A stretch of 64,000 bases of DNA. Origin: Thermoproteota archaeon (GTDB taxonomy: Archaea > Thermoproteota > EX4484-205 > JAAOZP01). A program made the translations under genes and the position numbers. Positions within the stretch are counted from its first letter, which is position 1, and each line of letters starts with the position of its first letter. Shown piece by piece: positions 1 to 64,000 of this stretch. The notes under the pieces are model-generated. The model was given only the letters and a program-made list of their open reading frames with translations, ran no database searches and had not been told where the DNA came from. Location: assembly GCA_049700215.1 (NCBI GenBank), contig JBNAVT010000006.1, positions 21,731 to 85,730 of the forward strand, given 5' to 3'.

Positions 1-15
1 AAGGGGATTACCGAG

Positions 16-1026
16 ATGGGTCACAGGAAACAAAGTGCTCCGAGACACGGTTCGCTCGCGTTCCGCCCTAGAGCACGGTTTAAACGGCTAACCCCCCGGA
101 TAAGGTTCTGGCCTGAGGTTGACGGTGAAACAAGGCTTCTAGGCTTCGCCGGCTACCGGGTGGGGATGACTCACGGCTTCACGATAGACACTTCCGAGTC
201 CTCGCCATTCAGGGGGAAGGAGGTTTTCACGCCGATCACGATTATTGAAACACCCCCTTTGAGCATCGTCGGAGTAAGGCTCTACGGCAACAGTCCCCAA
301 GGCCTCAAAGTAGTATGGGAGGGGTGGGCGAAAACCGTTCCTGAGAACCTTAAGAGGAGGATAAACTCGCTGGGTAACCGTAAGGAGGCGGCTGATCCAC
401 GAGTTCCCGAGGGCGTTGCTGAGAAGACAAAGGAGGTCAGGGTCATAGCGGCGACGCAGCCACATCTCGCCGGCCTGGGGAAGAAGACGCCTGAGGTTTT
501 TGAAATAGGCGTCGGCGGGGGGAGCGTGGGTGAGAGGATAGGCTACGCCATGTCGCTGCTCGGCAGGGAGGTTTACGCGAAGGATGTTCTGGAAGAAGGT
601 GCCTACGTTGATGTTTTCGCAGTAACCAAGGGGAAGGGTTTCCAGGGTGTTGTTAAAAGGTTCCGGGTTAAGATTCTCGACAGGAAGAGTAACAAGACGA
701 GGAGGGGTGTTGCCACACTGGGCCCGTGGAAGCCTGCTGGAGTAATGTACACGGTGCCGAGGCCCGGTCAAATGGGATACATGCAGAGGCTTGTCAGAAA
801 CCTGCAAGTCCTCAAGATTGTCGAGAGCCCCGGCGAGATTAATCCCGCCGGAGGGTTCCACAAGTACGGCGTTTTAAGGAGCTCCGCGGTTATTCTGAAC
901 GGGAGTGTCCCCGGCACGCCTAAGCGGCTTGTTAAAATAAGGGTTTCAGCCAGGAAGCTCGGCGAGAAGCCGAAGCAGCCGCCTGTTTTAACCCATGTCA
1001 ACATCAGGAGGAGTGTTGCAGCATGA
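16..1026 (+). CDS. rpl3: 50S ribosomal protein L3 (uL3), archaeal type
   Basis: N-terminal PRHGSLAFRPR, VTKGKGFQGVVKRF and VPRPGQMGY motifs; first gene of the L3-L4-L23-L2 cluster. Confidence 0.98.
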   Translation: MGHRKQSAPRHGSLAFRPRARFKRLTPRIRFWPEVDGETRLLGFAGYRVGMTHGFTIDTSESSPFRGKEVFTPITIIETPPLSIVGVRLYGNSPQGLKVVWEGWAKTVPENLKRRINSLGNRKEAADPRVPEGVAEKTKEVRVIAATQPHLAGLGKKTPEVFEIGVGGGSVGERIGYAMSLLGREVYAKDVLEEGAYVDVFAVTKGKGFQGVVKRFRVKILDRKSNKTRRGVATLGPWKPAGVMYTVPRPGQMGYMQRLVRNLQVLKIVESPGEINPAGGFHKYGVLRSSAVILNGSVPGTPKRLVKIRVSARKLGEKPKQPPVLTHVNIRRSVAA

Positions 1027-1820
1027 TGAGCCTGGAGCAGGTTAGAGTCAGGGTTCTGAACGAGAACGGTGAGGAGGATGGTGAAGCCTCAATACCGGGG
1101 TTTATCCTCCAGACTGAGGTTGAGGAGCATCTTGTGAGGAGAGCCTTCCTGGCGGCTCAGTCGAGAAGACTCCAGCCACAGGGCAGGGACACGATGGCTG
1201 GCAAGAGGACCACTGCTGAAAGCTGGGGAGTCGGCTACGGCATAGCTAGGGTGCCGAGGACTGAGAGGGGGGTTGCGAGGCTCGCCCCGATGACTGTTAA
1301 AGGCAGGGTTACGCACCCGCCGCGTGTCGAGAAGAAGATTAGGAAGGAGATAAACAGGAAGGAGTATAGGAAGGCCTTCGCCTCAGCACTGTCAGCAGTC
1401 TTCAAGAAGGAGGTTGTTGAGAAGAGGGGTCACAGGCCCGGCTCAGCAAGCATCCCAATAGTCTTCACGAAGGAGTTTGAAAACATTTCTAAGACGCGCG
1501 AGCTCGTCACGCTTCTTGAGAAAATAGGCTTGGCTCAGGAGCTTGAAAGAATCTACGGCAGGCCGAGAGTCAGGTGTGGAAAATCAAGGTGGAGGGGTAG
1601 GAGGCTCAGGAGGAGAGTCGGCCCCCTGATAGTCGTCTCAAACCATGGGACCAGCGTTGTTAAAGCAGCCTCGGGAATACCCGGGGTGGATGTGAAAACC
1701 CCTGAGAAGCTTTCAATAATGGATCTCGCGCCGGGGGGAGTACCTGGGAGGCTGACCATATGGACGCTCCCAGCCTTCGAGAAGATTGTTGAAAGGGTGA
1801 GAAAATATGTCGCAGAGTAG
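1023..1820 (+). CDS. rpl4: 50S ribosomal protein L4 (uL4)
   Basis: AGKRTTAESWGVGYGIARVPR and DLAPGGVPGRLTIWT motifs. Confidence 0.98.
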   Translation: MMSLEQVRVRVLNENGEEDGEASIPGFILQTEVEEHLVRRAFLAAQSRRLQPQGRDTMAGKRTTAESWGVGYGIARVPRTERGVARLAPMTVKGRVTHPPRVEKKIRKEINRKEYRKAFASALSAVFKKEVVEKRGHRPGSASIPIVFTKEFENISKTRELVTLLEKIGLAQELERIYGRPRVRCGKSRWRGRRLRRRVGPLIVVSNHGTSVVKAASGIPGVDVKTPEKLSIMDLAPGGVPGRLTIWTLPAFEKIVERVRKYVAE

Positions 1821-2067
1821 CATCATACTCAGGCCGGTTTCAACGGAAAAGTCCTTCAGGCTCATCGAGAGAGAGAACAAGCTGATTTTCATAGTGGACC
1901 CCAAGGCGGATAAAAACAGTGTTAAAGAGGCTGTTGAGAAGACTTTCAACGTTAAGGTTGAGAAAGTCAACATTATAAGAAGCATAACCGGTGAGAAGAA
2001 GGCTGTGGTTAAGCTGGCTAAAGAATACAGCGCGATGGACCTTGCAAGCAAGCTTAAAATAGTATAG
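1807..2067 (+). CDS. rpl23: 50S ribosomal protein L23 (uL23)
   Basis: IILRPVSTEKS...ENKLIFIVD...KKAVVKL; operon position. Confidence 0.97.
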   Translation: MSQSSIILRPVSTEKSFRLIERENKLIFIVDPKADKNSVKEAVEKTFNVKVEKVNIIRSITGEKKAVVKLAKEYSAMDLASKLKIV

Positions 2068-2083
2068 GGAGGATGATGGTTAA

Positions 2084-2815
2084 ATGGGCAAGAGGCCAAT
2101 AGTAAGGAGGCGTGGCGTATCACCCAACTTCATGGCCCCAACCCACAGAAGAGTCGCACCAGCCAAATACCCAACTCTAGCGAAAGGAGAGAGGCTTGAA
2201 GGAACCCTCGTCGCGCTACACCACGACCCCGGAAGAGGAGTACCGCTCGCGGAAATCAGGCTGGACAACGGGAAAGTCTTCCACACCGTGGCAGTAGAAT
2301 CAATGTACGTCGGCCAGAGAATATCAATAGGACCTGGAAGCCCACTAGCAGTGGGAAACATAATCCCGCTCGGCGAAGCACCCGAAGGAATAATGCTCTC
2401 AAACATCGAGCGCAAACCCTCAGACGGCGGCGCGCTCTTTAGATCCTCAGGCAACTACGCAGTCCTCGTCGGAAAAACAAACGGAACAGCAATCCTACAA
2501 GACCCCAAAGCAAGAACATTCATCGTAGACGCAAACTCCCTCGGAACAATCGGAGTGACAGCGGGAGGAGGAAGAACAGAAAAACCATTCCTCAAAGCAG
2601 GAACAAAACGCAAACTCATGAAAAGCAAAGGAAGACGCTACCCAATAGTAAGAGGAGTAGCAATGATAAGTGTGTATCATCCCCACGGGGGAGGAAGACA
2701 TCAGGGTCCGGGTCGCTCTACTTCGGTTAGTCGTAATGCTCCGCCTGGTGCTAAGGTTGGTTTGATCGCTCCGAGGAAGACCGGTAGGAAGAAAGCTAGA
2801 AGAGTATCCGGATAA
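2084..2815 (+). CDS. rpl2: 50S ribosomal protein L2 (uL2)
   Basis: HDPGRGVPLA, VRGVAM..HPHGGG, PPGAKVGLIAPRKTGR motifs; GGAGG RBS upstream. Confidence 0.98.
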   Translation: MGKRPIVRRRGVSPNFMAPTHRRVAPAKYPTLAKGERLEGTLVALHHDPGRGVPLAEIRLDNGKVFHTVAVESMYVGQRISIGPGSPLAVGNIIPLGEAPEGIMLSNIERKPSDGGALFRSSGNYAVLVGKTNGTAILQDPKARTFIVDANSLGTIGVTAGGGRTEKPFLKAGTKRKLMKSKGRRYPIVRGVAMISVYHPHGGGRHQGPGRSTSVSRNAPPGAKVGLIAPRKTGRKKARRVSG

Positions 2816-2892
2816 ACATATTTAGAAATCTAGTGGCAGGAACGCGTATGCTATATTTATCAAGAAACTTGTTACTCAATAGAACCAGATAA

Positions 2893-2902
2893 AGCGCGCG
2901 CT
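2893..2902. repeat. AG(CG)nCT palindromic junction motif (AGCGCGCGCT) at the left edge of the accessory region; a 12-mer copy follows at 2966-2977
   Basis: Read directly; exact copies also at 9573, 18333, 31113, 50061. Confidence 0.8.
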
Positions 2903-2932
2903 AAAGAGGTAGCCGAGATACGTGGAAATAGA

Positions 2933-4770
2933 GTGGTGAACAATGTAGATAAAGTTGCATTCATAAGCGCGCGCGCTGCTGAGAATGGGCTTATGCTTTT
3001 CGAAACCTACCTTGACGCTAGGAAAGATTATGGTAAGGAGATTGCTGACACCTTTTTAAACAGCGTCGCTAAGCATCCTGAGCTGTTAAGCCTCTGGAGC
3101 GGAGCCGTGGAGGGCGGGGTCGCAATATTCATCGGAGCATCCCATGAACCGGATAGGATATCTTTACCCGAGGGTATTCGCGAGAGTGTTTACCGCGTCA
3201 TCATACAGGATTCCGAGGGCGAGAACATCCTGATAGACGGCTTCAGGAGGATCGGCAGCGGGCAGGAGACAATCCGCTTCTCCTCTGAGGACACTGCCGG
3301 CAGGATAAGGGGAGGCGAGAAATACCTGGTTATTCTTAAGGCTGCAACCCCGGGTGACTTTCTCGAGAAATACCCGTCGAGGTTCGTTGAGGCAGCTGGT
3401 GGAAACGCCTATCTGGTGGATACTGAGAAAAGCAGGGTCGTCGAGGGATTGGTTGGGGAGCTGGATGAGTACGGGGGCTTCGCTTTCATCAGGTTCATGG
3501 TTACGGATGCTGACGGAAAACAGGTTGAGCTCAGGCTGACCCAGAGAGGGAGGCTGATGCTGATCTCCGGCGAAGGGAGAACCATGATAGGCGGGGTGGA
3601 GCTGAAAACCGTGTGGGACGATTCTGGAGGCGAGGTGGCTAGGCTCCTGTTCCTGCAGGAGGAGGGCTTAGACAGGTACGGTGGGATAATTGTTCTAAGC
3701 AGGAGGATTCCCTCGAGACCCGTGCTGCTCCTGAGCAACGAGGAGCACGTTATAGAGATAGAGCCAGACCAGAAATACCTTGATGTAAGCGGGATGCTTA
3801 AGAGAATCATTGGTGGCGAAGAATATTTGAGGCTCAGCAGGGAAATGGGCAGCGGGGACGCGGTCCTGGGGGTTGCTTACCTTAAGCAGGATGGTGAAAT
3901 AGATTCCGCGTGGACCCAGAGCGCTGACGCGGAGTTCAAGATTAAGGAGGCTGAGGACGTGCTCAGCCTAATTATCGTAAGGAAGAACGGGCTTAGCGCG
4001 GTGAGCCCAGACGGGGGTGTTAGAGCAGAGCTTTCCGGAGAGTACTTAAAGTTTTACGGCGTCAAGGGGATGGGCGAGGGAGCCGCGTTCAGGGTGAGCG
4101 AAGCGGGTACGGCCGATTCTCGAGATGACTCTGCCGAGCGGCGAGGCAATCCTGTTCCGAGTTGACGTAGCCGGAGACGGTAAAACAGTATCCTCGAAGC
4201 TGGCCTTAGCAGTAGAAAGGTATGCGCCTGATATAAACCTGGTTGAATACTACGGCGAGCTAAAGATTATGCTGAGCGAGCGGTCAAGCGTTCGAGTATA
4301 CTCTGAGAGACTTGATGGTCGTCGAGTATGAGGACAGCAGGGGAGTCCATAGAACTGCGGTTGGCTTAAGCGAACCCCTCCCGGATAAAGTGTTGAAGGA
4401 ACCTCAACACGTCGCCACTAAGCTGTTCACGAAAAGCCTCTTAGAAAAACTGGGATATAGGATTCTGGAGGAGGAAAAACACTTTGAATGGCAAGGTGAG
4501 GATGTATTCTTTGATTTTCATGCAGAAAAACCGGATGAAAAAGTGGCAGTAGTCGAATGTAAGCATGGTGATGAAACCGTCAGTAAAATAGATCAAGCCG
4601 ACAAATATTTTAGAATTGCTAGAGAGAACGGTTGGAGGCTGCTTTATAGTTTTCTGAATGCTCCTCAAACCTCTGAAGCTAAAGAGTTACTTAACCACTT
4701 AATTGAGCTTATGAGGCAGTATCCAGACACAGTGGAGGTTTTTATAAGTGGAGAGAAATATGGGAGGTAG
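2933..4770 (+). pseudogene. Frameshifted large protein ending in a PD-(D/E)xK nuclease domain; polymorphic-toxin-like
   Basis: Three overlapping ORFs (2933-4165, 4125-4331, 4312-4770) join through frameshifts near 4105-4125 and 4305-4312; last segment has FDFHAEK...VVECKHG. Confidence 0.6.
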
Positions 4771-4776
4771 GGAAGA

Positions 4777-5246
4777 ATGACTGAATACTGGATGGTGGTC
4801 AAGCCCGCGTCAAAAACCCCGAGAAAGATAAGAGAAAGGCTAAGAAGGACCCATACGTTTCATACTTGATGAGCAGGGTGGAGGTTTTGATTAGGAAGTG
4901 TCGAGACAACATAAGAGTTAACCCCAAAACCCCTGGGCCGGATTTAAAGATTTTCAGGCCCGTCGAAGTCTTGAATATTGAGGAGGTAAGGAACGAGCTG
5001 GAGGTACTGCTTACTAAAAATCTGTTTTCAAAGGATAATCCTGAGGATAGACGGATAGCGGAGGAAGATATCAAAAGAACTGGTCTGGCCATTGGGGAGG
5101 AAAAGATGGAGCCTGAATAACGTATCGATTCTCGCATCGATTTCATGAATGAGAATGCAAAGGCGTGGGGCAAGTTCTTAAAGGAAGTATATGACATTCA
5201 TAGGCAGTATAATGTTAAAATGTGGTTCCACATCGAGGGTGTATAA
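4777..5246 (+). pseudogene. Disrupted small protein directly after the nuclease domain; candidate immunity gene
   Basis: ATG at 4777, frameshift near 4795 into the 4866-5120 frame, in-frame TAA at 5118, then open reading to TAA at 5244-5246. Confidence 0.45.
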
Positions 5247-5433
5247 GTACGGGGGAGTAAGATAGTAGTATAGGAGTATTGCTCTACTTCTCTTTACTAA
5301 GATTCGTTAAACTCTCATGTCCGCTATATAATTCCGCCTCGCTACCTTCAATTCTCTTTGTCGAGATAACTACCTTAGCGTGCACCACATAAGCCCGATG
5401 CTACAAAGTCTCATAGCGTCGTTAGGCCAAGTA

Positions 5434-5883
5434 CTAACGCAGCAGGACGCTGTCAACCCCTTCTTTGACGGCTATTTCATGCACCTTCTCATCCCCCGTG
5501 TACAGCGTATCGGCTTCGACATGTTTCGCCGTAACCACTTGCAGCGCATCCGCCTCGCAAACATGGTACTCCTCTATAAGCCGCCAAGCCTGAGCTAGAA
5601 GCCTAGCTTTTAATGGGACAACAGTCAGCAGCCTCAGCCTAAGAAGCCTCAGTGTTTCGCCGATGAATTGGCTTCTAGCAGACGAATACCCCTGAGCATC
5701 AAGCCACCCCCTCTTATTGTACCTGTCAAGCACTCCCAGGACTTCACCTATGTTCCAGGAGGAGAACGAAACTGCAAGCTTCCCGATTAAAGCTCCCTCA
5801 TAGACTTTGCTAACCTCCTCGCTACCCGCTTCCTGCACATATCGTTTCACGGTTGCGCTTGAATCCAAGTAAACCACCAGCAC
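5434..5883 (-). CDS. vapC: VapC-family PIN-domain toxin
   Basis: VYLDSSATVKRY..E N-terminus, E at WNIGEV, ADALQV, LYTGDE acidic residues. Confidence 0.9.
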   Translation of the reverse strand: MLVVYLDSSATVKRYVQEAGSEEVSKVYEGALIGKLAVSFSSWNIGEVLGVLDRYNKRGWLDAQGYSSARSQFIGETLRLLRLRLLTVVPLKARLLAQAWRLIEEYHVCEADALQVVTAKHVEADTLYTGDEKVHEIAVKEGVDSVLLR

Positions 5884-5887
5884 AGCT

Positions 5888-6163
5888 CTATAACCCCCTG
5901 GTTTCCCTGAGCTCTCTCAACACCCTACCTGCATCCACTGGCACTAGAGGCCTAACAGGAGTAACCGTCAACGGCGACTCTACACAAGCGCCAAGCATCT
6001 TAGAAAGCTCTTCTGCAAACACTAAATCAACCACTTCCTCCTCAATCGCCTCCTCCACTGCCCGGCTCAGAGCCCTCAACCTTCCGCCCCCTCCAATCCT
6101 AGACTTGAACTCTTCCCACAATCTTCGATCGATGAGTATGCTTGTCTTCACCTTATCCCTCAA
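5888..6163 (-). CDS. Ribbon-helix-helix antitoxin (VapB-like)
   Basis: KVKTSILIDRRLWEEFK RHH start; directly upstream of the PIN gene. Confidence 0.8.
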   Translation of the reverse strand: MRDKVKTSILIDRRLWEEFKSRIGGGGRLRALSRAVEEAIEEEVVDLVFAEELSKMLGACVESPLTVTPVRPLVPVDAGRVLRELRETRGL

Positions 6164-6336
6164 TACCTTTCACCCTAATTACTCCATGGAGTAATACTTC
6201 TTTATAAGCCTTGCATCGTTAAACCATCTCATTAACAACACCAGTGGCGTGTGCTGAAATTAGTGAAACTTGCTGCACACTGATCTGTAGGAGGGTTTAT
6301 AAAGGGTGGTGGAAAACCAGGCTTATTTTCCTCCTC

Positions 6337-6735
6337 TTATTTTGTTACGTATTTTCTAGCAATTCCTTTAAGTTCATCATCGAATGTTAAAATCTCCGCT
6401 TTGTTGTTTTTAGCAATAGCTAGAAGCAGGCAATCATTAAAGGCACTTGCAGGCATCTTTTCCCTCTTCATAATTAGGAGAGCAAGCTTTACATCATCTT
6501 CTGTCTCGCAGTAAAAATTTACTCTAGCGTCAGAACGATACTCGGAAACTTTTTCCACCAGAAAATCCGGCGGGGCCTTCACCCTTTTCAACATTACCCA
6601 AACGTACTCCAGTAAAACAACCCTAGGCAATATTATAGTCTCAGACTCGTCGAAAAGCTTTGTCGCTAGCGTATGCCTCTCCGAATCCTCCAGTGTTTCA
6701 TCCACGAGTATGTTAGTGTCAAAGAGTTGCTTCAT
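6337..6735 (-). CDS. vapC: VapC-family PIN-domain toxin
   Basis: LFDTNILV, VLLEY, FNDCLLLA, ILTFDDEL motifs. Confidence 0.9.
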   Translation of the reverse strand: MKQLFDTNILVDETLEDSERHTLATKLFDESETIILPRVVLLEYVWVMLKRVKAPPDFLVEKVSEYRSDARVNFYCETEDDVKLALLIMKREKMPASAFNDCLLLAIAKNNKAEILTFDDELKGIARKYVTK

Positions 6736-6958
6736 CGAGCGACTCTTCCACCGTTTTCTCGATCTCCTCGACGGAAATCTTGAAGCCCGCCTTATAGGTA
6801 AGCCTTCTCTTCTTTACAGGGAAGAGTAAAAGCTTGTCGTTTTCTAGGACGAACTTAACGAGATCTCCCTCCTTTATGCCCAATAACTCTCTTATCCTGG
6901 AAGGAATGGTGACTTGAAAATTTCTAGTAACCTTGGCGGATTCCTCTACGGGATTCAT
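6719..6958 (-). CDS. AbrB/MazE/SpoVT-family antitoxin
   Basis: KVTRNFQVTIPSRIRELLGIKEGD signature; overlaps the PIN gene start. Confidence 0.9.
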   Translation of the reverse strand: MNPVEESAKVTRNFQVTIPSRIRELLGIKEGDLVKFVLENDKLLLFPVKKRRLTYKAGFKISVEEIEKTVEESLDEATL

Positions 6959-6997
6959 AGTAAAAAATTGGTATTAGTAGCATATAAATTTTTCTAG

Positions 6998-7007
6998 TAG
7001 CGCGCTA
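6998..7007. repeat. Palindromic junction motif TAGCGCGCTA just outside the AbrB-VapC promoter
   Basis: Read directly; a minus-strand TTTATA box lies at about 6983-6988. Confidence 0.65.
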
Positions 7008-7128
7008 AAATGCTTTTTCAATTCTCTTTACCAAGACTTTATAGAACAGAGCTTTACGCTCAGCCTGTCTTCCACAAACCTTCTGAAAGACGACTCCATT
7101 ATCCGCGCGAAGTTTCGCAGAGCTGGCT

Positions 7129-8040
7129 TCAGGTTTCAAACAACCCTGTGCTTAAATACTTCTCGCCGCTATCTGGCAGAACCGCGACTATTATCCTACC
7201 TTCCCCCAGCTCCCTCGCCTTTCTCAGCGCCACAAACATAATGGTCCCGGAACTCATCCCGATTAACAACCCCTCTTTCCTAGCTATTTCCCTAGCGACT
7301 CTGAAAACCTCCTTCTTATCCTCCTCTCCAATCTCAACTATCTCGTCGAACCATTCCTTCCTGAAAAGCTGAGTTGGATATTGCTCACCCGGGTTTCTCA
7401 ATCCTTGAATGCTTACACCAAGCCTTGGGGTGACGCCAACCACCTTTATCCCGGGGTTAAACTTTTTCACCCGCATCGACACTCCAACCCCGGTTCCAGC
7501 CGTCCCTATTCCTACCACAACCATATCGACTCTCCCATGGGTCTGCTCAAGGATCTCTCTCCCAGTAGTCTGGTAATGAGCCAAGATGTTTGCAGGATCC
7601 TTAAACTGATCCAGGTCAACGTATTTCTCAGGGTTTTCCCTAAGGATTTTCTGCTTCAACTCTATCGCGCCGCCAGTCCCCTTTTCGCCGGGTGAGAGAA
7701 CTAGGTCTGCGCCGTAAGCCCTTATTATCTTCCTCCTTTCAATGCTCACTGACTCGGGCATTACTATCGTGATCCTGTAGCCCTTGGCTGCTGCAAGCAT
7801 CGCCAGAGCTATCCCAGTGTTCCCGGAGGTCGCTTCAAGAATAATCTTGTCCCTGCTGAGCCTTCCCGAGGATTCCGCATACTCCATGAGGTAGAGCGCC
7901 ATCCTGTCTTTAACCGACCCGCCTATGTTGTACCATTCCAGCTTAGCGTATACCGTCGCGTCTCCAGGCTGAGTAAGCTTGTTTATCCTGACCATGGGGG
8001 TCCTCCCTATTAGGCCGGTGATGTCGCTTGCAACCTTCAT
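7129..8040 (-). CDS. PLP-dependent cysteine synthase family protein (CysK/CysM)
   Basis: GSVKDR PLP lysine, EATSGNTG, GIGTAGT, PDSGEKYLST. Confidence 0.93.
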   Translation of the reverse strand: MKVASDITGLIGRTPMVRINKLTQPGDATVYAKLEWYNIGGSVKDRMALYLMEYAESSGRLSRDKIILEATSGNTGIALAMLAAAKGYRITIVMPESVSIERRKIIRAYGADLVLSPGEKGTGGAIELKQKILRENPEKYVDLDQFKDPANILAHYQTTGREILEQTHGRVDMVVVGIGTAGTGVGVSMRVKKFNPGIKVVGVTPRLGVSIQGLRNPGEQYPTQLFRKEWFDEIVEIGEEDKKEVFRVAREIARKEGLLIGMSSGTIMFVALRKARELGEGRIIVAVLPDSGEKYLSTGLFET

Positions 8041-8284
8041 TTCTTGTAAAAGGCAGCTTTTATAATAGGGTTATATTAAGCTTTCCCACGAACAGTTAGG
8101 CGCTACTGGTTATTTTTTCTCCGGTTATTGAATATTGTGCTAATAAACCAATTGACGGTTTTAGCGCGCGAAGATTCTAGCATCAATTCTGTTTAAGATG
8201 CTTATTATCCTCTAACGATTCTTAGCAAATCCCACTTTACATCAAACTTTTGCGGTAAGTCCTGTCCATGTTTTTGATGCAGCC

Positions 8285-8296
8285 AGCGCGCGCGCT
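8285..8296. repeat. Palindromic junction motif AGCGCGCGCGCT overlapping the stop codon of 8295-8918; TAGCGCGCGA also at 8162-8171
   Basis: Read directly. Confidence 0.75.
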
Positions 8297-8918
8297 ATTT
8301 TTGAGAACTGATTTCCCTTAAGATCTTATCCTTAATCTTTCTGACTTCCCTGAGGTTTTTTATGCCGAGATACTCGAACTCGATCCTAGCAGACCTTATG
8401 ATCTCCAACAGCCTTCTTTCATACTCCTCAACTCTAAACTTTCTAACCAACTGTTTATAATGTTTCCAACTCACCTTACCGCTTTTAGCTAGGCAGATTA
8501 TGTCCACTCTGTCTTTCTGCCCCTTTACGCTGTTCCTTCTTTGCAGCTCAGCCTGCTGCTTCAATATTAGCAGTATCTCAGGCTTGGGAATCCTAAAATT
8601 TTCGATTCTAACCGTGTTTTGGAGGATCTCCTCTGGTGGAATAGTGAATTCCGAATAATATGGAACATAAATGTCTATAGATACTCCCTCCACTTCAGCC
8701 TGGTATTTTTTCAGAGACTCGTTCTTTTGAATTCCGATGCTTGTTTTAAGCCTGGTTAAATCCTTGAAATCAACTATGATGTCTACATCCTTGGATTTTA
8801 TGGCTTTCGTCAAAAAGTAGACGGCCCATCCGCCTATCAAAACGAAATCGATTTCCCTCCTTAGCTCCTGCAGTATTTTGAAGCTTCTGTCTATTGCTAT
8901 CTCATTCCAGAACTCCAT
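8295..8918 (-). CDS. Pol-beta-type nucleotidyltransferase (AbiEii-like toxin)
   Basis: FVLIGGWAV...SKDVD motif and C-terminal KDRVD, typical of AbiEii-type NTases. Confidence 0.7.
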   Translation of the reverse strand: MEFWNEIAIDRSFKILQELRREIDFVLIGGWAVYFLTKAIKSKDVDIIVDFKDLTRLKTSIGIQKNESLKKYQAEVEGVSIDIYVPYYSEFTIPPEEILQNTVRIENFRIPKPEILLILKQQAELQRRNSVKGQKDRVDIICLAKSGKVSWKHYKQLVRKFRVEEYERRLLEIIRSARIEFEYLGIKNLREVRKIKDKILREISSQK

Positions 8919-9489
8919 CTATAATCTCCTCTATTTCCCTAAGAAAATCCTTAGCATACCAAGACCTCAGGTTCCACAGGTCGACAAAGATCTGAGCAAT
9001 TGGAGCAATCTTAAACCTCAATAGATGCTCATCAAGATTTAAAACTATCAGGTTCGGCTTTAACCGCGTGTTCTCTTTCCCAAATCTTCTTTCAAAATCA
9101 CGCGCCACACCATAGACAACGACCTCACTGTACTCCGAGGGAACTCTTTTAAACCTGAATTTGAAAGCCGAGTACGCGGTGAAAACAGAATTCGCAGGAA
9201 CCTCGCTTTCGATTCTATCAACAGGCTCCTCAACATAGGTTTGATAAACAATCTCTTTCTCCAACCCTCTGACAGACGCCCAATAAAGCAAGATCTTCTT
9301 CGGATCCAGCACGGTAAAGCCAAGCCTCTTTTTCTCCAGAGCGTTCATTCGTTCCAACGGTCTTAGAGCATAGTTTACAGTGCTCAAGGACAGTTTACAG
9401 ACCCTGCTAAGCTCAAGCTGCTTGAAGACTCTGTTTCTTTCTTCAAGCACGCCATACAGGATTTCCCTATAAACACGTTCCTTTTTCAT
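8902..9489 (-). CDS. Winged-helix protein, AbiEi-like antitoxin/regulator
   Basis: N-terminal HTH (QLELSRVCKLSLSTVNYAL), C-terminal QIFVDLWNL; overlaps the NTase gene. Confidence 0.65.
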   Translation of the reverse strand: MKKERVYREILYGVLEERNRVFKQLELSRVCKLSLSTVNYALRPLERMNALEKKRLGFTVLDPKKILLYWASVRGLEKEIVYQTYVEEPVDRIESEVPANSVFTAYSAFKFRFKRVPSEYSEVVVYGVARDFERRFGKENTRLKPNLIVLNLDEHLLRFKIAPIAQIFVDLWNLRSWYAKDFLREIEEIIDGVLE

Positions 9490-9572
9490 ATTTCTGTTCT
9501 AAATGTATTTTCTTTATAAAGCTTTCGACAAAATTCGAAAATACTATGGAAACATTATTTTAAACGACAAGG

Positions 9573-9582
9573 AGCGCGCGCT
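9573..9582. repeat. Palindromic junction motif AGCGCGCGCT upstream of the AbiE-like pair; shorter copies at 9826-9833 and 9957-9964
   Basis: Read directly. Confidence 0.75.
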
Positions 9583-9979
9583 AGAGTTATTTTAGTTACG
9601 TATGCTTCTGAAGCTGCTGACGAACCGGTTCTCAGGAAGGCAGTGGGAAAATTCGGATTATCGCCTAGCCTACTTAAAAGACTCGTTTCTACGACTTTTT
9701 TACGATGTTATTTTCACTCAGAAGACTGCTAGGCAGAAGATCTTCCTGCCTCTCAAACACATCGCGGCGAAAACTGTTTATCGACTTGAATAAACTGCTT
9801 GTAAAACATTCCTCCTATGAACCCCCGCGCGCTGAAGGAAGCTCTTGGTACGGTTGAGGGCGAACCCACGGTAATCCTTTAAGTTTCGTCGATCCCGGGG
9901 AAAAGACCCGAGATGCAGGGTGGACAAATACATGATTTTCATAACCTTAAAAAGGCAGCGCGCACGGCACTAATTAAAA

Positions 9980-11752
9980 ATGAAAGAGAAAATTGGCGTA
10001 CGTGCTCTAATTTTAGTAGCTGTAATACAGCTTTCACTTTTCAGCTTTCTTGTCGCCTCAACGTTCGTGAGAGCAGCTAATGAAAACTATTCATATCCAA
10101 AGATAGTACCTGAGCCAAAATTTTTGAACTTCAGTGGAAGGTGGTTTCAGTTTAACGGGTTTAGCAATTTTCCTAGCTTTTTGGGAGAAGCCTTTAACGT
10201 TGCAAGAGGGAGCTGGAAGATCGTTAATACAACTCTACCAGGCTCGTTTACGAGTTATGTGAGAGTAAAAAACGGAATGGTTGAAGTTTCAGGAGACTTT
10301 AATGTTGCCTATGCTTCTATTCTACAATTAATAAGGCAAAGACTCGGCTACCTACCGGAAATTGAAATTGGCGAGTTTCTTAACTTTCAGTTTAGAGGCT
10401 TCCACTTAGATGTAGCAAGGGGAGGGGTTCCGAAAGTTGAGGCTTTCAAAGATCTTTTAAGATTTCTTTTCCTGCTTAAGTATAACTGCTTGGGGATTTA
10501 TCTTGAAGACCTTTTTCCATGGGAAAACTACCCTGAGATAGGTGCGGGCAGAGGTAAATTTACGAGAGAAGAGCTCTTAGAAATCATTAGCTATGGGGAA
10601 AAGCTTGGAATTGATGTTTTCCCCTCGCTTGAACTTTCAGGACATATGAATAACATACTTTCCATTCCAAGCCTTTCAAAGTATAGCTTAAACGGCAACA
10701 CTTTTCAACTGGACCTTAGCAGCAAAGAAGCAAGAAACCTTGGTTACAGTCTTTTAAACGAGGTGATTAATTTTTGGCCTTCTAGTTACGTTCACATTGG
10801 AGGCGATGAGAACCAGCTTAGCGGTGTCAGCGATGCGCCGAAGCTTTACGAAGGCTATTATGAGCACCTCATCGAGATTGTTAAAAGTAAAGGGAAAAAA
10901 CCAATAATGTGGGGCGATGTCTTACTTTGGACGTGGCCCAGCCTTATCGACAATGCAACTTGGAAAAACGTTGTTATTGCTAACTGGGACTATGGCACCG
11001 CTTCGAAGGAACACTTTGCAGGCAACATTCGATTTTTCAAAGAGAGAAACATAACTCAAATAATCTCTCCAGCCCTCTGGAACTGGAACGCATTTTACCC
11101 CTCATTCGATGCTGCTCTTATGAACCTAGATTCATCGTTAACTGCCGCCAGAGAAGAAAAGATCCCCGGGTTTCTGATAACTGCTTGGGGAGATGATGGG
11201 TGTGAGTGCTTACTCTCTTACCTCCATCCCTTAATACTAGTATCAATGGAGATTGCTGAAGGCAAAGGCAATTGGGATAAAATTTGGTTGGACAAGTGGA
11301 TTGCGTTAACAGGGGAAAGCAAAGAAGTTGCAGAAGTAAGAATAAGGCTGGGAAGCGCAATAATTTTTAGAAACTTAAAGCCCCTTCTCTTTAAGGGCAA
11401 TACCTTTGACAGCGAAGCGATTTCCCGTATGAAGAGTATTTTAGATAACATAAGCAGGGTTGATTTACCTGATGATTTATCCTTCATTAGAGCTATTTTA
11501 GGCGCAGCCATTAAGAGGAGCGAGGGGAAACTAACTCGAGAAGATATTTCAAACTTAGAAAAGGTATACATGAGTCTTTGGCTGAAAGAAAGAAAGCCAG
11601 ATGGCTTAGACTATAACTTGCAGAAGTTCCAAAACGCGGCTGAGCAGATAAGATTGGAAAACCTACGTCAAACAACAGTTTTGATTTCTATATTTATGAT
11701 AGTAGTGATTGCTCTTGCAATTGGATTAAAGTTGTTTTATTCAAGGCGGTAG
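9980..11752 (+). CDS. GH20 beta-N-acetylhexosaminidase with signal peptide and C-terminal membrane anchor
   Basis: RGFHLDVARG, HIGGDE catalytic motif, TAWGDDG; hydrophobic N- and C-termini. Confidence 0.88.
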   Translation: MKEKIGVRALILVAVIQLSLFSFLVASTFVRAANENYSYPKIVPEPKFLNFSGRWFQFNGFSNFPSFLGEAFNVARGSWKIVNTTLPGSFTSYVRVKNGMVEVSGDFNVAYASILQLIRQRLGYLPEIEIGEFLNFQFRGFHLDVARGGVPKVEAFKDLLRFLFLLKYNCLGIYLEDLFPWENYPEIGAGRGKFTREELLEIISYGEKLGIDVFPSLELSGHMNNILSIPSLSKYSLNGNTFQLDLSSKEARNLGYSLLNEVINFWPSSYVHIGGDENQLSGVSDAPKLYEGYYEHLIEIVKSKGKKPIMWGDVLLWTWPSLIDNATWKNVVIANWDYGTASKEHFAGNIRFFKERNITQIISPALWNWNAFYPSFDAALMNLDSSLTAAREEKIPGFLITAWGDDGCECLLSYLHPLILVSMEIAEGKGNWDKIWLDKWIALTGESKEVAEVRIRLGSAIIFRNLKPLLFKGNTFDSEAISRMKSILDNISRVDLPDDLSFIRAILGAAIKRSEGKLTREDISNLEKVYMSLWLKERKPDGLDYNLQKFQNAAEQIRLENLRQTTVLISIFMIVVIALAIGLKLFYSRR

Positions 11753-12097
11753 CCTAGTTAACAGTAGCCCGCGCTAGGATTAAGTTAATCTCACCGTCTA
11801 AAAATGATTCGTCGACCTTGCCAATAGATTATGATCAACATAAAGGAGCTCCCTGTGTCTAGAAGACAGTTCGAGAATGAAGCTCGGCATCTGGAATGGG
11901 CAAAGGGGACGCTGCTTAAGCAAGATTGTTGGAGGCGTTGACAACTGGGATGACGTGAGGCTGAACCCCTACAAGCTTGCAAACCCTCGTAGAGAAGGCT
12001 TTGTAGGAAGAGACTTAATGTTAAAACTACTATTCAGAATAACTTTAGACCCAAGCTTAAAGAAGTCGAGATGGCAGCTCATTTAACCTTTTAATTC

Positions 12098-12916
12098 TCA
12101 CGCAACTGTCTTCTGCGCGCACTCATGCTCCGTGTTAATAGTTTTCGCAACTAGGTTCAACTCTGTCCAGGGACTGAACTGTTGTCTCGTAGCCAGGTTC
12201 CCATATGTTGCGACGGTTTCCCAACCTGCTTCCCTCAGCATTGATGCGAGCTCGCTTACGCTATAGACGTATATGTCGAACACGATTCTGTCGATAAACC
12301 TCAGGTCGTCACCATTCTTCACATAGAAAGACCACGTGGTTCTAAGCCTAGAGGTGAGCGCATCCCATCTCGCTTCCTCAACTAGAACAATATCCTCATG
12401 AAGCGTGAATGATGAAGGGCAGAATCTCAGGTTTAGGGAATCCCTATGGACTGTCTCAGCTATGAACAGTACCCCCCCTTCTCTTGTTAACCGTCTCGCC
12501 TGCTTGAAAACCGCGAGGTCTTCACTCTTATCGTAATAGCCTATTGATGTCCAGACGCTGGTTACTACGTCGAAACACGCATCCCTAGGCACAAGGCTGA
12601 GGAGTCTCCGCGCATCACCGCATATGAAGCTGGCCCTCTTGGAGACACCTAGCTCCCTCGCCCTCTCTCTAGCGTCTTCAATAAAAACGGGAGAAAAGTC
12701 TATGCCTACGGCTCTGAAACCTTTTTTAGCGAAGGATATTGCAACCCTCCCGTTTCCGCAGCAAAGATCCAGGATCCTCCCGCTTTCGATGTTGAAATCC
12801 TTAAGCAGCCTTATCATTCCGTCGACGAGAGCCTCTGTTTTAAGCCATCTCTCGTTCATAATTTTAAGAAAAAGATCGGCTCGCTCTATGAAAATTCTCC
12901 TAGTCCAGTCTTCCAT
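12098..12916 (-). CDS. Class I SAM-dependent methyltransferase
   Basis: ILDLCCGNGR motif I, GIDFS, GDAR; start taken at ATG 12916 (ORF open to 12955). Confidence 0.88.
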   Translation of the reverse strand: MEDWTRRIFIERADLFLKIMNERWLKTEALVDGMIRLLKDFNIESGRILDLCCGNGRVAISFAKKGFRAVGIDFSPVFIEDARERARELGVSKRASFICGDARRLLSLVPRDACFDVVTSVWTSIGYYDKSEDLAVFKQARRLTREGGVLFIAETVHRDSLNLRFCPSSFTLHEDIVLVEEARWDALTSRLRTTWSFYVKNGDDLRFIDRIVFDIYVYSVSELASMLREAGWETVATYGNLATRQQFSPWTELNLVAKTINTEHECAQKTVA

Positions 12917-13106
12917 GATTACTGGGGGAAAAACGCCTTCTGATTTAAAAAACATTTATTGAGGATTTGTTAGCACGCTGAACGCGATGCTTCTGCAGAT
13001 GCGGCAGGCTGCTCGCCATATTTGCGGAAGCATGTTTAACATCGCGGTAAGGGCTGAAAAAGAGTATTCCGATCGGGTTTGCAAGGGGAAACTCTTAAAT
13101 AAGGTT

Positions 13107-13805
13107 TCAAACGGTTGGAGGTGGAGGCGGGGGTGGGGGGAGCAGGGTTTTCTCAACAGCGTCTGAGTAGAAGAGTGTTGCAGCCCTGACTAGAAAGGTT
13201 GCGAGCAGGGGTGATGCGACTAAGGCTATGAGCCAGCCGATCAGCGGCACTGTGCCTACTAGGCCCACTATGAATGCTATGATGGCTGCCACAACCACCC
13301 AGATAACATGGTTGGCGAAGCCAACGCTGTTTATCACCGCCATTATCTGTTGAAAGGAAAACCCTTTAGCTATTTCCCCAGTCTTAGCGGTGAGAAGGAC
13401 GCCTATTACCCCAAATATTCCTACGCATATGCCGGCTAGGAGTGCTATTAGTATGGCGATGATTAACGTGGCCCCGAGTCGGGCGAAACTAAGCCCGCCG
13501 CCGATCCAGTACCAAGGCACGGTTAAGGCAAACGCTGCCACCAGTATTATTATCGGCACTAATGCCCATAATAGTACTACAACGAATATCTTTAACCCGT
13601 CCCCAAAGAGTTCTCCGAAGTTCTCGAACTTCGGCGGCTCATCCTTGGCGGGTCCCTCCTTAAAAATCTTGACGCAATAGCCCAGGAAGATGAAGTTGAC
13701 TATCGGAATTATGTTCACTATTATCATTACTATGAACTCCGCTCCTCTTGACAACAGCTTCGAAACGTAGTCAACAGACTTAGAGAAACTCTCGAATATC
13801 TCCAA
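13107..13805 (-). CDS. DUF4013-like membrane protein with a polyproline tail
   Basis: IPIVNFIFLGY...PKFENFGELFGDGLK pattern; multiple TM segments; PPPPPPPP at the C-terminus. Confidence 0.75.
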   Translation of the reverse strand: MEIFESFSKSVDYVSKLLSRGAEFIVMIIVNIIPIVNFIFLGYCVKIFKEGPAKDEPPKFENFGELFGDGLKIFVVVLLWALVPIIILVAAFALTVPWYWIGGGLSFARLGATLIIAILIALLAGICVGIFGVIGVLLTAKTGEIAKGFSFQQIMAVINSVGFANHVIWVVVAAIIAFIVGLVGTVPLIGWLIALVASPLLATFLVRAATLFYSDAVEKTLLPPPPPPPPTV

Positions 13806-14184
13806 CTTTCACCAGCATTTATTTACGATTGTATTATTTAAGCTTTAATAGTAGCATGCTGTTTATTTCTCCCGCTATCAATAACGGGAGGCTTCCTCCC
13901 GCTCATGATTCGCATGGTTTTCTCAATGGGCTTCGACAAGCTGGTGGTGCAAAAGCGTGGAAGGGTTCTTGAGAAGAATGTTTTTCACGGTTTCCGCAGT
14001 AGGAGGGTTGTTCGGATTCCTCCTGAGGATGCTCCTCCCCGCCATAAGACTAGGAAAACTTATTTCTGTCTTCCGTCATACGGTGCCATCGCATTAACGC
14101 TTTTACCCTCGTTGTTTCAGCCGGCTTCTGATTTTCATAAGGTTAATAAAGCAATATTTGTAAAAACTGGTTGAGTGTCCGGGC

Positions 14185-14415
14185 TTGAGCAGTGATAAGG
14201 CTGGCTTCGTGCTCGTGGTTTTTCTCGCAATATTATTCATCGGGATTATTTGGCCGATCGTGCAAACACTCGGAGATTCTGTCTCCTCTGCTGCTAATAA
14301 TCATTGGGCTGACTGGAATCATTATTTTTTTACCTTTACAGGAGAATCACGGGTGATTAACAATTCGCGCGTTTACTGGTTGCGTACGACAGGGCTGTGC
14401 ACTACTATCACTTGA
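14185..14415 (+). CDS. Small exported or pilin-like protein, probably 3'-truncated
   Basis: Short charged N-terminus (SSDKA) followed by a hydrophobic helix; CGCGCG at 14366-14371 late in the ORF. Confidence 0.35.
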   Translation: MSSDKAGFVLVVFLAILFIGIIWPIVQTLGDSVSSAANNHWADWNHYFFTFTGESRVINNSRVYWLRTTGLCTTIT

Positions 14416-14481
14416 AAACTAGCGGCGTGATGCTTGTTTTTCAACCTTACTCGTGGGTCTCGTAAGCAATTATGGGAAAAT

Positions 14482-14501
14482 AATGGGAGTAAGCTTTATA
14501 T
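14482..14501 (+). promoter_or_regulatory. BRE/TATA promoter AATGGGAGTAAGCTTTATAT of OPT-like paralog 1
   Basis: Identical 20-mer at 18736-18755, at the same distance from the paralog 2 start; contains TTTATAT. Confidence 0.75.
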
Positions 14502-14523
14502 TTACAGATGAGAATTATTTTCT

Positions 14524-14712
14524 GCGTGAAAAGGTGAAAGAAGGTTGGGAGAATCAGTCCCAAAGGAAAGAGTTAAGCCTTCTGGCCTGAAAACATGGAT
14601 CATAATCTCAGCAATACTAATACCCCCAGTAGGATACTTCCTAAACCTGGTTATGCAGGGCTTCGGAGCCTGGTGGAACTACCCGTTAATATTCCCGTTG
14701 CCATTCTTCTGG
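14524..14712 (+). repeat. 189-bp exact direct repeat, copy 1 (RBS and 5' end of the paralogous genes); copy 2 at 18778-18966
   Basis: Base-by-base comparison, offset 4254. Confidence 0.9.
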
Positions 14713-16554
14713 CACATCGTAACATTCTACTTGCTGTCCAAGGTTTCTAAAAGTTTCAGGCTCTCTCCGCAGGAGCTAACCCTGTTCTTCGTAATCTGTT
14801 TCATAACTGCAGGTGGAATGTATGCCGCGTACGGGTTTGGTTATTGGACCACCTGCCCGCTTCCACACTGGAATATTGGCTTCGCTACCTCAGGATTAAA
14901 CAGTGAGGCTTACCAAAGCGTCTTCTACGAGAAAGTTCCTCCCTTCATTGTTCCTAAAGACCCTGTGGTGATGCGTGCCTTCTGGTATGGCGGAGCCTTC
15001 GACCTGGGTCCATGGCTGGTTCCAGCCCTATTCTGGATAGTCTGGGGAATAGGAGAGTTCATAGGAATGGCGATATGGGGCTACTTCCTGAGAAAACCTT
15101 TAGTAGAAACCGAGAAACTACCCTTCCCAGGCATAGCTCCTCACACATACCTTGTGAAATATTATATAGAAGAGGAGGAGGGCACTCCGATTCTTTTCAA
15201 CTTTAGACTCAGGTTGACGAAGCTTTTCTGGATTGGCTTCGTAATAGGAATGCTTCTGGCGATTCCAGGTCAGGTGATAAACTTCTGGCCGCTGGCGTTC
15301 GGAGGCAACGCGCTTACTAACTGGCCGGTAAACCTCCTAAGCATAACTGAGGGCCCATTACCCGGGGCCTTGACCTCCGGCAACCTTTACGTTACTGATG
15401 TTTTTGTAGCACAGTTCATACCTCTGGACGCACTAGTTACGGCGGTTCTCTACTGGTTTGTCTTCGGCGTAATCTATCAAACTTTGGCGGTTAGAACCGG
15501 TTTGGCTCCATTCACGCCCGGAGCGGGCAACGAGGACCAATATCCTTGGAGCCTGGGGCCGTTTAAATGGATGCAGTTTTCCTGGATAGGACTCTCCTTA
15601 GGCTTGGCTGCCACCGTCGTAGTTAGATATAGGAGTCACATTCTTGAGATCTTCAAGAAGGGGTTGAGGGGTGAAAAGGCTGAGGACGATGGGGTTTCCT
15701 ACAGACTCCTCGCCTGGGGAGCCTTAGGCACGTACCTGCTTCAGGTTGTCCTGTTCGCCGTTACGGGTTCGCCGATAATCATGGCTATAATCATACCCCT
15801 GTTCTTCATATTCTACATGTTCGGATGGACGAGGATGATGGGTGAGGTTGAAGAGTTCATGCCGAGCGTAGATACTTATTCATACCTAGTGTTTGACGCT
15901 GGCACTTTCCTAGGGCAGTGGGGCCCGAGGCCATCTCCAGGAGCTTTCAACACGATACTGATGTACTACAGCTATGGCACAGGGGTTAGAATGAGCTCCA
16001 TGGCGATGCACCACGGATTCAAATCCTACAAGATGGCTTACGAGACCAACACTTCAGGAAAGGAAGTTCTCTACATCACCATAATATCGCTGCTCTCAAC
16101 ACTCGTCGCGGTCTACTTCATATGGCCATGGTTCATGACGAGCTTCGGAGGATACTCGAGGATCAACTCGATAAGCTACAACGACTGGAGCCTCCCAGGG
16201 ATATATAACTGGACATACGGAACTCCTCCTGCCCTAACCGTGGAAGAAACCTGGGGCTATGCCATACTCGGAATAATCGTCACACCAATAATCTACTTCT
16301 TAAGAGCCAGGTTCACATGGTTCTTCATAAACCCAATAGGCATGCTGATGCTTCCAAACGGATGGTGGCCAACCTGGCTAGTAGCCTTCGTCATAAAGTA
16401 CGCGGTCCTCAAGTTCGGCGGCTCCAGAGTGTTCGAGGAAAGATGGCTGCCAATGGCAACGGGAGTCTGCATAGGCTTCGGCGGTTTAGTGCTCTTCGGC
16501 TCCTTGATAACTTTCTTCGGCACAGCTTTGCCTGCGTGGTTAGCTAGGTTCTAG
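14545..16554 (+). CDS. Polytopic membrane protein, OPT-superfamily-like (DUF6785/DUF6784 type), paralog 1
   Basis: 669 aa, many TM helices, LSPQEL and ETEKLPFP motifs, C-terminal INPIG...KYAVLKFGG. Confidence 0.75.
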   Translation: MGESVPKERVKPSGLKTWIIISAILIPPVGYFLNLVMQGFGAWWNYPLIFPLPFFWHIVTFYLLSKVSKSFRLSPQELTLFFVICFITAGGMYAAYGFGYWTTCPLPHWNIGFATSGLNSEAYQSVFYEKVPPFIVPKDPVVMRAFWYGGAFDLGPWLVPALFWIVWGIGEFIGMAIWGYFLRKPLVETEKLPFPGIAPHTYLVKYYIEEEEGTPILFNFRLRLTKLFWIGFVIGMLLAIPGQVINFWPLAFGGNALTNWPVNLLSITEGPLPGALTSGNLYVTDVFVAQFIPLDALVTAVLYWFVFGVIYQTLAVRTGLAPFTPGAGNEDQYPWSLGPFKWMQFSWIGLSLGLAATVVVRYRSHILEIFKKGLRGEKAEDDGVSYRLLAWGALGTYLLQVVLFAVTGSPIIMAIIIPLFFIFYMFGWTRMMGEVEEFMPSVDTYSYLVFDAGTFLGQWGPRPSPGAFNTILMYYSYGTGVRMSSMAMHHGFKSYKMAYETNTSGKEVLYITIISLLSTLVAVYFIWPWFMTSFGGYSRINSISYNDWSLPGIYNWTYGTPPALTVEETWGYAILGIIVTPIIYFLRARFTWFFINPIGMLMLPNGWWPTWLVAFVIKYAVLKFGGSRVFEERWLPMATGVCIGFGGLVLFGSLITFFGTALPAWLARF

Positions 16555-16566
16555 CCTAAAACAATC

Positions 16567-16574
16567 TTTTTTTT
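16567..16574 (+). terminator. Oligo-T archaeal terminator
   Basis: T8 run 13 nt after the stop; a T7 run at 20829-20835 follows paralog 2. Confidence 0.55.
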
Positions 16575-16771
16575 AAAAAAATGCAACAAGCGTATACTAG
16601 GAATGGTTTTTGTTAAACCTTAGTGTGTAGCGCAATAGTTCTCGCGCTCTAGGATAACCGTGCCATGCAATATGATGCAATTAGAGAGCGTTGAGGCATA
16701 TCCTTATCTAATGCACTGGTGTGCGTATAAAAAGTAAGATTTATATTCCATGAAATTTTTTCTGGGGTGAA

Positions 16772-17797
16772 TTGAGTAACTTGGGTGTTGCTGTTATCGG
16801 TTGTGGAAATATAGGTCATGTTCACATTGACCGTTGGAAATCTGTAAGCGGTGCGGAGCTTTTAGTATGCGTGGATGTAGAAGTGGAGAGGGCTAGGCAA
16901 CTGAGTGAAAAATATCATGTACCGAATTTTTACGGGAGTCTCGACCCGGTTTTGAGAGATGACTCCGTGGACATATTAGACGTATGCACTCCGACTTACA
17001 CGCATAAGGAGATCGTAGAAACTGCACTAGAATACGGGAAGAATGTTATAGTTGAAAAACCAATAGCGTTGAAACTTAAAGATGCTGAAAGCATGATTAA
17101 CAAGGCTAGGAGTGCTGGAAGGAAGCTTATGGTTGCTCATGTTCTCAGATTCTGGGCTGAATACATGATGACTAGGAGTTTTATAACTGGTGATGAGATT
17201 GGGACACCTGTTTTTGCTAAAGCCAGTCGGCTAATCGCTCATAATTTTTCCGTCTGGAAAGATTGGCATAATGATCCTAATAAGGGAGGTGGTGTTTTTA
17301 TAGACACCAGTATTCACGACCTTGACTTCTTCATATGGACTTTTGGGAACGCTGAAGAAATATTTGCTCAAGGCGGAACACTAGTGAGAAAGGCTGATTC
17401 GCATGACCATACCAGAGCCTTCGTCTCGTTTAAAAACAAGCTGGACGCTTATGTGGAAGGAAGTTGGATAATGCCTGAGGGCTATCCTTTCAGCTATAGT
17501 CTGGAGGTTATCGGCACTAGAGGTTTGATTCGGATAGGTAGTGATAATCCTAAACAAATCGATATGTTCTTAACCGGAGGCTCGGTGAAAAGGCAGAAAA
17601 TTGTTTTGGAAACCAAGGATCCCTACTTGCTTGAGCTCAATGCTTTTAAAGAATGTGTAAAACAGGACAAGCCTGTCCCTGTGTCCGGCGAAGATGGGAA
17701 AAAGGCATTAGAATTAGCTATAGCTGGAGTCATTTCTGTCCTAAGAAGGAAACCAGTTAGGCTACCTCTAGAAGAGGATTTTCCAGCACTTATATAG
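16772..17797 (+). CDS. Gfo/Idh/MocA family oxidoreductase
   Basis: VIGCGNIG Rossmann motif, VEKP, GGGVFIDTSIHDLD. Confidence 0.92.
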   Translation: MSNLGVAVIGCGNIGHVHIDRWKSVSGAELLVCVDVEVERARQLSEKYHVPNFYGSLDPVLRDDSVDILDVCTPTYTHKEIVETALEYGKNVIVEKPIALKLKDAESMINKARSAGRKLMVAHVLRFWAEYMMTRSFITGDEIGTPVFAKASRLIAHNFSVWKDWHNDPNKGGGVFIDTSIHDLDFFIWTFGNAEEIFAQGGTLVRKADSHDHTRAFVSFKNKLDAYVEGSWIMPEGYPFSYSLEVIGTRGLIRIGSDNPKQIDMFLTGGSVKRQKIVLETKDPYLLELNAFKECVKQDKPVPVSGEDGKKALELAIAGVISVLRRKPVRLPLEEDFPALI

Positions 17798-17817
17798 TCT
17801 CTAAAACGAGTATTTAG

Positions 17818-18330
17818 CTATATACTTTTCCTCCTGTACTCCTCAATCAGCTTTTCATCAATCGGGTAAACACCGTGCTTCCTTGCCAGTTTCAACATTA
17901 GCAGGTAGTTCGACGGTTTCACAGCTGGATGAATACTGTTACTCGATGCTATGATGTGCCCTCCGCCTGGGGAGGCCTTTGCGATTGTTTCTTTTACTGC
18001 TTCTTCAACTTCCCACTAACTTCCGAAAGTAAGAACATAGGAGCAATCAACATTTCCAACAACAGCTATCCTTCTATCATATTTTTCCTTTACCTCTCCT
18101 ATATCCATTCCAGCTATTGGCTCTAGTGGGTCAAGGGCGTCGATTCCAGAGTCTATGATCATACCTATGATTGGCCAAAGGTTTCCGTCGGTATGTTTTA
18201 TAAACGGTATTCCATGCCTCTTCACGGTTTGAACAGCTCTTCTTAAGTAGGGTAACACAAACTCTTCAAACTGTTTCCCAGACATAAGCGGCGCCTTCCT
18301 GTTAGCATAGTCGTCTCCAGTCAACACCAC
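17818..18330 (-). pseudogene. C-terminal half of a uroporphyrinogen decarboxylase / MtaA-CmuA family protein
   Basis: GDDYA, KHTDGN, GNVDC, PGGGHIIASSNSIH motifs; internal TAG at 18016-18018; no 5' half, ends at the palindrome 18332-18343. Confidence 0.85.
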
Positions 18331-18331
18331 G

Positions 18332-18343
18332 TAGCGCGCGCTA
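18332..18343. repeat. Palindromic junction motif TAGCGCGCGCTA at the pseudogene breakpoint
   Basis: Read directly. Confidence 0.85.
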
Positions 18344-18735
18344 AGGTTCCTCTCTAGCCAGAGCCTTCAAAAATCTCTCTCTAGAATTCATGTTCGCAGC
18401 CTTCATCATCAAGTATAAAAACTTTTATAATGGTTCTATTTTCGATTCTGGACAATAATGCCTGCTTAAAAAGTCTCTTGAAGTTAAAACGGGCTTGAAA
18501 GGCAACGGCTTCTGCGAAACGTCACCATTTTTCAAGAAAACCGATTTGAAACTAAATTAGACTAATCGTTATTATTCGACCTTTTTATGAATACGAAAAG
18601 TCGAGGGGCTAGTGGAAATCCTGTTTTGTAACCACAGCCAGCTTTAACATATTATTGTCAACACATATCTCCTTTTCGCTTCCCGTAAGAAGCGGCTTGC
18701 TTCAGATTATCGACAAAAATATAATGGGGAAAAAC

Positions 18736-18755
18736 AATGGGAGTAAGCTTTATAT
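18736..18755 (+). promoter_or_regulatory. BRE/TATA promoter of OPT-like paralog 2
   Basis: Identical to 14482-14501. Confidence 0.75.
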
Positions 18756-18798
18756 GTTTGTAAAATTGCGTCGTAACGCGTGAAAAGGTGAAAGAAGG

Positions 18799-20808
18799 TT
18801 GGGAGAATCAGTCCCAAAGGAAAGAGTTAAGCCTTCTGGCCTGAAAACATGGATCATAATCTCAGCAATACTAATACCCCCAGTAGGATACTTCCTAAAC
18901 CTGGTTATGCAGGGCTTCGGAGCCTGGTGGAACTACCCGTTAATATTCCCGTTGCCATTCTTCTGGAATCTGATAATAATTTACCTGCTCTCTAAACTCT
19001 CCGGAAGGCTCAGGCTCTCCCCGCAGGAGCTAACCCTGTTCTTCGTAATCTGCTATATCACTGCTGGCAGTTACTATGCTGCACAGGGAATAGGCTACTG
19101 GACTACTACGCCAATAACAAATTGGAGCATCGCACATGTAACAACAGGTCTAAACACAGAAACATACAAAACGGTTTTCTACGAGAAAGTTCCGCCTTTC
19201 CTGGTGCCAAAAGATCCGATTGTGATGAACGCGTTCTGGTACGGTGGCGTCTTCAATCTGGATCCATGGATCGTGCCAATTCTCTTCTGGATAGTCTGGT
19301 CAGTCGTTGAATTCTCAACCTTATGGTTCTGGGGCACTATGCTTATAAAGCCATTAATGGAAGTAGAAAGACTACCGTTTCCATGGGTTATGCCAGTAAG
19401 CTTCATGATAAACAATTTCACCTCTACGAGTAATGGGAAGCCAAACCTGTTCAACCTGCGAATCGGCAGCATAAAGTTCTTCTACATAGGGCTGGTCATA
19501 GGCATGCTGCTTTCAGTACCCGGACAGGTTATAAACTTCTGGCCGCTGGCGTTCGGAGGCAACGCACTAGCCAACTGGCCGGTAAACCTCTTGAGTATAA
19601 CCTCTGGCCCACTGCCAGGAGCGCTGCTCGTCGGCAATTTTTATGTTATCGATGCTTTTTCCATAGGACAGCTGATCCCGTTGGACGTGTTAGCAACGGC
19701 TACTCTCTGGTGGTTCATCTGGGGGGTTCTCTTCCAAACAGCGGCTGTCAGACTGGGGATAAACCCATTCACACCTGGCGCTGGAAATGAGACTGCATAT
19801 CCATACTCGCTCGGCGTATTTAAGTGGGCTCAGTTTGACGCTCTTGTTTCTGTTGGCATAGCCTTATACGTAGTTTTCAAGTACTACAAGTATATTCTGG
19901 AAGTTCTTAGAAAAGGCTTTTCCGGGGAAGGCGGAGACGTAGGTGGGATTTCATATAGGCTTATGGCTTTCGGCGCCTTAGGAACGTTACTGATACAAAT
20001 TGTACTCTTCGCCATAGCTGGAACACCTATAGTGATGGCAGTATTCATCCCGTTATTCTATGTTTTAATCATGTTCGCTTGGATAAGAATGATGGGGGAG
20101 CAACACTTCTATCCTTATGGTGGCTCTTACCAAGGTATAGTTTTCGACGTAGGTACTTTTCTCGGCCAATGGGGTGGAAGACCATCTCCAGAAGCATTCA
20201 ACGCCATTTTGATGTACACCTCTCTAGGGTTAGCGGGTTCCAGGATGAGTCCGATGAACATACACTGGGGCTTCATGTCTTTCAAAATAGGTGAGGCGAC
20301 TAATACAAGCTACAGGGAAATACTCTACATCGCGTTGATCTCTATAGTAACTACTGCTGTTGCTGCCTACTTCATATGGCCATGGTTCATGACCAGTTTC
20401 GGCGGGTACTCTAGGATCAATTCAATACAATATGACATTTGGATGCTGCCAACGATTTACAGTTATACTTACGGTACGCCACCGGCTGTAACCGTTGCGG
20501 AGACATGGATCTACACTATAGTAGGCACGATCTTCGTCTTCGCATGCTATACTCTTAGGTCAAGGTTCAGGTGGTTCTTCATAAATCCAGTAGGTCTAAT
20601 GATGCTGCCCGAGGGCTTCTGGCCCGCTTGGCTCGTAGCCTTTATCGTAAAATATGCTGTGCTTAAATTCGGTGGTTCAAGGGTGTTCGAAGAAAAGTGG
20701 ATGCCGTTAGCGATGGGGATTGGTATAGGCTTCGGCGCTCTAGTGCTGTTCGGAGCTTTGATAACCTTCTTCAACGTATCGTTACCAACGTGGCTCGGCC
20801 GATTTTAA
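18799..20808 (+). CDS. Polytopic membrane protein, OPT-superfamily-like (DUF6785/DUF6784 type), paralog 2
   Basis: 669 aa, colinear with 14545-16554; first 56 residues identical; EVERLPFP motif. Confidence 0.75.
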   Translation: MGESVPKERVKPSGLKTWIIISAILIPPVGYFLNLVMQGFGAWWNYPLIFPLPFFWNLIIIYLLSKLSGRLRLSPQELTLFFVICYITAGSYYAAQGIGYWTTTPITNWSIAHVTTGLNTETYKTVFYEKVPPFLVPKDPIVMNAFWYGGVFNLDPWIVPILFWIVWSVVEFSTLWFWGTMLIKPLMEVERLPFPWVMPVSFMINNFTSTSNGKPNLFNLRIGSIKFFYIGLVIGMLLSVPGQVINFWPLAFGGNALANWPVNLLSITSGPLPGALLVGNFYVIDAFSIGQLIPLDVLATATLWWFIWGVLFQTAAVRLGINPFTPGAGNETAYPYSLGVFKWAQFDALVSVGIALYVVFKYYKYILEVLRKGFSGEGGDVGGISYRLMAFGALGTLLIQIVLFAIAGTPIVMAVFIPLFYVLIMFAWIRMMGEQHFYPYGGSYQGIVFDVGTFLGQWGGRPSPEAFNAILMYTSLGLAGSRMSPMNIHWGFMSFKIGEATNTSYREILYIALISIVTTAVAAYFIWPWFMTSFGGYSRINSIQYDIWMLPTIYSYTYGTPPAVTVAETWIYTIVGTIFVFACYTLRSRFRWFFINPVGLMMLPEGFWPAWLVAFIVKYAVLKFGGSRVFEEKWMPLAMGIGIGFGALVLFGALITFFNVSLPTWLGRF

Positions 20809-20884
20809 TCAGAAAACCTTAAAAATCCTTTTTTTATCCTAAACAACTCGTGGTTAAGGTGACTAGAAGAGGTGGATATCTCTA

Positions 20885-23800
20885 ATGGTAACCCGTAAAG
20901 ATGAGCGAGAAGGCTGGAGATATGTTCTTACACTCCTCATTCTGGTTTTAACTGGTGCAAACCTGCTCTCTGATGCGAAGGCCTTCTCGAAGGCGGAAGC
21001 CCAGCCTAGTGACGAAGGCTTCGTAGCAATCCTTTCCGACTTTGATAAGTCTAGGCTTATTGAGCATTTGGAATTCTTTTCATCCTTGGGGTCAAGAGTA
21101 ACCGGTTATCCAGGTTTCTATAAGGCCTCGAATTACATAACTGATAGGTTTAAAGAATTAGGGTTAAAAGTAATAATTCAGAATTACACCGCGGTATGCC
21201 CGGTAGATGGCGACGATTACGTTGTTTTGAAAACTAAGGATCGCTCTTACAGGGTCAAGGCCTTCTCAGTATGGCCGAATCTCGTACAAGCCTGTAAGAC
21301 TCCACCGGAAGGTGTTTCCGGTAAACTGTTTTACATAGGGAGTGGGGGCTATCAAGCCCTTAAAGGTAAGCCGGTGAACGGGTCGATCGTCCTGATGGAT
21401 TTTAACAGTGGGAATAATTGGATTCAGGCCGCTGCGCTTGGAGCGAAAGGAGTTATCTTCATAGAGCCTGAGGAGAGCAACTATGCAGAAGCTAGGTCGA
21501 AGTTCCTGCTTACCCCCATATACTTGCCGAGGCTTTACGTTTCAAGAAAGGATGCTTTACTCATTCTAAACATACTTGAAGAGAATAATGGCGAAGTGGA
21601 TGCTACAATCGTGAACAATATGGCTCTCAAAAATGTTGTCGGCCAAAACATAATTGGCATACTAGAGGGCACGGATTATCCGAATGATGTAATCGTTGTT
21701 TCAACTCACTACGACACGTGGTCAGTCGTTCCTGCAATAGCCTCTTCGAAAGACGAGGCAACATCGATTTCAGCCTTATTAGAATTCGCGAGAGTTTTCT
21801 CAGGTCAGAAGCCTAAAAGGACGATCTGGTTCGTTGCGTTTTCCGGCCACTACCAGGCCCTAGCGGGCTCCAGGGCCTTTGTGGACGAGTTCTTCTATAA
21901 TAATAGTGTTGTCGAGGGTCATACGAAGATTTGGCTGCAAATCAACATGGATTTTTCAACAAGCTCGAAGAGCATATCTTTCCTCAGCCAGGGCTTCTTC
22001 TATAGGTATGGGAGCACAACCGTTCAAGCAAGATGGACTGGATGGTTGCAGACAAAGCTTATGGATGTAGTGGATGCTTTTAGCAGGGAAGTAAGCCCCG
22101 TTGAAGTGATTTACGGTTTTCCCACTAATGCTTGGTGGGGTACTCAAGTGGCCCCCTACATCCTGGATTCTGAGCCATTATCTATGGCCCATGGATTAGG
22201 GTTCACGATAAAGACGGGTAGAACTCTAAACTTCTTCTGGGGCTTGCCCTTGAGCCAGGATGTGAACTATGATAATCTTTGGCCTCAGGCTTACCTGAGC
22301 CTAGCTATAATCCATGAGCTTTCAAACTCGAAAGACTGGGGAATCAGGTGGGATCAAGTGTCCCCAGCCGTCTCAGGTAAGAGTAGAACACTTATAGCAG
22401 CTGGGGCTACAGATGTGGCTGGGTTTATCAGAGTATACGGCAGGACGTTAACGTTCAATATTACTAAGGGATGGTATACTCCGCTTCCGAACGCAACAGT
22501 CGTAGTATTACCCGGAGGCCTAGGCTACACTAATTATCCTTTCCAGATCATCTACGTTTTTTCAGACTCTCAAGGTAAGTTTGAAGTAAGGGGATTAGGC
22601 TACGGCTTGGCCCCATGTCTTGGCGCATATACGTTCCTAGCGTTTAGGCTGAACGGAGAAACCGGTCTGATAGAATATGCTCCGGATTTCGGCCAGTATG
22701 GTGCACAATACCTTCCAAACTACTATCAGTTAAACACGGAGCCCTATAACGTAACCACAATAGCGTTCAGGTCTAACACGGTCGTGTTCTTCAATGTCTT
22801 CGATTATCAAGGCTTAAGACCACTAATCTTCAGGGATCCGCGTGTACCTACGAACGTTTGGCTCCAATCCATTCCCTCTGTTCAACTGCTTAACGCTAAA
22901 TCTCTAGGTCCTGACATATCTTGGGGAGTTTTCCTCCAGCCCGATGATAAAATCCTAGTCGCTTTCGTTCAGCCTCACACTTATTTCGTGAGCTTCATAA
23001 CCATAGGGTCTACAAGAGTGCTTGAAGTTCTATTAACAAACACCTCTGTAGCTTCAATACCGCCATACGACTTTTATGGATACGGTTCAAAGGATAACGA
23101 GGAGATTCATGTAAACGCCTTGCTTGAGTCCGCGAAAAATATTTACACTACTTCGCTAAACAGATACGTTGGGCTGCGCGATTTAAACATATGGAATCCA
23201 TTAATCCAGGATTCTTTGAATAATGCTTTATTCTACAAGAATCTCCTCTCCGATTCTTTAAGAACCCTTGACTATTTGACGATGCTTCAATCAGCAACCT
23301 CTTTAAATTCCATCGTAGTTAGGTCCTACGGGGGGGTTATGGGTTTAATCAACGATATACCAACAACCTCTATCTTCCTGATAATCATACTTGCATCATT
23401 CTCATTCCTAGCGCCCGCTGTCTTCATTAGAGCCCAGGGGAAGATAGTGGCAATATCTTCAGCCGTGCTCTTCATCGTAATGATGCTTCTTTTATACTAT
23501 GTAAATCCAATATTTAAACTCGCAGCTAATTTCATCATGGCTCCTCTCAGCGTGATCGTAGTAGTGTTCTTCGTGCTTGTAACCTTCTTATTCTCTTCCG
23601 AAGCCCTGGGCACTTTGAAAACGATAAGGACTAAGACGCTTGGGGCTCACTTTGCGGAGAAAAGTCTTACCTCATTTACGCTAGTCATTTTCCCGTACAC
23701 GATAGAGCATATGAAAAGACGTAAACTGAGAACTTCCCTAGTCATGCTTTCGATAGCTTCCGTGGTTTTCGCATTCGTATCTCTTACTTCCGTCTCGATT

Positions 23801-25384
23801 TACCAGGCTCCTATGCCGTCCTCGATCCCAGAGGGTAAAGTCAACTATATGGGTGTCTGCGTAAAGACGAATATTCGACAGCAACCGAGTGGAGCATTCG
23901 ACTATGATTTGATCAACGTGTTAAAGCAGGAGCGGTTCGCCGATTTGGCGTCAATAATTGCTCCAAGATGCTGGTGGTATCCTGAAGCGATCGAAGGTAG
24001 AGACGTTTACACCTTCATAAAGTCAAACACCTCCTCCACCACTATCAAAGCCGTCATAGGGCTAACTCCTGAAGAATACCACGTGTATGATTATTCGAAA
24101 GCTTTGATCCAAGGTAGATGGTTTAACTCTGAAGACTACTACTCTGCAATCCTTCCCCTTAACATCGCTAAAGATTTGTCGGTTAAGGTTAATGACACAA
24201 TCGTTTTCGAAGGCTTAAAGCTTAAAGTAGTTGGGGTCGTGAATTCTTCTACTTTAAACAGTTTTGTCGACTTCGATGGATACATCGATACTCCGTTATA
24301 CCCTATCCTACCGTCTATAGTCCTTGGGACGGTTCAGGAGCCGCAGTACGCTCCGACACCATGGAGCATGATGCTAATATTGCCTTACGAGCTAGTGAAG
24401 GATATGGGTGGCTATTTGGCGAGTGTTTCTATAGTGACGAAGAGCTATGATGATGCTGCAGCCCTCGCTGAAAGAATTGCAAACGTATTTAGTATTCCGA
24501 TTTACGTTTCCTCTCCCGAGGGAGCGATCTATTATAGTCCAATAGTCTCCTTCACTCCTTCAGGCCTCTCCTTCGCTCTACCCTTGATAGTCATAGGCGC
24601 CGCATCGATTTCCGTAGCAGTATTAGGCTCAGTAAAGGAGAGGAGGGGCGATATCTTTGTGTATAGCGCCGTCGGCCTTCCGCCTTCCGGCTCAGCAATA
24701 ATGTTGATTATAGAGGCGGTTACATATTCGATCTTGTCTGTGGTTCCCGCCTATTTCTTGGGGGTAGTGGCAAACTCGTTTTTGATCTCCGGCAGATTCC
24801 TGCCGGAAAGCTTTTCTCTAAACGCTACGTCCCTCTCCATAGCCCTTGCGATCTTCGCAGGCATTTTATCAACCTTATTGGCGATGATCTACCCCATTCG
24901 AATGGCTTCAAAGCTAATTACGCCTTCGCTTGAAAGGAAATGGAAGATTCCGACGAAGCCAAAGGGCAACCTGTGGGATATCCCACTACCGTTTTCGCTA
25001 ACCGAGGAAAGGGAGGTTGAGGCGGTTTACTTATTCTTGGAAGAGTTCTTTAAAGCACATACTTCCGAGACCCCTGATCCGTTCATAGTCAGGAGTATAA
25101 AGACGGATATTAAAGAGAAAATGCAGGAGCTTTTAGTTTCCTTAATGCCTCTGGATTCAGGAGTCTACCAGAGGGCCTTAATAAATTCAAAGTTTTACGA
25201 GGATACGAGGAGATACGACTTCATGCTTAGACTGGAAAGAATAGAGGGTACTCCGGACACTTGGGTTGCTTTAAACTACGGCTTTATAGATGCTGTTAGG
25301 AAGCAACTATTAACTTGGAAGATGCTTTCAGACAGTGATAAAAGCAGGTATATAGAGTTGGTGGATAAAGGAGGTGCGAGTTAA
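20885..25384 (+). CDS. Large membrane protein: signal peptide, PA and M28-peptidase-like ectodomain, TM bundle, MacB/FtsX-like permease
   Basis: SRVTGYPG, GAKGVIF (PA), THYD..DEA..ALLEFAR (M28); RRKLRTSL and SVKERRGDIFVYSAVG (FtsX/MacB). Confidence 0.8.
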   Translation: MVTRKDEREGWRYVLTLLILVLTGANLLSDAKAFSKAEAQPSDEGFVAILSDFDKSRLIEHLEFFSSLGSRVTGYPGFYKASNYITDRFKELGLKVIIQNYTAVCPVDGDDYVVLKTKDRSYRVKAFSVWPNLVQACKTPPEGVSGKLFYIGSGGYQALKGKPVNGSIVLMDFNSGNNWIQAAALGAKGVIFIEPEESNYAEARSKFLLTPIYLPRLYVSRKDALLILNILEENNGEVDATIVNNMALKNVVGQNIIGILEGTDYPNDVIVVSTHYDTWSVVPAIASSKDEATSISALLEFARVFSGQKPKRTIWFVAFSGHYQALAGSRAFVDEFFYNNSVVEGHTKIWLQINMDFSTSSKSISFLSQGFFYRYGSTTVQARWTGWLQTKLMDVVDAFSREVSPVEVIYGFPTNAWWGTQVAPYILDSEPLSMAHGLGFTIKTGRTLNFFWGLPLSQDVNYDNLWPQAYLSLAIIHELSNSKDWGIRWDQVSPAVSGKSRTLIAAGATDVAGFIRVYGRTLTFNITKGWYTPLPNATVVVLPGGLGYTNYPFQIIYVFSDSQGKFEVRGLGYGLAPCLGAYTFLAFRLNGETGLIEYAPDFGQYGAQYLPNYYQLNTEPYNVTTIAFRSNTVVFFNVFDYQGLRPLIFRDPRVPTNVWLQSIPSVQLLNAKSLGPDISWGVFLQPDDKILVAFVQPHTYFVSFITIGSTRVLEVLLTNTSVASIPPYDFYGYGSKDNEEIHVNALLESAKNIYTTSLNRYVGLRDLNIWNPLIQDSLNNALFYKNLLSDSLRTLDYLTMLQSATSLNSIVVRSYGGVMGLINDIPTTSIFLIIILASFSFLAPAVFIRAQGKIVAISSAVLFIVMMLLLYYVNPIFKLAANFIMAPLSVIVVVFFVLVTFLFSSEALGTLKTIRTKTLGAHFAEKSLTSFTLVIFPYTIEHMKRRKLRTSLVMLSIASVVFAFVSLTSVSIYQAPMPSSIPEGKVNYMGVCVKTNIRQQPSGAFDYDLINVLKQERFADLASIIAPRCWWYPEAIEGRDVYTFIKSNTSSTTIKAVIGLTPEEYHVYDYSKALIQGRWFNSEDYYSAILPLNIAKDLSVKVNDTIVFEGLKLKVVGVVNSSTLNSFVDFDGYIDTPLYPILPSIVLGTVQEPQYAPTPWSMMLILPYELVKDMGGYLASVSIVTKSYDDAAALAERIANVFSIPIYVSSPEGAIYYSPIVSFTPSGLSFALPLIVIGAASISVAVLGSVKERRGDIFVYSAVGLPPSGSAIMLIIEAVTYSILSVVPAYFLGVVANSFLISGRFLPESFSLNATSLSIALAIFAGILSTLLAMIYPIRMASKLITPSLERKWKIPTKPKGNLWDIPLPFSLTEEREVEAVYLFLEEFFKAHTSETPDPFIVRSIKTDIKEKMQELLVSLMPLDSGVYQRALINSKFYEDTRRYDFMLRLERIEGTPDTWVALNYGFIDAVRKQLLTWKMLSDSDKSRYIELVDKGGAS

Positions 25385-27314
25385 AATGAGCCAGACCATT
25401 GAGTTCAAAAGTGGAATAACTTGGAGGGTGATATTCGCCCTCTTCTTTGCTTCAATAGTTCTACTACCGGTCTCGATATATTTGAGCTTGGTTTCAGGAG
25501 CGGCAATAGCCGGAGCCTTCAGTTACATTGTCGTAATCCTTTTCCTAGAGGTGGGTTCTTTAATGAATATTCGCCTGTCTAAGCAAGAGCTTTTCATCAT
25601 GTTCATAATGATAGGGGTTGCTGCATCCACACCCATGACGGACTTCATATACCGTCACTACTTGGTAACAGGGCCTGTTGGATGGTCGTTCATAGACCCA
25701 TTTACTAATCTACCTCTTCCAGAGGTTATTCCTACTTTCTATGTTCCGTACTGGAGGGATATACAATTCAGCAGAACTCTGCTTTCAAGCACTTGGCTTC
25801 TCCCAATGTTTCTCTCCACTTTACAATTCGGCATTCTGTTCATCGTCGCAGAAATCTCGTTAACCATTATCTGCTCTCAACTCTTTCTAGAGACGGAGAA
25901 ACTGCCTTTTCCGTTTGCAGACATCTCTGCACAGATGATAAACACGCTGACTGATAGGCCTGCGGACAGGATGGAGGTCTTCATTATCTCTGCAGCAATT
26001 GGAGCATTTTACTCGTTTTTCCTGTACGGGATAAATACGATTAGCCTAGGGCTTTGGGGTACAAACATACAAATCATTCCTGTCCCATGGTGGGATTTGA
26101 CAACCGGATTGCTTGGGATAGAGCGGCTCCTTCCAGGAGCTGCCCTTGGCATTGCAACCGACCCTCTAACTTGGATAGGCGGCTTCCTAATCCCGTTTAA
26201 CACAGTAGCCTATATGTTTGCCAGCTCAATCCTAGTGTGGGTAATAGGAAACAATCTCGCCCTCTCCTTTTTCAGCGGCTACTTTCCATTGTGGAAAGAG
26301 GAATGGACTTTCGGCATGAGTCTAAGTTTGGTGTGGCAAAGGTCTATGCTCAGGGTCTGGCTAATACCGCAGATTGGATTCATGCTAGCCATTTCAATAC
26401 TGGCGTTGGCGCAGAATTGGAGAGTGATAGTTAGGGGGATTCGTTCCCTGTGGAGGCTTTCAGCCCAGAGCAAGGCAGCCGGCTACCCGTCTTTAAAGGT
26501 TCTTCTAGCCCTCTACTTTGCTTCCATCATTGCTTCAGTTCTTATCTTCAATCATTTCATACCGGATTTTCCAGTATTGCCTGCTCTCGCTGTCTCGCTC
26601 GGCGTTTCGTTTCTGAACGCGGTAATAGGCACGAGGGCCGTTGGTGAAACTGGTTACGCTGTAAGCATACCGTATGCGTGGGCTTTTACGATCATGCTCT
26701 CAGGCTACCAGAAAATCGATGCTTGGTTCTTCAGCCCAGTAATAGGCGGTGGGTCGGCTCCTTCATGGGTTCAAAGCATGAAAGTCGCTTATCTGACTGA
26801 AACAAAACCGATTGATTTCCTTAAAGCTTTCATTATTGCCTTTATACTTTACACAATATTTGGTGTAGTATACGCCAGCGTATTCTGGATGATCGCCCCA
26901 ATCCCCTCTTCGGCTTATCCGAACACGCTTATCTCGTGGCCAGTTCAAGCTATAAACCAACTAATGTGGGCTACTAGACAGGTCTTCACCTTAAACTTGA
27001 CTGTTCTTTTATTCTTCTTCTCCCTAGCCATAGGCCTCGGTATAGTGGGTTCACTCTTAACCAAGCTTGCTTCAATACCATTTAGCCTAATGGGTATCGC
27101 TACTGGTATGTCAACGCTCCCAGCGTTCACGATTCCCATGTTCCTAGCCGCGCTAATCGGAAGATACTTGATGCCGCGCTTCCTTGGAAGAGAGTGGTGG
27201 GAAAAATACAAAACAGTTGTGGCTGCAGGCATTGCAACGGGGGAAGGCGTGCTTGTTGGCTTAGTAATAGGCATAGTACTTCTCTCCAAGGTAGGATGGA
27301 TACTTCCGTTTTAA
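25374..27314 (+). CDS. OPT-superfamily-like membrane protein (third paralog)
   Basis: GITWRVI start, LSKQEL, ETEKLPFP, C-terminal VAAGIATGEG typical of the OPT family; start may be ATG 25386. Confidence 0.75.
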   Translation: MRVKMSQTIEFKSGITWRVIFALFFASIVLLPVSIYLSLVSGAAIAGAFSYIVVILFLEVGSLMNIRLSKQELFIMFIMIGVAASTPMTDFIYRHYLVTGPVGWSFIDPFTNLPLPEVIPTFYVPYWRDIQFSRTLLSSTWLLPMFLSTLQFGILFIVAEISLTIICSQLFLETEKLPFPFADISAQMINTLTDRPADRMEVFIISAAIGAFYSFFLYGINTISLGLWGTNIQIIPVPWWDLTTGLLGIERLLPGAALGIATDPLTWIGGFLIPFNTVAYMFASSILVWVIGNNLALSFFSGYFPLWKEEWTFGMSLSLVWQRSMLRVWLIPQIGFMLAISILALAQNWRVIVRGIRSLWRLSAQSKAAGYPSLKVLLALYFASIIASVLIFNHFIPDFPVLPALAVSLGVSFLNAVIGTRAVGETGYAVSIPYAWAFTIMLSGYQKIDAWFFSPVIGGGSAPSWVQSMKVAYLTETKPIDFLKAFIIAFILYTIFGVVYASVFWMIAPIPSSAYPNTLISWPVQAINQLMWATRQVFTLNLTVLLFFFSLAIGLGIVGSLLTKLASIPFSLMGIATGMSTLPAFTIPMFLAALIGRYLMPRFLGREWWEKYKTVVAAGIATGEGVLVGLVIGIVLLSKVGWILPF

Positions 27315-27477
27315 AGGTGCGTCGTTTATTTTTAATGAAGCTTAGAGGCATATTTATACATGTTGTCTTCACGTTCTTCAAGATGCGTACAGCTGGTTTC
27401 GCCAACCTCGAAGGTCAGCCTTATGCAGCATAAGGTAGGTGACTATGTTGTCGGAAAACAGTTGTAGCACGCGTGCT

Positions 27478-27784
27478 CCAAAACGGGTTCCAACAGGGGG
27501 GAAAGTCTATTTATGAAGTTCTGCATCTCGCCTGGAAGAGGTGCATAGACTGGTGTCGCTAACACAAGTATATCAGCCTCGCGCAGCTTGGGGTAAAGCA
27601 ACCGCATATCGTCAGAAATGATGCAATCCCCAGGCTTATCATACCTGCAAGAAAAGTCTCCGATGCAAGGCCTGATGTTGAGGCATTTTACATAGAAAAG
27701 CTCGACTGTCGCGCCTGCCTCCCTCATGCCGTTGAGAAACGGTTCCATGATCATTGTTGTGTCACTATTCTCCATGCGGGTGCG
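27478..27784 (-). pseudogene. Internal fragment of an iron-sulfur flavoprotein (flavodoxin family)
   Basis: IRPCIGDFSC...C..DDM..ADILVLATPVY; lacks the N-terminal xxINGS and the C-terminal half; bounded by palindromes 27466-27477 and 27785-27792. Confidence 0.8.
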
Positions 27785-28001
27785 AGCGCGCTGCTACTAC
27801 TTTGGTCAACCATTATCTCAAAGTCCGCTAAACCGTTTCCATATAAGTATTTGCATTATAAGCAACAAACGTAATTCATTTTGAACGTTTGAATCAACCT
27901 GTCTGCTTGAAAAACGGTGGGAGGAGCTTGTCCAGGAACGGCTTATTCACCTAGCTTTTCCTGAAAAAAGTTAAGTACTAGTTAAGGGGTTAAGTAATTG
28001 T

Positions 28002-29293
28002 ATGAAGTGCAGGGAATCCCTCCTGAAAGTTCTACCTGTTGTAGTATGTAGGGAGGAAGAGATGAAGGAAGTAGAGTTTAAGAAAAGCATGGAGGAACTG
28101 AAGAAAAATATTTCAAAAATATTTCAAAAATATTTCAGATTCTGGAAGAGTGTGTCATCAACGGCGAAAAGGATCTCGTTAAGCTTGAAAAACGTGTTCC
28201 TGAGGCTGACGTAATCCTCCTTTATAAACCAAGATTGGGGCTGGGGAGTTATGTGGCCAAAATCGTCGAGTCAAACCTTCCTGTGATTCTCTTCAACAAG
28301 GAGGGCTCTGTTTGGACTCCACTCGACGCCTTGGAATATGTTTATCCGAGAAACAATGTTTGGGTTGCTGTTGACCATGAGGATATAGGTTTTCGGCTGA
28401 AGATCCTTGAGGCGAAGAAAAGAATAAGCAACACGAAACTGCTTGTTTTAAACGCGAATTACCCTCATTGGGGGAGATTCCTCACCCGTATCTCCGGAGG
28501 GTTGAACATGGTTAAAGAGAGGCTTGGAATAAAGGTTGAGTATGTTCGGAGTGAAGAAGTTTTGAAAAGATGGGAAGAAGTAGGAGAGGAAAGAGTAAGA
28601 GAGGTTGTTGAGAAATGGATGGGCCAGGCAGAGAAGATAATCGAGCCTTCGAGAAGCGACGTTGAGAAGGCTGCGAGACTATATCTTGTGATGAAGGATC
28701 TTTTGAGCGAGAAGGATGCTCAAGGGTTGACTATGGCTTACGGCGATAACCCTTTACCCGTTCCCTGTTTCGCATACGTTACGCTGAGGGATGAGGGAGT
28801 ACCTGCCGCATGCGAGGCAGACATAATCTCCCTGCTTTCTATGATTGTTCTGCATTATCTCACCGGTAAACCCTGCTTCATGGGCAATATTTTCATCGAC
28901 CTGGAGAACAACATGCTTATGATTAGTCATTGTGTTGCTCCAACGAAGATGGCTGGCTACGATGAACCCGCCCTCCCCTATGTTTTAAGGAATCAGCACT
29001 GGGGTTTGCCAGCCGGTGTTTTAAGCGCCTTCGTCCCGATGAACCCTGAACAGGAGGTTACAGTTTGCCGTTTAGACGGCGAGTTGAAGAATATGCTAAT
29101 TACTAAAGGAGTTATTGAAGAATGTCAGGATCTGGAAGAATATTGTCGCAACACGGTTAGTATAAGAATTAGCGATGTGAAGAAGTTTATCCACAGCACA
29201 TCAGGCAACCATCACGTTATGGTTTATGGCGATCATAGGAAAGAGATTAGAGAACTGAATAAATTATTCGGCATCAATACAATCGAAGTGTGA
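28002..29293 (+). pseudogene. L-fucose/L-arabinose isomerase-like protein, frameshifted by an 11-bp tandem repeat
   Basis: PCFAY, ACEAD, SHC, CRNTV, GNHHVMVYGD motifs; ORFs 28002-28214 and 28235-29293 fuse if one repeat unit is removed. Confidence 0.75.
28104..28136 (+). repeat. Tandem repeat (AAAAATATTTC)x3
   Basis: Three perfect 11-bp units read directly. Confidence 0.95.
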
Positions 29294-29294
29294 G

Positions 29295-29900
29295 GTGACT
29301 GATAAACTGGGCTTAAAGAAGAGAAAGGTTCTAGGCGTGTCGTTCAGCGCAAGAAAAGAGGGGAACTGCTTAAGATTAGTAACTTATTGTCTGAATAAGT
29401 TTAGGGAGCAAGGTTTTGAAACAGAAGTTTTGAATGCTTACGAGCATGAAATCATCCCCTGCAGCCATTGCAATTACGAGTGTTTCAACGATAAGGAGTG
29501 CCCCCTTAAAGATGATGCCCCACTAATATACCAGAAGTGTGTGTCCGCTGATATTTTAATCTTCAGTATCCCGACTTACGGGGGGCATCTTTCGTCCCTA
29601 TATTTCGCTTTCGCGGAACGTTCGCAGGCAGTTTTCAAAAGTTTTCAAGAATGTAAGGAAAAGCTGTTGAAAAAAATTAACTTTATAATCATCGGTAATC
29701 TTTCAGCCGGAGGCGACATGGCTCTTCACGAGGCGCTCTATAGCTTCGTAAACCTTAGTTTCTGGCCTGAAACACTCCTATTCCCTGCGAGAGAATACGG
29801 GAGGAGCTCGATCAAAGGCGATTTGATCAACGACCCTGAGGTGAAGAAAAGGCTCGACAGGTTTGTGGAAATCATGCTGAAAAAAGCTGAGAAGCAGTAG
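29295..29900 (+). CDS. Flavodoxin-family iron-sulfur flavoprotein / NADPH-dependent FMN reductase
   Basis: SARKEGNC, CSHCNYEC..C, ADILIFSIPTYGG. Confidence 0.82.
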   Translation: MTDKLGLKKRKVLGVSFSARKEGNCLRLVTYCLNKFREQGFETEVLNAYEHEIIPCSHCNYECFNDKECPLKDDAPLIYQKCVSADILIFSIPTYGGHLSSLYFAFAERSQAVFKSFQECKEKLLKKINFIIIGNLSAGGDMALHEALYSFVNLSFWPETLLFPAREYGRSSIKGDLINDPEVKKRLDRFVEIMLKKAEKQ

Positions 29901-30059
29901 GAGGCAGAGTTATGCGAATATTGGGAACGCGGTGAAAAGAACCATAGGGATTCGTTTTTCAAGCATTACACACAGCGGGTTTCGTTCGTTTCTTCTTTCA
30001 AGAAACATTTTACACCCTTCTTCGAACGCGCAGGGCCATCCTTGCCCTCGCTTTACTAC

Positions 30060-30731
30060 CTATACCTTCCCACGAACACCTTGTTCTTCGTATTGGGAAT
30101 TTCTGGGCAAACCTTTGATGAAGGGGTTGGCGGTGAGGGAAGGGGCTTGGTCCCGGGATGGCATAAAAACGTTATACGCTTTATATTCGGCCCCGAACTC
30201 GCGTAAAGTCTTTAAAACGATTTCCGTGTTCTCACGTGGTACAATAGTTACTCCACGACCTATCTTGCAGCCACCGGCACGAACTATTACTCCCTTTCTA
30301 CCGTGCAACCTGTATTCCAATTTTAACTTCTTTCGCTGAGTCAGCTTGTCCAACCTATACTCTATTATAGACATTGCTTTAAGTGGACCTGCAAAGGCAG
30401 AGGTTGTGACTGGATATCTCTGGTAAAGCACTACGCCTTCTTCGAATACTGTCTTTACAAAGTCGGCATTCAATTTATCGATTTCCTCCAACGCTACAGG
30501 CATAGCCTGGATGAAGAAACCAGTTTTATTAGTAGTCTCATAGAGTTTTTCTAGGCTTTTTAACATCTCCTCCCTATTCTCGAAAACTATGAGGAGATCA
30601 TAGTCCGAATACGCATCGTATTCCTTCCTCGCTCTGCTCCCAAAGAGTATGCAAAGCACTATGCCCTCTATGCTTGCCAGTGCCCTTGCGATCCTATTTA
30701 AGTCTGATTCGAGTCTTAGATGCAACTTCAT
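30060..30731 (-). CDS. Minimal nucleotidyltransferase (MNT) with an extra C-terminal domain
   Basis: LFGSRAR...SDYDLL motif; adjacent to a HEPN gene. Confidence 0.85.
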   Translation of the reverse strand: MKLHLRLESDLNRIARALASIEGIVLCILFGSRARKEYDAYSDYDLLIVFENREEMLKSLEKLYETTNKTGFFIQAMPVALEEIDKLNADFVKTVFEEGVVLYQRYPVTTSAFAGPLKAMSIIEYRLDKLTQRKKLKLEYRLHGRKGVIVRAGGCKIGRGVTIVPRENTEIVLKTLREFGAEYKAYNVFMPSRDQAPSLTANPFIKGLPRNSQYEEQGVRGKV

Positions 30732-31062
30732 TCATGATCACCTCCATCGCCTCCACTACCTTCGCGGCACGTTCCCCATCGATGCCGTCATAACCTAAGA
30801 GGCCGTAAGATCCCCATAGCAGGTCGTAGGTGGCTCCGATTCCCGGAAAGTTCCGCTTCAGCCAAGCAGCTCTTTCGGCATGTGCGCTTCTAGGGTTCTT
30901 GTGGAAATGGAGACCATTACGCGAGGCTGCTGCCTCTATCGCCTGTTCCACCGCTTTTAACGCTAGGTCAGCTACGTTCGAGAACCTTCCCTTTCCAAGC
31001 TCGTCGATTGCCCCCTCTCTTTTCTCCCTCGCGATTCTTGCGTGATATTCTGCATCACCCAT
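30694..31062 (-). CDS. HEPN-domain protein
   Basis: Helical 122 aa, ALKAVEQAIEA, LGYDG; overlaps the MNT gene. Confidence 0.75.
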   Translation of the reverse strand: MGDAEYHARIAREKREGAIDELGKGRFSNVADLALKAVEQAIEAAASRNGLHFHKNPRSAHAERAAWLKRNFPGIGATYDLLWGSYGLLGYDGIDGERAAKVVEAMEVIMNEVASKTRIRLK

Positions 31063-31112
31063 CCTTACGTCATATAATATGAAAATATCATACTATATTA
31101 ACTTTACGCAGA

Positions 31113-31122
31113 AGCGCGCGCT
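31113..31122. repeat. Palindromic junction motif AGCGCGCGCT between the HEPN-MNT promoter and the next gene
   Basis: Read directly. Confidence 0.8.
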
Positions 31123-31150
31123 ACGCTTGGTGAAGCGGGGGGACCTCTAA

Positions 31151-32863
31151 TTATTCCTCACCCATTCTCTTGGCCCAGTCTTCCAGCTTCATGCCCTCGC
31201 TAATGTGTGTAACACCCGCCCTACGGGCTATCTTGAGAAACCTGCGTAGCAACTCTAATCGTTCCTTGTCTTTAACCCGGTTCGTCGCCAGCTTGACGTA
31301 CCAGACTGGTAGGCGGGCTACCTGCACGCGGAAACGGGTCTCCTCGCTGTCAGCCAGCCGCTCCGCCTCGTCAAAAAGTTTTTCAGCCTCCTCCAGAAAC
31401 TCGTCGTCCAGGAACGGGGATGTCGGCGGGTCGTAAATGTGAACGTGAACGCCCTTCTCCCTAGCCTTCCTGTGCAACAGCTTTATGTAGGCTCTGACAG
31501 CATTCGCCGCTCCACCGTAATAGCCTTCTAGAAAATCGTCAACATGCTTCTGCAGGTCAGTGTCAGGGTTCCAGAGTAGCTTCGCCAGCAGGTATGCTCT
31601 CAGCGGCGCCATCTCCCCGTTTCCACCGGGAGAATAGTTGCCCTGTTCAAACAAGCCTTTGACACCGTGTTTGACGAAAAACCTTACGTTCGCCTGAAGG
31701 ACTTCGATGTTTGGGAAGGGCTGAACGTAATGGGCGAAGTTAGTCGTATAATCCCAGACGTAAAGCACTGGGGAAACCAGCTGCCAGGCTTCAATGTCTC
31801 TGCGGAAACTCTTGTTCTCCTCCGACGGGCAGCTTTCCAACGGGTGGGAGAAGCAGCACTCAATGGAGCAGAGCCTGATTATAACGTTTCCCCGGGGGCG
31901 AAGGGTTTTCGGAGGCTTACGGCTATACTGGTAGGCGAGTGTCTCCACGCGAACGTTCGGGTAATCGTGTTCAACGGATTCAGCGATCTTGTTTACGAAC
32001 ATGATGAGCGACGCGGCTGGGCTCTCCTCCGCCTCGTCGAATGCTTTGCATTCTGGGCACTGACACCAGTTGCCAGTGTCGTTCTGCGAAACATCGATGA
32101 TGGTCGCGTCAGGGTGTTCTTCCAACCATTTCCGCACACGTTCAACCGCGATTTCAACAAGCTCAGGGTTGGATAAGCATCTTTGAACATACCCGCTGAC
32201 ACGTTTGCCATCTACCATAGGCCAGAACTCCGGGTGTTGCTCGCAGATTTCACGGGGTATTAACTGGTCTAAACTGTGTACAAAAGGATGGAATACGGCC
32301 GCCCGTCCACCGTGTTTCTCAGTTAAACGGTAATGGTGCCCGTTCAACCTATGGCGGGCGGCGAAATCAGCGTCCCGCAGCATCTCCGTCCAGAAGACTT
32401 CGCGATACTCTAAAACCGGTTTCTGCATCTCGTCTAGGGAAGGGATTTCGATACGCGTCATATTGGGCACATGCTCCACTTCAGGAGTGAGCCAGCGGAC
32501 GCCGAGCTTCTCCTCCAGCAGGGCGTAGACACCGTAAAGCGTTCCACGGGGCCTGCCGCCAACTATCACCAGATGATTGCTGAATGTTCTAAGCAGGAAG
32601 CCTTCTGAGCCAAGTTTAGACAGGTCAACACGCAATCCTAAGCTTTGCAGATGCTTGTTGTCGCCAAGCATTATTTCATGGCTTACCATCGGCTGGTCGT
32701 CTGCAGTAATAGGGAGTTTCACGCCGCTGATGCGCTCAAAGTATTTCTGTAGCTCTTCAGCAGCATAGTGCTCCGACGGGATTGCGTCCACAGGTATGAT
32801 GATGCGGTAGGGGCTTTCACCTTCATCCACCAACACGATCCGCTGTGGTATAGCATGCATCAT
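31151..32863 (-). CDS. DUF4838-type putative glycoside hydrolase with a GH67/GH20-like N-terminal domain
   Basis: AAEELQKYFERISG, RGTLYGVYALLEEKLGVRW, SQND..WCQC..C, LAYQYSRKPP, KLLWNP. Confidence 0.8.
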   Translation of the reverse strand: MMHAIPQRIVLVDEGESPYRIIIPVDAIPSEHYAAEELQKYFERISGVKLPITADDQPMVSHEIMLGDNKHLQSLGLRVDLSKLGSEGFLLRTFSNHLVIVGGRPRGTLYGVYALLEEKLGVRWLTPEVEHVPNMTRIEIPSLDEMQKPVLEYREVFWTEMLRDADFAARHRLNGHHYRLTEKHGGRAAVFHPFVHSLDQLIPREICEQHPEFWPMVDGKRVSGYVQRCLSNPELVEIAVERVRKWLEEHPDATIIDVSQNDTGNWCQCPECKAFDEAEESPAASLIMFVNKIAESVEHDYPNVRVETLAYQYSRKPPKTLRPRGNVIIRLCSIECCFSHPLESCPSEENKSFRRDIEAWQLVSPVLYVWDYTTNFAHYVQPFPNIEVLQANVRFFVKHGVKGLFEQGNYSPGGNGEMAPLRAYLLAKLLWNPDTDLQKHVDDFLEGYYGGAANAVRAYIKLLHRKAREKGVHVHIYDPPTSPFLDDEFLEEAEKLFDEAERLADSEETRFRVQVARLPVWYVKLATNRVKDKERLELLRRFLKIARRAGVTHISEGMKLEDWAKRMGEE

Positions 32864-32982
32864 CCTTGAAACTGTAATTCTAACTATAAAAGCCTTACGA
32901 GGTTTCTTGTAAGATGAATGGGAGAAAATGAGGATGAAAAATTTAAATTCTCCGTTTTAGGCCGGCACCCCTACAGGATCTT

Positions 32983-34232
32983 ATGGGTCTGCTCAGAAGG
33001 ATGATCAACAGGCTTTCGGATTACCTGGTTTTAGACGAAAATCTTCGCGTTCTCTCATTCGTCAACGCCGTTATGAGTTTCGCCGGTAGCCTTTATGGGT
33101 CTCTGCTCGGTCTCTATATCACAGGTACTTTAGGCGTCTCCATTCTCGTATTCGGTTTCATGAACACTGCTAGGGATTTAGTGTCAAGCCTAGCCAGCTT
33201 CCCATCCGGTGTAGTCTCAGACATCTTTGGAATGAAGAAAATGATGTTGCTGGCTATTGTCTTCTCCATTTTAACTCTACTCCTTCTCTTCTTATTCAAG
33301 GATCCTTTCTGGCTGCTCATAGCACTGGTCTTCCAAGGCTTGAGCACGAGCTTCATGGGTCCTTCCAGCAGCTCGTATGTCATAGATGTGGTGCCTAAAG
33401 AGAAAAGAGGCAAGGCCTATGCGACACTCGCTTTCCTGCAGAGCCTTAGCAGCATCATTGCAACATCCATCGCTGGCATAATAGCCGTATTACTTGGCTT
33501 TTACTGGCTTTTCGCGGTAGCTTTGATTCTTGAGTCGGCCACCTTATGCGGCACCATGCTTTTCTTAAAAGAATCCTTAGGCTCCGCGTTAGAAAGGGTT
33601 GAGGAGAGGCGAAGGGACGGTTTATCCTTCATGAATTTTAAGAATGGCTTGAGTAGTCTGAAAAACCCGTTACTGTTCGCAGTCTTACTAGGCATAATGT
33701 TTCACACATTGGGATTAGGTATTCAGGGTCCTTACCTAGCCATATATGCTGAAGATGTTTTAGCGTTCTCCCTGCCTACCATAAGCTTGATGCTCAGCGC
33801 GGAGCAGCTGGGCATCTTGATCGGCCACTTGCCGAGTGGAAAGATAGTTGACAAGCATGGGGGAGAGATATCTTTCGCCTTCCACATAGCTGCAACCTCT
33901 CCATGCATGATTCTCTTCACGATTTCGAAAAACCCTTTCTGGCGAGCGCAATCCTACTCCTCTGGGGCTTAACGTTCGGGCTGGACAACGTAAGCAGGCA
34001 GAGCCTTATAGCTAAGTATCGGTCGCAAGCCGGTGTTGCCACGGCATACGGAATAATTAACCTGATATCCGGGATGGTGGCCCTGATCTCGCCGGCGATC
34101 GGAGGATTAATTTGGACCCAATTCTCGCCGCAGGCAGTATTCTACGCTTCCGCGGCAATAAACGTGCTGGGCTCCCTACCCCTGTTTATGCTCTGGCTGC
34201 GTAACAGGAAGCGTTACAATCATTACGACTAA
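32983..34232 (+). pseudogene. MFS transporter with a single frameshift
   Basis: GVVSDIFGMK and GKIVDKHG MFS motif A; ORFs 32983-33972 and 33903-34232 join with one extra base near 33933-33939. Confidence 0.8.
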
Positions 34233-34284
34233 TCGCCTTTATCCACGTATCTATGTGGTAAAGAGGGGTGAAATAGGTCTTCCT

Positions 34285-35182
34285 TTACATTATTTTTAGA
34301 ATCTCCTTAATCCGGCATATGCAAGACTCCTCGGCTTTCCGCGCTTCACGAAGCGCTTCCGTCTTCGCATCGTCGGCAAGCTCCTCGCCTCTAGCCTTGT
34401 CAAGCAGCCTAGCAATTTTTCCGTATTCACTACTCAGCTCTCTTGCTGTTTCTGAAACAGCGCCTTTCATTTTTCAACGGGATCTCCATGAAGCAGCTGG
34501 ACGCCATTTCCATGCACTCGGCTCATACTGTTCCGTTCCACCAGTCCCCGTGGCTCGACCCTAAACCCTAGTTCACGGCTTTCACCCACGTGTCATAAGC
34601 CAAGACCAACATAATAGTGCTTGAACATCCATTTTCCAGGATTCTCAACCATGTCAAGCGCGCATGACGGTTCTTTCATCAGCCTTCTCCGTCTTACTGA
34701 AGCTGAAGAAGGTCACATGAGTTTCATCCCCAGTTCCTTCCACATTTCAAACGTGAGAGTCTTGCATGTAATAGTTAGGTCGACGGAGGGCCACGGCTGC
34801 TTCAATAAGAAACGCTTGTCATCATACCCTGTGATCAACTGGCTCTCCATGTTTAGCATGGAGCAGGGCATGCATGCGTCAATGCTCCTCCTCAGAACGC
34901 TCTCGACCCTCCTACGCTCCTCTAGAGTACTCTTGGCATGGAAGAACCCGAGGTCCGTCATACCTATACCAAGGTTCTCCACCAGCCTGTAGAAGGTTTC
35001 ATAGTTCCAAGCATATGGACCGCTTGGACAGATCTGGAGAGGGGAGAGAGGTTCTCCCTTGAAGTTCCAAAACACTCTTTTTATCATCCAGCTTTTAAGA
35101 TCGTAGCTTGCGTGAAAGCTGACAACGGGCTTACTTTCGTCAAACGCCTTATACGATGTCCACTTGTAGCCTGCGATGAGGA
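34285..35182 (-). pseudogene. Decayed hypothetical protein gene with several frameshifts and stops
   Basis: Segments ICPSGPYAWN..., LITGYDD, SHGDWWNGTV, ARELSSEY.. lie in different frames; the first frame stays open up to the palindrome at 35183-35191. Confidence 0.6.
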
Positions 35183-35223
35183 AGCGCGCGCCAGCTACGA
35201 CGGCTAATGCAGCACGTATCCCG

Positions 35224-35994
35224 TCAAAGTATTATGCAGAAGGGACCCAGTATTGAAGCTAAAACGTTCTCCTCGGGAAACGGGTGGCCCCTGTGCTGGC
35301 GGAAAGCTTCCGCATACTTCCTTCCGACCTCCGAGCCTCTCTCCATGGCCCACCGTCTCATCTGAAGTATGTATTCATCTATGCCGTGCTGCGCGCGCAA
35401 CCATTCTCTCTGGCTTCTGTGTTGAGCAAGCATTCTCTCTTTAACTCTGATCGTCGAGCCTATATCCACGTAGAAACCCGCGTGAACCTTCTCGCCAAAC
35501 CTGTTCCTGCCTCCAATGGCGTCCGCGTAGAACAGGAATGGTATTCTACTAGTCGGCTTCGCAGGGTTAGCATGGTTCGTCACGTAGTTGGGTATCGACG
35601 CGTTGAAGCAAGCGTCCCACATGAGGTCTGCAGTCAACTGGTGGTCTATCATGTAGTCCTCCGGCGAGTGAGTTATGACGATGTCCGGGTTAACTCTTCT
35701 CATAAGCTCCACTGCTTTGAAACGAGTCCTGTTTTCAAAAACCAGATGCAGGTCTGATTCTCCGAGACACGCGTAGGGTGCGTCGAGAATTCTCGCGGCT
35801 TTCTCGGCCTCTCTGAACCTGATGCTGGCGATCTCCTGGCTCCTAAGCTTTATTGACCCCATGTCTCCTGTGCAAACCGTCGCGATGAAAATCCTCCATC
35901 CTTTTCTACGGAGGAGAGCAAGAGTGCCCGCCATTAAAAACTCAACATCATCAGGGTGCGCGCCCACTGCTAGCACAATCCTGTTTCTCTCCAA
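35224..35994 (-). CDS. PIG-L/LmbE family deacetylase
   Basis: AHPDDVE, THSPEDYMIDH, HRSQ, YAEAF motifs. Confidence 0.92.
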   Translation of the reverse strand: MERNRIVLAVGAHPDDVEFLMAGTLALLRRKGWRIFIATVCTGDMGSIKLRSQEIASIRFREAEKAARILDAPYACLGESDLHLVFENRTRFKAVELMRRVNPDIVITHSPEDYMIDHQLTADLMWDACFNASIPNYVTNHANPAKPTSRIPFLFYADAIGGRNRFGEKVHAGFYVDIGSTIRVKERMLAQHRSQREWLRAQHGIDEYILQMRRWAMERGSEVGRKYAEAFRQHRGHPFPEENVLASILGPFCIIL

Positions 35995-36122
35995 CCTTGG
36001 CTGCTACAACTCAATAGAAACTTATAAGGTTGCCTGCATGAACCACAGTATGGCTCCGCTTGGAGGAGAACACATATAAGCTTAAGCAGGTTAATCATGT
36101 GCAAGCCGGATGGTGAACAAGT

Positions 36123-37493
36123 TTGGCTAGCAGGCTGAGCCAAAGGGAAATAAGCTTTATCGCCGCCGAGATAATCGAGGAAACCAGGCCCAAGATAAAC
36201 CTTGGCCTCAGAATAACCAGGGAGGAGTATGAGAAAAGATGGAGTATTCTTCAAAACAGGATGAGCTTGAAAGGCTACGGCCTCGCGTACGCGTGCGGCA
36301 GCGAGCTCGACAGGTCTGACATCGCTTGGCTCGCTGGTGTCTTCGACCCAATAATAGAGCGCTATGGTATTCTTATTCCCTCTGAAGGCAGGCCGGTTGT
36401 ACTTGCTGGCCCAGAGGGTGGTCATGTCATAGAGGAGGCAGTCGAGGAGTCGGGTGCAGACATCGTTTTCCTGAGAGAGTTCCAGATTTCTGACGAGGAC
36501 TATAGGCACGCCCGCTTCACTTCTCTCCGAGAGGTTTTGAAACGCATAGGGGTTTCAGAGGACAGTCGCGTAGCAATTCTGTCAAGCCCGCAAGCCGTAC
36601 CATACGGGCAGGTTATGCTGCTCCACAGGGTTTTCGGCGTAAACAAGGTTTTTTTCGACGAGGAGCTTCTGCAGCGCATAAAATACGAGAAGTCCGACAG
36701 GGAGCTAGCAATATGCGAGATGGCTAACGTCATTGCTGACGCTGCCTTCAGGGCTATGCTGGCTGTTTCAACACCAGGGATGAGGGAGCTTGAGGTCGCC
36801 GGCGTCGGGGAATACGTTATGAGGGAGCTGGGTGCACGCAGAACCGGCTTCCCAACCATAGTGACATCCGGCGAAAGAAACTATACTGTAATAGGCCCGG
36901 CGACGAACAGGGTTATCCAGAGGGGTGACATGGTCTCCATGGGTGTCAGCCCGACTTTCAACGGTTACCATGGAGTAATAAGGAGGACCTTCAGGGTTGG
37001 CGAGCCGATGACCAAGGGCCAGAGAGATTTCCACAATGCTGTGGAGGGGCTTTACATCGTCGTGATGGAGGCGGTTAAGACGGCAGCCAGGGAGGGCTTG
37101 CCCTCGAACTATATTGACCGGCAGGGGAAGCAGTATCTTGAAAGACTGAGGCTCACGGGTTTTAACGGGGTTTCAACACCGGTTGAGCCGTACACGTTTA
37201 TCCATAACACTGGCTGCTCAGAGTGTCAAGAGGGGTATGGGGCTGTAACGCCTTATACTACACAGCCACTGGGCAGTCAGGCTGCTCTCATGATCGACGT
37301 TGCCCTGCTTGGCTTCAGGCAGAGGGGGAAACCACTCTTCGAAACCATTTACGACGTTATTGAGGACGCGTTCTGGAAGAAGGGCGGGGAAGTCGGGGTT
37401 TACAATAGGCTGCCGTTGAACGTGGAGCATCTTGTTGGGAACACGGAGCCTCTGGGCTCCAACCTGAACCCTTACCACAAGAGTTTCGCCTAG
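36123..37493 (+). CDS. M24 (pita-bread fold) family protein with a creatinase-like N-domain and atypical metal ligands
   Basis: KSDREL, PGMRELEVA, FPTIVTSG, GYHGVIRRT, IEDAF. Confidence 0.8.
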   Translation: MASRLSQREISFIAAEIIEETRPKINLGLRITREEYEKRWSILQNRMSLKGYGLAYACGSELDRSDIAWLAGVFDPIIERYGILIPSEGRPVVLAGPEGGHVIEEAVEESGADIVFLREFQISDEDYRHARFTSLREVLKRIGVSEDSRVAILSSPQAVPYGQVMLLHRVFGVNKVFFDEELLQRIKYEKSDRELAICEMANVIADAAFRAMLAVSTPGMRELEVAGVGEYVMRELGARRTGFPTIVTSGERNYTVIGPATNRVIQRGDMVSMGVSPTFNGYHGVIRRTFRVGEPMTKGQRDFHNAVEGLYIVVMEAVKTAAREGLPSNYIDRQGKQYLERLRLTGFNGVSTPVEPYTFIHNTGCSECQEGYGAVTPYTTQPLGSQAALMIDVALLGFRQRGKPLFETIYDVIEDAFWKKGGEVGVYNRLPLNVEHLVGNTEPLGSNLNPYHKSFA

Positions 37494-37514
37494 CAACCGT
37501 ATCTTAATGGTTTG

Positions 37515-37524
37515 AGCGCGCGCG
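37515..37524. repeat. Junction motif AGCGCGCGCG between two convergent genes
   Basis: Read directly. Confidence 0.7.
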
Positions 37525-37527
37525 GTC

Positions 37528-38343
37528 TCAGCCGGTTGAGGGTTTTTTCTTCTTCGCAACGATATGGAGGTGACCCCCATAGCCTACTATGGAGGGCTCC
37601 TCGCAAAGCATCAGCTCCAGCTCCAGGAGTTTCTCAGCCTTCTCCTCATCCTGGAGAAGCGCCACGGTTTCAGGCCTGGAGACGTAGGCCACGGTCTTGC
37701 CGACTATCTTAACGACTTCTAAACCCTTCTTCTCAAAGAGGCTCCTAAGGTCGGATGGTGAAAAAGCCCAGCAGTAGAAACCCCATGCTTCCGCGAAAAA
37801 CCTTCTCTCCTTAAGGATTTTGAAGGCCTCCTCCGGCCCCTTGCGAACCAGCATGCCCCTTACAACGCTGAACAGGCTGTCGAATCCAGCAGCCATGAAG
37901 CACCCGGGTTTAAGAACCCTAGCCAGTTCCTCGACTGCTTTATCAGGATTGCTGCAATAAGATATTGGGTCTCCCTCGGCGAGGACAAAGTCGAAACTAT
38001 CGTCGGGAAAATCTATCTCGCATATATCGCCCTCCTTAAAGACAACCATGTTTTCAAGGCTTTTCTCAACGATCTTGCGCCTAGCCACGTTCAACATTTC
38101 CCTAGATATGTCGTAGAGAACCGCTTTCAAGCCTTTTTCAACGATGGGGATGGTCCACTTTCCAGTGCCCCCGCCCGCATCCAGCATGACGCCCGACTCC
38201 GGGAGATACGGCTCTATATAGCGCCAAGTAATCTTGTCATACAGCTTCTTAAAGTATGGTGTTTCATACTCCTTATCATATTCTTCAGCAGTCTTCTCAT
38301 AGTATTTTATAACGTTGCGCTCCTGCTCCCCTGTAGCCTTCAT
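37528..38343 (-). CDS. Class I SAM-dependent methyltransferase
   Basis: LDAGGGTG, DISREML, SFDFV, RVLKPG. Confidence 0.9.
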   Translation of the reverse strand: MKATGEQERNVIKYYEKTAEEYDKEYETPYFKKLYDKITWRYIEPYLPESGVMLDAGGGTGKWTIPIVEKGLKAVLYDISREMLNVARRKIVEKSLENMVVFKEGDICEIDFPDDSFDFVLAEGDPISYCSNPDKAVEELARVLKPGCFMAAGFDSLFSVVRGMLVRKGPEEAFKILKERRFFAEAWGFYCWAFSPSDLRSLFEKKGLEVVKIVGKTVAYVSRPETVALLQDEEKAEKLLELELMLCEEPSIVGYGGHLHIVAKKKKPSTG

Positions 38344-38405
38344 GCTTAGCCAATCAGGCGGATTCTGGATTTGTTATATATGTTTTTCAGCAAACTGAAT
38401 AGAAT

Positions 38406-38993
38406 CTAGCTGCTCGGCGACGCCAGTTTTCTAAGGTCTTCCTCGCCTTCAGCATACCCGAAGGCTATTAGAACATCTCCGGCATCAATCTTTAAGTCCG
38501 GCTTGGGCCTCACGTATTTTTCTCCTCTTTTCACCGCGAGAACCCACATACCGGTTTCCTCAGGTATTCTTGCCTCCCAGAGAGTCTTGTTGACTAGTGG
38601 CGAGCCCTCGGAAACAGGCACGTATGTCACGGTTTCATCAGCCTCCTCTATGACTAGTCTAACTACCGGGTGCGGCTCTATGCCTCTCAAAACTACTTCA
38701 GCTATTTCAGCCGCGGCGTCAGCTATCTCCTCCGTAACCACGCCAAGCCTTATTAGGCCGAGGATCCCCTTCGCCTCCTCCTCTTTAAACCTGCTTAAGA
38801 GTACTGCCATCTCGTATTCTGTGTGAAGCTTGTCAACATACTCCTCAAGCCTCTGCACTTCTTCAGCCAACTCCCTGTTGTTCAACAATAGTGCCGAATA
38901 GGCTAGGTCAATCATAAGCTCTGAAGTGTTTTTAAGCTCGACGAATTTTTCAACAATTTTGTCGAAACCTTCGCTACCGCCTTGCTGCTGCAT
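38406..38993 (-). CDS. PhoU-like plus TrkA-C domain protein
   Basis: ELKNTSELMIDLAYSALL and RCK-C segment GMWVLAVKRG; start taken at ATG 38993 (ORF open to 39029). Confidence 0.85.
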   Translation of the reverse strand: MQQQGGSEGFDKIVEKFVELKNTSELMIDLAYSALLLNNRELAEEVQRLEEYVDKLHTEYEMAVLLSRFKEEEAKGILGLIRLGVVTEEIADAAAEIAEVVLRGIEPHPVVRLVIEEADETVTYVPVSEGSPLVNKTLWEARIPEETGMWVLAVKRGEKYVRPKPDLKIDAGDVLIAFGYAEGEEDLRKLASPSS

Positions 38994-39603
38994 TGTCAAC
39001 CCCTGTTCTCCTCCTTCTTCCCTCCGCAAGCTCCTTGAACAGGTTAATCCCCGCCGGGGCTCCCCTCACAATAAGAATGTCCTCACGCATAAGTTTCTCC
39101 TCGTCCTCAGGCTTCACTATCCATTCTTTGCCCCGCCTTATAGCTATCAGGTTAACGCCCATTTTTGCAGCCAGGTTAAGTTTACCGATCTTTTTACCTA
39201 TTAGTATTGATTTTCCCTCAACCCTGACTCTCGCAATATGCTCCTCAACCCTTTCAAAAATCTCGGCGACAATGGGATGTATGCCTATGCCCTGCTTAAC
39301 TATCGCGGCAATATCTCCGGCGGCATCTGATATTTTATCGGTTGCCCCAGCTACTTTCGCAACCCCGGCTAGAGCCTCAGCGTCCTCAGCGTTCCTCGCA
39401 GCTATCATGATCGTCATGTCTAAAAGGTATGCAAGCGTATCGATTCTTCTCTCAAGCTCCAGAACCTCTTCAGCCAGGTCCTTATCGTTAAAAAGGGCTG
39501 CGGAGTAAGCCAGGTCTATCATGAGTTCGGAGAGGTTTTTCATCTCCAGAAGCAATTCCCGAACCGGTTTAGGCCTGTATTCTATCTTCTCAAACTCAGG
39601 CAT
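38974..39603 (-). CDS. PhoU-like plus TrkA-C domain protein (paralog)
   Basis: EMKNLSELMIDLAYSAAL; GVNLIAIRRG. Confidence 0.85.
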   Translation of the reverse strand: MPEFEKIEYRPKPVRELLLEMKNLSELMIDLAYSAALFNDKDLAEEVLELERRIDTLAYLLDMTIMIAARNAEDAEALAGVAKVAGATDKISDAAGDIAAIVKQGIGIHPIVAEIFERVEEHIARVRVEGKSILIGKKIGKLNLAAKMGVNLIAIRRGKEWIVKPEDEEKLMREDILIVRGAPAGINLFKELAEGRRRRTGVDNAAARR

Positions 39604-39671
39604 TTGCCTTTATCTCTTGAAGGAGAGTGGCAGGGAATGTTTTAAATCTTATTCTCGTAAGTAACTCTTCC

Positions 39672-40982
39672 TTAGCCTACTATAAAGAGGGAAATAAGCA
39701 GGGCTATGGAAGTCAGGCTGTCAGCCAGGGAGCTTTCAATCGGTATTTCGAAGTTGTCAGGGTCAAACCCCTTCTGGTAAGTTAGGATTGCGACCGAGTA
39801 TGATACTAGTATTATGCATGACGCGGCTATCGTGTTCGCGATGAGCAGTAAAGCGGTGAAACTCAGGAAATTAGGCAGGGTGAAAATACCTTGAACAATT
39901 AGAGACAGAATCGAGTAGACGCAGTACATTATCAGCGAGGCTGCCCACGCGCTGGAAACCTCTAAAAAATGATGTTTTATTGAAGAGAAGGTGGGTTTGA
40001 GAATGCCTAGGGCAAGCTTCGTCGTGGCGGTTGAGCCTACGACAGACCCAACGTCCCCAATCGTGTCTATTAACGCTGGATAAACAGTATATATCTCTCT
40101 TCTTTCCTCGACGACCTCCGATATTTTTCCGAAGGTTGATCCAGCTATGTTTATGATGATGGATACTAGAATTATCGTCAGAAGAGACTCCTTCAAGGTT
40201 TTTACGAACTCCCTCTCCCTAAGGTTTCGAATAGTGAAATATATTGTGCAAAAAAGCAGTGTTAAACTTATTGAAGCCAGTATGTATTGCCCTTCTAAAC
40301 CGTTGGAAGCGTAAACGGTTAACACCCCGACGTAGAGTAGGGTTATTAGCAGATCAGCTATTGTCGACTCCACAGGGTACAGCACGATATCCGGGTTCAA
40401 GCCGTGTTTGAAGGAAAGGATGGACGCTACTATTGCGAGCGGGGAGATTACTATCAGTGATAAGGCCATCGTCGATGTCACGACGATCAGAATGCTGAAG
40501 AATTCCAGCGTCAAGCTGCTGCGGGACAAGGTGAATAGAGCTGCGGCGATAAGCCCCATGAGTATGCTGGCTTCAAAGGTTAGGACGACCGTCGCATGGA
40601 GCAGCAGGTGGAAGCTTCGAGTGTTTTTTGAAAAGCGTGGCTGCACGGTTCCTAGGTGTAGCCCTGTGCTCAGACGGCCGCAGAATAATCCTCCTATGAC
40701 TCCCCTTGCACTAAGTATCGGAGGGTAGATGATGAAAGCCCATGGGAAGCTTTGAAAAATCCCGAGGAAGTAGGCGACAATCGTGCCCGCCGCTATTCCG
40801 AAGACGTTGAAGGCATACGCTATTAAAGACTGTCTTAGGGCACTGGTAAACTCGTGTTTGAAGCCCGCTGGCTTTTCAACCGTGTTGCCCAACGCGAGGA
40901 AGCGCGTGGAGGAATAGTATGGGATTGAACCCGTGTCTGTGTGAAAGCCTTGTAGAATGTTGGTTGGTCTCATCTGAAGCAC
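39672..40982 (-). CDS. MgtE/SLC41-type divalent cation transporter with duplicated membrane domain
   Basis: GRLSTGLHLG, GLNPD..YP..STIAD, GFDPDN..IP..SSLAD; true start probably further downstream. Confidence 0.85.
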   Translation of the reverse strand: MLQMRPTNILQGFHTDTGSIPYYSSTRFLALGNTVEKPAGFKHEFTSALRQSLIAYAFNVFGIAAGTIVAYFLGIFQSFPWAFIIYPPILSARGVIGGLFCGRLSTGLHLGTVQPRFSKNTRSFHLLLHATVVLTFEASILMGLIAAALFTLSRSSLTLEFFSILIVVTSTMALSLIVISPLAIVASILSFKHGLNPDIVLYPVESTIADLLITLLYVGVLTVYASNGLEGQYILASISLTLLFCTIYFTIRNLREREFVKTLKESLLTIILVSIIINIAGSTFGKISEVVEERREIYTVYPALIDTIGDVGSVVGSTATTKLALGILKPTFSSIKHHFLEVSSAWAASLIMYCVYSILSLIVQGIFTLPNFLSFTALLLIANTIAASCIILVSYSVAILTYQKGFDPDNFEIPIESSLADSLTSIALLISLFIVG

Positions 40983-41175
40983 CTTCCGTCTCCTCCTGGT
41001 CGTCCACGCTTCCCCACCCTATGCTTAGGCTGCAAAACGTTCAACTGTTTAAATACTTTTCTGCAACATAATCCTTGTCGAGCCAAAACCAGGACGAGGT
41101 GGGGAAATGAGGGGCTGCCTCCGGGTTTTCAGCTTCTAGCCTGAAGCCTATGGGAACAACCGTTCCTTTAATCTA

Positions 41176-41655
41176 TCAGAACCTCTTGACGTGGAAGTGG
41201 CAATACGGTTTTCCACCAGTCTTCCCGTAATAGTCTTGATGATGCTCTTCAGCCGGCCAAAAAACACCGGCTTCCCTGAGCTGAGTCGCAACCCTATACC
41301 CCTTGCCTTCAAGTTTAGACACAAGTTCCTGAGCAATCCTTTTCTGATCCCCATCCAGGTAGAAAATTGCCGACTGATACTGTTCTCCAACGTCCGGCCC
41401 TTGGCGATTAACCTGAGTAGGATCATGGATTTCAAAAAACAGCTTCGCAAGCTCTTCAAAGCTTGTTTCCTCAGGGTTGTAAACAACCTCCACCGTCTCC
41501 AGGTGCCCAGTGGCTCCGCTGCAGACTTCTTCATAAGTAGGGTTCTCCTTTTTCCCACCCATGTAGCCGACTCTCGTCGAAACCACTCCCTTAGCCCTCT
41601 TGAAGAAGTATTCGACACCCCAGAAGCATCCTCCGGCAAAATAGGCTGTCTTCAT
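41176..41655 (-). CDS. msrA: Peptide methionine sulfoxide reductase MsrA
   Basis: FAGGCFWGVE, GYMGG, HDPTQVNRQGPDVG.QY.S, AEEHHQDY; start taken at ATG 41655. Confidence 0.93.
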   Translation of the reverse strand: MKTAYFAGGCFWGVEYFFKRAKGVVSTRVGYMGGKKENPTYEEVCSGATGHLETVEVVYNPEETSFEELAKLFFEIHDPTQVNRQGPDVGEQYQSAIFYLDGDQKRIAQELVSKLEGKGYRVATQLREAGVFWPAEEHHQDYYGKTGGKPYCHFHVKRF

Positions 41656-41726
41656 CGTGGAAGCCTCGGAAAACCAGCGTCTTTTCGGCTTAAAAGTTTT
41701 TTCCACCTCAGGTGTCAATAATCGCT

Positions 41727-43124
41727 TCAACACGCTTTCAAAGCATAAATGTCAGCATCCCGCATCCTTAAGCGTAGGCGAACAACCCTGCCTGAGAGCC
41801 TGCTTACGTCTGAGCCGGATTTCCAGCAGACCTCGCCCTCAATCTCGTCGCCATAAAGCTCTTCACACTCCTTCATCGTGAAGCCTGGAACAGGGTTACC
41901 ATCCTCGCCCAGAATCTCCGTCTTCACTTCTCCCGCGGCCGACGTGGAGTAGTTAAGCAATAGTCTTCGCCCGTTGAAAACAAGCGGGCGGGTGACGAGC
42001 TCGCCTCCAGAGTAAGGCGCGTGGACAGAGGCGAAGCCGTCTATTCGAAGCGTGAAGCGGCGGAGACGGTTGCCGGCAGTATAGTAGCCCTCGCTCGAGT
42101 AGAGTGAAAGCTCGACCAGAGCATTCGTGAGCCCGGATTCAGTAGCCAGCATTCCCCATGCAGTCATATTGTTACGGTTGATCCAGCGCTCAGGCATTGG
42201 TCCAGGCCGAATGAATGCTTCAGTCCACCGGCGCCAATGTAGACCGTCGCGGCTACTCATGAGTAAAGTGTCGGATACGCCTTTGTAACGGTGGAGTGTC
42301 TTCTCCCTCTCCGGGATGAAGCGCATGGGGAACCCTATGAAAACATGCGGCGCCCGGAAGTATGGGGTGACCCCGTTAGTATAAAGGTGCTCTTTTGGAG
42401 CGTCACCGTAGTCCAGCCACTCGGGCTCAGTCCAGCTTGTGAAGTCTTCAGACGAGCAGGTTAAGATGTCGCGCACCCCGTTGCGCCAGCCTCGGAAGAA
42501 AGCAGTGTAGCGTCTTCGAACACTGTCCCAGAAAGCTAGGTTCTGCGAGTCGAACGCGTACTCCGTTACTGCCGGCTTCGTTATAACTGGCCGGCTAGAC
42601 ATTGGCTCCCAATGAACCCCGTCTGAAGACTTGAATGCATAGAGCCCATCGCCTCCGCTTCCCAGAGCCTTGTAAGCCGCTTCACACGGACAGTTTGGGT
42701 TTGAATCTCTGAATGGTGTGAAGTTGTGCGTGCCAATCCCCTTCCAAACAATATTGTTCCGCTTAGACCCGTTGAACTCGAACAGGCTGAGCTGGGGCTT
42801 AAACCAGTTGACGCCGTCAGTGCTTTCAGCGTAGCATGTGAACTCCGGGTGCGTTGCCTCCCCGGTTTCCAGATTATGGTTCGACCCCCGGTAGTACATT
42901 CTGAAGCAACCGTCGTCTTTAAAAACCGTCACGTATCCTGAGGTATTCCCCTCCCAAGGCTGGTTGAATACTATTGCAACCTCCTGTGGAACCGGGTTGT
43001 GCAGCCTCAGCTCCACGCCCCTCATCTCCGCTATGAGCCAATCGTCTATGAAAAGCTCAAGCCGGGACCCTATTTCCCGAGCCGTGTTTTCAACGTCTCC
43101 CCGAGACCCTGCCGAAATAACCAT
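41727..43124 (-). CDS. Putative beta-propeller glycosidase (GH32/43/130-like hypothetical)
   Basis: Repeated Asp-box motifs S.DG..W (ESTDGVNW, SSDGVHW, SRDGLHW), FDSQN, LRIDGF C-terminal domain. Confidence 0.7.
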   Translation of the reverse strand: MVISAGSRGDVENTAREIGSRLELFIDDWLIAEMRGVELRLHNPVPQEVAIVFNQPWEGNTSGYVTVFKDDGCFRMYYRGSNHNLETGEATHPEFTCYAESTDGVNWFKPQLSLFEFNGSKRNNIVWKGIGTHNFTPFRDSNPNCPCEAAYKALGSGGDGLYAFKSSDGVHWEPMSSRPVITKPAVTEYAFDSQNLAFWDSVRRRYTAFFRGWRNGVRDILTCSSEDFTSWTEPEWLDYGDAPKEHLYTNGVTPYFRAPHVFIGFPMRFIPEREKTLHRYKGVSDTLLMSSRDGLHWRRWTEAFIRPGPMPERWINRNNMTAWGMLATESGLTNALVELSLYSSEGYYTAGNRLRRFTLRIDGFASVHAPYSGGELVTRPLVFNGRRLLLNYSTSAAGEVKTEILGEDGNPVPGFTMKECEELYGDEIEGEVCWKSGSDVSRLSGRVVRLRLRMRDADIYALKAC

Positions 43125-43392
43125 GGGTAGGCTACGTTTCTTTCATGTTTAAACCTTTGTTTTAGGCTTATAGGTCGAAATGGGCTGCAAGGACTCGTCA
43201 TTTCGTTTTTCCTCAACGTTTTTAAAGGGAGGGGAAGCCCTCGCCGCTTAGCTCTATGATGTTTTGACGAGCTTAGGCTGATAGCGTTAAGCCTATTGAA
43301 GCAGCACTAGAAGCGTTTAGGGCTGTCTGATACATGATCCACTATTCGAGGCTACGGTGTGAACAGGCTCGTAGTAAGATTATGGATGCATG

Positions 43393-44268
43393 CTAGGGTG
43401 TTGCACAGACGAAGTTCAGATTATTGTTTGCAGCGTCAAGCGCATCCTTCAGAAGTTCCTGATAAGCCCTGTAAGGATCCCCGCTGGACGTGTAGTTGTA
43501 AAGCCCAAGCGAATAGCCTGCTATCTCCATTAATTCGCTGATGGTCAGGAAGTCAGTTCCAGCCTTTACGCCGGGTGCGTAGACAGGCGCACTTGGGTTG
43601 ACGAAGCCTGCTTCGACGTTTAGAAACATGGCTGCAAGCTGGGCGGACAGCATGTAAGCCATGTTAGTCGCGTCGGCACCCAGGAGCCAGCTTCTAAGCT
43701 CAGAATATGATTTAGGTTCAAAGTATTCTCCGTCTCGGGTTCTCAAGTTGAGGCCGGCTAGAGCTTTAAGCTCCGTAGATTCCCCGCTGGGGTCGTCTTT
43801 AATCTTGTCTTCACCATTCTTGCTGCTCCAGAACCCTCGCGTGTGGCCGCCGCCGTAGCATCCTACGCGTACAACGCCGAAGTCATTAACAATAGTCTCC
43901 CCCTGTCCTACTGTCAATGTTACAGCCTGGGGAGTTGTGCTAACCCAGTTCTCCGCCAAGGCTACTTTAACAGTATACTCTCCCCAGGTATTGTAGAAAC
44001 TATAGGTTAAGCCGGTTGTCGTGAACGTAGCCCTGTCCCCGCCCACCCAGAGCTCTACGATTATGCCGCTTAACACTGGCTCCCCCGCATCCCTTTCACC
44101 ATTCACGTCAGCATCGTAGAAAACGCATCCGCTGATCGTTGGTTTAACGGGTTCCTGTCCAGTCGGCTGCCACACGTCGTCAACCCAGATGTAAGCATAG
44201 GCCGGGTTAGACAATAACACTAACGTAACCATAAACGCTGCCAGCATGCTCACCGTGCTTTTCCTCAT
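43393..44268 (-). CDS. Secreted protein with an SdrD-B/Cna-like domain
   Basis: Signal peptide ending AYA; ISGCVFYDADVNGERDAGEPVLSG; HTRGFWS; start taken at ATG 44268. Confidence 0.75.
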   Translation of the reverse strand: MRKSTVSMLAAFMVTLVLLSNPAYAYIWVDDVWQPTGQEPVKPTISGCVFYDADVNGERDAGEPVLSGIIVELWVGGDRATFTTTGLTYSFYNTWGEYTVKVALAENWVSTTPQAVTLTVGQGETIVNDFGVVRVGCYGGGHTRGFWSSKNGEDKIKDDPSGESTELKALAGLNLRTRDGEYFEPKSYSELRSWLLGADATNMAYMLSAQLAAMFLNVEAGFVNPSAPVYAPGVKAGTDFLTISELMEIAGYSLGLYNYTSSGDPYRAYQELLKDALDAANNNLNFVCATP

Positions 44269-44648
44269 CTCGACATTTAATATTTCGCTAAACGTATATA
44301 ACGACTTTTTTGTAAAATGGCGACACAACCATATTTAAAGACCATTCTGTATCATGTTTTACGTACACGGCTTTCAAGAGTGTTGGCTTGCCTCCCTCTG
44401 AAGCCGGCTCACGCTTGTGCTTTCAAGACTGGTTTCAATACTCCGCCCCATAAGCCAGTGGCCAGGCGGGTGCCAGTCTAGCTTCATACCGCCTATTGTG
44501 CCACGCTTCTTTCCAGCATGCGGATACGCTTCCCAGGAGAAAAACTGTTCCCCGACGCGCAGTAAGCCGGTGTAAGAGTGGCGGCGCTGTCTTACACGCT
44601 CTTAGGAAAAACTAAAAAGACAGGGCTGCGCACGATAACTCTGTTCAA

Positions 44649-45281
44649 ATGGGTAGGCACTCGGAGCAGCTGCTGTTCGCCTCAGCTTTCGCCCTGCTCC
44701 TGCTTAACCAGGGCTTAAGCAGGGTGTGTGCGCAGGCTGAAGGCGCTGCAGACCGGGGGGTTATTGGCGATGTTTTAGACGCCGCCGGGCTGCATAATCT
44801 TGTTGAAAACCTGTACTTCTTCAGGAATACTGTTGCGAGCAGGGGGGGACTGGACTCGGAGTTTCTCAACTGGCTCACCCCTTCCTACGCGAGCCTTTCG
44901 AGAAGCCTGTTGAGCCTACCAGGATGGTCTTTACTCAGGTTCATTTTTCTCCCTGCGGCAGTAGCGTTGTCGACATGTTTCTCTCTCTATCTTCAAATAG
45001 GGCTGGTCGGAGCCGTTTTAACAGCCGGCCTTCTAACAGGGTTAATGTATGTTTTCCCAGTCTTCCTTGTTTTAGAGGCCTTTTCTAAAACCGGCTTAGT
45101 GGCTTTGCACGGCAGGGAAATGCTGAGAATACTTATTCTTCTGACTGTTGCCTCAATGCTTATGCTGCTCTTAGCATACGCTTACCGCCTTACACCAGTT
45201 ATTTTACTCTCCTTCATCATGCTTTTCTCAACAGCCTGCTTCACCTGGTTTCTGCCGATACTGTTATACTACCGGAGCTGA
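44649..45281 (+). CDS. Membrane protein resembling a CFI-box-CTERM region
   Basis: L..FRN......EF..W....Y...S pattern followed by TM helices; signal-like N-terminus. Confidence 0.5.
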   Translation: MGRHSEQLLFASAFALLLLNQGLSRVCAQAEGAADRGVIGDVLDAAGLHNLVENLYFFRNTVASRGGLDSEFLNWLTPSYASLSRSLLSLPGWSLLRFIFLPAAVALSTCFSLYLQIGLVGAVLTAGLLTGLMYVFPVFLVLEAFSKTGLVALHGREMLRILILLTVASMLMLLLAYAYRLTPVILLSFIMLFSTACFTWFLPILLYYRS

Positions 45282-45335
45282 CTCCAGGCTTCCTGAGCAA
45301 AGTTTAAACACCGGCGCCATTATGAACCGTGAGGG

Positions 45336-46661
45336 TTGAACCCTGAGAGGATACTGTTCATAGTGCTGGACGGGCTTGGCGACCATGCTTACAGGGAGCT
45401 AGACGGCTTCACACCGCTTGAAAAGGCTAACTCAACGGGTTTCAAAAGGCTTAAGGAGAACGGTTCCCAGGGGTTGATGGATATCATCGCCCCCGGGGTT
45501 CCGCCCAGCAGCGATGTTTCACACCTAGTCATGTTCGGGTACGATATTGAGAGAGAATATTTCGGAAGAGGTCCTATTGAAGCCTTGGGCGAGGGTGTTG
45601 AGCTTGAGGAGGGCGAGATAGCCTTCAGGGGTAATCTTGCAACCGTCAGGGTTGAGAACGGTTACCCTGTGGTTGTTGACAGGCGGGCTGGGAGAATAGG
45701 CAGCGAGCAGACGAGGGAGCTCACTCGTTTTCTTAACGAGGAGCTCGGCGACTTCCAAGGGTTTAAAGTAAGGTTCCAGCCTCTTTCAGAGCACAGGTTC
45801 GTCATGATTGTTTCAGGCGAAGGATTGTCGCACGAGGTTACTGATAATGATCCTCATGCTGAAGGCAAGCCTGTTATACTATGCCAGCCTGTTGAAGAGG
45901 CTAGGGATAGGGAGGGTGCTGAGAGGCTCGCCAACCTTGTTAACAGCATAACCATAGAGGCGATTAGAAGGCTGAGCCGCCACGAGTTGAACAGGACTAG
46001 GGCTGAGAAGGGTCTCGAGGCTAACGCTATACTCGTGAGAAGCCCCGGGGTTAAGAGAAGGATGGCTAGCTTCAGGGAGAAGTGGGATCTTAACGCTGCC
46101 TGCGTAGCCGCAGGATTGCTTTACAAGGGGATAGGCCGGGCAACAGGCATGGATATATACAGGGTTGAGGGGGCTAACGGTCTTCTAAACACTAACATCG
46201 CCGGGAAGCTGAGCAAGGCCCTTGAACTGCTGGAAAAGTATGACTTCGTATACCTTCATTTGAAGGGCACGGATGTTGCCAGCCATAGTCGGAACCCTGT
46301 TGCGAAATACGAGTTCATACAGAGGTTTGAAGATAACCTTAGGCTGATAAATGAATCAGTTTTGACTGACACCACGATTGTCGTGACTGGTGACCATACT
46401 ACGCCTTGCGACAGGGGGATGCACTCTGGAGAGCCTGTTCCAATACTCGTTTCCTCAAGGGGCTTGAGGAAAGACGATACTACGGTCTTCTCCGAGAGGG
46501 AGGCTGTGCGCGGCGGACTGGGAAGGATGAGGGGATGTGAACTAATGCCGGTTCTCCTCGACTCGATAGGCAGGACTGTTGAATACGGCACTAGGCCCTC
46601 CACCAAGAGGGTCAACTACATGCCTAAGCAGCTGGCTTACTTGAGGCTTAAAGAAGCCTAG
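45336..46661 (+). CDS. apgM: 2,3-bisphosphoglycerate-independent phosphoglycerate mutase, archaeal type
   Basis: LDGLGD, TPLEKA, SDVSH, GRGPIEALG, DVASH, TGDHTTP, HSGEPVP. Confidence 0.93.
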   Translation: MNPERILFIVLDGLGDHAYRELDGFTPLEKANSTGFKRLKENGSQGLMDIIAPGVPPSSDVSHLVMFGYDIEREYFGRGPIEALGEGVELEEGEIAFRGNLATVRVENGYPVVVDRRAGRIGSEQTRELTRFLNEELGDFQGFKVRFQPLSEHRFVMIVSGEGLSHEVTDNDPHAEGKPVILCQPVEEARDREGAERLANLVNSITIEAIRRLSRHELNRTRAEKGLEANAILVRSPGVKRRMASFREKWDLNAACVAAGLLYKGIGRATGMDIYRVEGANGLLNTNIAGKLSKALELLEKYDFVYLHLKGTDVASHSRNPVAKYEFIQRFEDNLRLINESVLTDTTIVVTGDHTTPCDRGMHSGEPVPILVSSRGLRKDDTTVFSEREAVRGGLGRMRGCELMPVLLDSIGRTVEYGTRPSTKRVNYMPKQLAYLRLKEA

Positions 46662-46857
46662 GCTTGCCACCTGCTTTCAAAATTCCTCGACGCAGGATTC
46701 AACTTTTCACGAAGGCATGCAGCCTGCCCTGGCTGTAGAAGCCTTGATCTCTAGTGCACGCTAGAAGGGGGTCGGACGAATATCTAGTTCCATAAAAAGC
46801 TCTTTTAGAATTATGGAATCAAGGATATGAGGATGATTTGATTCTCGGTTTACGCTG

Positions 46858-48252
46858 TTAATATTTCTTGTGGGCGAGCTTGTTCCCAAAGTCCGCTAGG
46901 CTACTTTGGCGGTAGAAGCCCTCAATTTCCCCATAAACCCCATCGTATCCCGGCCTGATTCTCACCATGTCTCTTCTAACCAGGTCAACCACCTGGGCCA
47001 GCCTCTTGTCGCGTTTCGCAATCTCTTCAACAGGTGTTTCAATAAGCAGGCGGTACTCGCTTCCAAAATCTCTTACTAGACTGTAGTAAATGCTCCAGGT
47101 CTTCTTGGAACCCGGGCTCGTAGAGTAAGCGTAGCCTATTATTTCGGACAAGGGTATTAGGTGAACATAGTCTGCAGCGTCTCCAGGTCTAATCCCTTTA
47201 GGACGGTCGGCGAGTTCTTCTATATGCGTCTCCACACCGAGTGTAAGCTTCCTGCCGCAAACCGGGCATATCCCCTTGAGCTTGAAATACCTACGAGGCT
47301 CGACCGAAACCCCGCACCGTCGACATCCTGAGTTGTAGTACTTTCCGTACTCCGGATGGGTTTCTACAGTTAGAATTATTCTAGAATTTCCTTCCTTACG
47401 GATTGCGTTTATTATGCTCTTATAGCTCAATTCTTCTAGAAGCATCAGGTTGGCTTCTCTGCCAAGCCTCCAGGGATAGTAAGAGTGGGAATCACTGTTT
47501 GAAACCAGCGTGTAACGATCGTTGCTCGAAACCCTCCAGTTCATCAACGGATCCGAGGATAATCCTGTTTCGAGAGCATGTATCTCACTATACTTATCTT
47601 TGTAACAATCTTTCACACTATTATAACCGTGAACACCAAAAATGCTGAAATGGGGAGTCCACACGTGGGCCGGGAAAACCTCAATATCGTCTGAAACACT
47701 CTTTAAGATTTCCACGAGCTCGGGTGAGCTGCATTTCAACAAGGGTCTGCCGTCAGCACTCAGGTCTCCAATATGCGCCATAGCGTCACAAGCCTGTTTA
47801 ACGGTTTCGAAGTCGGGGAAGAGAACCACGTGGTGGATCCTTTTGACGGCGCTCCCGTCCTGGTAAACCGTGTTAACCTCGCCCTGGAGTATGAAAAGCG
47901 TGGCCTTCTCAGGGTTCTTTTCGCTCCTAAGCCTGTAGAGCCCGGGGCTCTCCTCTACAAGGCTCTTCTTAAGCTCCCTAAGCCACTTGGGATGCGTGCA
48001 GTCCCCGGTGCCAACTATGTTGAGACCTTTTAGCTTGGCGGAGAAAGCAATGTTCTCAAGAGTCATGTCTAGGCTTGTGGCCCTGCTATACTTCGAATGA
48101 ATATGCATGTCAACATAGTAGGAAGGCTTTTCCCTGAAGTCTCTGAGAAGCTGTTCAAGCCTCGTCAACACGGAGGGAGGTTTAAGAGATATGAAGGATG
48201 AGACTCGAGGGTTAAGGGTTAAAAGGCCGCTCATCCTTAAGAATGACAACAT
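46858..48252 (-). CDS. endoQ: Endonuclease Q family (PHP domain plus zinc finger)
   Basis: DMHIHSKYSRATS, GTGDCTHP, PAHVWTP, ETGLSSD, SNSDSHS, LGRE, CxxC..CPVC, PGYDGVYG; true start likely near 48171. Confidence 0.9.
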   Translation of the reverse strand: MLSFLRMSGLLTLNPRVSSFISLKPPSVLTRLEQLLRDFREKPSYYVDMHIHSKYSRATSLDMTLENIAFSAKLKGLNIVGTGDCTHPKWLRELKKSLVEESPGLYRLRSEKNPEKATLFILQGEVNTVYQDGSAVKRIHHVVLFPDFETVKQACDAMAHIGDLSADGRPLLKCSSPELVEILKSVSDDIEVFPAHVWTPHFSIFGVHGYNSVKDCYKDKYSEIHALETGLSSDPLMNWRVSSNDRYTLVSNSDSHSYYPWRLGREANLMLLEELSYKSIINAIRKEGNSRIILTVETHPEYGKYYNSGCRRCGVSVEPRRYFKLKGICPVCGRKLTLGVETHIEELADRPKGIRPGDAADYVHLIPLSEIIGYAYSTSPGSKKTWSIYYSLVRDFGSEYRLLIETPVEEIAKRDKRLAQVVDLVRRDMVRIRPGYDGVYGEIEGFYRQSSLADFGNKLAHKKY

Positions 48253-48399
48253 AGTATGATCCTACGGCCAGTTGTTAAAAGGCTTTTAAGCGGGTTCGCC
48301 TCATCCACTCCGAGCCTCTTCTTCAGCACCCTGCCTACATAAACGTTTGTCAAGCGCGCGTAAGTATTTTCATGTAGATTTCTCTTTCCAATTTCCTCC

Positions 48400-48966
48400 T
48401 TAACTCCGCATCTTTGAGTAAATAACTTCGCCCTCTTTGAAAATCCTCGCTATTTAAATCGTATCCGCCTTGTTTAACGCCTGAGGTTAAAAACCTTGCA
48501 CAAGCTAAAAACATTACTCCGAGAATAACTAAAGCTATTGACAGACATGCAAGGTCTCTTTCAAAACCCCAAAACGTGAGTACTATTTCCCCTTCTATGA
48601 ATACGGCTCCTTTATTCCTTAAAACAACATAATACTCTCCTCTAACCGGTATTTCAAGATTAACAAAGCTTTCCTCTCTAAATTCCTTAATAGGGTGGCA
48701 TTTCCAGTCTCCATGAATAGTTCGTAATTATGTTTATCGAGGATCAGGATGCTGATTTCCCTACTGCCTAAAGAGGTAGCTATCCTAACATTTCTAGGGG
48801 GCCAGATTTGAGGCAAAAATAGGGGAGAGGTGGAGTTCTCAGGAAGACCAACCCTAGTAGCGAAGACGTAGGGAGAGGGGCCCCGCAAGACAGTTAAAAT
48901 GGAAATACCTAAGCCGATCATCAGCAGCACTATTCCGACATATCGGAGTTTAGAGGGCTTAATCAA
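48400..48966 (-). pseudogene. Two-TM membrane protein, frameshifted
   Basis: ORF 48619-48966 continues in another frame from about 48675 (SFVNLEIPVRGEYYVVL...TM) to a stop at 48400. Confidence 0.55.
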
Positions 48967-49699
48967 GCTGTAACACCTCCCTGAAAAAGAAGTATGAGAA
49001 GATAAGCAGTATCAAGGGTAATAGGAGGTGAATTAGGATTATGCCCCAAGTATAGGCCGTTAATTCCACTAAAAGAATTAGCTTTAACAGGAGATACGTA
49101 GGGTCTAGGTTCGGAGGATTTGTAGGGCTTATCGATAAGGACACGTCAAGTAGGAGGATGCTTTCGAGAAAATAGAGTGCAATTGCTACTATCATGGCCC
49201 CGAATCTACTTCTAAATATCATGCTCATTAGAATGCTGGTTGAGGCGAAAAGAAGTAGGACGATCGCATCTACGAGGATAATAGTCAGAATGGGAATAGG
49301 AGGTATCGATGCGGTTACAATCCATACTGATAGAATTGTGGAGACTAAATCCGCTAGCAGTATTGCCGAGAAATTCGTTAGAAACTTAGCTATGAACAAA
49401 GCCTCCTTCTTAACTGGGAGAGTGAACTCGCCCATTAAAACATCTTGCTCAATGTCTCTGCCAAAGGAGTTTGCAAACGTCAGAATCGTTATCAGGCATA
49501 AGAATGGGATTTTAAAGCTCCCTAGGCTAGAGAGAGCTATGTCAAACGCTGATTCTTTAACTTCCATTGGAGCTGCGCTCCCAGGGCCTCCTAGGATTAG
49601 CAGCATGAGTATTAAACCCACGTATGGGGCCGACCAGATTTTCTCAAGCTCAAACCTGATGGTTTCGACGATCGGTTTATCGATTAACTTAGCAACCAT
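48959..49699 (-). CDS. ABC-2 type exporter permease
   Basis: RFELEK start, FGRDIEQD...TLPVKK..LFIAKF motif, about six TM helices. Confidence 0.8.
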   Translation of the reverse strand: MVAKLIDKPIVETIRFELEKIWSAPYVGLILMLLILGGPGSAAPMEVKESAFDIALSSLGSFKIPFLCLITILTFANSFGRDIEQDVLMGEFTLPVKKEALFIAKFLTNFSAILLADLVSTILSVWIVTASIPPIPILTIILVDAIVLLLFASTSILMSMIFRSRFGAMIVAIALYFLESILLLDVSLSISPTNPPNLDPTYLLLKLILLVELTAYTWGIILIHLLLPLILLIFSYFFFREVLQLD

Positions 49700-50060
49700 A
49701 ATTCTTTCTCTCCAAAGCTTTTACGAAAACATTCTCCAAGCTTCTCCCAAGCCGGTGGAAGCTAACGAGCTCACAACCAGTTCGGCTAATTAACCTTGGG
49801 ACCTCGCAGCGTATAGCCGAGGCGTCCCCCTTGACGTATAGGGTATTGTTTTTCAACTTAACCATTAAACCTAAGCCGCGCAAAGCAGTTGCAAGCTCAT
49901 CTGGCTTAGTGACCTTTAACGCATAGACCATGGATGAGTATCTTTCTAAAAGGTTTTCCACATAATCCTGCTCAATAGCCTTTCCCCCATGCATCAGGCA
50001 AACCCATGAGCAAGCCTTCTGCAACTCTGGCAGAACATGGCTGGATATGAGGAAGCCTAT
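49689..50060 (-). pseudogene. C-terminal remnant of an ABC exporter ATPase
   Basis: Frame reads IGFLISSHVLPELQKAC (H-loop) from 50060 and ends SLENVFV; Walker A/B and signature absent; abuts AGCGCGCGCT. Confidence 0.85.
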
Positions 50061-50070
50061 AGCGCGCGCT
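50061..50070. repeat. Palindromic junction motif AGCGCGCGCT at the ATPase breakpoint; partner AGCGCGCGT at 48353-48361
   Basis: Read directly. Confidence 0.85.
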
Positions 50071-50106
50071 CTAATCCTGTCCCCGCCTTCATGAATTACA
50101 AGTTTT

Positions 50107-50311
50107 GGGCCCAGGCTAGTAGGCTCACCCTCCCCAATCCGCTTTTAAACAAGCCTGAGGAGGATGCTTTTACTCCGCAACACCCTGGGAAGGCTGCTTC
50201 AACCTCTCCACGGGTTTCACGCCCAGTCCCCATGGTCAAGGCGGCTTGTGCCCTCCTCAAGACGTTGAGGCCTGCTTCAGGGTTTCCCCCGGGCAGGAGC
50301 CTGGTCTACCC
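50107..50311 (-). ncRNA. Candidate structured non-coding RNA, about 205 nt, family unknown
   Basis: Terminal stem GGGU-AGA-CCAGGCU / AGCCUGG-GCCC encloses six hairpins with G-U pairs and a GAAA tetraloop; no credible ORF; TATA-like box upstream. Confidence 0.6.
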
Positions 50312-50334
50312 TGTTCATACTGTTTTCAAGACGG

Positions 50335-50345
50335 TATTAAGCGTT
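50335..50345 (-). promoter_or_regulatory. Putative BRE/TATA element (AACGCTTAATA) for the candidate ncRNA
   Basis: TTAATA at 50340-50335, 24-29 nt upstream of the terminal stem. Confidence 0.5.
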
Positions 50346-50370
50346 ACGCATCAAGCGGCTTAGCGAAGCC

Positions 50371-50952
50371 CTATTTTCCGCCTGAGCCGGCTCCAGAAGC
50401 GGTGCCGGGCCTCTTTAGCGAAACGTATAGCACTCCGGTGAAAACGATTAACAGGCTGATCGACAGGATTCTTGCGGCACTAGCGTCTACTCCAAGATCC
50501 CCTAGGAGCAATTGGATCATCGGCGCTGAAAACACTATTATAACTGAGACTAAGAGGAGTATCTCCCTGACGGATGGGGGGGCGATTCTCCCTGCTCTGG
50601 AAAACAAGTATGCCGCTATGCCGGATAATGCTAATGCTAGCGACGCTAAAATCGGCACTGTGGAGGCGAACCCCCTTAGCATTGTTTGAGCCAGAAGCAG
50701 TATTGACATCATGAAGCTTGATACGAAGCACCTTAGCCCAATACTCCTCATTCTCTGCGCAGCCTCCATCTCTTTAATCAGGAATGGGAGTACCGCTCCT
50801 AGGAGGATGAGGATGGAGCTGAAAAGGTTGACTCCTGTTCTTAGAAAGCCAGTGACCTGTAGGCTGGTGACGAATGTGAATGCTGCGAGAACGGCTAGGC
50901 CCACCAGCACCAGCAGGTTTCCGGCAGAGTAAACCGCCTCTTTCTTCTCCAA
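50371..50952 (-). CDS. Hypothetical membrane protein (about 6 TM)
   Basis: Hydrophobic ORF co-oriented downstream of trmI. Confidence 0.65.
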   Translation of the reverse strand: MEKKEAVYSAGNLLVLVGLAVLAAFTFVTSLQVTGFLRTGVNLFSSILILLGAVLPFLIKEMEAAQRMRSIGLRCFVSSFMMSILLLAQTMLRGFASTVPILASLALALSGIAAYLFSRAGRIAPPSVREILLLVSVIIVFSAPMIQLLLGDLGVDASAARILSISLLIVFTGVLYVSLKRPGTASGAGSGGK

Positions 50953-50979
50953 TCCGACGCTACTCTCTCCACGCTCTTT

Positions 50980-51771
50980 TTAAACGTTTTCTCGCGAAAC
51001 CTTTACGCCCAGCATAAGGTAAGCGGTGTGTCCAGTCATCAGGGACTCGGGCCTAACCTTCCCCTGGTACGGCCTTATTCTTCTGAGAAATATCTCAACG
51101 GTTTCGAGATGCACTATGCTGGAGTCCGCCATTGCTGAATAAGCCTTCTCCAGCTGGTTCATAGTCGGTAGGACGAGGCATACTCTGGCTGACGGCTTCA
51201 GGAACCCTGAAACATTCCCCAGGGCTTCCCAGGGGTCTGGAAGATCCATTAAGGCAGCGTCGAAAAACTCTTTGAAAACCGTGGTTTTAACGTCTCCGCG
51301 CACCAGCTCCACGTATTCCAGCAGCCCGGCTCTCTCAAGGTTTCTCCGTGCAACCCTTATGGATTCCTCGTTAACATCGTAAGAGAAGACTTTCCCAGTC
51401 GGCTTGACGAGGCTCGCCATAATCATTGCGGCGGCCCCGCTTCCAGTACCCGCGTCTAGAACCTTGAAGCCTGGTGATATTCCGAGGCTTAAAACCATGT
51501 AGCCGAGGTCCTTGGGATACATAACCTGCGTCCTCCTAGCCAGCTTAGGAATATAGTCTATGAGAAGAGGCTTAAGGGCAAGCATCTCTTCCCCAGTGTG
51601 GGTTCTGACTACTATTCCAGGCTGGTTGCCGACGATGTCGCCCACCTGAATATACCCTTTATGAGTGTGAATCCTATCGCCCTGTATCTTCACAACCCGT
51701 TTCTTCCCTTTAGGTGAGACAAGGAGAACGTCCCCGCCTTCTTTAAAAGCATCGTTCAACCTTAGGCTCAA
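50980..51771 (-). CDS. trmI: tRNA (adenine-57/58-N1)-methyltransferase
   Basis: RRTQVMYPKD, DAGTGSG, DLPDPW, PTMNQ, GHTAYL. Confidence 0.95.
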   Translation of the reverse strand: MSLRLNDAFKEGGDVLLVSPKGKKRVVKIQGDRIHTHKGYIQVGDIVGNQPGIVVRTHTGEEMLALKPLLIDYIPKLARRTQVMYPKDLGYMVLSLGISPGFKVLDAGTGSGAAAMIMASLVKPTGKVFSYDVNEESIRVARRNLERAGLLEYVELVRGDVKTTVFKEFFDAALMDLPDPWEALGNVSGFLKPSARVCLVLPTMNQLEKAYSAMADSSIVHLETVEIFLRRIRPYQGKVRPESLMTGHTAYLMLGVKVSRENV

Positions 51772-52888
51772 ACCTGTTTAACAACTCTATTGAATTTATT
51801 ATGTCTTCCTCTCTCGCTCCGAAGCTTATCCTAACGTGGTTTTCGCCTGAGGGCCCGAAGCCCTGGCCCGGAGCCAGGACTACTCCTGTCTCCCTAGCCA
51901 GCTCAAGGCAGAACTCGAAGGATTTGAAAGGTAAGTATGGGAATATGTAGAGCGAGCCCTGAGGCCAGTAGACATCCAGCAAACCCTTTCTCTTAAAGCC
52001 CTGCATGAATGTTCTGAGGCGTTTCTCAACACTCATCCTCACGTATCCGGATATCTCGTTTATAAGGGGAAGCGTCTTAAGAACTACGCGCTGCCCCAGA
52101 GTGTTCGAGGTTAGGGAGGTGGCGTACCTAACCATGCTCGCCCTGCTAACCATGCTTTTGTCAGAGGCTAGGAAACCCACTCTTAAGCCCGTTATCCCCA
52201 TGTTCTTAGAGAAGCTCCCTATGATGATAGTGTTTTCAAGACCGGGGTCGAAGCTTCCCGGGCTGACAGGCTTGTTTTCCCCGAAAAAAATCTCTAAATA
52301 GGTTTCGTCGGAAATTATTATGGAGCTGTTTTCCCGAGCATGCTCGACAAGCTTCTCCATGTCTCCTGGCGGAACAATCCTGCCCGTAGGATTGTTTGGG
52401 GAGCAAACCAGTATGAGGTCGTGTCCTTCTTTTCTCCCTGCGGCCTGCTCGCTAACCTCAGTGTCCTGACTATAGTAGTCTATCGTGATATTGTCGAAAA
52501 GGCTCGCCGCTAGCGAATGCTGAGGGTAGGTGGGGTCTGGGAGAATAATCCTGTCCCCAGGGTCGAGCACAGTCATTAATGCTACTAGAAACGCTTCTGA
52601 AGCCCCCGCCGTCACCAGGATGTTCTCCGCCTTGGCGTCTAAACCCCTGCTCTCCCTCAAGTATTCAGCTATCAGGCTCCTGAGCTCGTTAAACCCTTCT
52701 ACTGGAGGGTATGTAAGGCTGCTTTCCTCAGAGGTTTTCCTAACCGCATCCTTAACCAACGGGTGGGGCTCTATGAAAATGTCTCCAACGCTAAGGTTCA
52801 TCACGACGCTTCTCCTAGACAAGGCTTCCTTCAAAATCCTTCTATGAGGTGGCTCCGCGATCCTGCTTATTCTGCCAGCTGTTTTCAA
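51743..52888 (-). CDS. Class I/II PLP-dependent aminotransferase
   Basis: TAGASEA, SPNNPTG, SDETY, SFSKNMGITGLRVG. Confidence 0.92.
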   Translation of the reverse strand: MKTAGRISRIAEPPHRRILKEALSRRSVVMNLSVGDIFIEPHPLVKDAVRKTSEESSLTYPPVEGFNELRSLIAEYLRESRGLDAKAENILVTAGASEAFLVALMTVLDPGDRIILPDPTYPQHSLAASLFDNITIDYYSQDTEVSEQAAGRKEGHDLILVCSPNNPTGRIVPPGDMEKLVEHARENSSIIISDETYLEIFFGENKPVSPGSFDPGLENTIIIGSFSKNMGITGLRVGFLASDKSMVSRASMVRYATSLTSNTLGQRVVLKTLPLINEISGYVRMSVEKRLRTFMQGFKRKGLLDVYWPQGSLYIFPYLPFKSFEFCLELARETGVVLAPGQGFGPSGENHVRISFGAREEDIINSIELLNRFEPKVERCF

Positions 52889-52951
52889 CCCGGTTTCCCC
52901 AGCTTGCCTCGCCTTTTAAGCATTAACTCGTTTCCAGCGGTTTACAGGTTG

Positions 52952-54856
52952 CTAGCCGCCCTGCTCCGGCGGGATGGGTGGCATATAGTGGGCTTCGCAA
53001 TGCCTACCCGGGATAATGCTGCGAATCTTCTCAAGCAGCTCGGGAAGTGATTCAGGAGGCAGCGACGTATCTTTTAAAAACTTCTTCGCGAGCGCAGCTG
53101 CTTCACGATTCTTGTCTTTTTCCCCCGGCAGGATTACAGCGTACTTTCTACACTTCTCCTTCACCTTGCTTAGGCTTCCATAGACTACCTCGCCATCGTC
53201 AGCAACACCGATCCAGAGCTTGAGCTCCACGTTTCTGATGAAGTTCTTCTCACCCCTTATCATGAACGCCCCCCTAGGGAGGTACTGTCCTGAAGGAGCC
53301 TGCTTGCCCACTTGGCTTCCCCTCACCCAGTAGACGTCGAGCGAAGCATACTTGTTCTCCCAGGCTCTCGTGGTGTAGCATGCTGCCATCAGCGCAGCCT
53401 CCTTCAACTCCTCCTCAGAAGGGTTCTCAACGTTATGTATGGTTACGAATGGTGCCCCAGTGAAGTCTGCATGCAACACTATGCTTCCGTCTGAAACATG
53501 CTTCTTAACAAGAAGCTCGTTTGTCCCAGCATCCTTGCCGGCTAGAATCAGGTTACCGTTAACCGATAGGTTCCAGCGAAACTTCTCATACCATTTTCTT
53601 TCAGCCCTCTTCTCAGGAATCATCCTCCTCCTTTCAGCGGAGGTCTTCTCCTTAAGCGTCAGAATCTTGGCATCGATCTCGGAAAGATGCTTCTCTATTT
53701 TCTTAGCCTCTTCAAACATGCTTGAAGCGTTCGACGCGGCTGAGGAATCAAGGCTAAGCTTGAACTCGGAATCGTTAAACAATATTTTAACAATCCTCTT
53801 TCCGTAGTCTGTTTCAAGAATCTTGAAGCCAGCGGGCACTTCCCCCCTTTTCCTTACAGCGTCTAGAACACTCTGGAAGCCTGCAAGGTTCTCCATTATC
53901 ATCCTAGCCCTGCTCCTTAAAGCCTCTACTTCAGAAGCAAGGTTCTCCCTTACTCTAACCAGTCTACCCAGCTCTAAGGATGCTCTCTCCTCCCCGCCCG
54001 GGGCTTCAAACCCGAGTGCAGCATAGTACTCGTCTAAAGCCTGTGAAAGGGTTTCCGCCTCCTTCTGCTCAACATCCTGGAGGGAGAGGAGCCTTATTCC
54101 AGACACGTCGACCGGGTGACCGTCGCGATAATAGGTTCGCGGCTTAGGAGACTCCTCAGCCTCCTTGATAAGCATCCGGATTGTCTCCACTACGAGCGGA
54201 ATCTTTCCTTCAGCGCTTGAATCAGGATCCAGCCCCGCCCTCCTGCAGATTTCACGCATCGTTTTAGATCCGAAGCCCAGCCTGCCGGCTATCAGCCTGC
54301 TGAGCTTTTCTGAAGAATGCTTCTCCAAGGCTTCAAGGCTTCCGGGAGCACTCGCGGGGTCGAGTATGTTGGACGGTGGGAAAACGTATTTCTCACCCTC
54401 TCTGAGCGACCTAGCCTCCATCTCGATCCTTTTCGAGGTGAAAAGAATACGCCAGTCTTCGGAGACGAGGGCGAGGACTCCGCGTTTCAAACCCTCTGCG
54501 ATAAGCCTAGCTTTAAACCCTCCCCTGGAAAGGCTTATGACGATGATCCTGTCGAAGTCGTGCTGCTCAACATTCTCAACCCTAAGGTTGCAGGCCAGTC
54601 TCCTAAGCTGCAATACGCTGCTCTCAGGAGTGCTCGGGACAGGATAGTCGCGGTTGGTTAGGAACAACGATTCACCAGGTATTATGACGAGCTTCTTGAC
54701 AGTCCCGCTGCTCCGGAATACCACTAAGTAGTATCCATACTCAGGATGGCTGTACACGTTGTCAACCCATGCTCCCTGCAGCTCTCTGGAAAGCTCCCTG
54801 GAAAGCACTAGGTAGTCGATGCTGGAAAGACTTATTTTCGGGGCTCTCAACCTCAA
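52952..54856 (-). CDS. rqcH: Ribosome quality control factor RqcH (NEMF/Rqc2 homolog)
   Basis: EQHDFDRII (NFACT-N), WYEKFRW, GKDAGTNE, HAD, APSGQYL.RGAFMIRG (NFACT-R). Confidence 0.93.
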   Translation of the reverse strand: MRLRAPKISLSSIDYLVLSRELSRELQGAWVDNVYSHPEYGYYLVVFRSSGTVKKLVIIPGESLFLTNRDYPVPSTPESSVLQLRRLACNLRVENVEQHDFDRIIVISLSRGGFKARLIAEGLKRGVLALVSEDWRILFTSKRIEMEARSLREGEKYVFPPSNILDPASAPGSLEALEKHSSEKLSRLIAGRLGFGSKTMREICRRAGLDPDSSAEGKIPLVVETIRMLIKEAEESPKPRTYYRDGHPVDVSGIRLLSLQDVEQKEAETLSQALDEYYAALGFEAPGGEERASLELGRLVRVRENLASEVEALRSRARMIMENLAGFQSVLDAVRKRGEVPAGFKILETDYGKRIVKILFNDSEFKLSLDSSAASNASSMFEEAKKIEKHLSEIDAKILTLKEKTSAERRRMIPEKRAERKWYEKFRWNLSVNGNLILAGKDAGTNELLVKKHVSDGSIVLHADFTGAPFVTIHNVENPSEEELKEAALMAACYTTRAWENKYASLDVYWVRGSQVGKQAPSGQYLPRGAFMIRGEKNFIRNVELKLWIGVADDGEVVYGSLSKVKEKCRKYAVILPGEKDKNREAAALAKKFLKDTSLPPESLPELLEKIRSIIPGRHCEAHYMPPIPPEQGG

Positions 54857-54861
54857 GATGA

Positions 54862-55152
54862 ATGAGCGAGTACAGATTTAAACCTGAAAGCCTCATGTAC
54901 TGGACTAGGGTTGCCCTAGGAGCGCTACTGGGTGCTCTACACGCTTTCTTCTGGCGTCCACCCTCCTCGATAATAAGCGCTCTCCTAAACATGGTTTTAG
55001 CGTATGTCTTAACATACTATTTTTTCAAAAGGCTCTACAGGGGCAGGCTTAAGGATGAGAGTGCCACCTGGAAGGAGGGTGTGGGAAGCTTCTTCCTAGC
55101 CTGGCTTTTCACATGGTTCCTGCTGTATAATGCTCTATTCCCCACTGGATAG
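54862..55152 (+). CDS. Small three-TM protein resembling the EMC6/Rab5ip family
   Basis: YWTRVALGALLG...GVGSFFLAWLFTWFLLYN pattern, 96 aa. Confidence 0.6.
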   Translation: MSEYRFKPESLMYWTRVALGALLGALHAFFWRPPSSIISALLNMVLAYVLTYYFFKRLYRGRLKDESATWKEGVGSFFLAWLFTWFLLYNALFPTG

Positions 55153-55524
55153 TTTCCCCAGGAAGTCCAACCAGGCTGCGAAGTAGCCTTCCTCCTCAGA
55201 GCTAAGATAATGCGTCTCAACTGTTTCCAGAAGGCTTTTCACCTGCTTCTCCGGCTCCTCCGAAGGCTCTCCGATAACGCTTCCCTCAACAGGCTTCCTA
55301 AGCGTCTGAATTATCCCTCTTAAGCCTCTTAAATAGCCCGTTTCGAATCCTCCGCTAGGCTTTAAACCATCCAGCTGCTTCTCAGCCTCGTCAAGCCTCT
55401 TTCTAGCAAGCATCTCGAGTATCTTATCCGTCTGGTCTGTCCTCCTCTTCAAGCCGCGTTTTTCAAAAGGCTTAAGCCTAATAAGTTTATCAAACCGGCT
55501 CGAAAATCTTAAAACTTTTTCCAA
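55135..55524 (-). CDS. Hypothetical protein
   Basis: Host-like codon usage; repeated GY motifs (ETGYLRGLRG, EEGYFAAW). Confidence 0.6.
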   Translation of the reverse strand: MEKVLRFSSRFDKLIRLKPFEKRGLKRRTDQTDKILEMLARKRLDEAEKQLDGLKPSGGFETGYLRGLRGIIQTLRKPVEGSVIGEPSEEPEKQVKSLLETVETHYLSSEEEGYFAAWLDFLGKLSSGE

Positions 55525-55539
55525 TATTTAGAAGGAGGC

Positions 55540-56715
55540 TTGAAACACCTGGTGATACTTGGGGACGGGATGGCTGACTACCCGGTTGAGGAAGCCGGTG
55601 GTAAAACCCCGCTTCAAATCGCGGAGAAGCCCAGCATGGATGAAATAGCTAGGAGGGGAAGAATGGGTATGCTTCGAACACTCCGGCCGGGCTTGCCTAG
55701 GGGCAGTGATGTCGCGAACCTGATAATACTAGGGTATGATCCCTGCTCCTGCTACACTGGAAGGGGGCCGTTGGAGGCTGCGGCCAGAGGCATAACTGCC
55801 GGTGGTGACGAGATTGTTTTCAGGTGTAATCTTATAACGGTTGAGGGAAACAGGGTTGTCGACTACTCCGGGGGTCATGTTTCGACGGAGGAGGCTGGCC
55901 TCTTAATATCGGTGTTGAACAGGAGGTTTAGCAGTGTCGGAAGGTTTTACACGGGCGTCGGCTACAGGAATATTTTCGTCTCCGGGAGGGGGGAGGGGTT
56001 GACAGCCACCCCGCCTCACGATATTGTTGGCGAAGAGTATTTTAGGCACTTGCTGAAGCCGGACAACGAGGACGCTAGGGTTCTTAACAGGATGATGGTT
56101 GAGTCGATCGAGGTTCTGTCTGAAAATCAGGTGAACACTCTTAGGCAGAAATCCGGGAAGAGGCCTGCGAACATGGCTTGGATATGGGGCCATGGCAGGA
56201 TGCCTAGGCTGGAGCCTTTCGCCTTGAAGCATGGTTTAAAGGGTGCGGTGATAGCTGCGGTAGACCTGATAAAAGGGATTGGTAGGCTTACGTGCATGGC
56301 GGTTCCTGAAGTACCGGGGGCAACGGGATACTATGATACTAGCTACGAGAACAAGGCTGCGTATGCGGTTAAGGCTCTTGAGGAATCCGATTTCGTGTAT
56401 CTGCATGTTGAGGCTCCCGACGAAGCCGGCCACGAGGGTTCTTTCGAAACCAAGGTGAAGGTTATTGAGGAAATGGACAGGAGGCTTTTCAGAAAAATAC
56501 TTGACAACGTTGAAGAGAATGTTTCGATAAGCATTCTGGTAGATCACCCGACGCCAGTTTCAGTTAGAACCCACACGTTGGACCCGACGCCCTTCGCCGT
56601 GATGAAACCATGTTTGGAGGGTGACGGGCTGCCTTTCAACGAGGACTCTGGGCTTAAAGGGTCCTTCGGGCTTGTAGACGGGATGGAAATCGTTAAATTG
56701 ATTAAGAGGGTTTAG
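55540..56715 (+). CDS. apgM: Cofactor-independent phosphoglycerate mutase family protein, second paralog
   Basis: GDGMAD, KTPLQ, GSDVANL, GRGPLEAA, EAPDEAGH, DHPTP. Confidence 0.9.
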   Translation: MKHLVILGDGMADYPVEEAGGKTPLQIAEKPSMDEIARRGRMGMLRTLRPGLPRGSDVANLIILGYDPCSCYTGRGPLEAAARGITAGGDEIVFRCNLITVEGNRVVDYSGGHVSTEEAGLLISVLNRRFSSVGRFYTGVGYRNIFVSGRGEGLTATPPHDIVGEEYFRHLLKPDNEDARVLNRMMVESIEVLSENQVNTLRQKSGKRPANMAWIWGHGRMPRLEPFALKHGLKGAVIAAVDLIKGIGRLTCMAVPEVPGATGYYDTSYENKAAYAVKALEESDFVYLHVEAPDEAGHEGSFETKVKVIEEMDRRLFRKILDNVEENVSISILVDHPTPVSVRTHTLDPTPFAVMKPCLEGDGLPFNEDSGLKGSFGLVDGMEIVKLIKRV

Positions 56716-56725
56716 GTCCCGATCC

Positions 56726-57055
56726 ATGGGTCCTCCTAAGAGGAGAGGCTATCTTGCTGAGCGTAAGATCAGAATGTTCCTCCACAGGTACGGCTGGATG
56801 ACTGTTAGGTCCGGCGGAAGCCTTGGGCCGGCTGACCTGGTTTGCCTCAGGAAAGGCAAGTGTATCCTGATGCAGGTTAAATCAACTAGGAAGCCCCTGC
56901 TGTACGTTGAGGGGCCGATGCCCCGTGAAATCGAGGGGTTTCCTCTTTACGTAGTGGTGGACTTCGGGTATGGCGACATAAGGGTTTTCACACCCGGGGA
57001 GAGGATAAGTAGGCAAGCAGGCATCCTGCTGACAGAGTTCATAGAAAAATGTTAA
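56726..57055 (+). CDS. hjc: Archaeal Holliday junction resolvase Hjc-like nuclease
   Basis: RRGYLAER, VRSGGS..ADLV, QVKST. Confidence 0.78.
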   Translation: MGPPKRRGYLAERKIRMFLHRYGWMTVRSGGSLGPADLVCLRKGKCILMQVKSTRKPLLYVEGPMPREIEGFPLYVVVDFGYGDIRVFTPGERISRQAGILLTEFIEKC

Positions 57056-57178
57056 ACATGCTTGGAAAACGTTTTTAAACGCTTCGGAAATCCTTATAGG
57101 GTTTTAAAGCAGGAGGATTTGGTGAAGCATCAGGCGAAAACGTCATACGAGAGGGGAAGGACGGTGAACGGATGAGGA

Positions 57179-58723
57179 ATGGCCACGCTGGAACGGATTG
57201 TTCAGAGAACGCCCTTTGAAAAGATAGTTGGGCAGACCGTAATGGGCTATGTTAACGAGGTAAGAAGCTTCAGCGAGCTTGAGAAGATGGTTCTGGATAA
57301 TGCTTTAAGCGGGTTTATAATTGGCAGGAGAGCCTTGTCAGGGGTTAAGAACCCAGGCTCCTCTTTAAAGGAGCTGGCTGCCTCGTACAGGAGAACCCTG
57401 GGGTTCTCCCCCATAATTGCAGCCGAGCATGAGGGCAGGGGGCTTGAGGGTCTCTACCCGCCGCTAACAGAGCTGCCTAGTCAAATGGGTGTTGGCGCTA
57501 CCAGAGAGGCTAAGTCGGCATACATGACTGGTTACGTAACTGCTCTGGAATTGAGGACGCTCAGCATTAACACTAACCTTGCACCCGTAGCAAACCTCTA
57601 TTCTCCTGAAATTGGGGAGAACTGCTTCGGGGATGATCCTGATGAAGTATCTAGCTACGTGGTAAGCTACATAAGGGGTCTTAGAAACGGCGGTGTCCTG
57701 TCCTTCGTCAAATATTTTCCAGGAAGGTTTTCCGGAAAGTATGGTGGCGGGGAGGATCTTAACAGTCTTCTTAAGAATCACTTGAAGCCTTTTCAACAAG
57801 CCTTCAAATCAGGTGTTGAAGGAGTCGTAATCGGGCACAGCCCGCTCCCGGCATCGGGAGACATGGACACTCCGTCGTCACTATCGTCCAGGGTTGTCGA
57901 GAAAATAGTTAAGAGGGAAATGGGTTTTAAGAATCTTCTCATAACGGATTATTTGGACGATAAGCAGGTCTCTGAAAACTTTGAACTGGAGGAGGCTGCG
58001 ATGAAGGCTTTGAAGGCGGGTAACCATATTGTAGCACCTTCGAGAAGAATGGAGAAAACACAGGAGGTTTTGAACAGTATTATTGAAAAAGCTAAGGAGG
58101 ATAGGGGTTTTTACGAGAAAATAAGAAGCAGCGCCTTAGAGGTGCTGAGTTTTAAACTTAAAAAGTTTGAGAAGTTTAAAAAGACTCCTGACAAAACGCG
58201 TGGCAGCATTATAAACCAGACTAAGGCTTGGAAGATCTTTATTCGAAGCATAACCCTGGTGAAGGGTGTTGACGAACTACCCTTGAGATGGCTGGGTAAA
58301 CCCCTTATAGTAGTCACAGGGAAGCTTGAAGAGCAGCTTGAGGAATCAGGCAAGAGGGCTCTTGAAGAAGTCTTGAGGGAGGAGCTTGGGGAGTTTAATC
58401 TTTTAGAGCGTTTCGAAGAGGTTTCTGGAAAGATGCTTGGGGAGATTTACAGAAGCACCCCCAGTAATACGCTGCTACTGATACTTGCTTACAACATGCA
58501 TGAGAACAGGAGGGAGTCCTCCATGCTTAAGAAACTTGTGGATTTCTTCAGGGAAAGCATAGTTATATCGCTCGGATCCCCTGAGGACCTATCCCAGTTG
58601 AGCAGCGCTAAGATTTGCGTAGCTGCTTTCACCCCGAGTGTAACCGCCGTCAAGGCTGCTTTAAAGGTTTTAAAGGGGAAGTTTAAACCAGCAGGGAAGC
58701 CTCCTGTTAGAATAGAGTTGTAG
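57179..58723 (+). CDS. GH3 (NagZ-like) protein with a degenerate active site
   Basis: NLAPVA, FGDDP, KYFPG, LKPF, LITD, C-terminal G.F.PAGK.P. Confidence 0.8.
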   Translation: MATLERIVQRTPFEKIVGQTVMGYVNEVRSFSELEKMVLDNALSGFIIGRRALSGVKNPGSSLKELAASYRRTLGFSPIIAAEHEGRGLEGLYPPLTELPSQMGVGATREAKSAYMTGYVTALELRTLSINTNLAPVANLYSPEIGENCFGDDPDEVSSYVVSYIRGLRNGGVLSFVKYFPGRFSGKYGGGEDLNSLLKNHLKPFQQAFKSGVEGVVIGHSPLPASGDMDTPSSLSSRVVEKIVKREMGFKNLLITDYLDDKQVSENFELEEAAMKALKAGNHIVAPSRRMEKTQEVLNSIIEKAKEDRGFYEKIRSSALEVLSFKLKKFEKFKKTPDKTRGSIINQTKAWKIFIRSITLVKGVDELPLRWLGKPLIVVTGKLEEQLEESGKRALEEVLREELGEFNLLERFEEVSGKMLGEIYRSTPSNTLLLILAYNMHENRRESSMLKKLVDFFRESIVISLGSPEDLSQLSSAKICVAAFTPSVTAVKAALKVLKGKFKPAGKPPVRIEL

Positions 58724-58770
58724 GGTTACTCAGATGGGATTATATACTGGTTAATGCTTTTCTGAGGACG

Positions 58771-60447
58771 TTGAAGTGGTGGAGGATACGGTTTAAAAAA
58801 GGCGGTGAAGAAAGCTATCCGAACGCGTATAGGCTTGCCAACAATCTTCTAGAGGCTGGGTTTAAAGTCGGAAGGTTCGTGAAACTCAAGGGTGCCAGGG
58901 ACGCGGGCCTCGGGCCCGGGGACTTCCTGATCAGTATGGACGACGCTTATTCAGAACGCTTGATGAAGGATCTGGGTGAAGAGTACGGTGTGGAGTTGAA
59001 GCCTTTGAAAACTATTAACCAGCAGGGTGTTGCCTGGTTGCGGAGCCCGCTCATCGGGCTGTACAGTGGAAACGGTGTTTCAGTAACATATCTTAGGGAA
59101 ACAGTGGAGGCCTTGTTCAACATGGGTTTCAGGAGAATATCTCTTCTACCGGGGCCCTTAACGCTCGAGGACTTGAATGCTCTAGACGTCCTGGTGGTCG
59201 GCGGGGGAGATAGTTTTGAAATGCTCAGGTCGCTTGGGAGAGAGGAAGCCAGGATGATCAGGCAATTCATAGAGTCCGGGGGCATATACGTTGGAATATG
59301 CGCTGGCGCACTGCTTCTCCTTAAACCGGTTAACCTGCCTGTATCCGCGTACGGGGAGATAGAGGCTTCGAGCGAGCTGCAGATTATCGGATGCGAACTA
59401 CTGAGCGACACTGTTTCAGAGCCTTCCTGGCCTGTTTTCTCATGGAGACGGATCAGCGGGGTTTTAAGGACTTACCCTGTAACGGGCCTCGTAAAATCGA
59501 GGATTACGAGAAGAGGTTTGCTGACGCTAGGGTACAGGGGTGAGCTCCCAATGTTTCACACTGGCCCGCTTGTTAGAATCACGAGTGCTAAACAGGTTTT
59601 CGCGAAAATGGTGCTGCCTCTCACCGGCGTAGAGTACGGCGTGCCATGCGAGGAAACGCGTGAGATTTTGGAAGGCGCCAGCAGCATCGCTTTCACCGAA
59701 TACGGGTCTGGAAGGATCGTTCTGTTCCTCTCCCACGTGGAGAGCAGTAAAACTCCCTTCACGCACGGCCTGTTTGGGAACGCTGTGCTGCTAAAGGCCT
59801 ACTTGGGCGGGGGGAAGGCTAGTATTCCCTCCGCTGAAGCTGTGGAGCAGGAGACCCTTAGGGAAGCGTCTGAATCCTGCAGGATGCTGAAGCTGGTTCG
59901 GGACTCTGCGGGTAAGGTTGTCGACCAGATGGAGAGCGTCATACCCTGGCTCTACGCCGCCCGGCTTCCGGAGAGGGCGGCCAGGCTAAGCATGCTTAAA
60001 CAAGCATTAAGCAGTCTCCTGGAGGAAGAGGATGTTGCTCTAGGCTCGATCAGTGAATCCGTCGAGGCTGAGAAGCTGCTGCAGGAGCTTAGGAGGAAGA
60101 AACCGGCGCTGCTTCAGACAACCATTTTATCTGCTGATCTGGCGGAGTGGAAGTATGTTATCGGCAAGACTAGGAGAGCATTAACCCCTATTCTTGAAAG
60201 AATCATGAAGATCCAGGAGATGATGGCGGATTTCTCGGCTACGGTGGTGTCCTCCACTGGGGAGGAGATTGAGGGTAAGTTCGACCTCCTGTTTAACAGT
60301 ATTGTCGGCGGTAGAATGGCGGGTGGAAAAGGACTGTCTGTTTCACCGGGCATCGTCTCCCCGATGCTGGGCATAATCCTGAATATTCGGGATTCTCTTG
60401 AGAAGACAAGGTTTCTCAGGAAGATCCTTACGTATGTTCAACCGTAG
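58771..60447 (+). CDS. BPL-N-like class I glutamine amidotransferase-fold protein with a helical C-terminal domain
   Basis: DVLVVGGGD, FIESGGIYVGICAGA, YGSGRIVLFLSHVE. Confidence 0.7.
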   Translation: MKWWRIRFKKGGEESYPNAYRLANNLLEAGFKVGRFVKLKGARDAGLGPGDFLISMDDAYSERLMKDLGEEYGVELKPLKTINQQGVAWLRSPLIGLYSGNGVSVTYLRETVEALFNMGFRRISLLPGPLTLEDLNALDVLVVGGGDSFEMLRSLGREEARMIRQFIESGGIYVGICAGALLLLKPVNLPVSAYGEIEASSELQIIGCELLSDTVSEPSWPVFSWRRISGVLRTYPVTGLVKSRITRRGLLTLGYRGELPMFHTGPLVRITSAKQVFAKMVLPLTGVEYGVPCEETREILEGASSIAFTEYGSGRIVLFLSHVESSKTPFTHGLFGNAVLLKAYLGGGKASIPSAEAVEQETLREASESCRMLKLVRDSAGKVVDQMESVIPWLYAARLPERAARLSMLKQALSSLLEEEDVALGSISESVEAEKLLQELRRKKPALLQTTILSADLAEWKYVIGKTRRALTPILERIMKIQEMMADFSATVVSSTGEEIEGKFDLLFNSIVGGRMAGGKGLSVSPGIVSPMLGIILNIRDSLEKTRFLRKILTYVQP

Positions 60448-63400
60448 CTAAACGTATATTGACAAGGGTAGGTCCCGGTGGTACTCGTCTAAAGACATTG
60501 GCTCATGCTCGCAACCATTATTATTGTTTTTGAAACGTATTGCTTCAACTATCTTCTCAGCAACCTCGAGGCTCGTGATTACGGGTATTGCGAATTCTAC
60601 AGCCGTCCTTCTAATAGTATACATGTCTTCAAGAGTACTCTTATCTTTGAGGTCTGGAGTATTTATTACTAGGCCTACTCTGCCGCTTGCGAGGAAGCTT
60701 ATCGAGTCAACCCCGTCCTGAGACTTCTCGCTAAGCCTCCTGACCAGTATTACGTCCCTCAAACCGTTGGAAGCAAGGAAGTCCCTTGTGCGCCTGGTGG
60801 CGGCTATGGTGAAACCCATCTCCTTAAGCATCATAGCCAGATTTAAAGCCTTAGGCTTATCCTCGTCTCTCACCGTTATGAAAATGATGTCGTTTTCAGA
60901 CGGAAGGCTTAAGCCTGAGGACTCCCACGCCCGGGTGAAAGCATTTATGAAGTCATAGCCGATGCAGGCCACCTCCCCAGTCGACCTCATCTCTACACCT
61001 AGAACAGGGTCTGCTCCTTTAAGCCTGACGAACGAGAAAACCGGCACTTTAACGCCAATCGTCTTCTCGTTGTGCTTAAGCGAGTCTTTAAACTCCGTAA
61101 GCTTGCGCCCAGCAATAAGCTTTCCAGCGAGCCATACTAGGGGGATGCCTCTAGTCTTGCTTACGAAAGGCATTGTCCTGCTGGCTCTAACATTAGCCTC
61201 TATAACGTAGACCTCTGAATCCTTAACCAAGTACTGTATGTTAAAGGCCCCGACTATCCGGAGCTCCTTCGCAATCCTAACCGTGTAGTCCTTAATCTTC
61301 TCAACAACTTCTCCGGTAAGCCTCTGTGGAGGAATGATGATGGTGGCGTCGCCGCTGTGTGTCCCGGCGTACTCCAGATGCTCCATAACCCCGCCTATGA
61401 AGACGTCCTCGCCGTCGCTGACGGCATCTACTTCAGCCTCATACGCGTTTTCGAAAAACTTGCTTATGACTACAGAATGCTCCGGGGATATTCTGGTCGC
61501 GTTACGAATATATTCTACAAGCTCCTCCTCGTTCGCAGCAACATTCATCGCCGCCCCAGACAGCACGTAAGAGGGCCTTATCAGAACAGGATACCCTATC
61601 TCCCTTGCTTTCGCAACCGCCTCCTCCATGCTGGTAACCCTAGTCCAGACCGGCTGCTTTATGCCCAGATTATCAAGCAGAAGGCTGAACTTCGCCCTGT
61701 CCTCCGCGAAATCTATGCTCAGCGGAGAGGTTCCCAGGATTCTGACACCCTGCTTGTAGAGTTTTTGACTAATGTTAATCGGATCCTGTCCGCCCATCGT
61801 CACCACGACGCCCTCAGGGTTCTCAGCCTCCACAATATCCATCACCCTCTCGAAAGACAGTTCTTCGAAATACAGCTTATCCGACATGTCGTAGTCTGTG
61901 GAAACTGTTTCAGGATTATTGTTAACGACGATAACCTCGTCAAAACCCTCCTCCTTCATAGACCAGACTGTGTGCATGGTGCAGTAGTCAAACTCGACGC
62001 TGCTCCCAATCCTGTTCGTCCCAGCTCCAAGTATTACCACCTTCCTCCTGCCTGTGCTTTCCGAAACATCGCTGGCCTCGTCCCCGTACGTAGCGTAGAG
62101 GTAGTTCGTAACCGACTCCCACTCAGCAGCCATCGTGTCTATCAGTTTGAAGACTGGTTTTACACCATGCTTAATCCTGAAGCTCCTCACCTCGTCTTCA
62201 CTCCAACCGAGCCTCCTAGCTATCTGGATATCGGAGAACCCTAGTCTCTTCGCCTCCCTGATTTTCTCAACCAGCTTATCCTCGTCCCCCGTGCCTCTGA
62301 GCGAGCTGAGCTCCAAGTCAACACGGATTATGTTGAGGATCCTGTATAGGAACCATTTGTCTATGCCAGTGGCCCTGCTTATCTCCTCAACGCTGACCCC
62401 GTTTTTAATCGCCTTCACGATGTTGAAAAGCCTCTCGTCAGTCGGCTTTAGAAACTCGTGCAGGTCCGACGGCACGCCATTATCCTCTCCCTCGTTGCCA
62501 ACAACCCCCACCCTGCCTATTTGAAGCATCCTCACAGCCTTCTGCAAAGCCTCTTCAAAAGTCCTACCTATCGCCATGACCTCGCCCACAGACTTCATCA
62601 TAGTCCCTATCGTCCTATCAATATCGCCGGGGAACTTCCTGAAGTCCCACCTCGGATACTTTACCACAACATAGTCCAGAGCGGGTTCGAAACTAGCCTT
62701 AGTAATCCCAGTAACCTTGTTCGTTATCTCATCTATCCTATAGCCGACCGCCAGCTTCGCAGCCAAGTAGGCAAGGGGGTAGCCAGTCGCCTTAGAGGCT
62801 AAGGCACTTGACCTTGAGAGCCGGGGGTTAACTTCTACAACTATCAGCTCCCCGCTCTCAGGGTCGAGGCCGAACTGTATGTTACATTCTCCGACGATAC
62901 TGAGTTTCTCGACAATCCTCAGCCCAGCAGTCCTGATCCTATGATACTCCTTATTGGTGAGCGTCTGAATAGGCACGACAACAATCTTCTCTCCAGTGTG
63001 CACACCAAGAGGGTCGAAGCCCTCCATGGTGGCGACTGCAACAGCATTACCGTAATAGTCCCTCATGTACTCGTACTCAAGCTCCTTCCAGCCGAAGTAA
63101 GACCTCTCGATCAAAACCTCGCCGTTAAGACTCCACCTCAAGGCCCTGGAGACAGCGTCGCAAAGCTCATCCCTATTCCTAACTATGCCGGAGCTCTGAC
63201 CACCCAACGTAAAAGAAGTCCTCACGAGAAGCGGGAAACCCAGCTCGTCTGAAATCCTGAAAGCATCCTCAGGAGACCTCGCGACGCCGCTGGGAGGGAC
63301 ATTCAAGCCAATATCCCACATAGCCCTCCTGAAAAGATCCCTGTCCTCAGCCATCCTGATGGTTTCAATAGAGCAGCCCAACACCTTAACGCCATACTTT

Positions 63401-63735
63401 TCCAGAACACCGGCCTCGTGAAGAGCTATACCAAGGTTGAGAGCCGTCTGACCGCCGAAGCCCAGCAGAATCCCGTCAACCCTCTCCTTCTCAATTATTC
63501 TTGAAACAGACTTAACGGTCAACGGCTCAAGATAAACTTTGTCAGCCATCCTCCTGCTCGTCTGAATCGTCGCAACATTCGGGTTGACTATAACAGTCTC
63601 AATGCCCTCCTCCCTCAAAGCCTTCAAAGCCTGACTTGATGAGTAATCAAATTCCGCCGCTTGAGCAATTATGATTCCTCCGCTTCCTATGACGAGTGCT
63701 TTTCTAATATCGCTCATCCTAGGCATTCGTAACAC
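60448..63735 (-). CDS. carB: Carbamoyl-phosphate synthase large subunit
   Basis: IGSG.I.IAQAAEFDYS, EVNPRLSRSSALASKATGYP, NNNPETVSTDYD, MRSTGEV, C-terminal MGS domain. Confidence 0.98.
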   Translation of the reverse strand: MLRMPRMSDIRKALVIGSGGIIIAQAAEFDYSSSQALKALREEGIETVIVNPNVATIQTSRRMADKVYLEPLTVKSVSRIIEKERVDGILLGFGGQTALNLGIALHEAGVLEKYGVKVLGCSIETIRMAEDRDLFRRAMWDIGLNVPPSGVARSPEDAFRISDELGFPLLVRTSFTLGGQSSGIVRNRDELCDAVSRALRWSLNGEVLIERSYFGWKELEYEYMRDYYGNAVAVATMEGFDPLGVHTGEKIVVVPIQTLTNKEYHRIRTAGLRIVEKLSIVGECNIQFGLDPESGELIVVEVNPRLSRSSALASKATGYPLAYLAAKLAVGYRIDEITNKVTGITKASFEPALDYVVVKYPRWDFRKFPGDIDRTIGTMMKSVGEVMAIGRTFEEALQKAVRMLQIGRVGVVGNEGEDNGVPSDLHEFLKPTDERLFNIVKAIKNGVSVEEISRATGIDKWFLYRILNIIRVDLELSSLRGTGDEDKLVEKIREAKRLGFSDIQIARRLGWSEDEVRSFRIKHGVKPVFKLIDTMAAEWESVTNYLYATYGDEASDVSESTGRRKVVILGAGTNRIGSSVEFDYCTMHTVWSMKEEGFDEVIVVNNNPETVSTDYDMSDKLYFEELSFERVMDIVEAENPEGVVVTMGGQDPINISQKLYKQGVRILGTSPLSIDFAEDRAKFSLLLDNLGIKQPVWTRVTSMEEAVAKAREIGYPVLIRPSYVLSGAAMNVAANEEELVEYIRNATRISPEHSVVISKFFENAYEAEVDAVSDGEDVFIGGVMEHLEYAGTHSGDATIIIPPQRLTGEVVEKIKDYTVRIAKELRIVGAFNIQYLVKDSEVYVIEANVRASRTMPFVSKTRGIPLVWLAGKLIAGRKLTEFKDSLKHNEKTIGVKVPVFSFVRLKGADPVLGVEMRSTGEVACIGYDFINAFTRAWESSGLSLPSENDIIFITVRDEDKPKALNLAMMLKEMGFTIAATRRTRDFLASNGLRDVILVRRLSEKSQDGVDSISFLASGRVGLVINTPDLKDKSTLEDMYTIRRTAVEFAIPVITSLEVAEKIVEAIRFKNNNNGCEHEPMSLDEYHRDLPLSIYV

Positions 63736-64000
63736 CTTTTGTTTGAATAATTATCGAAAAATTTAGATGGATGCAGATTGCTGGAAGCTTTCTCGCGCCT
63801 CCTCTTTTACTATCCTGTGTTGCTTTCGCCACTGAGGTATCTGAGGAGGGAGAAAAGGATTCTATACTATTTAAACGTTTCTAAAGGGTTTTGTATGGTG
63901 GAAAGGGGAAAATAGCATGCCGGAGCCTTTATTTTCAGCCTTACATAACGGGATTTATGCTTATCGCGCACGCTTGGCTAATAAGAATTTCTTCATGAAG

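Follow-up and report, generated by a model that had tools for sequence, protein, structure and literature searches.

The palindrome AG(CG)nCT found in the genome described here is best explained as a fixed self-complementary filler, TA(GC)4TA, that is put in where DNA ends are joined in one archaeal subclade. We assign this reading a probability of about 0.6, and the enzyme or template remains unidentified. Comparison with relatives shows that the motif lies exactly at joints and that unrearranged orthologous DNA lacks it, that these joints lose flanking nucleotides without making a target duplication, and that the copies are young, lineage-specific and decaying by transitions. More than 150 motif-marked places of DNA loss, insertion or re-joining point to an undescribed route of DNA mending or shuffling. 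In the literature searched, no precedent was found for a single constant end-joining filler.

Abundance and consensus of the motif

The window, i.e. the whole 64-kb stretch of DNA that was analyzed, belongs to a 2.09-Mb genome (G000). The host is a hot-spring archaeon. In this genome AGCGCGCGCT is the top 10-mer, with 118 copies against 1.1 expected. Counts of AG(CG)nCT are 372, 53, 118, 33, 2 and 2 for n = 1 to 6, and an order-3 Markov model predicts 520, 24, 1.1 and 0.05 for n = 1 to 4. By these figures the word is enriched about 100-fold or more at n ≥ 3 (155 copies in total) and is not enriched at n = 1. Nine control words of similar composition, eight of them palindromic, occur 0–2 times each, the exception being (CG)5 with 24 copies. 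The base preceding the motif is T in 93 of the 155 copies and the base following it is A in 87 (about 28% in non-coding DNA). The consensus in full reads T-A-(GC)4-T-A; beyond TA no conserved flanks surround the copies in G000.

According to our own crude gene calls, which cover 87% of the genome, 106 of the n ≥ 3 copies fall between genes and 11 straddle a gene edge, so that 117 of 155 lie outside or across called genes. Among the 38 genic copies, 26 lie no more than 60 nt from a gene end, and the n = 1 word AGCGCT is genic in 325 of 372 cases. The motif occurs in spacers of every orientation and is slightly denser in convergent and tandem ones. Copies with one mismatch mostly carry C>T or G>A. 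The n ≥ 3 expansion is limited to one subclade within one genus; 9 of the 16 other genomes of the genus have the motif, at different places.

Motif copies at joints genome-wide

G000 was compared with five relatives, of which G002 is the closest at about 91% identity. The genome-wide breakpoint test used 660 kb of G002, which is 30% of that genome, and 39 strict motif sites were informative. G002 alignments run across only four of these but across 2539 of the 4841 non-coding positions used as controls (P = 3e-8), and an alignment end lies within 3 nt of eight sites, against 72 controls (1.5%; P = 1e-7). For 27 of the 39 the nearest alignment end is over 40 nt away; these sites are in DNA that cannot be aligned, so that their events are beyond reconstruction. 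All four spanned sites are G000-specific replacements of 6–55 nt. The motif either substitutes for 6–55 nt or occupies places where 122–1750 nt are gone, in many cases within genes found intact elsewhere. No target duplication was seen at the motif joints compared with relatives, and orthologous DNA without rearrangement did not contain the motif.

Clear indels between G000 and G002 were defined by at most 25 nt on one side and at least 100 nt on the other. In 6 of 21 such indels a CG run makes up the whole short side, with no run at either end of the long allele, and CG-run indels arise in both genomes; of non-coding 40-nt windows picked at random, 3.2% contain a CG run. Not every seam is marked, since 12 of the 21 have no CG run. 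The G000 locus matching the PALP gene site of G002 also has none, and a 733-nt insert in contig C27 carries the motif at one border only. Ends of paralogous segments fall within 5 nt of a run in 11 of 287 cases, against 0.19% at random, and a CG run also lies where 152 bp are deleted within a paralogous pseudogene. In a broken cas1 gene, model positions 74–173 are absent exactly at GCGCGCGC. The motif is also carried by an IS607-type resolvase remnant and a TnpB fragment.

Where CG runs are spanned by G000–G002 alignments, 4 of 17 are shared; all four are coding and none has the A..T flanks. No canonical motif site common to both genomes was found in aligned DNA, which argues against a function. 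At C29:7192 an ancestral TA on both sides adjoins a bare GCGCGCGC, and at C4:12286 of G002 an ancestral GC overlaps the run. Microhomology at unit borders was judged by eye at a handful of joints, without statistics. The polarity of deletion and insertion rests on outgroups only at 18333 and 35183 of the window and on parsimony elsewhere, and the bridging of joints described below rests on Logan contigs, not on raw reads.

Motif copies in the window

The initial annotation, made from sequence alone, described the copies in Table 1 as scars or crossover sites at the seams of an accessory mosaic. All seven exact copies that it listed were confirmed, and its near copies were read in the sequence, with the start of one moved from 6998 to 6999 and that of another from 8162 to 8163. 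Its chance expectation of 0.06 for one 10-mer also held: AGCGCGCGCT has five matches against 0.06 expected, a number reached in 0 of 100 shuffles, and AGCGCGCGCGCT has two against 0.00. The enrichment is, as shown above, genome-wide, and the window is not a special concentration of the motif, because its seven strict copies compare with 4.75 predicted by the density in the genome as a whole (P = 0.20). The absence of copies from the core blocks 1–2815 and 50371–63735, which had been cited in support, carries no weight, since only 1.2 copies would be expected there (P(0) = 0.30). The term accessory mosaic was an overstatement as well; positions 12123–64000 are collinear with a single G002 contig, with local indels as the only differences.

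Table 1. Copies and near copies of AG(CG)nCT in the 64-kb window
Sequence	Position (nt)	Context
AGCGCGCGCT	2893..2902	inside 162-nt joint between end of L2 gene block and 5′-truncated gene
AGCGCGCGCGCT	2966..2977	1–3 nt ahead of resumed gene homology; gene cut on 5′ side
AGCGCGCT (n = 2)	6999..7006	left of imported PALP-gene block (7112–8085)
TAGCGCGCGAA (degenerate)	8163..8173	left edge of block 8192–9573; homology to G007:C48 from 8192
AGCGCGCGCGCT	8285..8296	overlaps stop codon of ORF 8295–8918(−); small substitution event
AGCGCGCGCT	9573..9582	right end of block 8192–9573
CGCGCGCT	9826..9833	inherited copy, left edge of block 9827–10932
CAGCGCGCAC	9957	near copy
AGCGCGCGCT(A)	18333..18342	joint of 498-bp deletion within gene
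AGCGCGCT (n = 2)	27785..27792	just upstream of FMN-reductase fragment (27443–27775, −)
AGCGCGCGCT	31113..31122	right border of variable segment 27317–31146
AAGCGCGCAT	34657	near copy
AGCGCGCGCC	35183..35192	joint of ~560 bp deletion within gene
AGCGCGCGCGG	37515..37525	small G000-specific insertion in collinear non-coding stretch
AGCGCGCGTA (degenerate)	48353..48361	near left border of 1.9-kb insert (48168–50101)
AGCGCGCGCT	50061..50070	near right border of 1.9-kb insert (48168–50101)

All seven exact copies lie within or border DNA for which relatives have no equivalent at that location, and four are at most 3 nt from the start or stop of homology; the corresponding sites in unrearranged relatives have no CG run. 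Around the 2893 copy, homology to G002 and G008 stops at 2816/2827 and restarts at 2979, and, motif aside, the 162 nt before 2979 match nothing in the loci of the relatives or in the rest of G000. At 2966 the frame of G002 and G008 runs on upstream (GGAGACGATTCTGAGAATGGGC), and the window has the motif instead of the upstream part. A contig from dataset X1 spans this region (2729–3496) with 0 differences. The PALP block is 81–84% identical to every near relative, where it has another genomic location. The 8285 site reads GCAGCCAGTCCTTATTTTTGAG in G007 and GCAGCCAGCGCGCGCGCTATTTTTGAG in the window, and G006 and G011 also lack the motif; X1 bridges this joint, and so does an independent contig of X2 (8000–8360, 0 differences). 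Homology to G007, G006 and G011 ends at the 9573 motif, with unrelated sequence downstream. At the 9826 block edge G002 and G008 carry AGCGCGCT with diverged flanks, and to the left of it the window has a 4.6-kb insertion (5246–9826).

Of the two intragenic deletions, the one at 18333 removed about 500 bp that are present in G002, G006 and G010 without a CG run at either end, leaving a 104-aa remnant of a frame that is open over 365 aa in G002 and over 363 aa in G006. X1 crosses this joint, as does an independent contig of X2 (18105–18621, 0 differences). The gene at 35183 is open in G009 (277 aa) and G002 (285 aa), and homology stops 1 nt before the run and restarts 2 nt after it. The FMN-reductase fragment, a 110-aa ORF, matches only profile positions 13–97 of 152, and segment 27317–31146 has no counterpart at the corresponding place in G002. 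Homology to G002, G007 and G008 begins 24–30 nt rightward of the 31113 copy, at the stop of gene 31151–32863, and none of the three has the motif at the equivalent place. The 37515 copy is spanned by alignments to G002, G007, G006 and G009, with no CG run at the aligned G002 place (C6 59246). Where the window has the 1.9-kb insert, four relatives have just 112–132 nt; homology to G002, G009, G006 and G007 restarts 31–35 nt to the right of the 50061 copy. An extra run that had been missed, TGCGCGCGCA at 35391, is located within coding DNA and is present in G006 too; we regard it as ordinary.

These comparisons uphold the initial annotation's view that genes are truncated at the motif (18333, 35183, and the gene whose homology starts at 2979). 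Alignment breaks are associated with the motif, and intact homologs lack it at the cut position (18333, 35183, 2966). The core inference of a scar at joints rather than an attC-type site is supported, although neither the enzyme nor the mechanism is identified. Two limits apply: the flavoprotein fragment is marked at one end (27785), not both, and, as the unmarked indels show, seams exist without the motif. A proposed URO-D-like half gene was not confirmed; the 410-aa ORF 2933–4165 has no Pfam family.

Proposed mechanism and search for the enzyme

In the favored mechanism a break would first lose anything from a few to thousands of nucleotides by resection. The unit would then be added, possibly as the same short tail (...AGCGC-3′) on both ends, or alternatively as a single duplex or templated unit set between the ends, after which the joint would be sealed. 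Both routes would yield a palindrome because the unit is its own complement. The overlap of unit and flank would be 0–3 nt, and n = 2, 3 or 4 would reflect the overlap register or later slippage. Since the filler ends up between the joined ends, it marks small replacements and deletions whose size ranges from 100 nt to several kb, as well as the edges of segments that were inserted, translocated or duplicated. Some large deletions could instead stem from later recombination between two copies, and one-step addition cannot be distinguished from insertion followed by such recombination.

The search for an enzyme covered C5 methylase, reverse transcriptase, Ku, PrimPol, Y1 transposase and tyrosine recombinase, and none was found. 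Ku and reverse transcriptase are missing from all 17 genomes of the genus. The C5 methylase (PF00145) is absent from G000 and 14 others, including every motif-rich genome, and is present only in G001 and G004, both without the motif. There is no match to PF00589, PF13358 or PF01797, the sole resolvase found is broken, and DDE_Tnp_1 gives one partial match and DDE_3 none. TnpB, LAGLIDADG and a nuclease-like family have distributions that do not follow the motif. Neither a parent transposon in G000 (repeats are few, and none adjoins the motif at contig ends) nor a free unit or template was found.

Alternative explanations

The most serious rival is a two-step one, in which a tiny non-autonomous element of 10–12 nt is inserted by an unknown enzyme with small target loss, and larger deletions, inversions or translocations follow by recombination, or by cutting and re-ligation, between copies, leaving one copy per joint. 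It would account for the small replacements without large rearrangement (the four spanned sites and 8285), for copies 60–400 nt apart (85 pairs), for the inherited 9826 copy re-used as an insertion point, and for a lineage-specific spread resembling a mobile family; the palindromic GC clusters found in yeast mitochondria count as mobile even though their mechanism is unknown (PMC4478555). However, there is no target duplication, every small event loses 6–55 nt, close pairs are no more frequent than random non-coding positions predict (83), each deletion within a conserved gene would need two earlier insertions in that gene, and no recombinase or transposase candidate was found. We consider it unlikely. 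Still less probable is the footprint of a cut-and-paste transposon with AGCGC...GCGCT terminal inverted repeats and a TA target, whose excision leaves TA + GCGC + GCGC + TA. Footprints of TA transposons, like fusion scars of telomere resolvases, are palindromic remnants at joints, and TA-GCGCGCGC-TA looks like those of the Tc1/mariner/IS630 type. The enriched T and A at −1 and +1 and the ancestral TA pair at C29:7192 fit. Against it, the searches turned up neither a parent element nor a DDE_3 transposase or tyrosine recombinase, 155 excisions without a surviving element are implausible, and flanks were resected by 6 to 1750 nt yet the unit is intact, which is the wrong order for a footprint-bearing end. 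Absence of a parent is not proven, because assembly of a metagenome-assembled genome can collapse multi-copy elements.

A palindrome of the HIP1 or REP type, kept by methyltransferase-linked repair bias or by an intergenic function (termination, RNA stability, protein binding), is slightly less probable again. The breakpoint link would then be incidental, arising because genomes differ in their intergenic DNA. Like HIP1 of cyanobacteria (GCGATCGC), the archaeal motif is a short perfect palindrome and by far the most over-represented word of its genome; like REP/BIME sequences with RAYT and the 18-nt REP-like palindrome of Caldithrix, it is intergenic, high in copy number and without conserved flanks past TA (PMC5317091), and it occurs in all spacer orientations. 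HIP1 is found in genes and spacers alike and is tied to methyltransferases whose site is inside it; the HIP1 papers found concern CGATCG methylation. REPs are imperfect 20–40-nt stem-loops moved by Y1 transposases. The archaeal motif differs in its preference for gene edges and spacers, in having no loop, and in lacking C5 methylase and Y1_Tnp/RAYT matches. Its copies originate with indels, not by substitution, and occur at joints inside broken genes; position-matched non-coding controls show no breakpoint link, and a 10-nt perfect palindrome would presumably be unable to form a useful RNA hairpin. An artefact of assembly, binning or library preparation (chimeric joins, linker contamination) can be almost entirely dismissed. 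In its favor are the 12 of 155 sites that lie 200 nt or less from a contig end, where 2.5 would be expected, and the reliance on Logan contigs. Yet contigs of a second sample, from a different study, cross the 8285 and 18333 joints without differences, the motif is found at different places in other genomes of the genus, the 9826 copy is inherited at the same block edge with diverged flanks, and decayed copies are biased to transitions. A 10–12-nt repeat would also be too short for assembly mis-joins.

Comparison with known systems

Filler in alternative end joining (SD-MMEJ) resembles the archaeal motif in its extra nucleotides exactly at the joint, flanking DNA loss and short overlaps, and its snap-back synthesis can yield palindromic inserts (PMC2943611; bioRxiv 10.1101/2022.03.14.484287). 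Known fillers are copied from nearby sequence and vary per joint, whereas the archaeal unit is the same at more than 150 joints. GC clusters of fungal mitochondria, such as Saccharomyces GC42, are about 30–50 nt long with a putative AG target-site duplication (PMC4478555). Like the archaeal motif they are short GC-rich palindromes strewn over AT-richer non-coding DNA, and in both systems copies are gained and lost quickly among close relatives, with bursts in particular lineages, and no enzyme is known (PMC4478555). The archaeal unit differs in that it is only 10–12 nt long, makes no duplication, loses flanking DNA, and sits at deletion and insertion joints, including those inside genes.

Abundance, consensus and genomic context of the motif

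The palindrome AG(CG)nCT with n>=3 is strongly enriched throughout the source genome (G000; 2.09 Mb, 85 contigs, 94.6% complete, with the window at G000:C6:21731-85730). The motif occurs 372, 53, 118, 33, 2 and 2 times for n=1 to n=6, against order-3 Markov expectations of 520, 24, 1.1 and 0.05 for n=1, 2, 3 and 4. The n=3 form, AGCGCGCGCT (118 observed versus 1.1 expected), is the commonest 10-mer of the genome, and control palindromes of like composition occur only 0-2 times each. Simple microsatellite slippage is argued against by the fact that n=3 is the mode and exceeds n=2. Among the 155 strict copies (n>=3), T is found at -1 in 93 and A at +1 in 87, compared with about 28% each in non-coding DNA, which gives TA(GC)4TA as the full consensus. 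No conservation beyond these T/A flanks was detected among the G000 copies. The unit, TAGCGCGCGCTA, is a perfect palindrome of 10-12 nt.

Gene context was judged with a crude annotation of our own, in which 1977 genes make up 87.1% of G000. Strict copies are intergenic in 106 of 155 cases and overlap a gene edge in 11, so that 117 lie outside genes or across their edges; of the 38 genic copies, 26 have a gene end no more than 60 nt away. Like background, the short form AGCGCT (n=1) mostly falls inside genes (325 of 372). Spacers holding the motif are divergent, convergent and tandem alike, which excludes a role as promoter element. Twelve of the 155 copies have a contig end within 200 nt where 2.5 are expected, and a clustering test showed site pairs to be no closer together than random non-coding positions.

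An initial annotation had located seven exact copies in the window, all of which are present where it placed them, and near copies that proved real after small coordinate corrections. Its view of the window as a special place failed, because 7 strict copies are not exceptional against the 4.75 expected from genome density (P=0.20). The absence of the motif from two presumed core blocks, which had been considered telling, is likewise unremarkable (P=0.30). The proposed accessory mosaic held only in part, as most of it is a collinear region with local damage.

Joints in the window and broken genes

Comparison with other genomes of the genus (G001-G016) places many copies at sites of DNA rearrangement. 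Window segments 1-2816, 2979-4835 and 9827-10932 are found on a single contig of the closest relative, G002 (about 91% identity), and 12123-64000 is collinear with another G002 contig apart from local indels. The joints are listed in the table together with motif-bearing gene remnants and two multi-copy families discussed below.

Coordinates of window joints, motif-bearing gene remnants and candidate enzyme families
Feature	Location	Description	Compared with
Joint	window 2966	Gene homology begins 1-3 nt past motif; upstream part of gene lost	G002, G008
Joint	window 8285	G007 AGTCCTTA replaced by window AGCGCGCGCGCTA; both flanks aligned	G007
Joint	window 9573	Homology ends at motif	three relatives
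Joint	window 9826	Inherited copy; AGCGCGCT at same block edge in relatives; 4.6 kb inserted beside it in window	G002, G008
Joint	window 18333	AGCGCGCGCT(A) replaces 498 bp; 104-aa remnant kept	G002, G006, G010
Joint	window 31113	Motif 24-35 nt inside border of 3.8-kb segment absent from relatives	relatives
Joint	window 35183	GCGCGCGC replaces ~560 bp of 277/285-aa gene	G009 / G002
Joint	window 50061	Motif 24-35 nt inside border of 1.9-kb segment absent from relatives	relatives
cas1 remnant	G000:C9:1-640	Pfam Cas_Cas1 1-73 and 174-277 in one 199-aa open frame	
IS607-like remnant	G000:C19:10071-11562	Resolvase N-terminal half, 4 TAG stops, adjoining TnpB fragments	
PD-(D/E)xK-like large family	G000:C42:2-2977, C8:2-2707 and fragments	Weak SfsA match at C-terminus	
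LAGLIDADG_3 family, free-standing	G000:C37:13331-14245 and C8:69182-70096	Multi-copy in near subclade	

At 18333, the ~500 bp missing from the window are present in G002, G006 and G010 without a CG run at either end, and lie inside an open frame of 365 aa (G002) or 363 aa (G006). Relatives are likewise free of CG runs at both ends of the segments lost at window 35183 and at C5:43516, C29:7192 and C16:10769. Copies carried by G002 itself behave alike: one cuts a 570-aa gene that both the window and G007 keep intact, and two come after stop codons, with unrelated DNA beyond them.

In the cas1 remnant, Cas_Cas1 positions 74-173 are missing exactly at GCGCGCGC (C9 274-281), which stands in their place, and two more runs are located upstream (3-10) and overlapping the 3' end (592-599). 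The remnant of an IS607-type resolvase contains AGCGCGCGCT at C19 11369, and a TnpB fragment also carries the motif. The cargo of the window inserts is ordinary, comprising PIN, an MNT-type nucleotidyltransferase, FMN-reductase fragments and an ABC-2 fragment. No source for the 63 nt at 2903-2965 was found in G000 or at the relatives' loci, and an Rfam search of the window returned no RNA family.

Association with breakpoints

Breakpoint statistics rest on one relative, G002, of which 660 kb (30%) was compared; 474 kb could be aligned at 90.75% identity. Thirty-nine strict G000 sites were informative, being inside an alignment or within 1 kb of one. Only 4 of these are spanned by an alignment, compared with 2539 of 4841 control non-coding positions (P=3e-8), and an alignment end lies within 3 nt of 8 of the 39, compared with 72 of 4841 controls (P=1e-7). 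All four spanned sites are G000-specific, 19, ~20, 6 and ~55 nt of G002 sequence having been replaced by (T)AGCGCGCGCT(A). These small events are all replacements with a loss of 6-55 nt, and none shows a target-site duplication with intact flanks.

Larger events give the same picture. A CG run of at least 7 nt is present in either genome in 35 of 62 gaps between consecutive collinear alignments, against a background of 3.2% of random non-coding 40-nt windows. Of 21 clear indels (at most 25 nt on one side, at least 100 nt on the other), the run forms the entire short side in six, belongs to the long side in three (at its edge in one, inside it in two) and is missing from twelve. The six run-only joints occur in both genomes and lost 122-1750 nt, the long allele having no run at its ends; none of these deletion joints shows a duplication. 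Within G000, 11 of 287 ends of paralogous segments are within 5 nt of a run versus 0.19% at random, and a paralogous pseudogene has an internal deletion of 152 bp at a CG run. Unalignable DNA holds 27 of the 39 informative sites, where events cannot be reconstructed. One insert has the motif at a single border only, and outgroups to assign polarity (deletion or insertion) were available for two joints only.

These results show that the palindromic scar at DNA joints is real, occurs genome-wide and is lineage-specific. The initial annotation had inferred as much for the window, and this is supported, since breaks in synteny coincide with the motif more than with control positions and unrearranged alleles lack the CG run. 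The mechanism is inferred, and the enzyme remains unidentified.

Distribution, age and reality of the joints

Within the genus, the 10-mer is found 118 times in G000, 88 in G008, 70 in G002, 33 in G009, 32 in G007, 18 in G006 and 16 in G010, with lower counts in G013 (6; a 70%-complete genome), G011 (3) and G014 (3), and none in seven genomes. The motif-rich genomes are 84-95% identical to the ribosomal-protein block of the window and the empty ones 73-78%, but G011, at 87% identity and 92% completeness, has only 3 copies. The TA-flanked 12-mer was also counted in 401 genomes of the phylum and proved frequent only in the subclade, with 35, 28, 26, 14, 11, 9 and 4 copies. Outside it, the top counts were 12, 5, 4 and 4; the 12-mer was absent from 375 genomes of the scan. 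The genome with 12 also scores 4 for a control pattern.

G000-G002 alignments span 17 CG runs, of which 13 are G000-specific. The four shared ones are all coding and without A..T flanks, hence no canonical copy in the aligned part is older than the split at ~91% identity. One-mismatch copies are frequent, mostly with C>T or G>A at central CpGs, and their inner positions show 71 transitions against 37 transversions, an excess which indicates decay of copies.

That the joints could be assembly chimeras is countered at the level of contigs, raw reads not having been used. Contigs of sequencing run X1, probably from the source sample, bridge 2893+2966, 8162-9826 and 18333. Run X2 (another sample and study, 31% of sampled words) yielded contigs that bridge 8162+8285 (8000-8360) and 18333 (18105-18621) with 0 differences. 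Alternative joins were not sought beyond one second X1 contig at window 8173-8232, again only at contig level; it has a depth of 6.9, a 5-nt insertion, two base differences and other flanks on both sides. It suggests that another strain or relative is present in the sample.

Searches beyond the phylum found the 14-mer in 36 viral contigs, once each and mostly in GC-rich ones, and in at least 119 metagenome stretches, with five of these loci also containing the 12-mer. Viral contigs L096 and L113/L116 have 2-3 TA(GC)nTA copies and no similarity to G000; those of L096 are in a repeated context. Together with metagenome contigs L154, L205 and L158, they are unrelated moderate-GC contigs with 2-3 copies each, and such a palindrome may occur in other lineages.

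Search for an enzyme

No enzyme was identified among the families searched. The C5 methylase family PF00145 is found only in the motif-free G001 and G004, while G000 and the remaining 14 genomes gave no match; N4/N6 methylases were outside the search. Ku (PF02735) was detected in 0 of 17 genomes. G000 has no match to reverse transcriptase (PF00078), Prim-Pol (PF09250), IS630-type DDE_3 or, at 94.6% completeness, Y1 (RAYT) transposase (PF01797). Tyrosine recombinases (Phage_integrase, PF00589) are also missing from G000, yet were found in all 14 control genomes; in the 94.6%-complete assembly no Xer-type recombinase was detected. The only serine recombinase match (PF00239) is a remnant with 4 stop codons that itself carries the motif. 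Broken or partial finds in G000 are the resolvase, cas1 and one partial DDE_Tnp_1.

Three families were considered and rejected since they do not track the motif. TnpB (PF07282) is missing from G002, which has 70 motifs, whereas G011 has 3 motifs and 6 TnpB. The motif-poor G011 yields 14 matches to a multi-copy 991-aa family whose C-terminus is PD-(D/E)xK-like; this family occurs genus-wide, with frames up to ~2400 aa in relatives and many fragments at contig ends. A multi-copy LAGLIDADG-like family of ~304-305 aa has 11 matches in G011 and up to 16 in G006, with many broken copies. Its members are likely mobile homing-endonuclease genes unrelated to motif abundance. The remaining multi-copy proteins of G000 are surface-protein-like or without a family.

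Possible mechanisms

We favor, with a confidence of about 0.6, an inferred mechanism in which the motif is put in during end joining after resection. A constant unit, loss of flanking DNA, the lack of duplication and absence from the unrearranged allele fit a filler placed while resected ends are joined. A break would be resected, after which the unit is placed as the ends are joined, and either the same tail on both ends or one self-complementary duplex would produce a palindrome. An overlap of the unit with its flank by 1-3 nt would account for the variable n and for T/A flanks that are only ~60% conserved. A handful of overlaps seen by eye, without statistics, are TA on both sides at C29:7192, GC at G002 C4:12286 and AG/TA at window 8285. 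Against this reading, 12 of the 21 clear indels are motif-free, and the G000 locus corresponding to the PALP enzyme gene of G002 has no motif.

Other mechanisms can be considered. Template switching, with another copy serving in trans as the template for the abundant and very stable GC unit, requires no special enzyme and is possible; the unit would then be self-propagating. A two-step process of insertion followed by recombination between copies cannot be distinguished from one-step addition, and its first step would again be a break-plus-filler event. A recombinase site has to pre-exist, which the motif does not fit: relatives have no CG run at the ends of the deleted segments, and of the two recombinase families searched, tyrosine recombinases gave no match and serine recombinases one broken remnant. 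The footprint of a cut-and-paste transposon does not fit either, because it would be resected first and no parent element was found. Repeats are few and none adjoins the motif, DDE_3 is not found and DDE_Tnp_1 is represented by one partial match, with the reservation that repeats may have collapsed in the metagenome-assembled genome. A HIP1-like mutational bias does not fit, given that new copies come together with indels and that C5 methylase is lacking.

A bolder version of the end-joining reading, on which we would not yet rely, is an unknown dedicated end-healing pathway that tags any free end with a fixed self-complementary ...TAGCGC. A protein- or nucleic-acid-templated activity would append the tag, and the ends would pair via a heat-stable GC-only overlap before ligation. 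If true, a countable tag at each repaired break would be a natural recorder of double-strand-break repair and DNA capture.

Comparison with known systems

The motif and HIP1 are both short palindromes far above expectation genome-wide. HIP1 differs in being found in coding and non-coding DNA alike and in originating by substitution, whereas all four alignable copies of the motif are indel replacements; moreover, the C5 methyltransferase PF00145 is absent from the motif genomes. REP/BIME elements are imperfect stem-loops of 20-40 nt, which the motif is not, and no Y1 (RAYT) transposase gene was found in G000. The target-site duplication with intact flanks of mobile GC clusters and MITE-like elements is not seen. 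Neither are sites in both partners or a cognate recombinase, as in attC, dif or shufflon-like systems, nor the parent element and transposase of a transposon footprint. Ku-dependent NHEJ requires a Ku gene, and none of the 17 genomes matched that family. In alt-EJ/SD-MMEJ fillers, extra nucleotides are located exactly at the joint together with flank loss, as for the motif. However, such filler is copied from nearby sequence and joint-specific, whereas the motif is a single unit at all joints.

The nearest analogues in the literature seen are the mobile, palindromic GC clusters in mitochondria of yeast (PMC4478555), a REP-like 18-mer of Caldithrix (PMC5317091) and a palindromic microsatellite element of Fusarium mitochondria. 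No description of the motif or its behavior was found in the literature searched. Occurrences of the exact 10-mer that were examined concerned primers, vectors or unrelated topics, and GCGCGCGC as an archaeal palindrome matched only work on absent words. Queries for highly iterated palindromes in archaea returned cyanobacterial genomes and HIP1 methylation, and horizontal transfer inferred from oligomer frequencies. The description of Brockarchaeota makes no mention of palindromes, repeats, transposition, rearrangements or pseudogenes.

If the favored reading is correct, DNA repair or reshuffling in one archaeal lineage leaves a constant, recognizable tag. DNA joining of this kind would be new, with no Ku, reverse transcriptase, PrimPol or recombinase detected. 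It would provide a countable record of structural mutation, about one third of the clear indels being tagged in the compared part of species at 91% identity, and account for lost genes and mosaic islands in these uncultured archaea of hot springs. As a tagging activity, the addition of a fixed self-complementary linker at breaks would also hold practical interest. If instead a rival reading with a mobile palindrome is correct, its 10-12 nt would be the smallest mobile DNA described.

Other features of the region

The PALP-enzyme gene at window 7129-8040 is 81-84% identical to that of every near relative, while adjoining collinear blocks are 90-95% identical to G002, and its context differs genome by genome. 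It was likely imported or replaced. A donor scar was sought at the G000 locus matching the PALP site of G002, and no CG run was present there.

The L3, L4 and L2 proteins of the window have archaeal-type Pfam matches. The ribosomal row L3-L4-(86-aa ORF)-L2 stops after L2, and since the DNA beyond differs among G000, G002 and G008 (window 2816 onward; G002:C18:4218; G008:C19), the usual operon continuation is missing. Two paralogous 669-aa genes at window 14545-16554 and 18799-20808 are 2.2 kb apart and share ~68% DNA identity; the pair is also found in G002, G006, G007 and G010.

Follow-up and report, generated by a model that had tools for sequence, protein, structure and literature searches.

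A conserved gene set linking OPT-fold permeases to a giant FtsX-type membrane protein as a probable nutrient-uptake machine of archaea and bacteria

Introduction

OPT proteins normally stand alone, and any FtsX protein needs MacB-type ATPases. What, then, is the function of a locus in an uncultured Thermoproteota archaeon where three OPT-like permease genes lie beside a gene for a giant FtsX-type protein, and where no ABC ATPase is encoded? A first-pass annotation had proposed a heteromeric importer or sensor. No publication describing this gene set was found in the literature.

Results

Organization of the locus

A check of the open reading frames in the window (the whole 64,000-nucleotide stretch that was analyzed) confirmed four large, co-oriented membrane genes, all on the + strand. 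Two of these, A1 (14545-16554) and A2 (18799-20808), each encode a 669-aa polytopic membrane protein of an OPT-superfamily clade that we call A, and a Gfo/Idh/MocA oxidoreductase gene lies between them (16772-17797, + strand; PF01408, E 2.8e-30). They are followed by B (20885-25384), encoding a giant membrane protein of 1499 aa, and by C (25374-27314), encoding an OPT-fold permease of clade C (646 aa, or 642 aa if ATG 25386 is the start). The locus is therefore a single copy of a conserved membrane module plus one extra A gene.

The annotated overlap of C with the stop codon of B depends on the start chosen for C. From GTG 25374 the genes overlap by 11 nt (the B stop, TAA, is at 25382-25384), but from ATG 25386, which is the start in one database record and has GGAGGTG ∼10 nt upstream, C begins 1 nt past the B stop. 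With either start, B and C are tightly coupled. The 5' tract of A1 (14524-14823, + strand) is common to 18778-19077 (repeat search, family D1); within it, positions 14532-14711, comprising a leader of ∼21 nt and the first 56 codons, are 100% identical to the A2 copy, and the first 56 residues of the two proteins align without a difference. This identity suggests gene conversion between A1 and A2, which overall are 66% identical. A promoter-like box, AATGGGAGTAAGCTTTATAT, is present ∼60 nt upstream of both the A1 and the A2 start.

A and C are OPT-like permeases

Pfam analysis assigned DUF6785 and DUF6784 to both A1 and A2 (for A1, PF20581, E 1.7e-19, and PF20580, E 7.9e-6), and the same domain scan gave no Pfam match for C. 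In a pairwise comparison the relationship of A1 to C is barely detectable (BLASTP E 0.014). When profiles of the two clades were aligned with hhalign, 591 columns were matched (probability 99.95, E 4e-38), a similarity far above chance that identifies A and C, at the level of sequence, as distant paralogs. Two motifs noticed in the first-pass annotation, LS(P/K)QEL and E.E(K/R)LPFP, are present in A1, A2, and C (RLSPQEL, RLSPQEL, and RLSKQEL; VETEKLPFP, MEVERLPFP, and LETEKLPFP, respectively), and the second presumably resembles the OPT "LTFPSG"-type motif.

The AlphaFold2 (AF2) model of C (pLDDT 89.5, pTM 0.90) matched a single structure in Foldseek, barley YS1 (7wst_A), along its full length (E 1.6e-10, TM 0.66/0.70; next match E 0.15). 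In addition, the Pfam OPT family (PF03169) was matched by 7/22 relatives of C and 1/21 relatives of A, and Atlas neighbors of C carry PF03169; A and C of the window score below the OPT family cut-offs. The profile alignment, the Pfam matches of relatives, and the YS1 match all support the proposal that the three smaller proteins are OPT-like. The accompanying idea, that they are interchangeable specificity subunits, does not hold, as A and C are two old, separate clades that are both present in most archaeal cassettes; only A1 and A2, with the extra A copy, fit the notion of alternative subunits.

B carries a receptor-like head on a MacB-type base

The B protein consists of an N-terminal anchor, an ectodomain, three extra TM helices, a MacB-type module of four TM helices and a periplasmic domain, and a cytoplasmic C-terminal domain. 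Pfam matches were obtained for M28 (aa 255-371), MacB_PCD (952-1200), and FtsX (1230-1343), with a sub-threshold match to PA (145-225). The ectodomain core (21317-22204, + strand) contains the PA-like insert (aa 145-225) and an M28-like domain (aa 255 to ∼440), defined by Pfam and by profile matches to PDB entries, of which the PA+M28 aminopeptidase 2ek8 scored E 4.9e-27. Transferrin receptor, nicalin, and GCPII, which share the PA-like insert and M28-like domain, were also matched, a resemblance at the sequence level that is confined to the first ∼370 residues of B; the ∼440 ectodomain residues beyond these had no match in Pfam or in the profile search of the PDB.

The M28-like domains of transferrin receptor and nicalin have lost their catalytic residues, and the metal site of B is also remodeled (HYD 275-277, D290, SGHY 320-323 where Glu-Glu is expected, D356, and E430). 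Column counts show His and an aromatic residue in place of the Glu-Glu pair in 60/61 B proteins, with the first His ligand retained in 23/61 and the bridging Asp in 11/61. Since the catalytic Glu-Glu is absent, B is not a canonical peptidase; its M28 part has the appearance of a receptor-type domain that lacks catalytic activity, in agreement with the M28-like receptor suggested earlier. Long B homologs carry LysM, which hints at the type of substrate, and a GH2-like head is found on the same kind of FtsX-type base in the same genome.

The three extra TM helices (23336-23590, + strand; aa 818-902) were detected by hydropathy and in AF2, which placed helices at residues 2-36, 42-62, and 74-108 of a fragment starting at aa 812. 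They precede the MacB-type module (23738-24913, + strand), made up of TM1 and the periplasmic core (aa 952-1200, PF12704) and FtsX TM2-4 (aa 1230-1343, PF02687). The module matched MacB (5gko, E 8.9e-12), LolCDE, and HrtBA in Foldseek, and YtrEF (Z 14.9) and the MacB periplasmic domain (Z 14.5, rmsd 3.1 over 179 aa) in VIA; FtsEX is also among the fold matches of this base. B keeps ER..EI, the most conserved coupling-helix motif of the family, and R1253, G1264, L1265, and P1267 are invariant. The C-terminal domain (24941-25333, + strand; aa 1353-1483) has a beta-alpha-beta4-alpha2 topology in AF2 (pLDDT mostly 83-95) and borderline matches to KA1, BamC-N, and Aha1/START-like folds (Z 7.5-8.8, VIA). 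Its profile found 1603 representative clusters, with a C-terminal location in 150/150 of the clusters listed. This domain is family-specific and is not an ATPase fold.

The source of an ATPase for B

The first-pass annotation had noted that no ATPase accompanies B. This is true of the locus, where ABC_tran was absent from the 43 window ORFs scanned (the nearest match on the contig, G000:C6:14453-14896, lies ∼6.8 kb before the window start), but not of the genome, which encodes 4 MacB-type ATPases and 12 FtsX proteins. One of these ATPases is an orphan (G000:C1:21833-22576), and another lies beside a 243-aa mini-FtsX lacking a periplasmic domain (G000:C9:1950-3422). More widely, none of the 62 B genes examined has an ABC ATPase within 1 kb (0/41 archaeal genes; for the 21 bacterial loci, none within 10 kb), and the ABC genes ≤3 kb from B mostly belong to other transporters (BPD_transp_1, ZnuABC, CbiQ, DrrA/ABC-2, and FecCD).

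A cognate ATPase consistently linked to the module in other genomes was among the observations that the first-pass annotation named as speaking against its proposal. Orthologs of the orphan ATPase and of the mini-FtsX/ATPase pair are in part such an observation, being co-distributed with B and found, in four genera, 0.3-5 kb away from the module. Orthologs of the ATPase occur in 82/401 genomes, and their count per family is the same as that of B for 26/30 families listed. In G046 and G198 they form a mini-FtsX-ATPase-ATPase operon 3.2 kb from C; in genus g61 the distance to C is 4.9 kb, and the distance to B is 2.2 kb in G085 and 0.26 kb in G359, where B is short. A rough estimate, based on 2 ATPase genes and several modules in ∼1.7 Mb, is that 3-4 genera would show proximity within 10 kb by chance, close to the 4 of ∼38 genera in which it was observed. 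Phylogeny and the general ATPase need of FtsX proteins both confound the co-distribution. The mini-FtsX/ATPase set may also be a system of its own.

One explanation of these results is that A, B, and C form a complex that is truly ATPase-free, as in the first-pass annotation. In this version B has lost its ABC motor and is either a static membrane-anchored receptor or scaffold or a stalk moved by proton-driven elevator motions of its OPT-fold partners, with its C-terminal domain occupying the place where an ATPase would dock. The ATPase-free neighborhoods of B in archaea and bacteria, the unrelated nature of most nearby ABC genes, and the position of the widespread non-ATPase domain, directly after TM4 and tied to A by ∼20 residues in a natural fusion described below, are in its favor. 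Yet B retains, with an invariant Arg, the coupling-helix motif through which MacB-type systems contact their ATPase; orphan-type ATPases and mini-FtsX proteins co-distribute with B and approach the module in four genera; and no examined B-containing genome is clearly free of MacB-type ATPases (there are fragments in G363 and 44-47% relatives in G383 and G248; only G150, which is 70% complete, has none). We consider this explanation unlikely. On balance, B is probably powered in trans: a motor comprising the mini-FtsX/ATPase pair and the orphan ATPase would be shared among the five B paralogs of the genome and perhaps other large FtsX fusions.

A, B, and C form a conserved unit

This genome contains five paralogous A-B-C cassettes. 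A survey of 41 full-length archaeal B genes (40 loci, 38 other archaeal genomes) showed that the genes do co-occur elsewhere: C lies ≤200 bp from B in 29/41 cases and ≤3 kb in 36/41, and A lies ≤3 kb from B in 27/41 and ≤7.5 kb in 32/41. Gene order varies by lineage and membership is constant. Of 21 loci in Armatimonadota-type bacteria, 17 have an A-type gene immediately before B, and the other 4 have B at a contig edge. Within the phylum, C was found in 63/401 genomes and went undetected in most families; it is present in 63/68 genomes with a strong full-length B match (best E ≤ 1e-150; overlap read off tables) versus 0/333 others. From these results, we conclude that the A, B, and C genes are a conserved, widespread unit across archaea and bacteria.

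In a single record, P0101, B and A are fused in frame into one protein of 2088 aa that retains every domain in full, with ∼20 residues joining the C-terminal domain of B to the N terminus of A. No fusion of B with clade C was found. That such a fusion occurs naturally points to a physical association of A and B, and to the heteromeric assembly proposed earlier. Distances among B and among C proteins also co-vary (r 0.59, a value reached by 0/2000 permutations), and each B and its C have the same nearest orthologs and matching subfamilies; linkage alone could be the cause of this co-variation.

It might instead be argued that these genes encode co-regulated but physically independent parts of a nutrient-utilization locus, comparable with a polysaccharide or peptide utilization locus, in which B is a surface-anchored binding or processing protein on its own MacB-type machine and A and C are ordinary stand-alone OPT permeases importing the released products. 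OPT proteins do normally act alone, gene order and distances do vary, and a gap of 2 kb with intervening genes often separates A from B. YS1 works without a partner (PMC9691689). Furthermore, genus g61 has a long B without A or C, beside two other conserved ORFs, and at a separate site an A-C pair adjoining a shorter FtsX protein of 1054-1072 aa; given this separate placement, B and A/C are not inseparable. Independent parts are nevertheless improbable in view of the nested phyletic pattern, with C only where full-length B is found, the pairing across archaea and bacteria, the start/stop coupling of B and C, the B-A fusion, and the matching B and C subfamilies; also, no canonical OPT of the stand-alone kind in this genome exceeded the Pfam cut-off.

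Neighboring genes and the predicted substrates

The neighbors listed in the first-pass annotation are all present. The window encodes a GH20 hexosaminidase-like protein (9980-11752, + strand; Pfam), which is probably at the cell surface because hydropathy predicts an N-terminal signal/anchor and a C-terminal TM helix, as well as cytoplasmic DUF4838/GH20-like and GH3 proteins, a PIG-L deacetylase, M24, the Gfo/Idh/MocA oxidoreductase, and a weakly AraA/FucI-like sugar isomerase. Gfo/Idh/MocA recurs beside the module at loci L041, L043, L048, L049, L052, and L080. The other cassettes of this genome have Asparaginase_2 with GH38, BNR, and CBM4_9 nearby, and cassettes elsewhere have two NamZ with a BadF-type kinase, SIS with BadF, MR_MLE with M20, or GH3, GH4, and GHL10. 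Of the 102 ORFs scanned around 22 loci, many have housekeeping functions. As the neighborhoods are mixed, the substrate class is read from a minority of neighbors that keeps recurring, enzymes acting on glycans, amino sugars, or peptides, which suggests that peptide-, glycopeptide-, or amino-sugar-containing fragments are the likely substrates.

To our knowledge, all characterized type VII ABC systems (MacB, LolCDE, FtsEX, HrtBA, and BceAB) act outward or on the envelope, and glycosyltransferase-type genes at some loci (GT2 in L042, undecaprenyl-diphosphate synthase in L056, and PMT-like in L080) and the GH2-like head on the same kind of base would suit an envelope-biogenesis or export machine, in which B, like LolCDE or FtsEX, extracts, presents, or activates outer-face cargo (for example in S-layer/glycoprotein maturation or wall remodeling) and A/C export or flip a precursor, but this is more improbable still, as at least five divergent paralogous cassettes per genome beside different catabolic enzymes fit substrate-specific uptake better, characterized OPT members are importers, and most families of the phylum yielded no match to the module.

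Discussion

Our preferred explanation, which we hold tentatively, is that the module is an undescribed uptake system for oligomeric (glyco)peptide-like nutrients, built as a complex of A-C with B and powered by a shared motor in trans. A and C would be the translocating subunits, with the OPT/Yellow-Stripe fold, and B their obligate partner, in which a mechanotransmission base of the MacB/FtsX type carries a PA + M28-like surface head. The most likely role of this head is to bind oligomeric substrates at the cell surface or to present them there, for uptake by A/C. By analogy with YS1, which is proton-coupled and is a homodimer with an elevator-like mechanism (PMC9691689), A and C probably form a heterodimer. 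They differ from the OPT/Yellow-Stripe family (TC 2.A.67, PF03169; HvYS1, PDB 7wst/7wsr), despite the full-length match of C to HvYS1, in being two fixed paralogs that occur with B and score below the OPT cut-offs, whereas known OPT proteins stand alone.

B has the base of a type VII ABC system (the above five with YtrEF and YbbAP; PF02687 + PF12704), with no ATPase in the locus. This base, aa 952-1343, has the 4-TM FtsX topology, the MacB-like periplasmic core, the coupling-helix motif, and a fold that matches MacB, LolCDE, YtrEF, and FtsEX. Unlike these systems, B has no fused or adjacent ATPase, adds three TM helices, an 800-aa PA/M28-like head, and a KA1-like cytoplasmic end domain, and is linked to OPT-fold permeases, in one case by fusion. 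We know of none of these extra features in the type VII family. FtsEX, with EnvC, PcsB, RipC, or CwlO, likewise has an FtsX-type base that governs an enzyme-like extracytoplasmic domain, but the head of B is fused, its M28 site is non-canonical, its partners are transporters, and no cell-division context was seen.

Two further comparisons are analogies of working rather than of descent. In TRAP and TTT systems a secondary-transporter fold depends on an extracytoplasmic receptor component; there is no homology, and B, as the receptor, is embedded in the membrane through an ABC-type base instead of being a soluble or lipid-anchored binding protein. In ECF group II systems one ATPase set encoded elsewhere serves many substrate-specific membrane components; the membrane parts are not homologous, and motor sharing by B is our inference. 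Taken together, the A, B, and C genes probably encode a new kind of nutrient-uptake machine.

Organization of the locus

The four large membrane genes described in the first-pass annotation were borne out as co-oriented ORFs on the + strand. A1 (14545–16554) and A2 (18799–20808) each encode a 669-aa protein with DUF6785 and DUF6784 domains, B (20885–25384) encodes a 1499-aa protein with M28, MacB_PCD, and FtsX domains, and C (25374–27314) encodes a 646-aa, Pfam-negative protein; the motifs quoted in that annotation are found in all three smaller proteins. A Gfo/Idh/MocA gene (16772–17797, +) lies between A1 and A2. Two start codons are available to C, either a GTG that produces an 11-nt overlap with the stop of B or an ATG located 1 nt past this stop, with GGAGGTG ahead of it. 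The genome is archaeal, as archaeal-type L3/L4/L2 and NFACT genes are present in the window and the nearest B homologs carry Bathyarchaeota or Thermoproteota labels. An Rfam scan of positions 9000–30000 returned no family at threshold.

A1 and A2 share 66% identity. A leader of ∼21 nt and the initial 56 codons (∼190 nt in all) are 100% identical between the two and the remainder is 37–85% identical, with the shared 5′ tract placed at 14524–14823 and 18778–19077 by repeat and identity comparison. This distribution of sequence identity suggests a recent gene conversion between A1 and A2 that involved only the 5′ end. In addition, the promoter-like box upstream of A1 is the same as that upstream of A2.

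Several other ORFs in the window deserve mention. A 104-aa ORF (18016–18330, −), located in the 1 kb that separates A2 from the Gfo/Idh/MocA gene, matches only positions 209–295 of the 346 in the URO-D profile (E 4e-12) and looks like a truncated URO-D-like gene; full URO-D-like genes adjoin the A-B-C gene set (the module, or cassette) in retrieved loci L042, L047, and L074, and are also found near a solo A gene (L005). Downstream of C are FMN_red matches at 27443–27775 (−) and 29295–29900 (+), the former a 110-aa ORF that covers profile positions 13–97 of 152 and may be truncated. Two paralogous archaeal-type cofactor-independent phosphoglycerate mutases are encoded 9 kb apart (45336–46661, +, and 55540–56715, +).

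A and C are remote relatives of OPT transporters

A1 scored 70.2 and 26.4 bits against PF20581 and PF20580, and A2 scored 52.8 and 29.8 bits (cut-offs 25 and 26.4), with the domain order kept in both; among A-clade relatives, 19 of 21 matched DUF6785 and 15 of 21 matched DUF6784. C matched neither of these domains nor any Pfam family at E ≤ 0.01, and its score of 16.6 bits against TIGR00728 falls below the curated cut-off of 128 for OPT membership. PF03169 was matched at E ≤ 0.01 by 7 of the 22 relatives in the C clade and by 1 of the 21 in the A clade, and is present in 21–31% of the members of Atlas neighbors of C. PDB sequence searches returned nothing with the C profile and two chance-level matches with the A profile (E 2.5 and 3.6). 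At the level of sequence, the relation of A and C to OPT proteins is a remote one within a superfamily, not family membership by model.

A1 and C show hardly any similarity in a pairwise comparison (E 0.014). When profiles built from the A-type (21) and C-type (22) proteins were compared by hhalign, they aligned over 591 columns (probability 99.95, E 4e-38). In a tree of 93 proteins, A and C are two separate clades, the first containing 36 archaeal and 18 bacterial proteins and the second containing 39 proteins, all archaeal (support 1.0). The AlphaFold model of C (pLDDT 89.5, pTM 0.90) matched barley Yellow-Stripe 1 (HvYS1, 7wst_A; E 1.6e-10, TM 0.66/0.70, 673 columns), and YS1 was the only match, as the second-best structure had an E of 0.15. 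In this model C has the OPT/YS1 three-dimensional fold; for A, an OPT fold is predicted solely through its hhalign match to C. The profile alignment and this Foldseek-type comparison uphold the proposal that the smaller proteins are OPT-like. YS1, a member of the OPT family, is a homodimer that operates by an elevator-like mechanism (PMC9691689); by analogy, it would be natural to suppose that A and C form a heterodimer.

B joins an M28-like head to a type VII ABC permease

The Pfam domains of B are M28 (aa 255–371), MacB_PCD (952–1200), and FtsX (1230–1343), with a PA match (145–225) below threshold. Hydropathy and the structural model predict that B begins with an N-terminal anchor, followed by an ectodomain of ∼800 aa and three additional TM helices; next come a MacB-type unit in the order TM1, periplasmic core domain, TM2–4, and a cytoplasmic end domain. 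B scored 38.9 bits against FtsX (PF02687, cut-off 25.5) and 37.9 bits against MacB_PCD (PF12704, cut-off 27), and the coupling-helix motif is retained. When aa 812–1499 were modeled (pLDDT 85.5), Foldseek matched the membrane base to MacB (E 8.9e-12), and VIA matched it to YtrEF (Z 14.9) and to the MacB periplasmic domain (Z 14.5, rmsd 3.1, 179 aa); this base resembles those of MacB, LolCDE, HrtBA, YtrEF, FtsEX, YbbAP, and BceAB. By sequence and fold, B is a type VII ABC permease with four TM helices and a periplasmic domain.

The end domain (aa 1353–1483) has a small α+β fold with borderline matches to KA1, BamC-N, and Aha1/START-like domains (Z 7.5–8.8), the KA1-like reading coming from a search with the 688-residue model. 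No ABC_tran match to a Walker-type domain was found in B, and the end domain is not an ATPase. Its profile matched 1603 representative clusters (50% identity); it was C-terminal in all 150 matches listed, and the full-length proteins among these were ∼1430–1570 aa. An Atlas search with the end domain gave nothing usable.

The match of the head to M28 (PF04389, 54.1 bits, cut-off 21.3) covers only profile positions 1–105 of 193. The head aligns with the PA+M28 aminopeptidase 2ek8 (E 4.9e-27), and also with transferrin receptor, nicalin, and GCPII. Ligand positions were set from a HMMER alignment to 2ek8 and from M28 motifs, in which the co-catalytic zinc ligands are His, Asp, Glu, Asp, and His, with an additional catalytic Glu. 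Among 61 B proteins, the first His is present in 23, the bridging Asp in 11, and Asp356 in 55, and the catalytic Glu-Glu is replaced by His322 and an aromatic residue (Trp/Tyr/Phe) in 60. Judged by these altered ligand and catalytic positions, B is M28-like without the catalytic set and is not a canonical di-zinc peptidase. In the head, D277, H322, D356, and E430 remain as a conserved polar cluster. B homologs of 2335–2558 aa (P0072 and P0079–P0087) contain LysM (PF01476) besides M28 and FtsX, a domain that hints at binding of a GlcNAc-containing polymer.

The module is conserved as a gene unit

The window's genome contains 7 DUF6785 and 12 FtsX matches, and these include five A-B-C cassettes on separate contigs (C6, C43, C3, C4, and C38) and one solo A gene. 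Across the phylum, B-type matches (E ≤ 1e-20) were found in 93 of 401 sampled genomes. With custom HMMs, we scanned the ORFs of the 20-kb regions surrounding 41 full-length B genes from 38 other genomes. C was located no more than 200 bp from B in 29 of the 41 and no more than 3 kb away in 36; for A, the counts were 27 at up to 3 kb and 32 at up to 7.5 kb, and in 29 cases both genes were within 5 kb of B. The five B genes with neither A nor C nearby are four from a single genus (g61) and one other (L074). Gene order in the cassettes differs among lineages. C is present in 63 of the 401 genomes; from our reading of the tables, it is found in 63 of the 68 genomes with a best B match of E ≤ 1e-150 and in none of the 333 others. 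Two of the five B-containing genomes without C are 70% complete, and the other three are incomplete or have B at contig ends.

In Armatimonadota-type bacteria, A directly precedes B in 17 of 21 loci and the remaining four begin with B at a contig edge; three of the 21 have tandem A genes, like the window. One protein record (P0101, 2088 aa) consists of a complete B, a link of ∼20 residues, and a complete A. A search for longer proteins found no C-clade fusions, which is weak evidence. B and C distances are correlated (r 0.59, with none of 2000 permutations as high), and each B and its C in the window's genome have the same nearest orthologs, indicating that the cassettes are old paralogs inherited as units. 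A complex prediction for B aa 1213–1499 with C (22-row alignments each, without controls) gave a score of 0.00, which counts neither way.

The neighborhood survey agrees with the proposal that these genes are a conserved unit. Known OPT proteins act as stand-alone carriers that couple the import of oligopeptides or metal chelates to protons, and the obligate linkage to B argues against a stand-alone role for A and C.

Variant loci and other FtsX fusions

In genus g61, two conserved ORFs adjoin the long B (L049 5678–7580, −; also in L048, L072, and L073), one product being a membrane protein of 339 aa and the other a soluble protein of 296 aa, neither with a Pfam family match. We rejected these as a split OPT protein, as they matched none of the A, C, B, or ABC profiles (hmmsearch --max, E ≤ 10). 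The A-C pair of this genus is instead located 2.2 kb from a shorter FtsX protein (1054–1072 aa), so the linkage of A and C is to FtsX proteins of this kind and need not involve the form with M28. In family f30, the region between B and C encodes a separate M28 protein of 670 aa (PF04389, E 7e-23; L067 12718–14742, −; L068 5620–7629, +).

The window's genome also encodes a 1792-aa protein in which GH2-like domains at the N-terminus are fused to MacB_PCD and FtsX (contig C16, L006 7338–12716, −) and three further FtsX proteins (1017–1071 aa) whose heads have no family assignment. No ATPase gene is adjacent to any of these four. Together they appear to represent a family of enzyme-like heads on an FtsX base.

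Candidate ATPases are encoded away from the module

The first-pass annotation had described a locus without an ATPase. ABC_tran was matched by none of the 43 ORFs scanned in the window, and there were no ABC matches within 1 kb of the 41 archaeal B genes or within 10 kb of B at the 21 bacterial loci. Five ABC genes lie within 3 kb of an archaeal B: one by a BPD_transp_1 permease, three of the DrrA/ABC-2 type, and one of the MacB type, the last 2.2 kb from B in genome G085. The 337-aa ABC genes found 1.5 kb from B in family f12 were rejected as its motor, being DrrA-type and beside an ABC-2 permease, with a FecCD system adjoining.

The description of a conserved, OPT-like module with no ATPase in cis stands, but the absence does not extend to the genome, which has four MacB-type ATPases versus 12 FtsX proteins. 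Two of the four adjoin ordinary small permeases, one (C9, 1950–2675) adjoins a 243-aa mini-FtsX without a periplasmic domain (C9, 2691–3422), and one is an orphan with ABCE1 as its neighbor (C1, 21833–22576).

Orthologs of the orphan ATPase (E ≤ 1e-85) are present in 82 of 401 genomes, mostly as two paralogs each, and the per-family tallies of this ATPase and B are equal for 26 of the 30 listed families; in family f7, both were found in the same 2 genomes out of 16. Among the B-bearing genomes examined, none was found that clearly lacks MacB-type ATPases. A tight mini-FtsX–ATPase–ATPase operon lies 3.2 kb from C in G046, and the same arrangement is seen in G198; in g61 an ATPase is 4.9 kb from C with a mini-FtsX at the other side of the island, and in G359 an ATPase is 0.26 kb from a short B. 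The co-distribution can be explained by relatedness and by a general need of FtsX proteins for ATPases, and proximity in ∼4 of 38 genera is near a rough chance estimate. The case for B working with an ABC ATPase in trans, made from co-distribution and from proximity in four genera, is correlative, and we hold the balance between a shared motor in trans and an ATPase-free B to be about even, slightly favoring the former.

Gene neighborhoods and possible substrates

The window encodes a GH20 protein that is probably at the cell surface, given its signal/anchor and C-terminal TM helix, as well as cytoplasmic DUF4838 and GH3 proteins, PIG-L, M24, and MFS proteins, and the Gfo/Idh/MocA protein within the cassette. 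Near the other cassettes of this genome are genes for Asparaginase_2 with GH38, BNR, and a CBM4_9 protein. Elsewhere, cassettes adjoin two NamZ genes with a BadF-type kinase, SIS with BadF, MR_MLE with M20, and GH3, GH4, GHL10, or Peptidase_C39_2 genes; Gfo/Idh/MocA and URO-D-like genes recur, and many unrelated housekeeping genes are present too. These neighbors and the LysM domains of long B homologs point, weakly, to amino-sugar-containing peptides or glycans as substrates, such as N-glycopeptides or wall fragments.

On contig C3 of the window's genome, a 674-aa ornithine cyclodeaminase/mu-crystallin homolog (L002 3777–5801, −) matches its family in two stretches with LAGLIDADG_3 between them and may be an intein-containing enzyme.

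Discussion

Each part of this system belongs to a known superfamily: OPT on the basis of fold, type VII ABC permeases on the basis of both fold and sequence, and M28-like domains, here without the catalytic set. Their combination is a conserved membrane module that is undescribed. Our literature searches found no paper on DUF6785/DUF6784 and, among publications on FtsX, the OPT family, M28, and Bathyarchaeia, no account of the module; an Armatimonadota paper lists generic "OPT" and "M28" annotations (PMC11535203).

Based on the above results, which give the first-pass interpretation partial support, we consider it probable that the module is an importer, with its ABC-type motor, if any, encoded elsewhere. 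A more speculative view, which we consider rather unlikely, is that it represents a hybrid transporter class in which a type VII ABC mechanotransmission unit physically feeds or gates an OPT-fold elevator heterodimer, so that a primary-active motor and a secondary-transporter fold, together with giant FtsX, mini-FtsX, and shared ATPases, would act as one importer. In such a hybrid, the giant FtsX with its receptor head would pair asymmetrically with the domain-less mini-FtsX and two different ATPases, and the mini-FtsX and ATPases would be common to many paralogous heads, comparable with the sharing of a motor among many components in ECF systems. In the abundant archaea and bacteria that have so far escaped cultivation, the paralogous cassettes would confer differing specificities for glycopeptide-type nutrients from detritus.

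Current understanding treats OPT transporters and MacB/FtsX systems alike as self-contained machines. The obligate union of the two, sometimes as a fusion and from Thermoproteota to Armatimonadota, has no counterpart in the literature searched. The module is a test case for whether FtsX-type modules can operate without a dedicated ATPase or by sharing one, and it would assign functions to DUF6785, DUF6784, and many genes now annotated as "M28 family peptidase" or "FtsX-like permease." As genomes of lineages presumed to feed on detrital polymers contain several paralogous copies each, the module may rank among the main nutrient-capture routes of the lineages that carry it.

Follow-up and report, generated by a model that had tools for sequence, protein, structure and literature searches.

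The window, by which we mean the whole stretch of 64,000 nucleotides that was analysed, carries at 50104-50311 of its minus strand a stand-alone, conserved, single-copy gene for a non-coding RNA with its own TATA-like box. An earlier reading of the sequence without database searches (hereafter the sequence-only reading) had proposed a structured RNA gene on this strand, at 50107-50311, and the proposal stands. The minus strand of this segment folds with a minimum free energy of -103.6 kcal/mol, compared to an average of -81.7 kcal/mol for its shuffled versions (z = -4.68), and 0 of 200 shuffles were as stable. In contrast, the plus strand of the same segment gave a z of -0.54, and 56 of 200 shuffles were equally stable. 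In an alignment of 17 species of the genus, conservation sets in at the first G of the RNA (50311) and ends at GCCC-AAA (approximately 50104); the limits of the blastn matches in distant congeners coincide with the predicted borders of the RNA, and there is one match per genome. The box TTAATA, which the sequence-only reading had taken for the promoter of the gene, is constant in position and largely so in sequence among the 17 aligned species, and the spacer behind it is variable. Transcription would start at about the first G, as placed by this box. Contigs from two RNA libraries cover the RNA and are confined to the RNA itself, at 50104-50304. The promoter-like box and the elements of the predicted fold are as follows, in 5′ to 3′ order of the RNA.

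50335-50340, minus strand: TTAATA, a TATA-like box lying 24-29 nt ahead of the RNA's first G, read directly in the sequence.
50298-50304, minus strand: CCAGGCU, the 5′ strand of helix P1, with seven predicted pairs to 50111-50117, six of the seven showing compensatory changes and 99% of the alignment cells being paired.
50271-50297, minus strand: hairpin A, with a five-base-pair base CCUGC/GCAGG in which all five pairs covary.
50175-50270, minus strand: arm B, an extended arm with CAACGUCUUG/CAGGGUGUUG as its closing helix and the stem 50229-50235/50208-50214 at its end.
50215-50228, minus strand: apical loop of arm B, GACUGGGCGUGAAA, the sole internal sequence conserved across the family (GG.A.UGGGC..GAAAC).
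50118-50174, minus strand: arm C, which has AGUA/UACU at its base, an internal loop and a helix of 12 bp, and GUUUAA as its apical loop.
50111-50117, minus strand: AGCCUGG, the 3′ strand of P1, pairing with 50298-50304.

The fold is a perfect four-way junction of P1, hairpin A, arm B and arm C, with zero linker bases between them. For the 17 genus sequences, aligned with MAFFT independently of any model, RNAalifold predicted 67 pairs, 14 of them with compensatory changes. Covariance models were built in three rounds, by which 29 sequences were gathered. In the alignment of these 29 sequences, which was fitted to the structure of the model and so favours it, 60 of the 67 pairs change on both sides and 95.1% of the 1903 cells are standard pairs; the MAFFT result and the slid controls agree with this picture. 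In the controls for the 29 sequences, none of 500 shuffles reached any of the measures, and sliding the partner by 1-3 columns left 33-51% of the cells paired. Both alignments support the pairing of the RNA ends that had been proposed from the sequence (GGGU-AGA-CCAGGCU with AGCCUGG-GCCC).

The six internal hairpins of the sequence-only reading fared unevenly. Those at 50271-50297 and 50208-50235 are retained, and that at 50132-50160 is retained within a longer arm. The other three local hairpins (50255-50270, 50191-50205 and 50161-50186) give way to the long-range helix of arm B, in which CAACGUCUUG (50258-50267) is predicted to pair with CAGGGUGUUG (50178-50187), and to the inner helices of this arm; the long-range helix and the inner helices are all supported by compensatory changes. 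Helices 4-9 of arm B show such changes in 28 of 31 pairs, and RNAalifold recovers the arm from the MAFFT alignment as well; helices 10-12 of arm C show them in all 20 of their pairs. Substitutions in the stems of the RNA are compensatory. Hairpin A differs between species by indels of 1-3 nt; its tip, GAAA-capped in the window, varies among species in length and sequence. Loops of the GNRA type, as judged by eye, sit on several of the hairpin A and arm C tips. Such loops are also found in other compactly folded RNAs.

The termini of the RNA form the archaeal bulge-helix-bulge (BHB) motif, of which the H-B-h′ part is present in the window. The archaeal splicing motif, in the portions available of PMC7714728 and PMC4731332, consists of a 4-bp helix between 3-nt bulges on opposite strands, and the corresponding elements, with the product predicted from them, are listed here.

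50308-50311, minus strand: GGGU, the 5′ strand of the 4-bp helix H, pairing with GCCC at 50107-50110 and predicted to be discarded on excision.
50305-50307, minus strand: AGA, the 3-nt bulge of the 5′ strand, with the predicted 5′ cleavage site AG↓A; the contig junction falls here.
50107-50110, minus strand: GCCC, the 3′ strand of helix H, kept in the RNA contigs and predicted to be part of the 7-nt loop GCCCAAA capping P1.
50104-50106, minus strand: AAA, the 3-nt bulge of the 3′ strand, with the predicted 3′ cleavage site AA↓A; the contig junction falls here.
50105-50305, minus strand: the predicted mature circle of 201 nt, for which 50104-50304 is equally good, a run of A leaving an ambiguity of one base.

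The layout of a 4-bp helix and two 3-nt bulges on opposite strands recurs in 28 of 28 homologs, with a non-standard first or fourth pair in a few. In helix H, 28-29 of 29 sequences keep GGG/CCC unchanged, and the fourth pair is UG, UA, AU or CG in 26 of 29. The 5′ bulge is a 3-nt unpaired stretch (AGA, AAG, AUA or AGG) in all 28 tabulated homologs, and the 3′ bulge is AAA in 17 of 17 genus sequences and AGA (nine), AAA (one) or AGU (one) in the 11 others. The 5′ strand of P1, CCAGGCU, doubles as the inner helix h′ of the BHB. Neither the BHB termini nor a circular form had entered the sequence-only account.

An outer helix of leader and trailer is present in each of the 11 homologs from outside the genus, with 6-11 contiguous pairs (mean 8.4), as against a mean of 2.4 pairs when leaders and trailers were mismatched between genomes (n = 110), 12% of these combinations reaching at least five pairs. 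The sequence of the outer helices differs from genome to genome, and therefore these helices covary as a whole. In several homologs (G019, G158, G187 and G175) the complete hBHBh′ is textbook-like. Outside the genus the TATA-like box stands approximately 10-15 nt farther upstream than in the window, with room for a leader, and in most of these homologs an oligo-T run, seen by eye, follows the trailer and may terminate transcription. Within the window's genus the outer helix has a mean of 2.1 contiguous pairs, compared to 1.8 for mismatched pairs, and the TATA box permits a leader of at most about 3 nt; H, both bulges and an invariant GCCC-AAA are retained. The outer helices of a canonical EndA substrate have at least two Watson-Crick pairs (PMC7714728, in the portion available). 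Cleavage in the window's genus would need a relaxed substrate of H, one bulge and the inner helix, and the available portions of PMC7714728 and PMC4731332 describe the heterotetrameric EndA of TACK archaea as tolerant of relaxed BHB motifs. The source genome (G000; 2.09 Mb, 94.6% complete) encodes two EndA paralogs (PF01974, 98.7 and 82.8 bits), which would fit the heterotetrameric TACK enzyme, as well as RtcB (PF01139, 486.6 bits). No BHB was found in the flanks of its SRP and RNase P RNAs.

In one search, 21 public runs contained part of the stretch; the runs with the sequence are mostly hot-spring metagenomes, and two of the 21 are recorded as RNA (X9 and X21, from different studies). We compared the contigs of these two with those of X16 and X17, which bear a metatranscriptomic label and are probably DNA. 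A contig of 232 nt from X9, 95-99% like the window, runs through 50175-50293, continues with 12 letters that equal 50294-50304 plus one extra G, and then reads 50104-50201. A contig of 127 nt from X21 runs through 50208-50304 and then reads 50104-50127. In the RNA sense the junction is GCCC-AAA-CCAGG, with 50304 joined to 50104. The remaining contigs of X9 and X21 all lie inside 50104-50304, and none covers GGGUAG (50306-50311). The contigs of X16 and X17 continue into diverse flanks at both borders, and the back-joint occurs in none of them.

The canonical cleavage site of a BHB lies between bulge bases two and three. Cleavage at AG↓A and AA↓A followed by ligation predicts exactly the sequence of the contig junction. 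An isolated cycle in a de Bruijn graph is expected to yield a contig of the length of the circle plus k-1, and we take the 232 nt of the X9 contig to be a cycle of approximately 201-202 nt plus k-1, on the assumption that k = 31. An assembly artefact cannot create the joint, because P1 and H together measure only 11 nt. A circular RNA of 201 nt is well supported on contigs, which as assembled sequence are silent on strand, true ends and the ratio of linear to circular molecules, one of the two RNA libraries being labelled RT-PCR.

The gene, its fold and its BHB motif are firmly established. Considering these observations together, we regard it as highly probable that the locus is a stand-alone gene of a new RNA family, whose transcript is excised at its BHB by EndA and closed by RtcB into a 201-nt circle. 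EndA would cut both bulges, at AG↓A and AA↓A; RtcB would ligate the cut ends, with loss of a 5′ piece of 6 nt; and in the resulting circle the loop GCCCAAA would cap P1.

The functional molecule might instead be a linear RNA of approximately 205 nt, closed by GGGU/GCCC, with the circle as a minor by-product or an intermediate that is opened again. The genus of the window, with no outer helix and with a TATA box that puts the start at about the first G, would suit such an RNA, as would the invariance of GGG/CCC, and the contigs cannot quantify the two forms. There is also a parallel in the circular pre-rRNA of cultured archaea, for which re-linearisation is the accepted view (PMC12918454, in the portion available, for the 16S case). 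However, both RNA libraries carry the back-joint and leave GGGUAG uncovered, and a full BHB with an outer helix, as seen in 11 of 11 homologs outside the genus, would be purposeless for a linear RNA. We consider a linear functional form improbable.

The RNA could also be a known one in disguise. At the gathering score, no Rfam 15 family matched anywhere in the 64-kb window. In E-value mode (E ≤ 10, 49900-50500) no relevant match was found among 4227 models; the matches obtained (SAM_alpha, FTX_2, Ocean-VII and sR14) are at chance level only, all with E ≥ 1. Ten distant homolog loci gave no Rfam match at the gathering score and no local match on the RNA at E ≤ 5, and ARAGORN reported no tRNA or tmRNA within the 64-kb window. 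The source genome holds, on another contig, a canonical full-length Archaea_SRP RNA (RF01857; 136.5 bits against a gathering score of 96.5 bits; G000:C64:3139-3447) and, likewise on another contig than the window, a canonical RNaseP_arch RNA (RF00373; 187.1 bits; G000:C37:470-762) and a 5S rRNA (RF00001; 49.5 bits against a gathering score of 38 bits; G000:C37:6193-6329). Within the window's class, 24 of 26 genomes have a 5S rRNA at another place. Type T RNase P RNA (RF02357) had no match in the source genome, with a model that also matched 0 of 14 control genomes, so that this negative carries little weight. Because canonical copies exist elsewhere in the genome, the RNA replaces none of SRP RNA, RNase P RNA and 5S rRNA.

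Each of these identities was also tried on the RNA itself and rejected. For archaeal SRP RNA there was no match even locally, and the covariation-supported fold is a four-way junction rather than the arrangement of helices 5, 6 and 8. The very divergent SRP-like RNA that the sequence-only reading had entertained is accordingly not supported, and the helix-8-like spacing noted in it is superficial. For RNase P RNA, neither RF00373 nor RF02357 matched on the RNA, and for 5S rRNA, RF00001 did not. Readings as K-turn, H/ACA, C/D-box, T-loop or SRP helix 8 were dropped as well, the GA/GA, ACA and box motifs being absent or unconserved in the alignments examined by eye.

It is nevertheless conceivable that the RNA is an SRP, RNase P or 5S RNA in circularly permuted or extremely divergent form, which Rfam misses through the permutation, since a circle has no fixed ends, and Thermoproteus does have a permuted, BHB-processed circular SRP RNA (PMC4731332, in the portion available). 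With canonical SRP, RNase P and 5S RNAs elsewhere in the genome, and no local overlap with any of the 4227 Rfam models (E ≤ 10 for the window, E ≤ 5 for ten distant loci), we hold this to be very unlikely. Among the papers listed by literature searches, none describes the RNA in its title or abstract; the supplementary lists of circular RNAs of PMC3326292 and PMC12918454 might hold relatives. We regard the RNA as a new family of archaeal non-coding RNA whose maturation would follow a known pathway. The option of a new archaeal RNA in the sequence-only reading is supported by the lack of an Rfam match in the window and in ten distant loci and by the strong covariation.

BHB cleavage in tRNA splicing gives two ligated products (PMC4731332, in the portion available), and the excised RNA could accordingly be a mere intron, the real product being a ligated leader-trailer exon RNA, or the locus could be a decoy for the splicing machinery. 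Leader and trailer are, however, unconserved in sequence and absent or unpaired in the window's genus, whereas the conservation of sequence and structure lies entirely within the excised part. There is little chance that this reading is correct.

By blastn among 60 relatives, the RNA was matched in 16 of 16 genomes of the same genus (84-97% identity) and in 0 of 44 genomes outside it. Within the window's class (here a single order), covariance model R2 detected the RNA, as one copy each, in 21 of 26 genomes, including 12 of 12 genomes that are at least 90% complete; the five genomes with no R2 match are 57-88% complete. Among 151 sampled genomes of the phylum, the sole match of model R3 outside the class was in one Bathyarchaeia genome, in whose family 5 of 14 genomes have the RNA. 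Seven of 151 sampled Bathyarchaeia genomes carry it, with two further families represented (1 of 2 and 1 of 1 genomes). The evidence suggests that the window's class corresponds to Brockarchaeota-type archaea, and that the second group corresponds to Candidatus Hecatellales / Hecatella orcuttiae of the Bathyarchaeia. The models favour the window's class; the taxonomic range covers at least the classes found and is probably wider. Scanning with the arm-B loop pattern gave mostly chance matches; the model was passed, among the matches listed, by 12 of 80 genome loci and 5 of 80 metagenome loci, and by 0 of 18 viral-contig matches. Two archaeal pattern matches (L054 and L099) failed the model and have, by eye, the look of coding sequence.

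Of the four families of the class, three have trmI upstream of the RNA. Two of the three encode a small membrane protein between trmI and the RNA, and two encode a PHP-like protein downstream, a homolog of which lies approximately 2 kb away in the window. The neighbours in Hecatellales are unrelated genes. No transposase-like neighbour and no tnpB/iscB was found in the Pfam-scanned loci. The gene neighbours are uninformative and give no functional lead.

A mobile or selfish element (viroid-like, retron-like or a transposon guide RNA of the circular IS200/IS605 omega-RNA type) would have precedent in the circular omega-RNA isoforms expressed in archaea (PMC12558985, in the portion available), but one copy per genome, a position downstream of trmI kept in three of the four class families, the lack of transposase-like or tnpB/iscB neighbours in the Pfam-scanned loci and the failure of all 18 viral matches leave it scarcely credible. 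Of negligible probability, too, is a cis-acting leader or riboswitch of the downstream gene, the former having been another option of the sequence-only reading, or a short protein-coding gene: an ATG occurs at 50092, after the RNA, and the region is overlapped by an ORF of 54 aa on the minus strand and one of 108 aa on the plus strand, but the downstream genes differ among lineages, the trailer of most homologs from outside the genus is followed by oligo-T, the RNA contigs end at the RNA borders, the 108-aa ORF is without a Pfam match, no ORF of at least 80 aa overlaps the RNA in the G005 homolog locus, and the substitutions in the stems are compensatory, with short indels in hairpin A.

To return to the RNA that would be excised and closed into a circle, its conserved letters suggest what processing may achieve. 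Among 12 representatives of the two classes, only the 5′ GGG.A, the 3′ CCC and GG.A.UGGGC..GAAAC are conserved in at least 11. The apical loop of arm B is 14-15 nt long, and the 7-nt loop that would be left on P1 after excision is GCCCAAA within the genus, and most other sequences have ACCCAGG or GCCCAGG. CCCAR at the 3′ end is the complement of YUGGG in the arm-B loop. At Y-R, 13 of 28 sequences have U-A, 10 have C-G and 5, all from within the genus, have C.A. The letters conserved across the family are thus the two proposed partners and the GGG that would mask one of them, and we propose that processing unmasks CCC and lets the loop-loop contact form. In the precursor, the 5′ GGG would mask CCC. 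Splicing would remove this mask, and circularisation would create the loop NCCCAR, which would kiss the invariant UGGGC..GAAAC: with the 5′ GGG gone, CCCAA of the P1 loop would pair with (Y)UGGG of the arm-B apical loop, and the contact would lock the compact fold after processing only. We give a kissing contact after excision, which has a single covarying position, about even odds. Stacking of the four-way junction would not naturally bring P1 next to arm B, so that arm B would have to bend.

The RNA is single-copy, occurs in all near-complete genomes of the class, has its own transcription unit and is seen in two RNA libraries, and these properties favour a structural RNA that is expressed constitutively over a regulator, a mobile element or a by-product. 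Our best guess is that it serves as a stable, housekeeping-type scaffold or subunit of an RNA-protein particle in thermophilic Brockarchaeota-type archaea and some Bathyarchaeia. The more specific proposal, that the circle acts in thermophilic TACK archaea as a ribozyme or as the RNA subunit of a novel RNA-protein particle, with only the circular form functional, is offered tentatively, and we think it rather unlikely to hold in full.

To our knowledge, archaea have very few conserved structured RNAs besides rRNA, tRNA, SRP RNA, RNase P RNA and guide RNAs. The present RNA bears the marks of a functional compact RNA, in that nearly all of its pairs covary, several of its hairpin tips carry GNRA-type loops and it has a dedicated promoter. 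If confirmed, it would add a new RNA family, spread across two classes of uncultured thermophiles, to the moonlighting tasks of EndA and RtcB, and it may be a natural case in which excision switches the fold of an RNA. If only the circle is functional, these archaea would have a dedicated gene with a circle-only product, beside SRP, RNase P and the ribosome. The 201-nt RNA is also a concrete handle for pulling down a novel particle.

Several known systems resemble the RNA. Archaeal tRNA introns and other EndA substrates share with it the 4-bp helix, the two 3-nt bulges and an excised part that becomes, or in our case would become, a circle, and with the homologs outside the window's genus the complete hBHBh′ arrangement (PMC7714728, in the portion available). 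Unlike the tRNA introns, the RNA has no surrounding tRNA; its conserved product is the excised part, and its exons are short and unconserved. The archaeal circular pre-16S and pre-23S rRNA and the mature circular 23S rRNA likewise have a BHB in a stem formed by the flanks, followed by excision and circularisation (PMC12918454, in the portion available), but the rRNA circles come from long precursors, whereas the RNA has 201 nt, its own short transcription unit and no rRNA similarity. The catalogue of circular RNAs of Sulfolobus and other archaea (Danan et al. 2012, PMC3326292) also places circular non-coding RNAs in the TACK group. The RNA differs from those circular RNAs in that the R3 matches in the sampled phylum are confined to the window's class and one Bathyarchaeia genome, although that catalogue may hold an unnamed relative.

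The closest known case is the permuted circular SRP RNA of Thermoproteus tenax, an unrelated RNA that would be made in the same way. Its gene has a TTAATA box 26 nt upstream of its start site (PMC4731332, Plagens et al. 2015, in the portion available, as for the further points from this source). Both this gene and ours are stand-alone non-coding RNA genes with a TTAATA box and a BHB formed with leader and trailer, the latter in our case outside the window's genus. The Thermoproteus RNA is cut by the heterotetrameric splicing endonuclease and circularised, presumably by RtcB, and its junction restores a hairpin loop required for function (PMC4731332). In contrast to the present RNA, it can be recognised as an SRP RNA, and it binds SRP19 and SRP54 (PMC4731332). 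The present RNA matches no family, and its source genome, unlike Thermoproteus, retains a canonical linear-type SRP RNA gene; gene permutation is known for the Thermoproteus SRP RNA and not for the present RNA. In the literature compared here, as far as the available portions extend, the Thermoproteus SRP RNA appears to be the sole comparable cellular non-coding RNA made by the EndA route outside rRNA and tRNA processing.

Neither a tRNA gene nor an Rfam family at gathering score was found anywhere in the 64-kb window (1-64000). Elsewhere in the same genome (G000), the RNase P RNA on contig C37 (L002:460-772) is bordered by 10 nt on its 5' side and 10 nt on its 3' side that are fully complementary, CAGGCAGGGG / CCCCUGCCUG. 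This pairing lengthens the terminal helix and contains no bulges, and the flanks may therefore act as a processing stem without the bulge-helix-bulge (BHB) motif of archaeal splicing. The 5S rRNA was compared across the class. In most species of the window's genus, as in several class members beyond it, the 5S rRNA matches run to 137-141 nt against a model of 120 positions and score 46-58 bits; the match of the window's own genome (G000:C37:6193-6329) is among these. Other class members have 5S rRNAs of 120-122 nt, scoring 68-101 bits. Since the long matches both exceed the model and score lower than those of the other members, they suggest an insertion within the 5S rRNA. The gene for RtcB, the RNA ligase presumed to close the circle, lies outside the window (G000:C17:13780-16578; L176/L177). 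Its profile match falls into two pieces (profile positions 3-50 and 46-426) about 1.5 kb apart, both inside a single open frame of 984 aa, and a match split in this way points to a large inserted segment in the ligase gene, for instance an intein.

The features around the BHB-flanked, probably circular RNA are as follows.

46858-48252, minus strand: protein carrying DMH.HSKYS near its N-terminus as well as CxxC pairs (counterparts at L040:1850-3073, L041:1812-3053 and L037:1793-3004; 403-464 aa across the set)
50061-50070: 10-nt GC palindrome, AGCGCGCGCT
50371-50952, minus strand: 193-aa hydrophobic, membrane-like protein, between trmI and the RNA
52952-54856, minus strand: NFACT-family protein with NFACT_N and NFACT-R_1 domains

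The palindrome, 37 nt downstream of the RNA, is not kept in the other species aligned. The product of the NFACT-family gene is homologous to ribosome quality-control factors; downstream of this gene come an aminotransferase gene and trmI, all three sharing one orientation. The membrane-like protein gave no Pfam match; its counterparts at the equivalent position in G023, a relative's genome, and in G019, a genome outside the genus that carries an RNA homolog, measure 185-192 aa. The DMH.HSKYS protein, likewise lacking Pfam matches at the thresholds applied, is encoded about 2 kb from the RNA in the window, whereas two further families of the class have it immediately 3' of the RNA. Judged by eye, the protein looks similar to PHP-domain nucleases such as endonuclease Q, a putative assignment.
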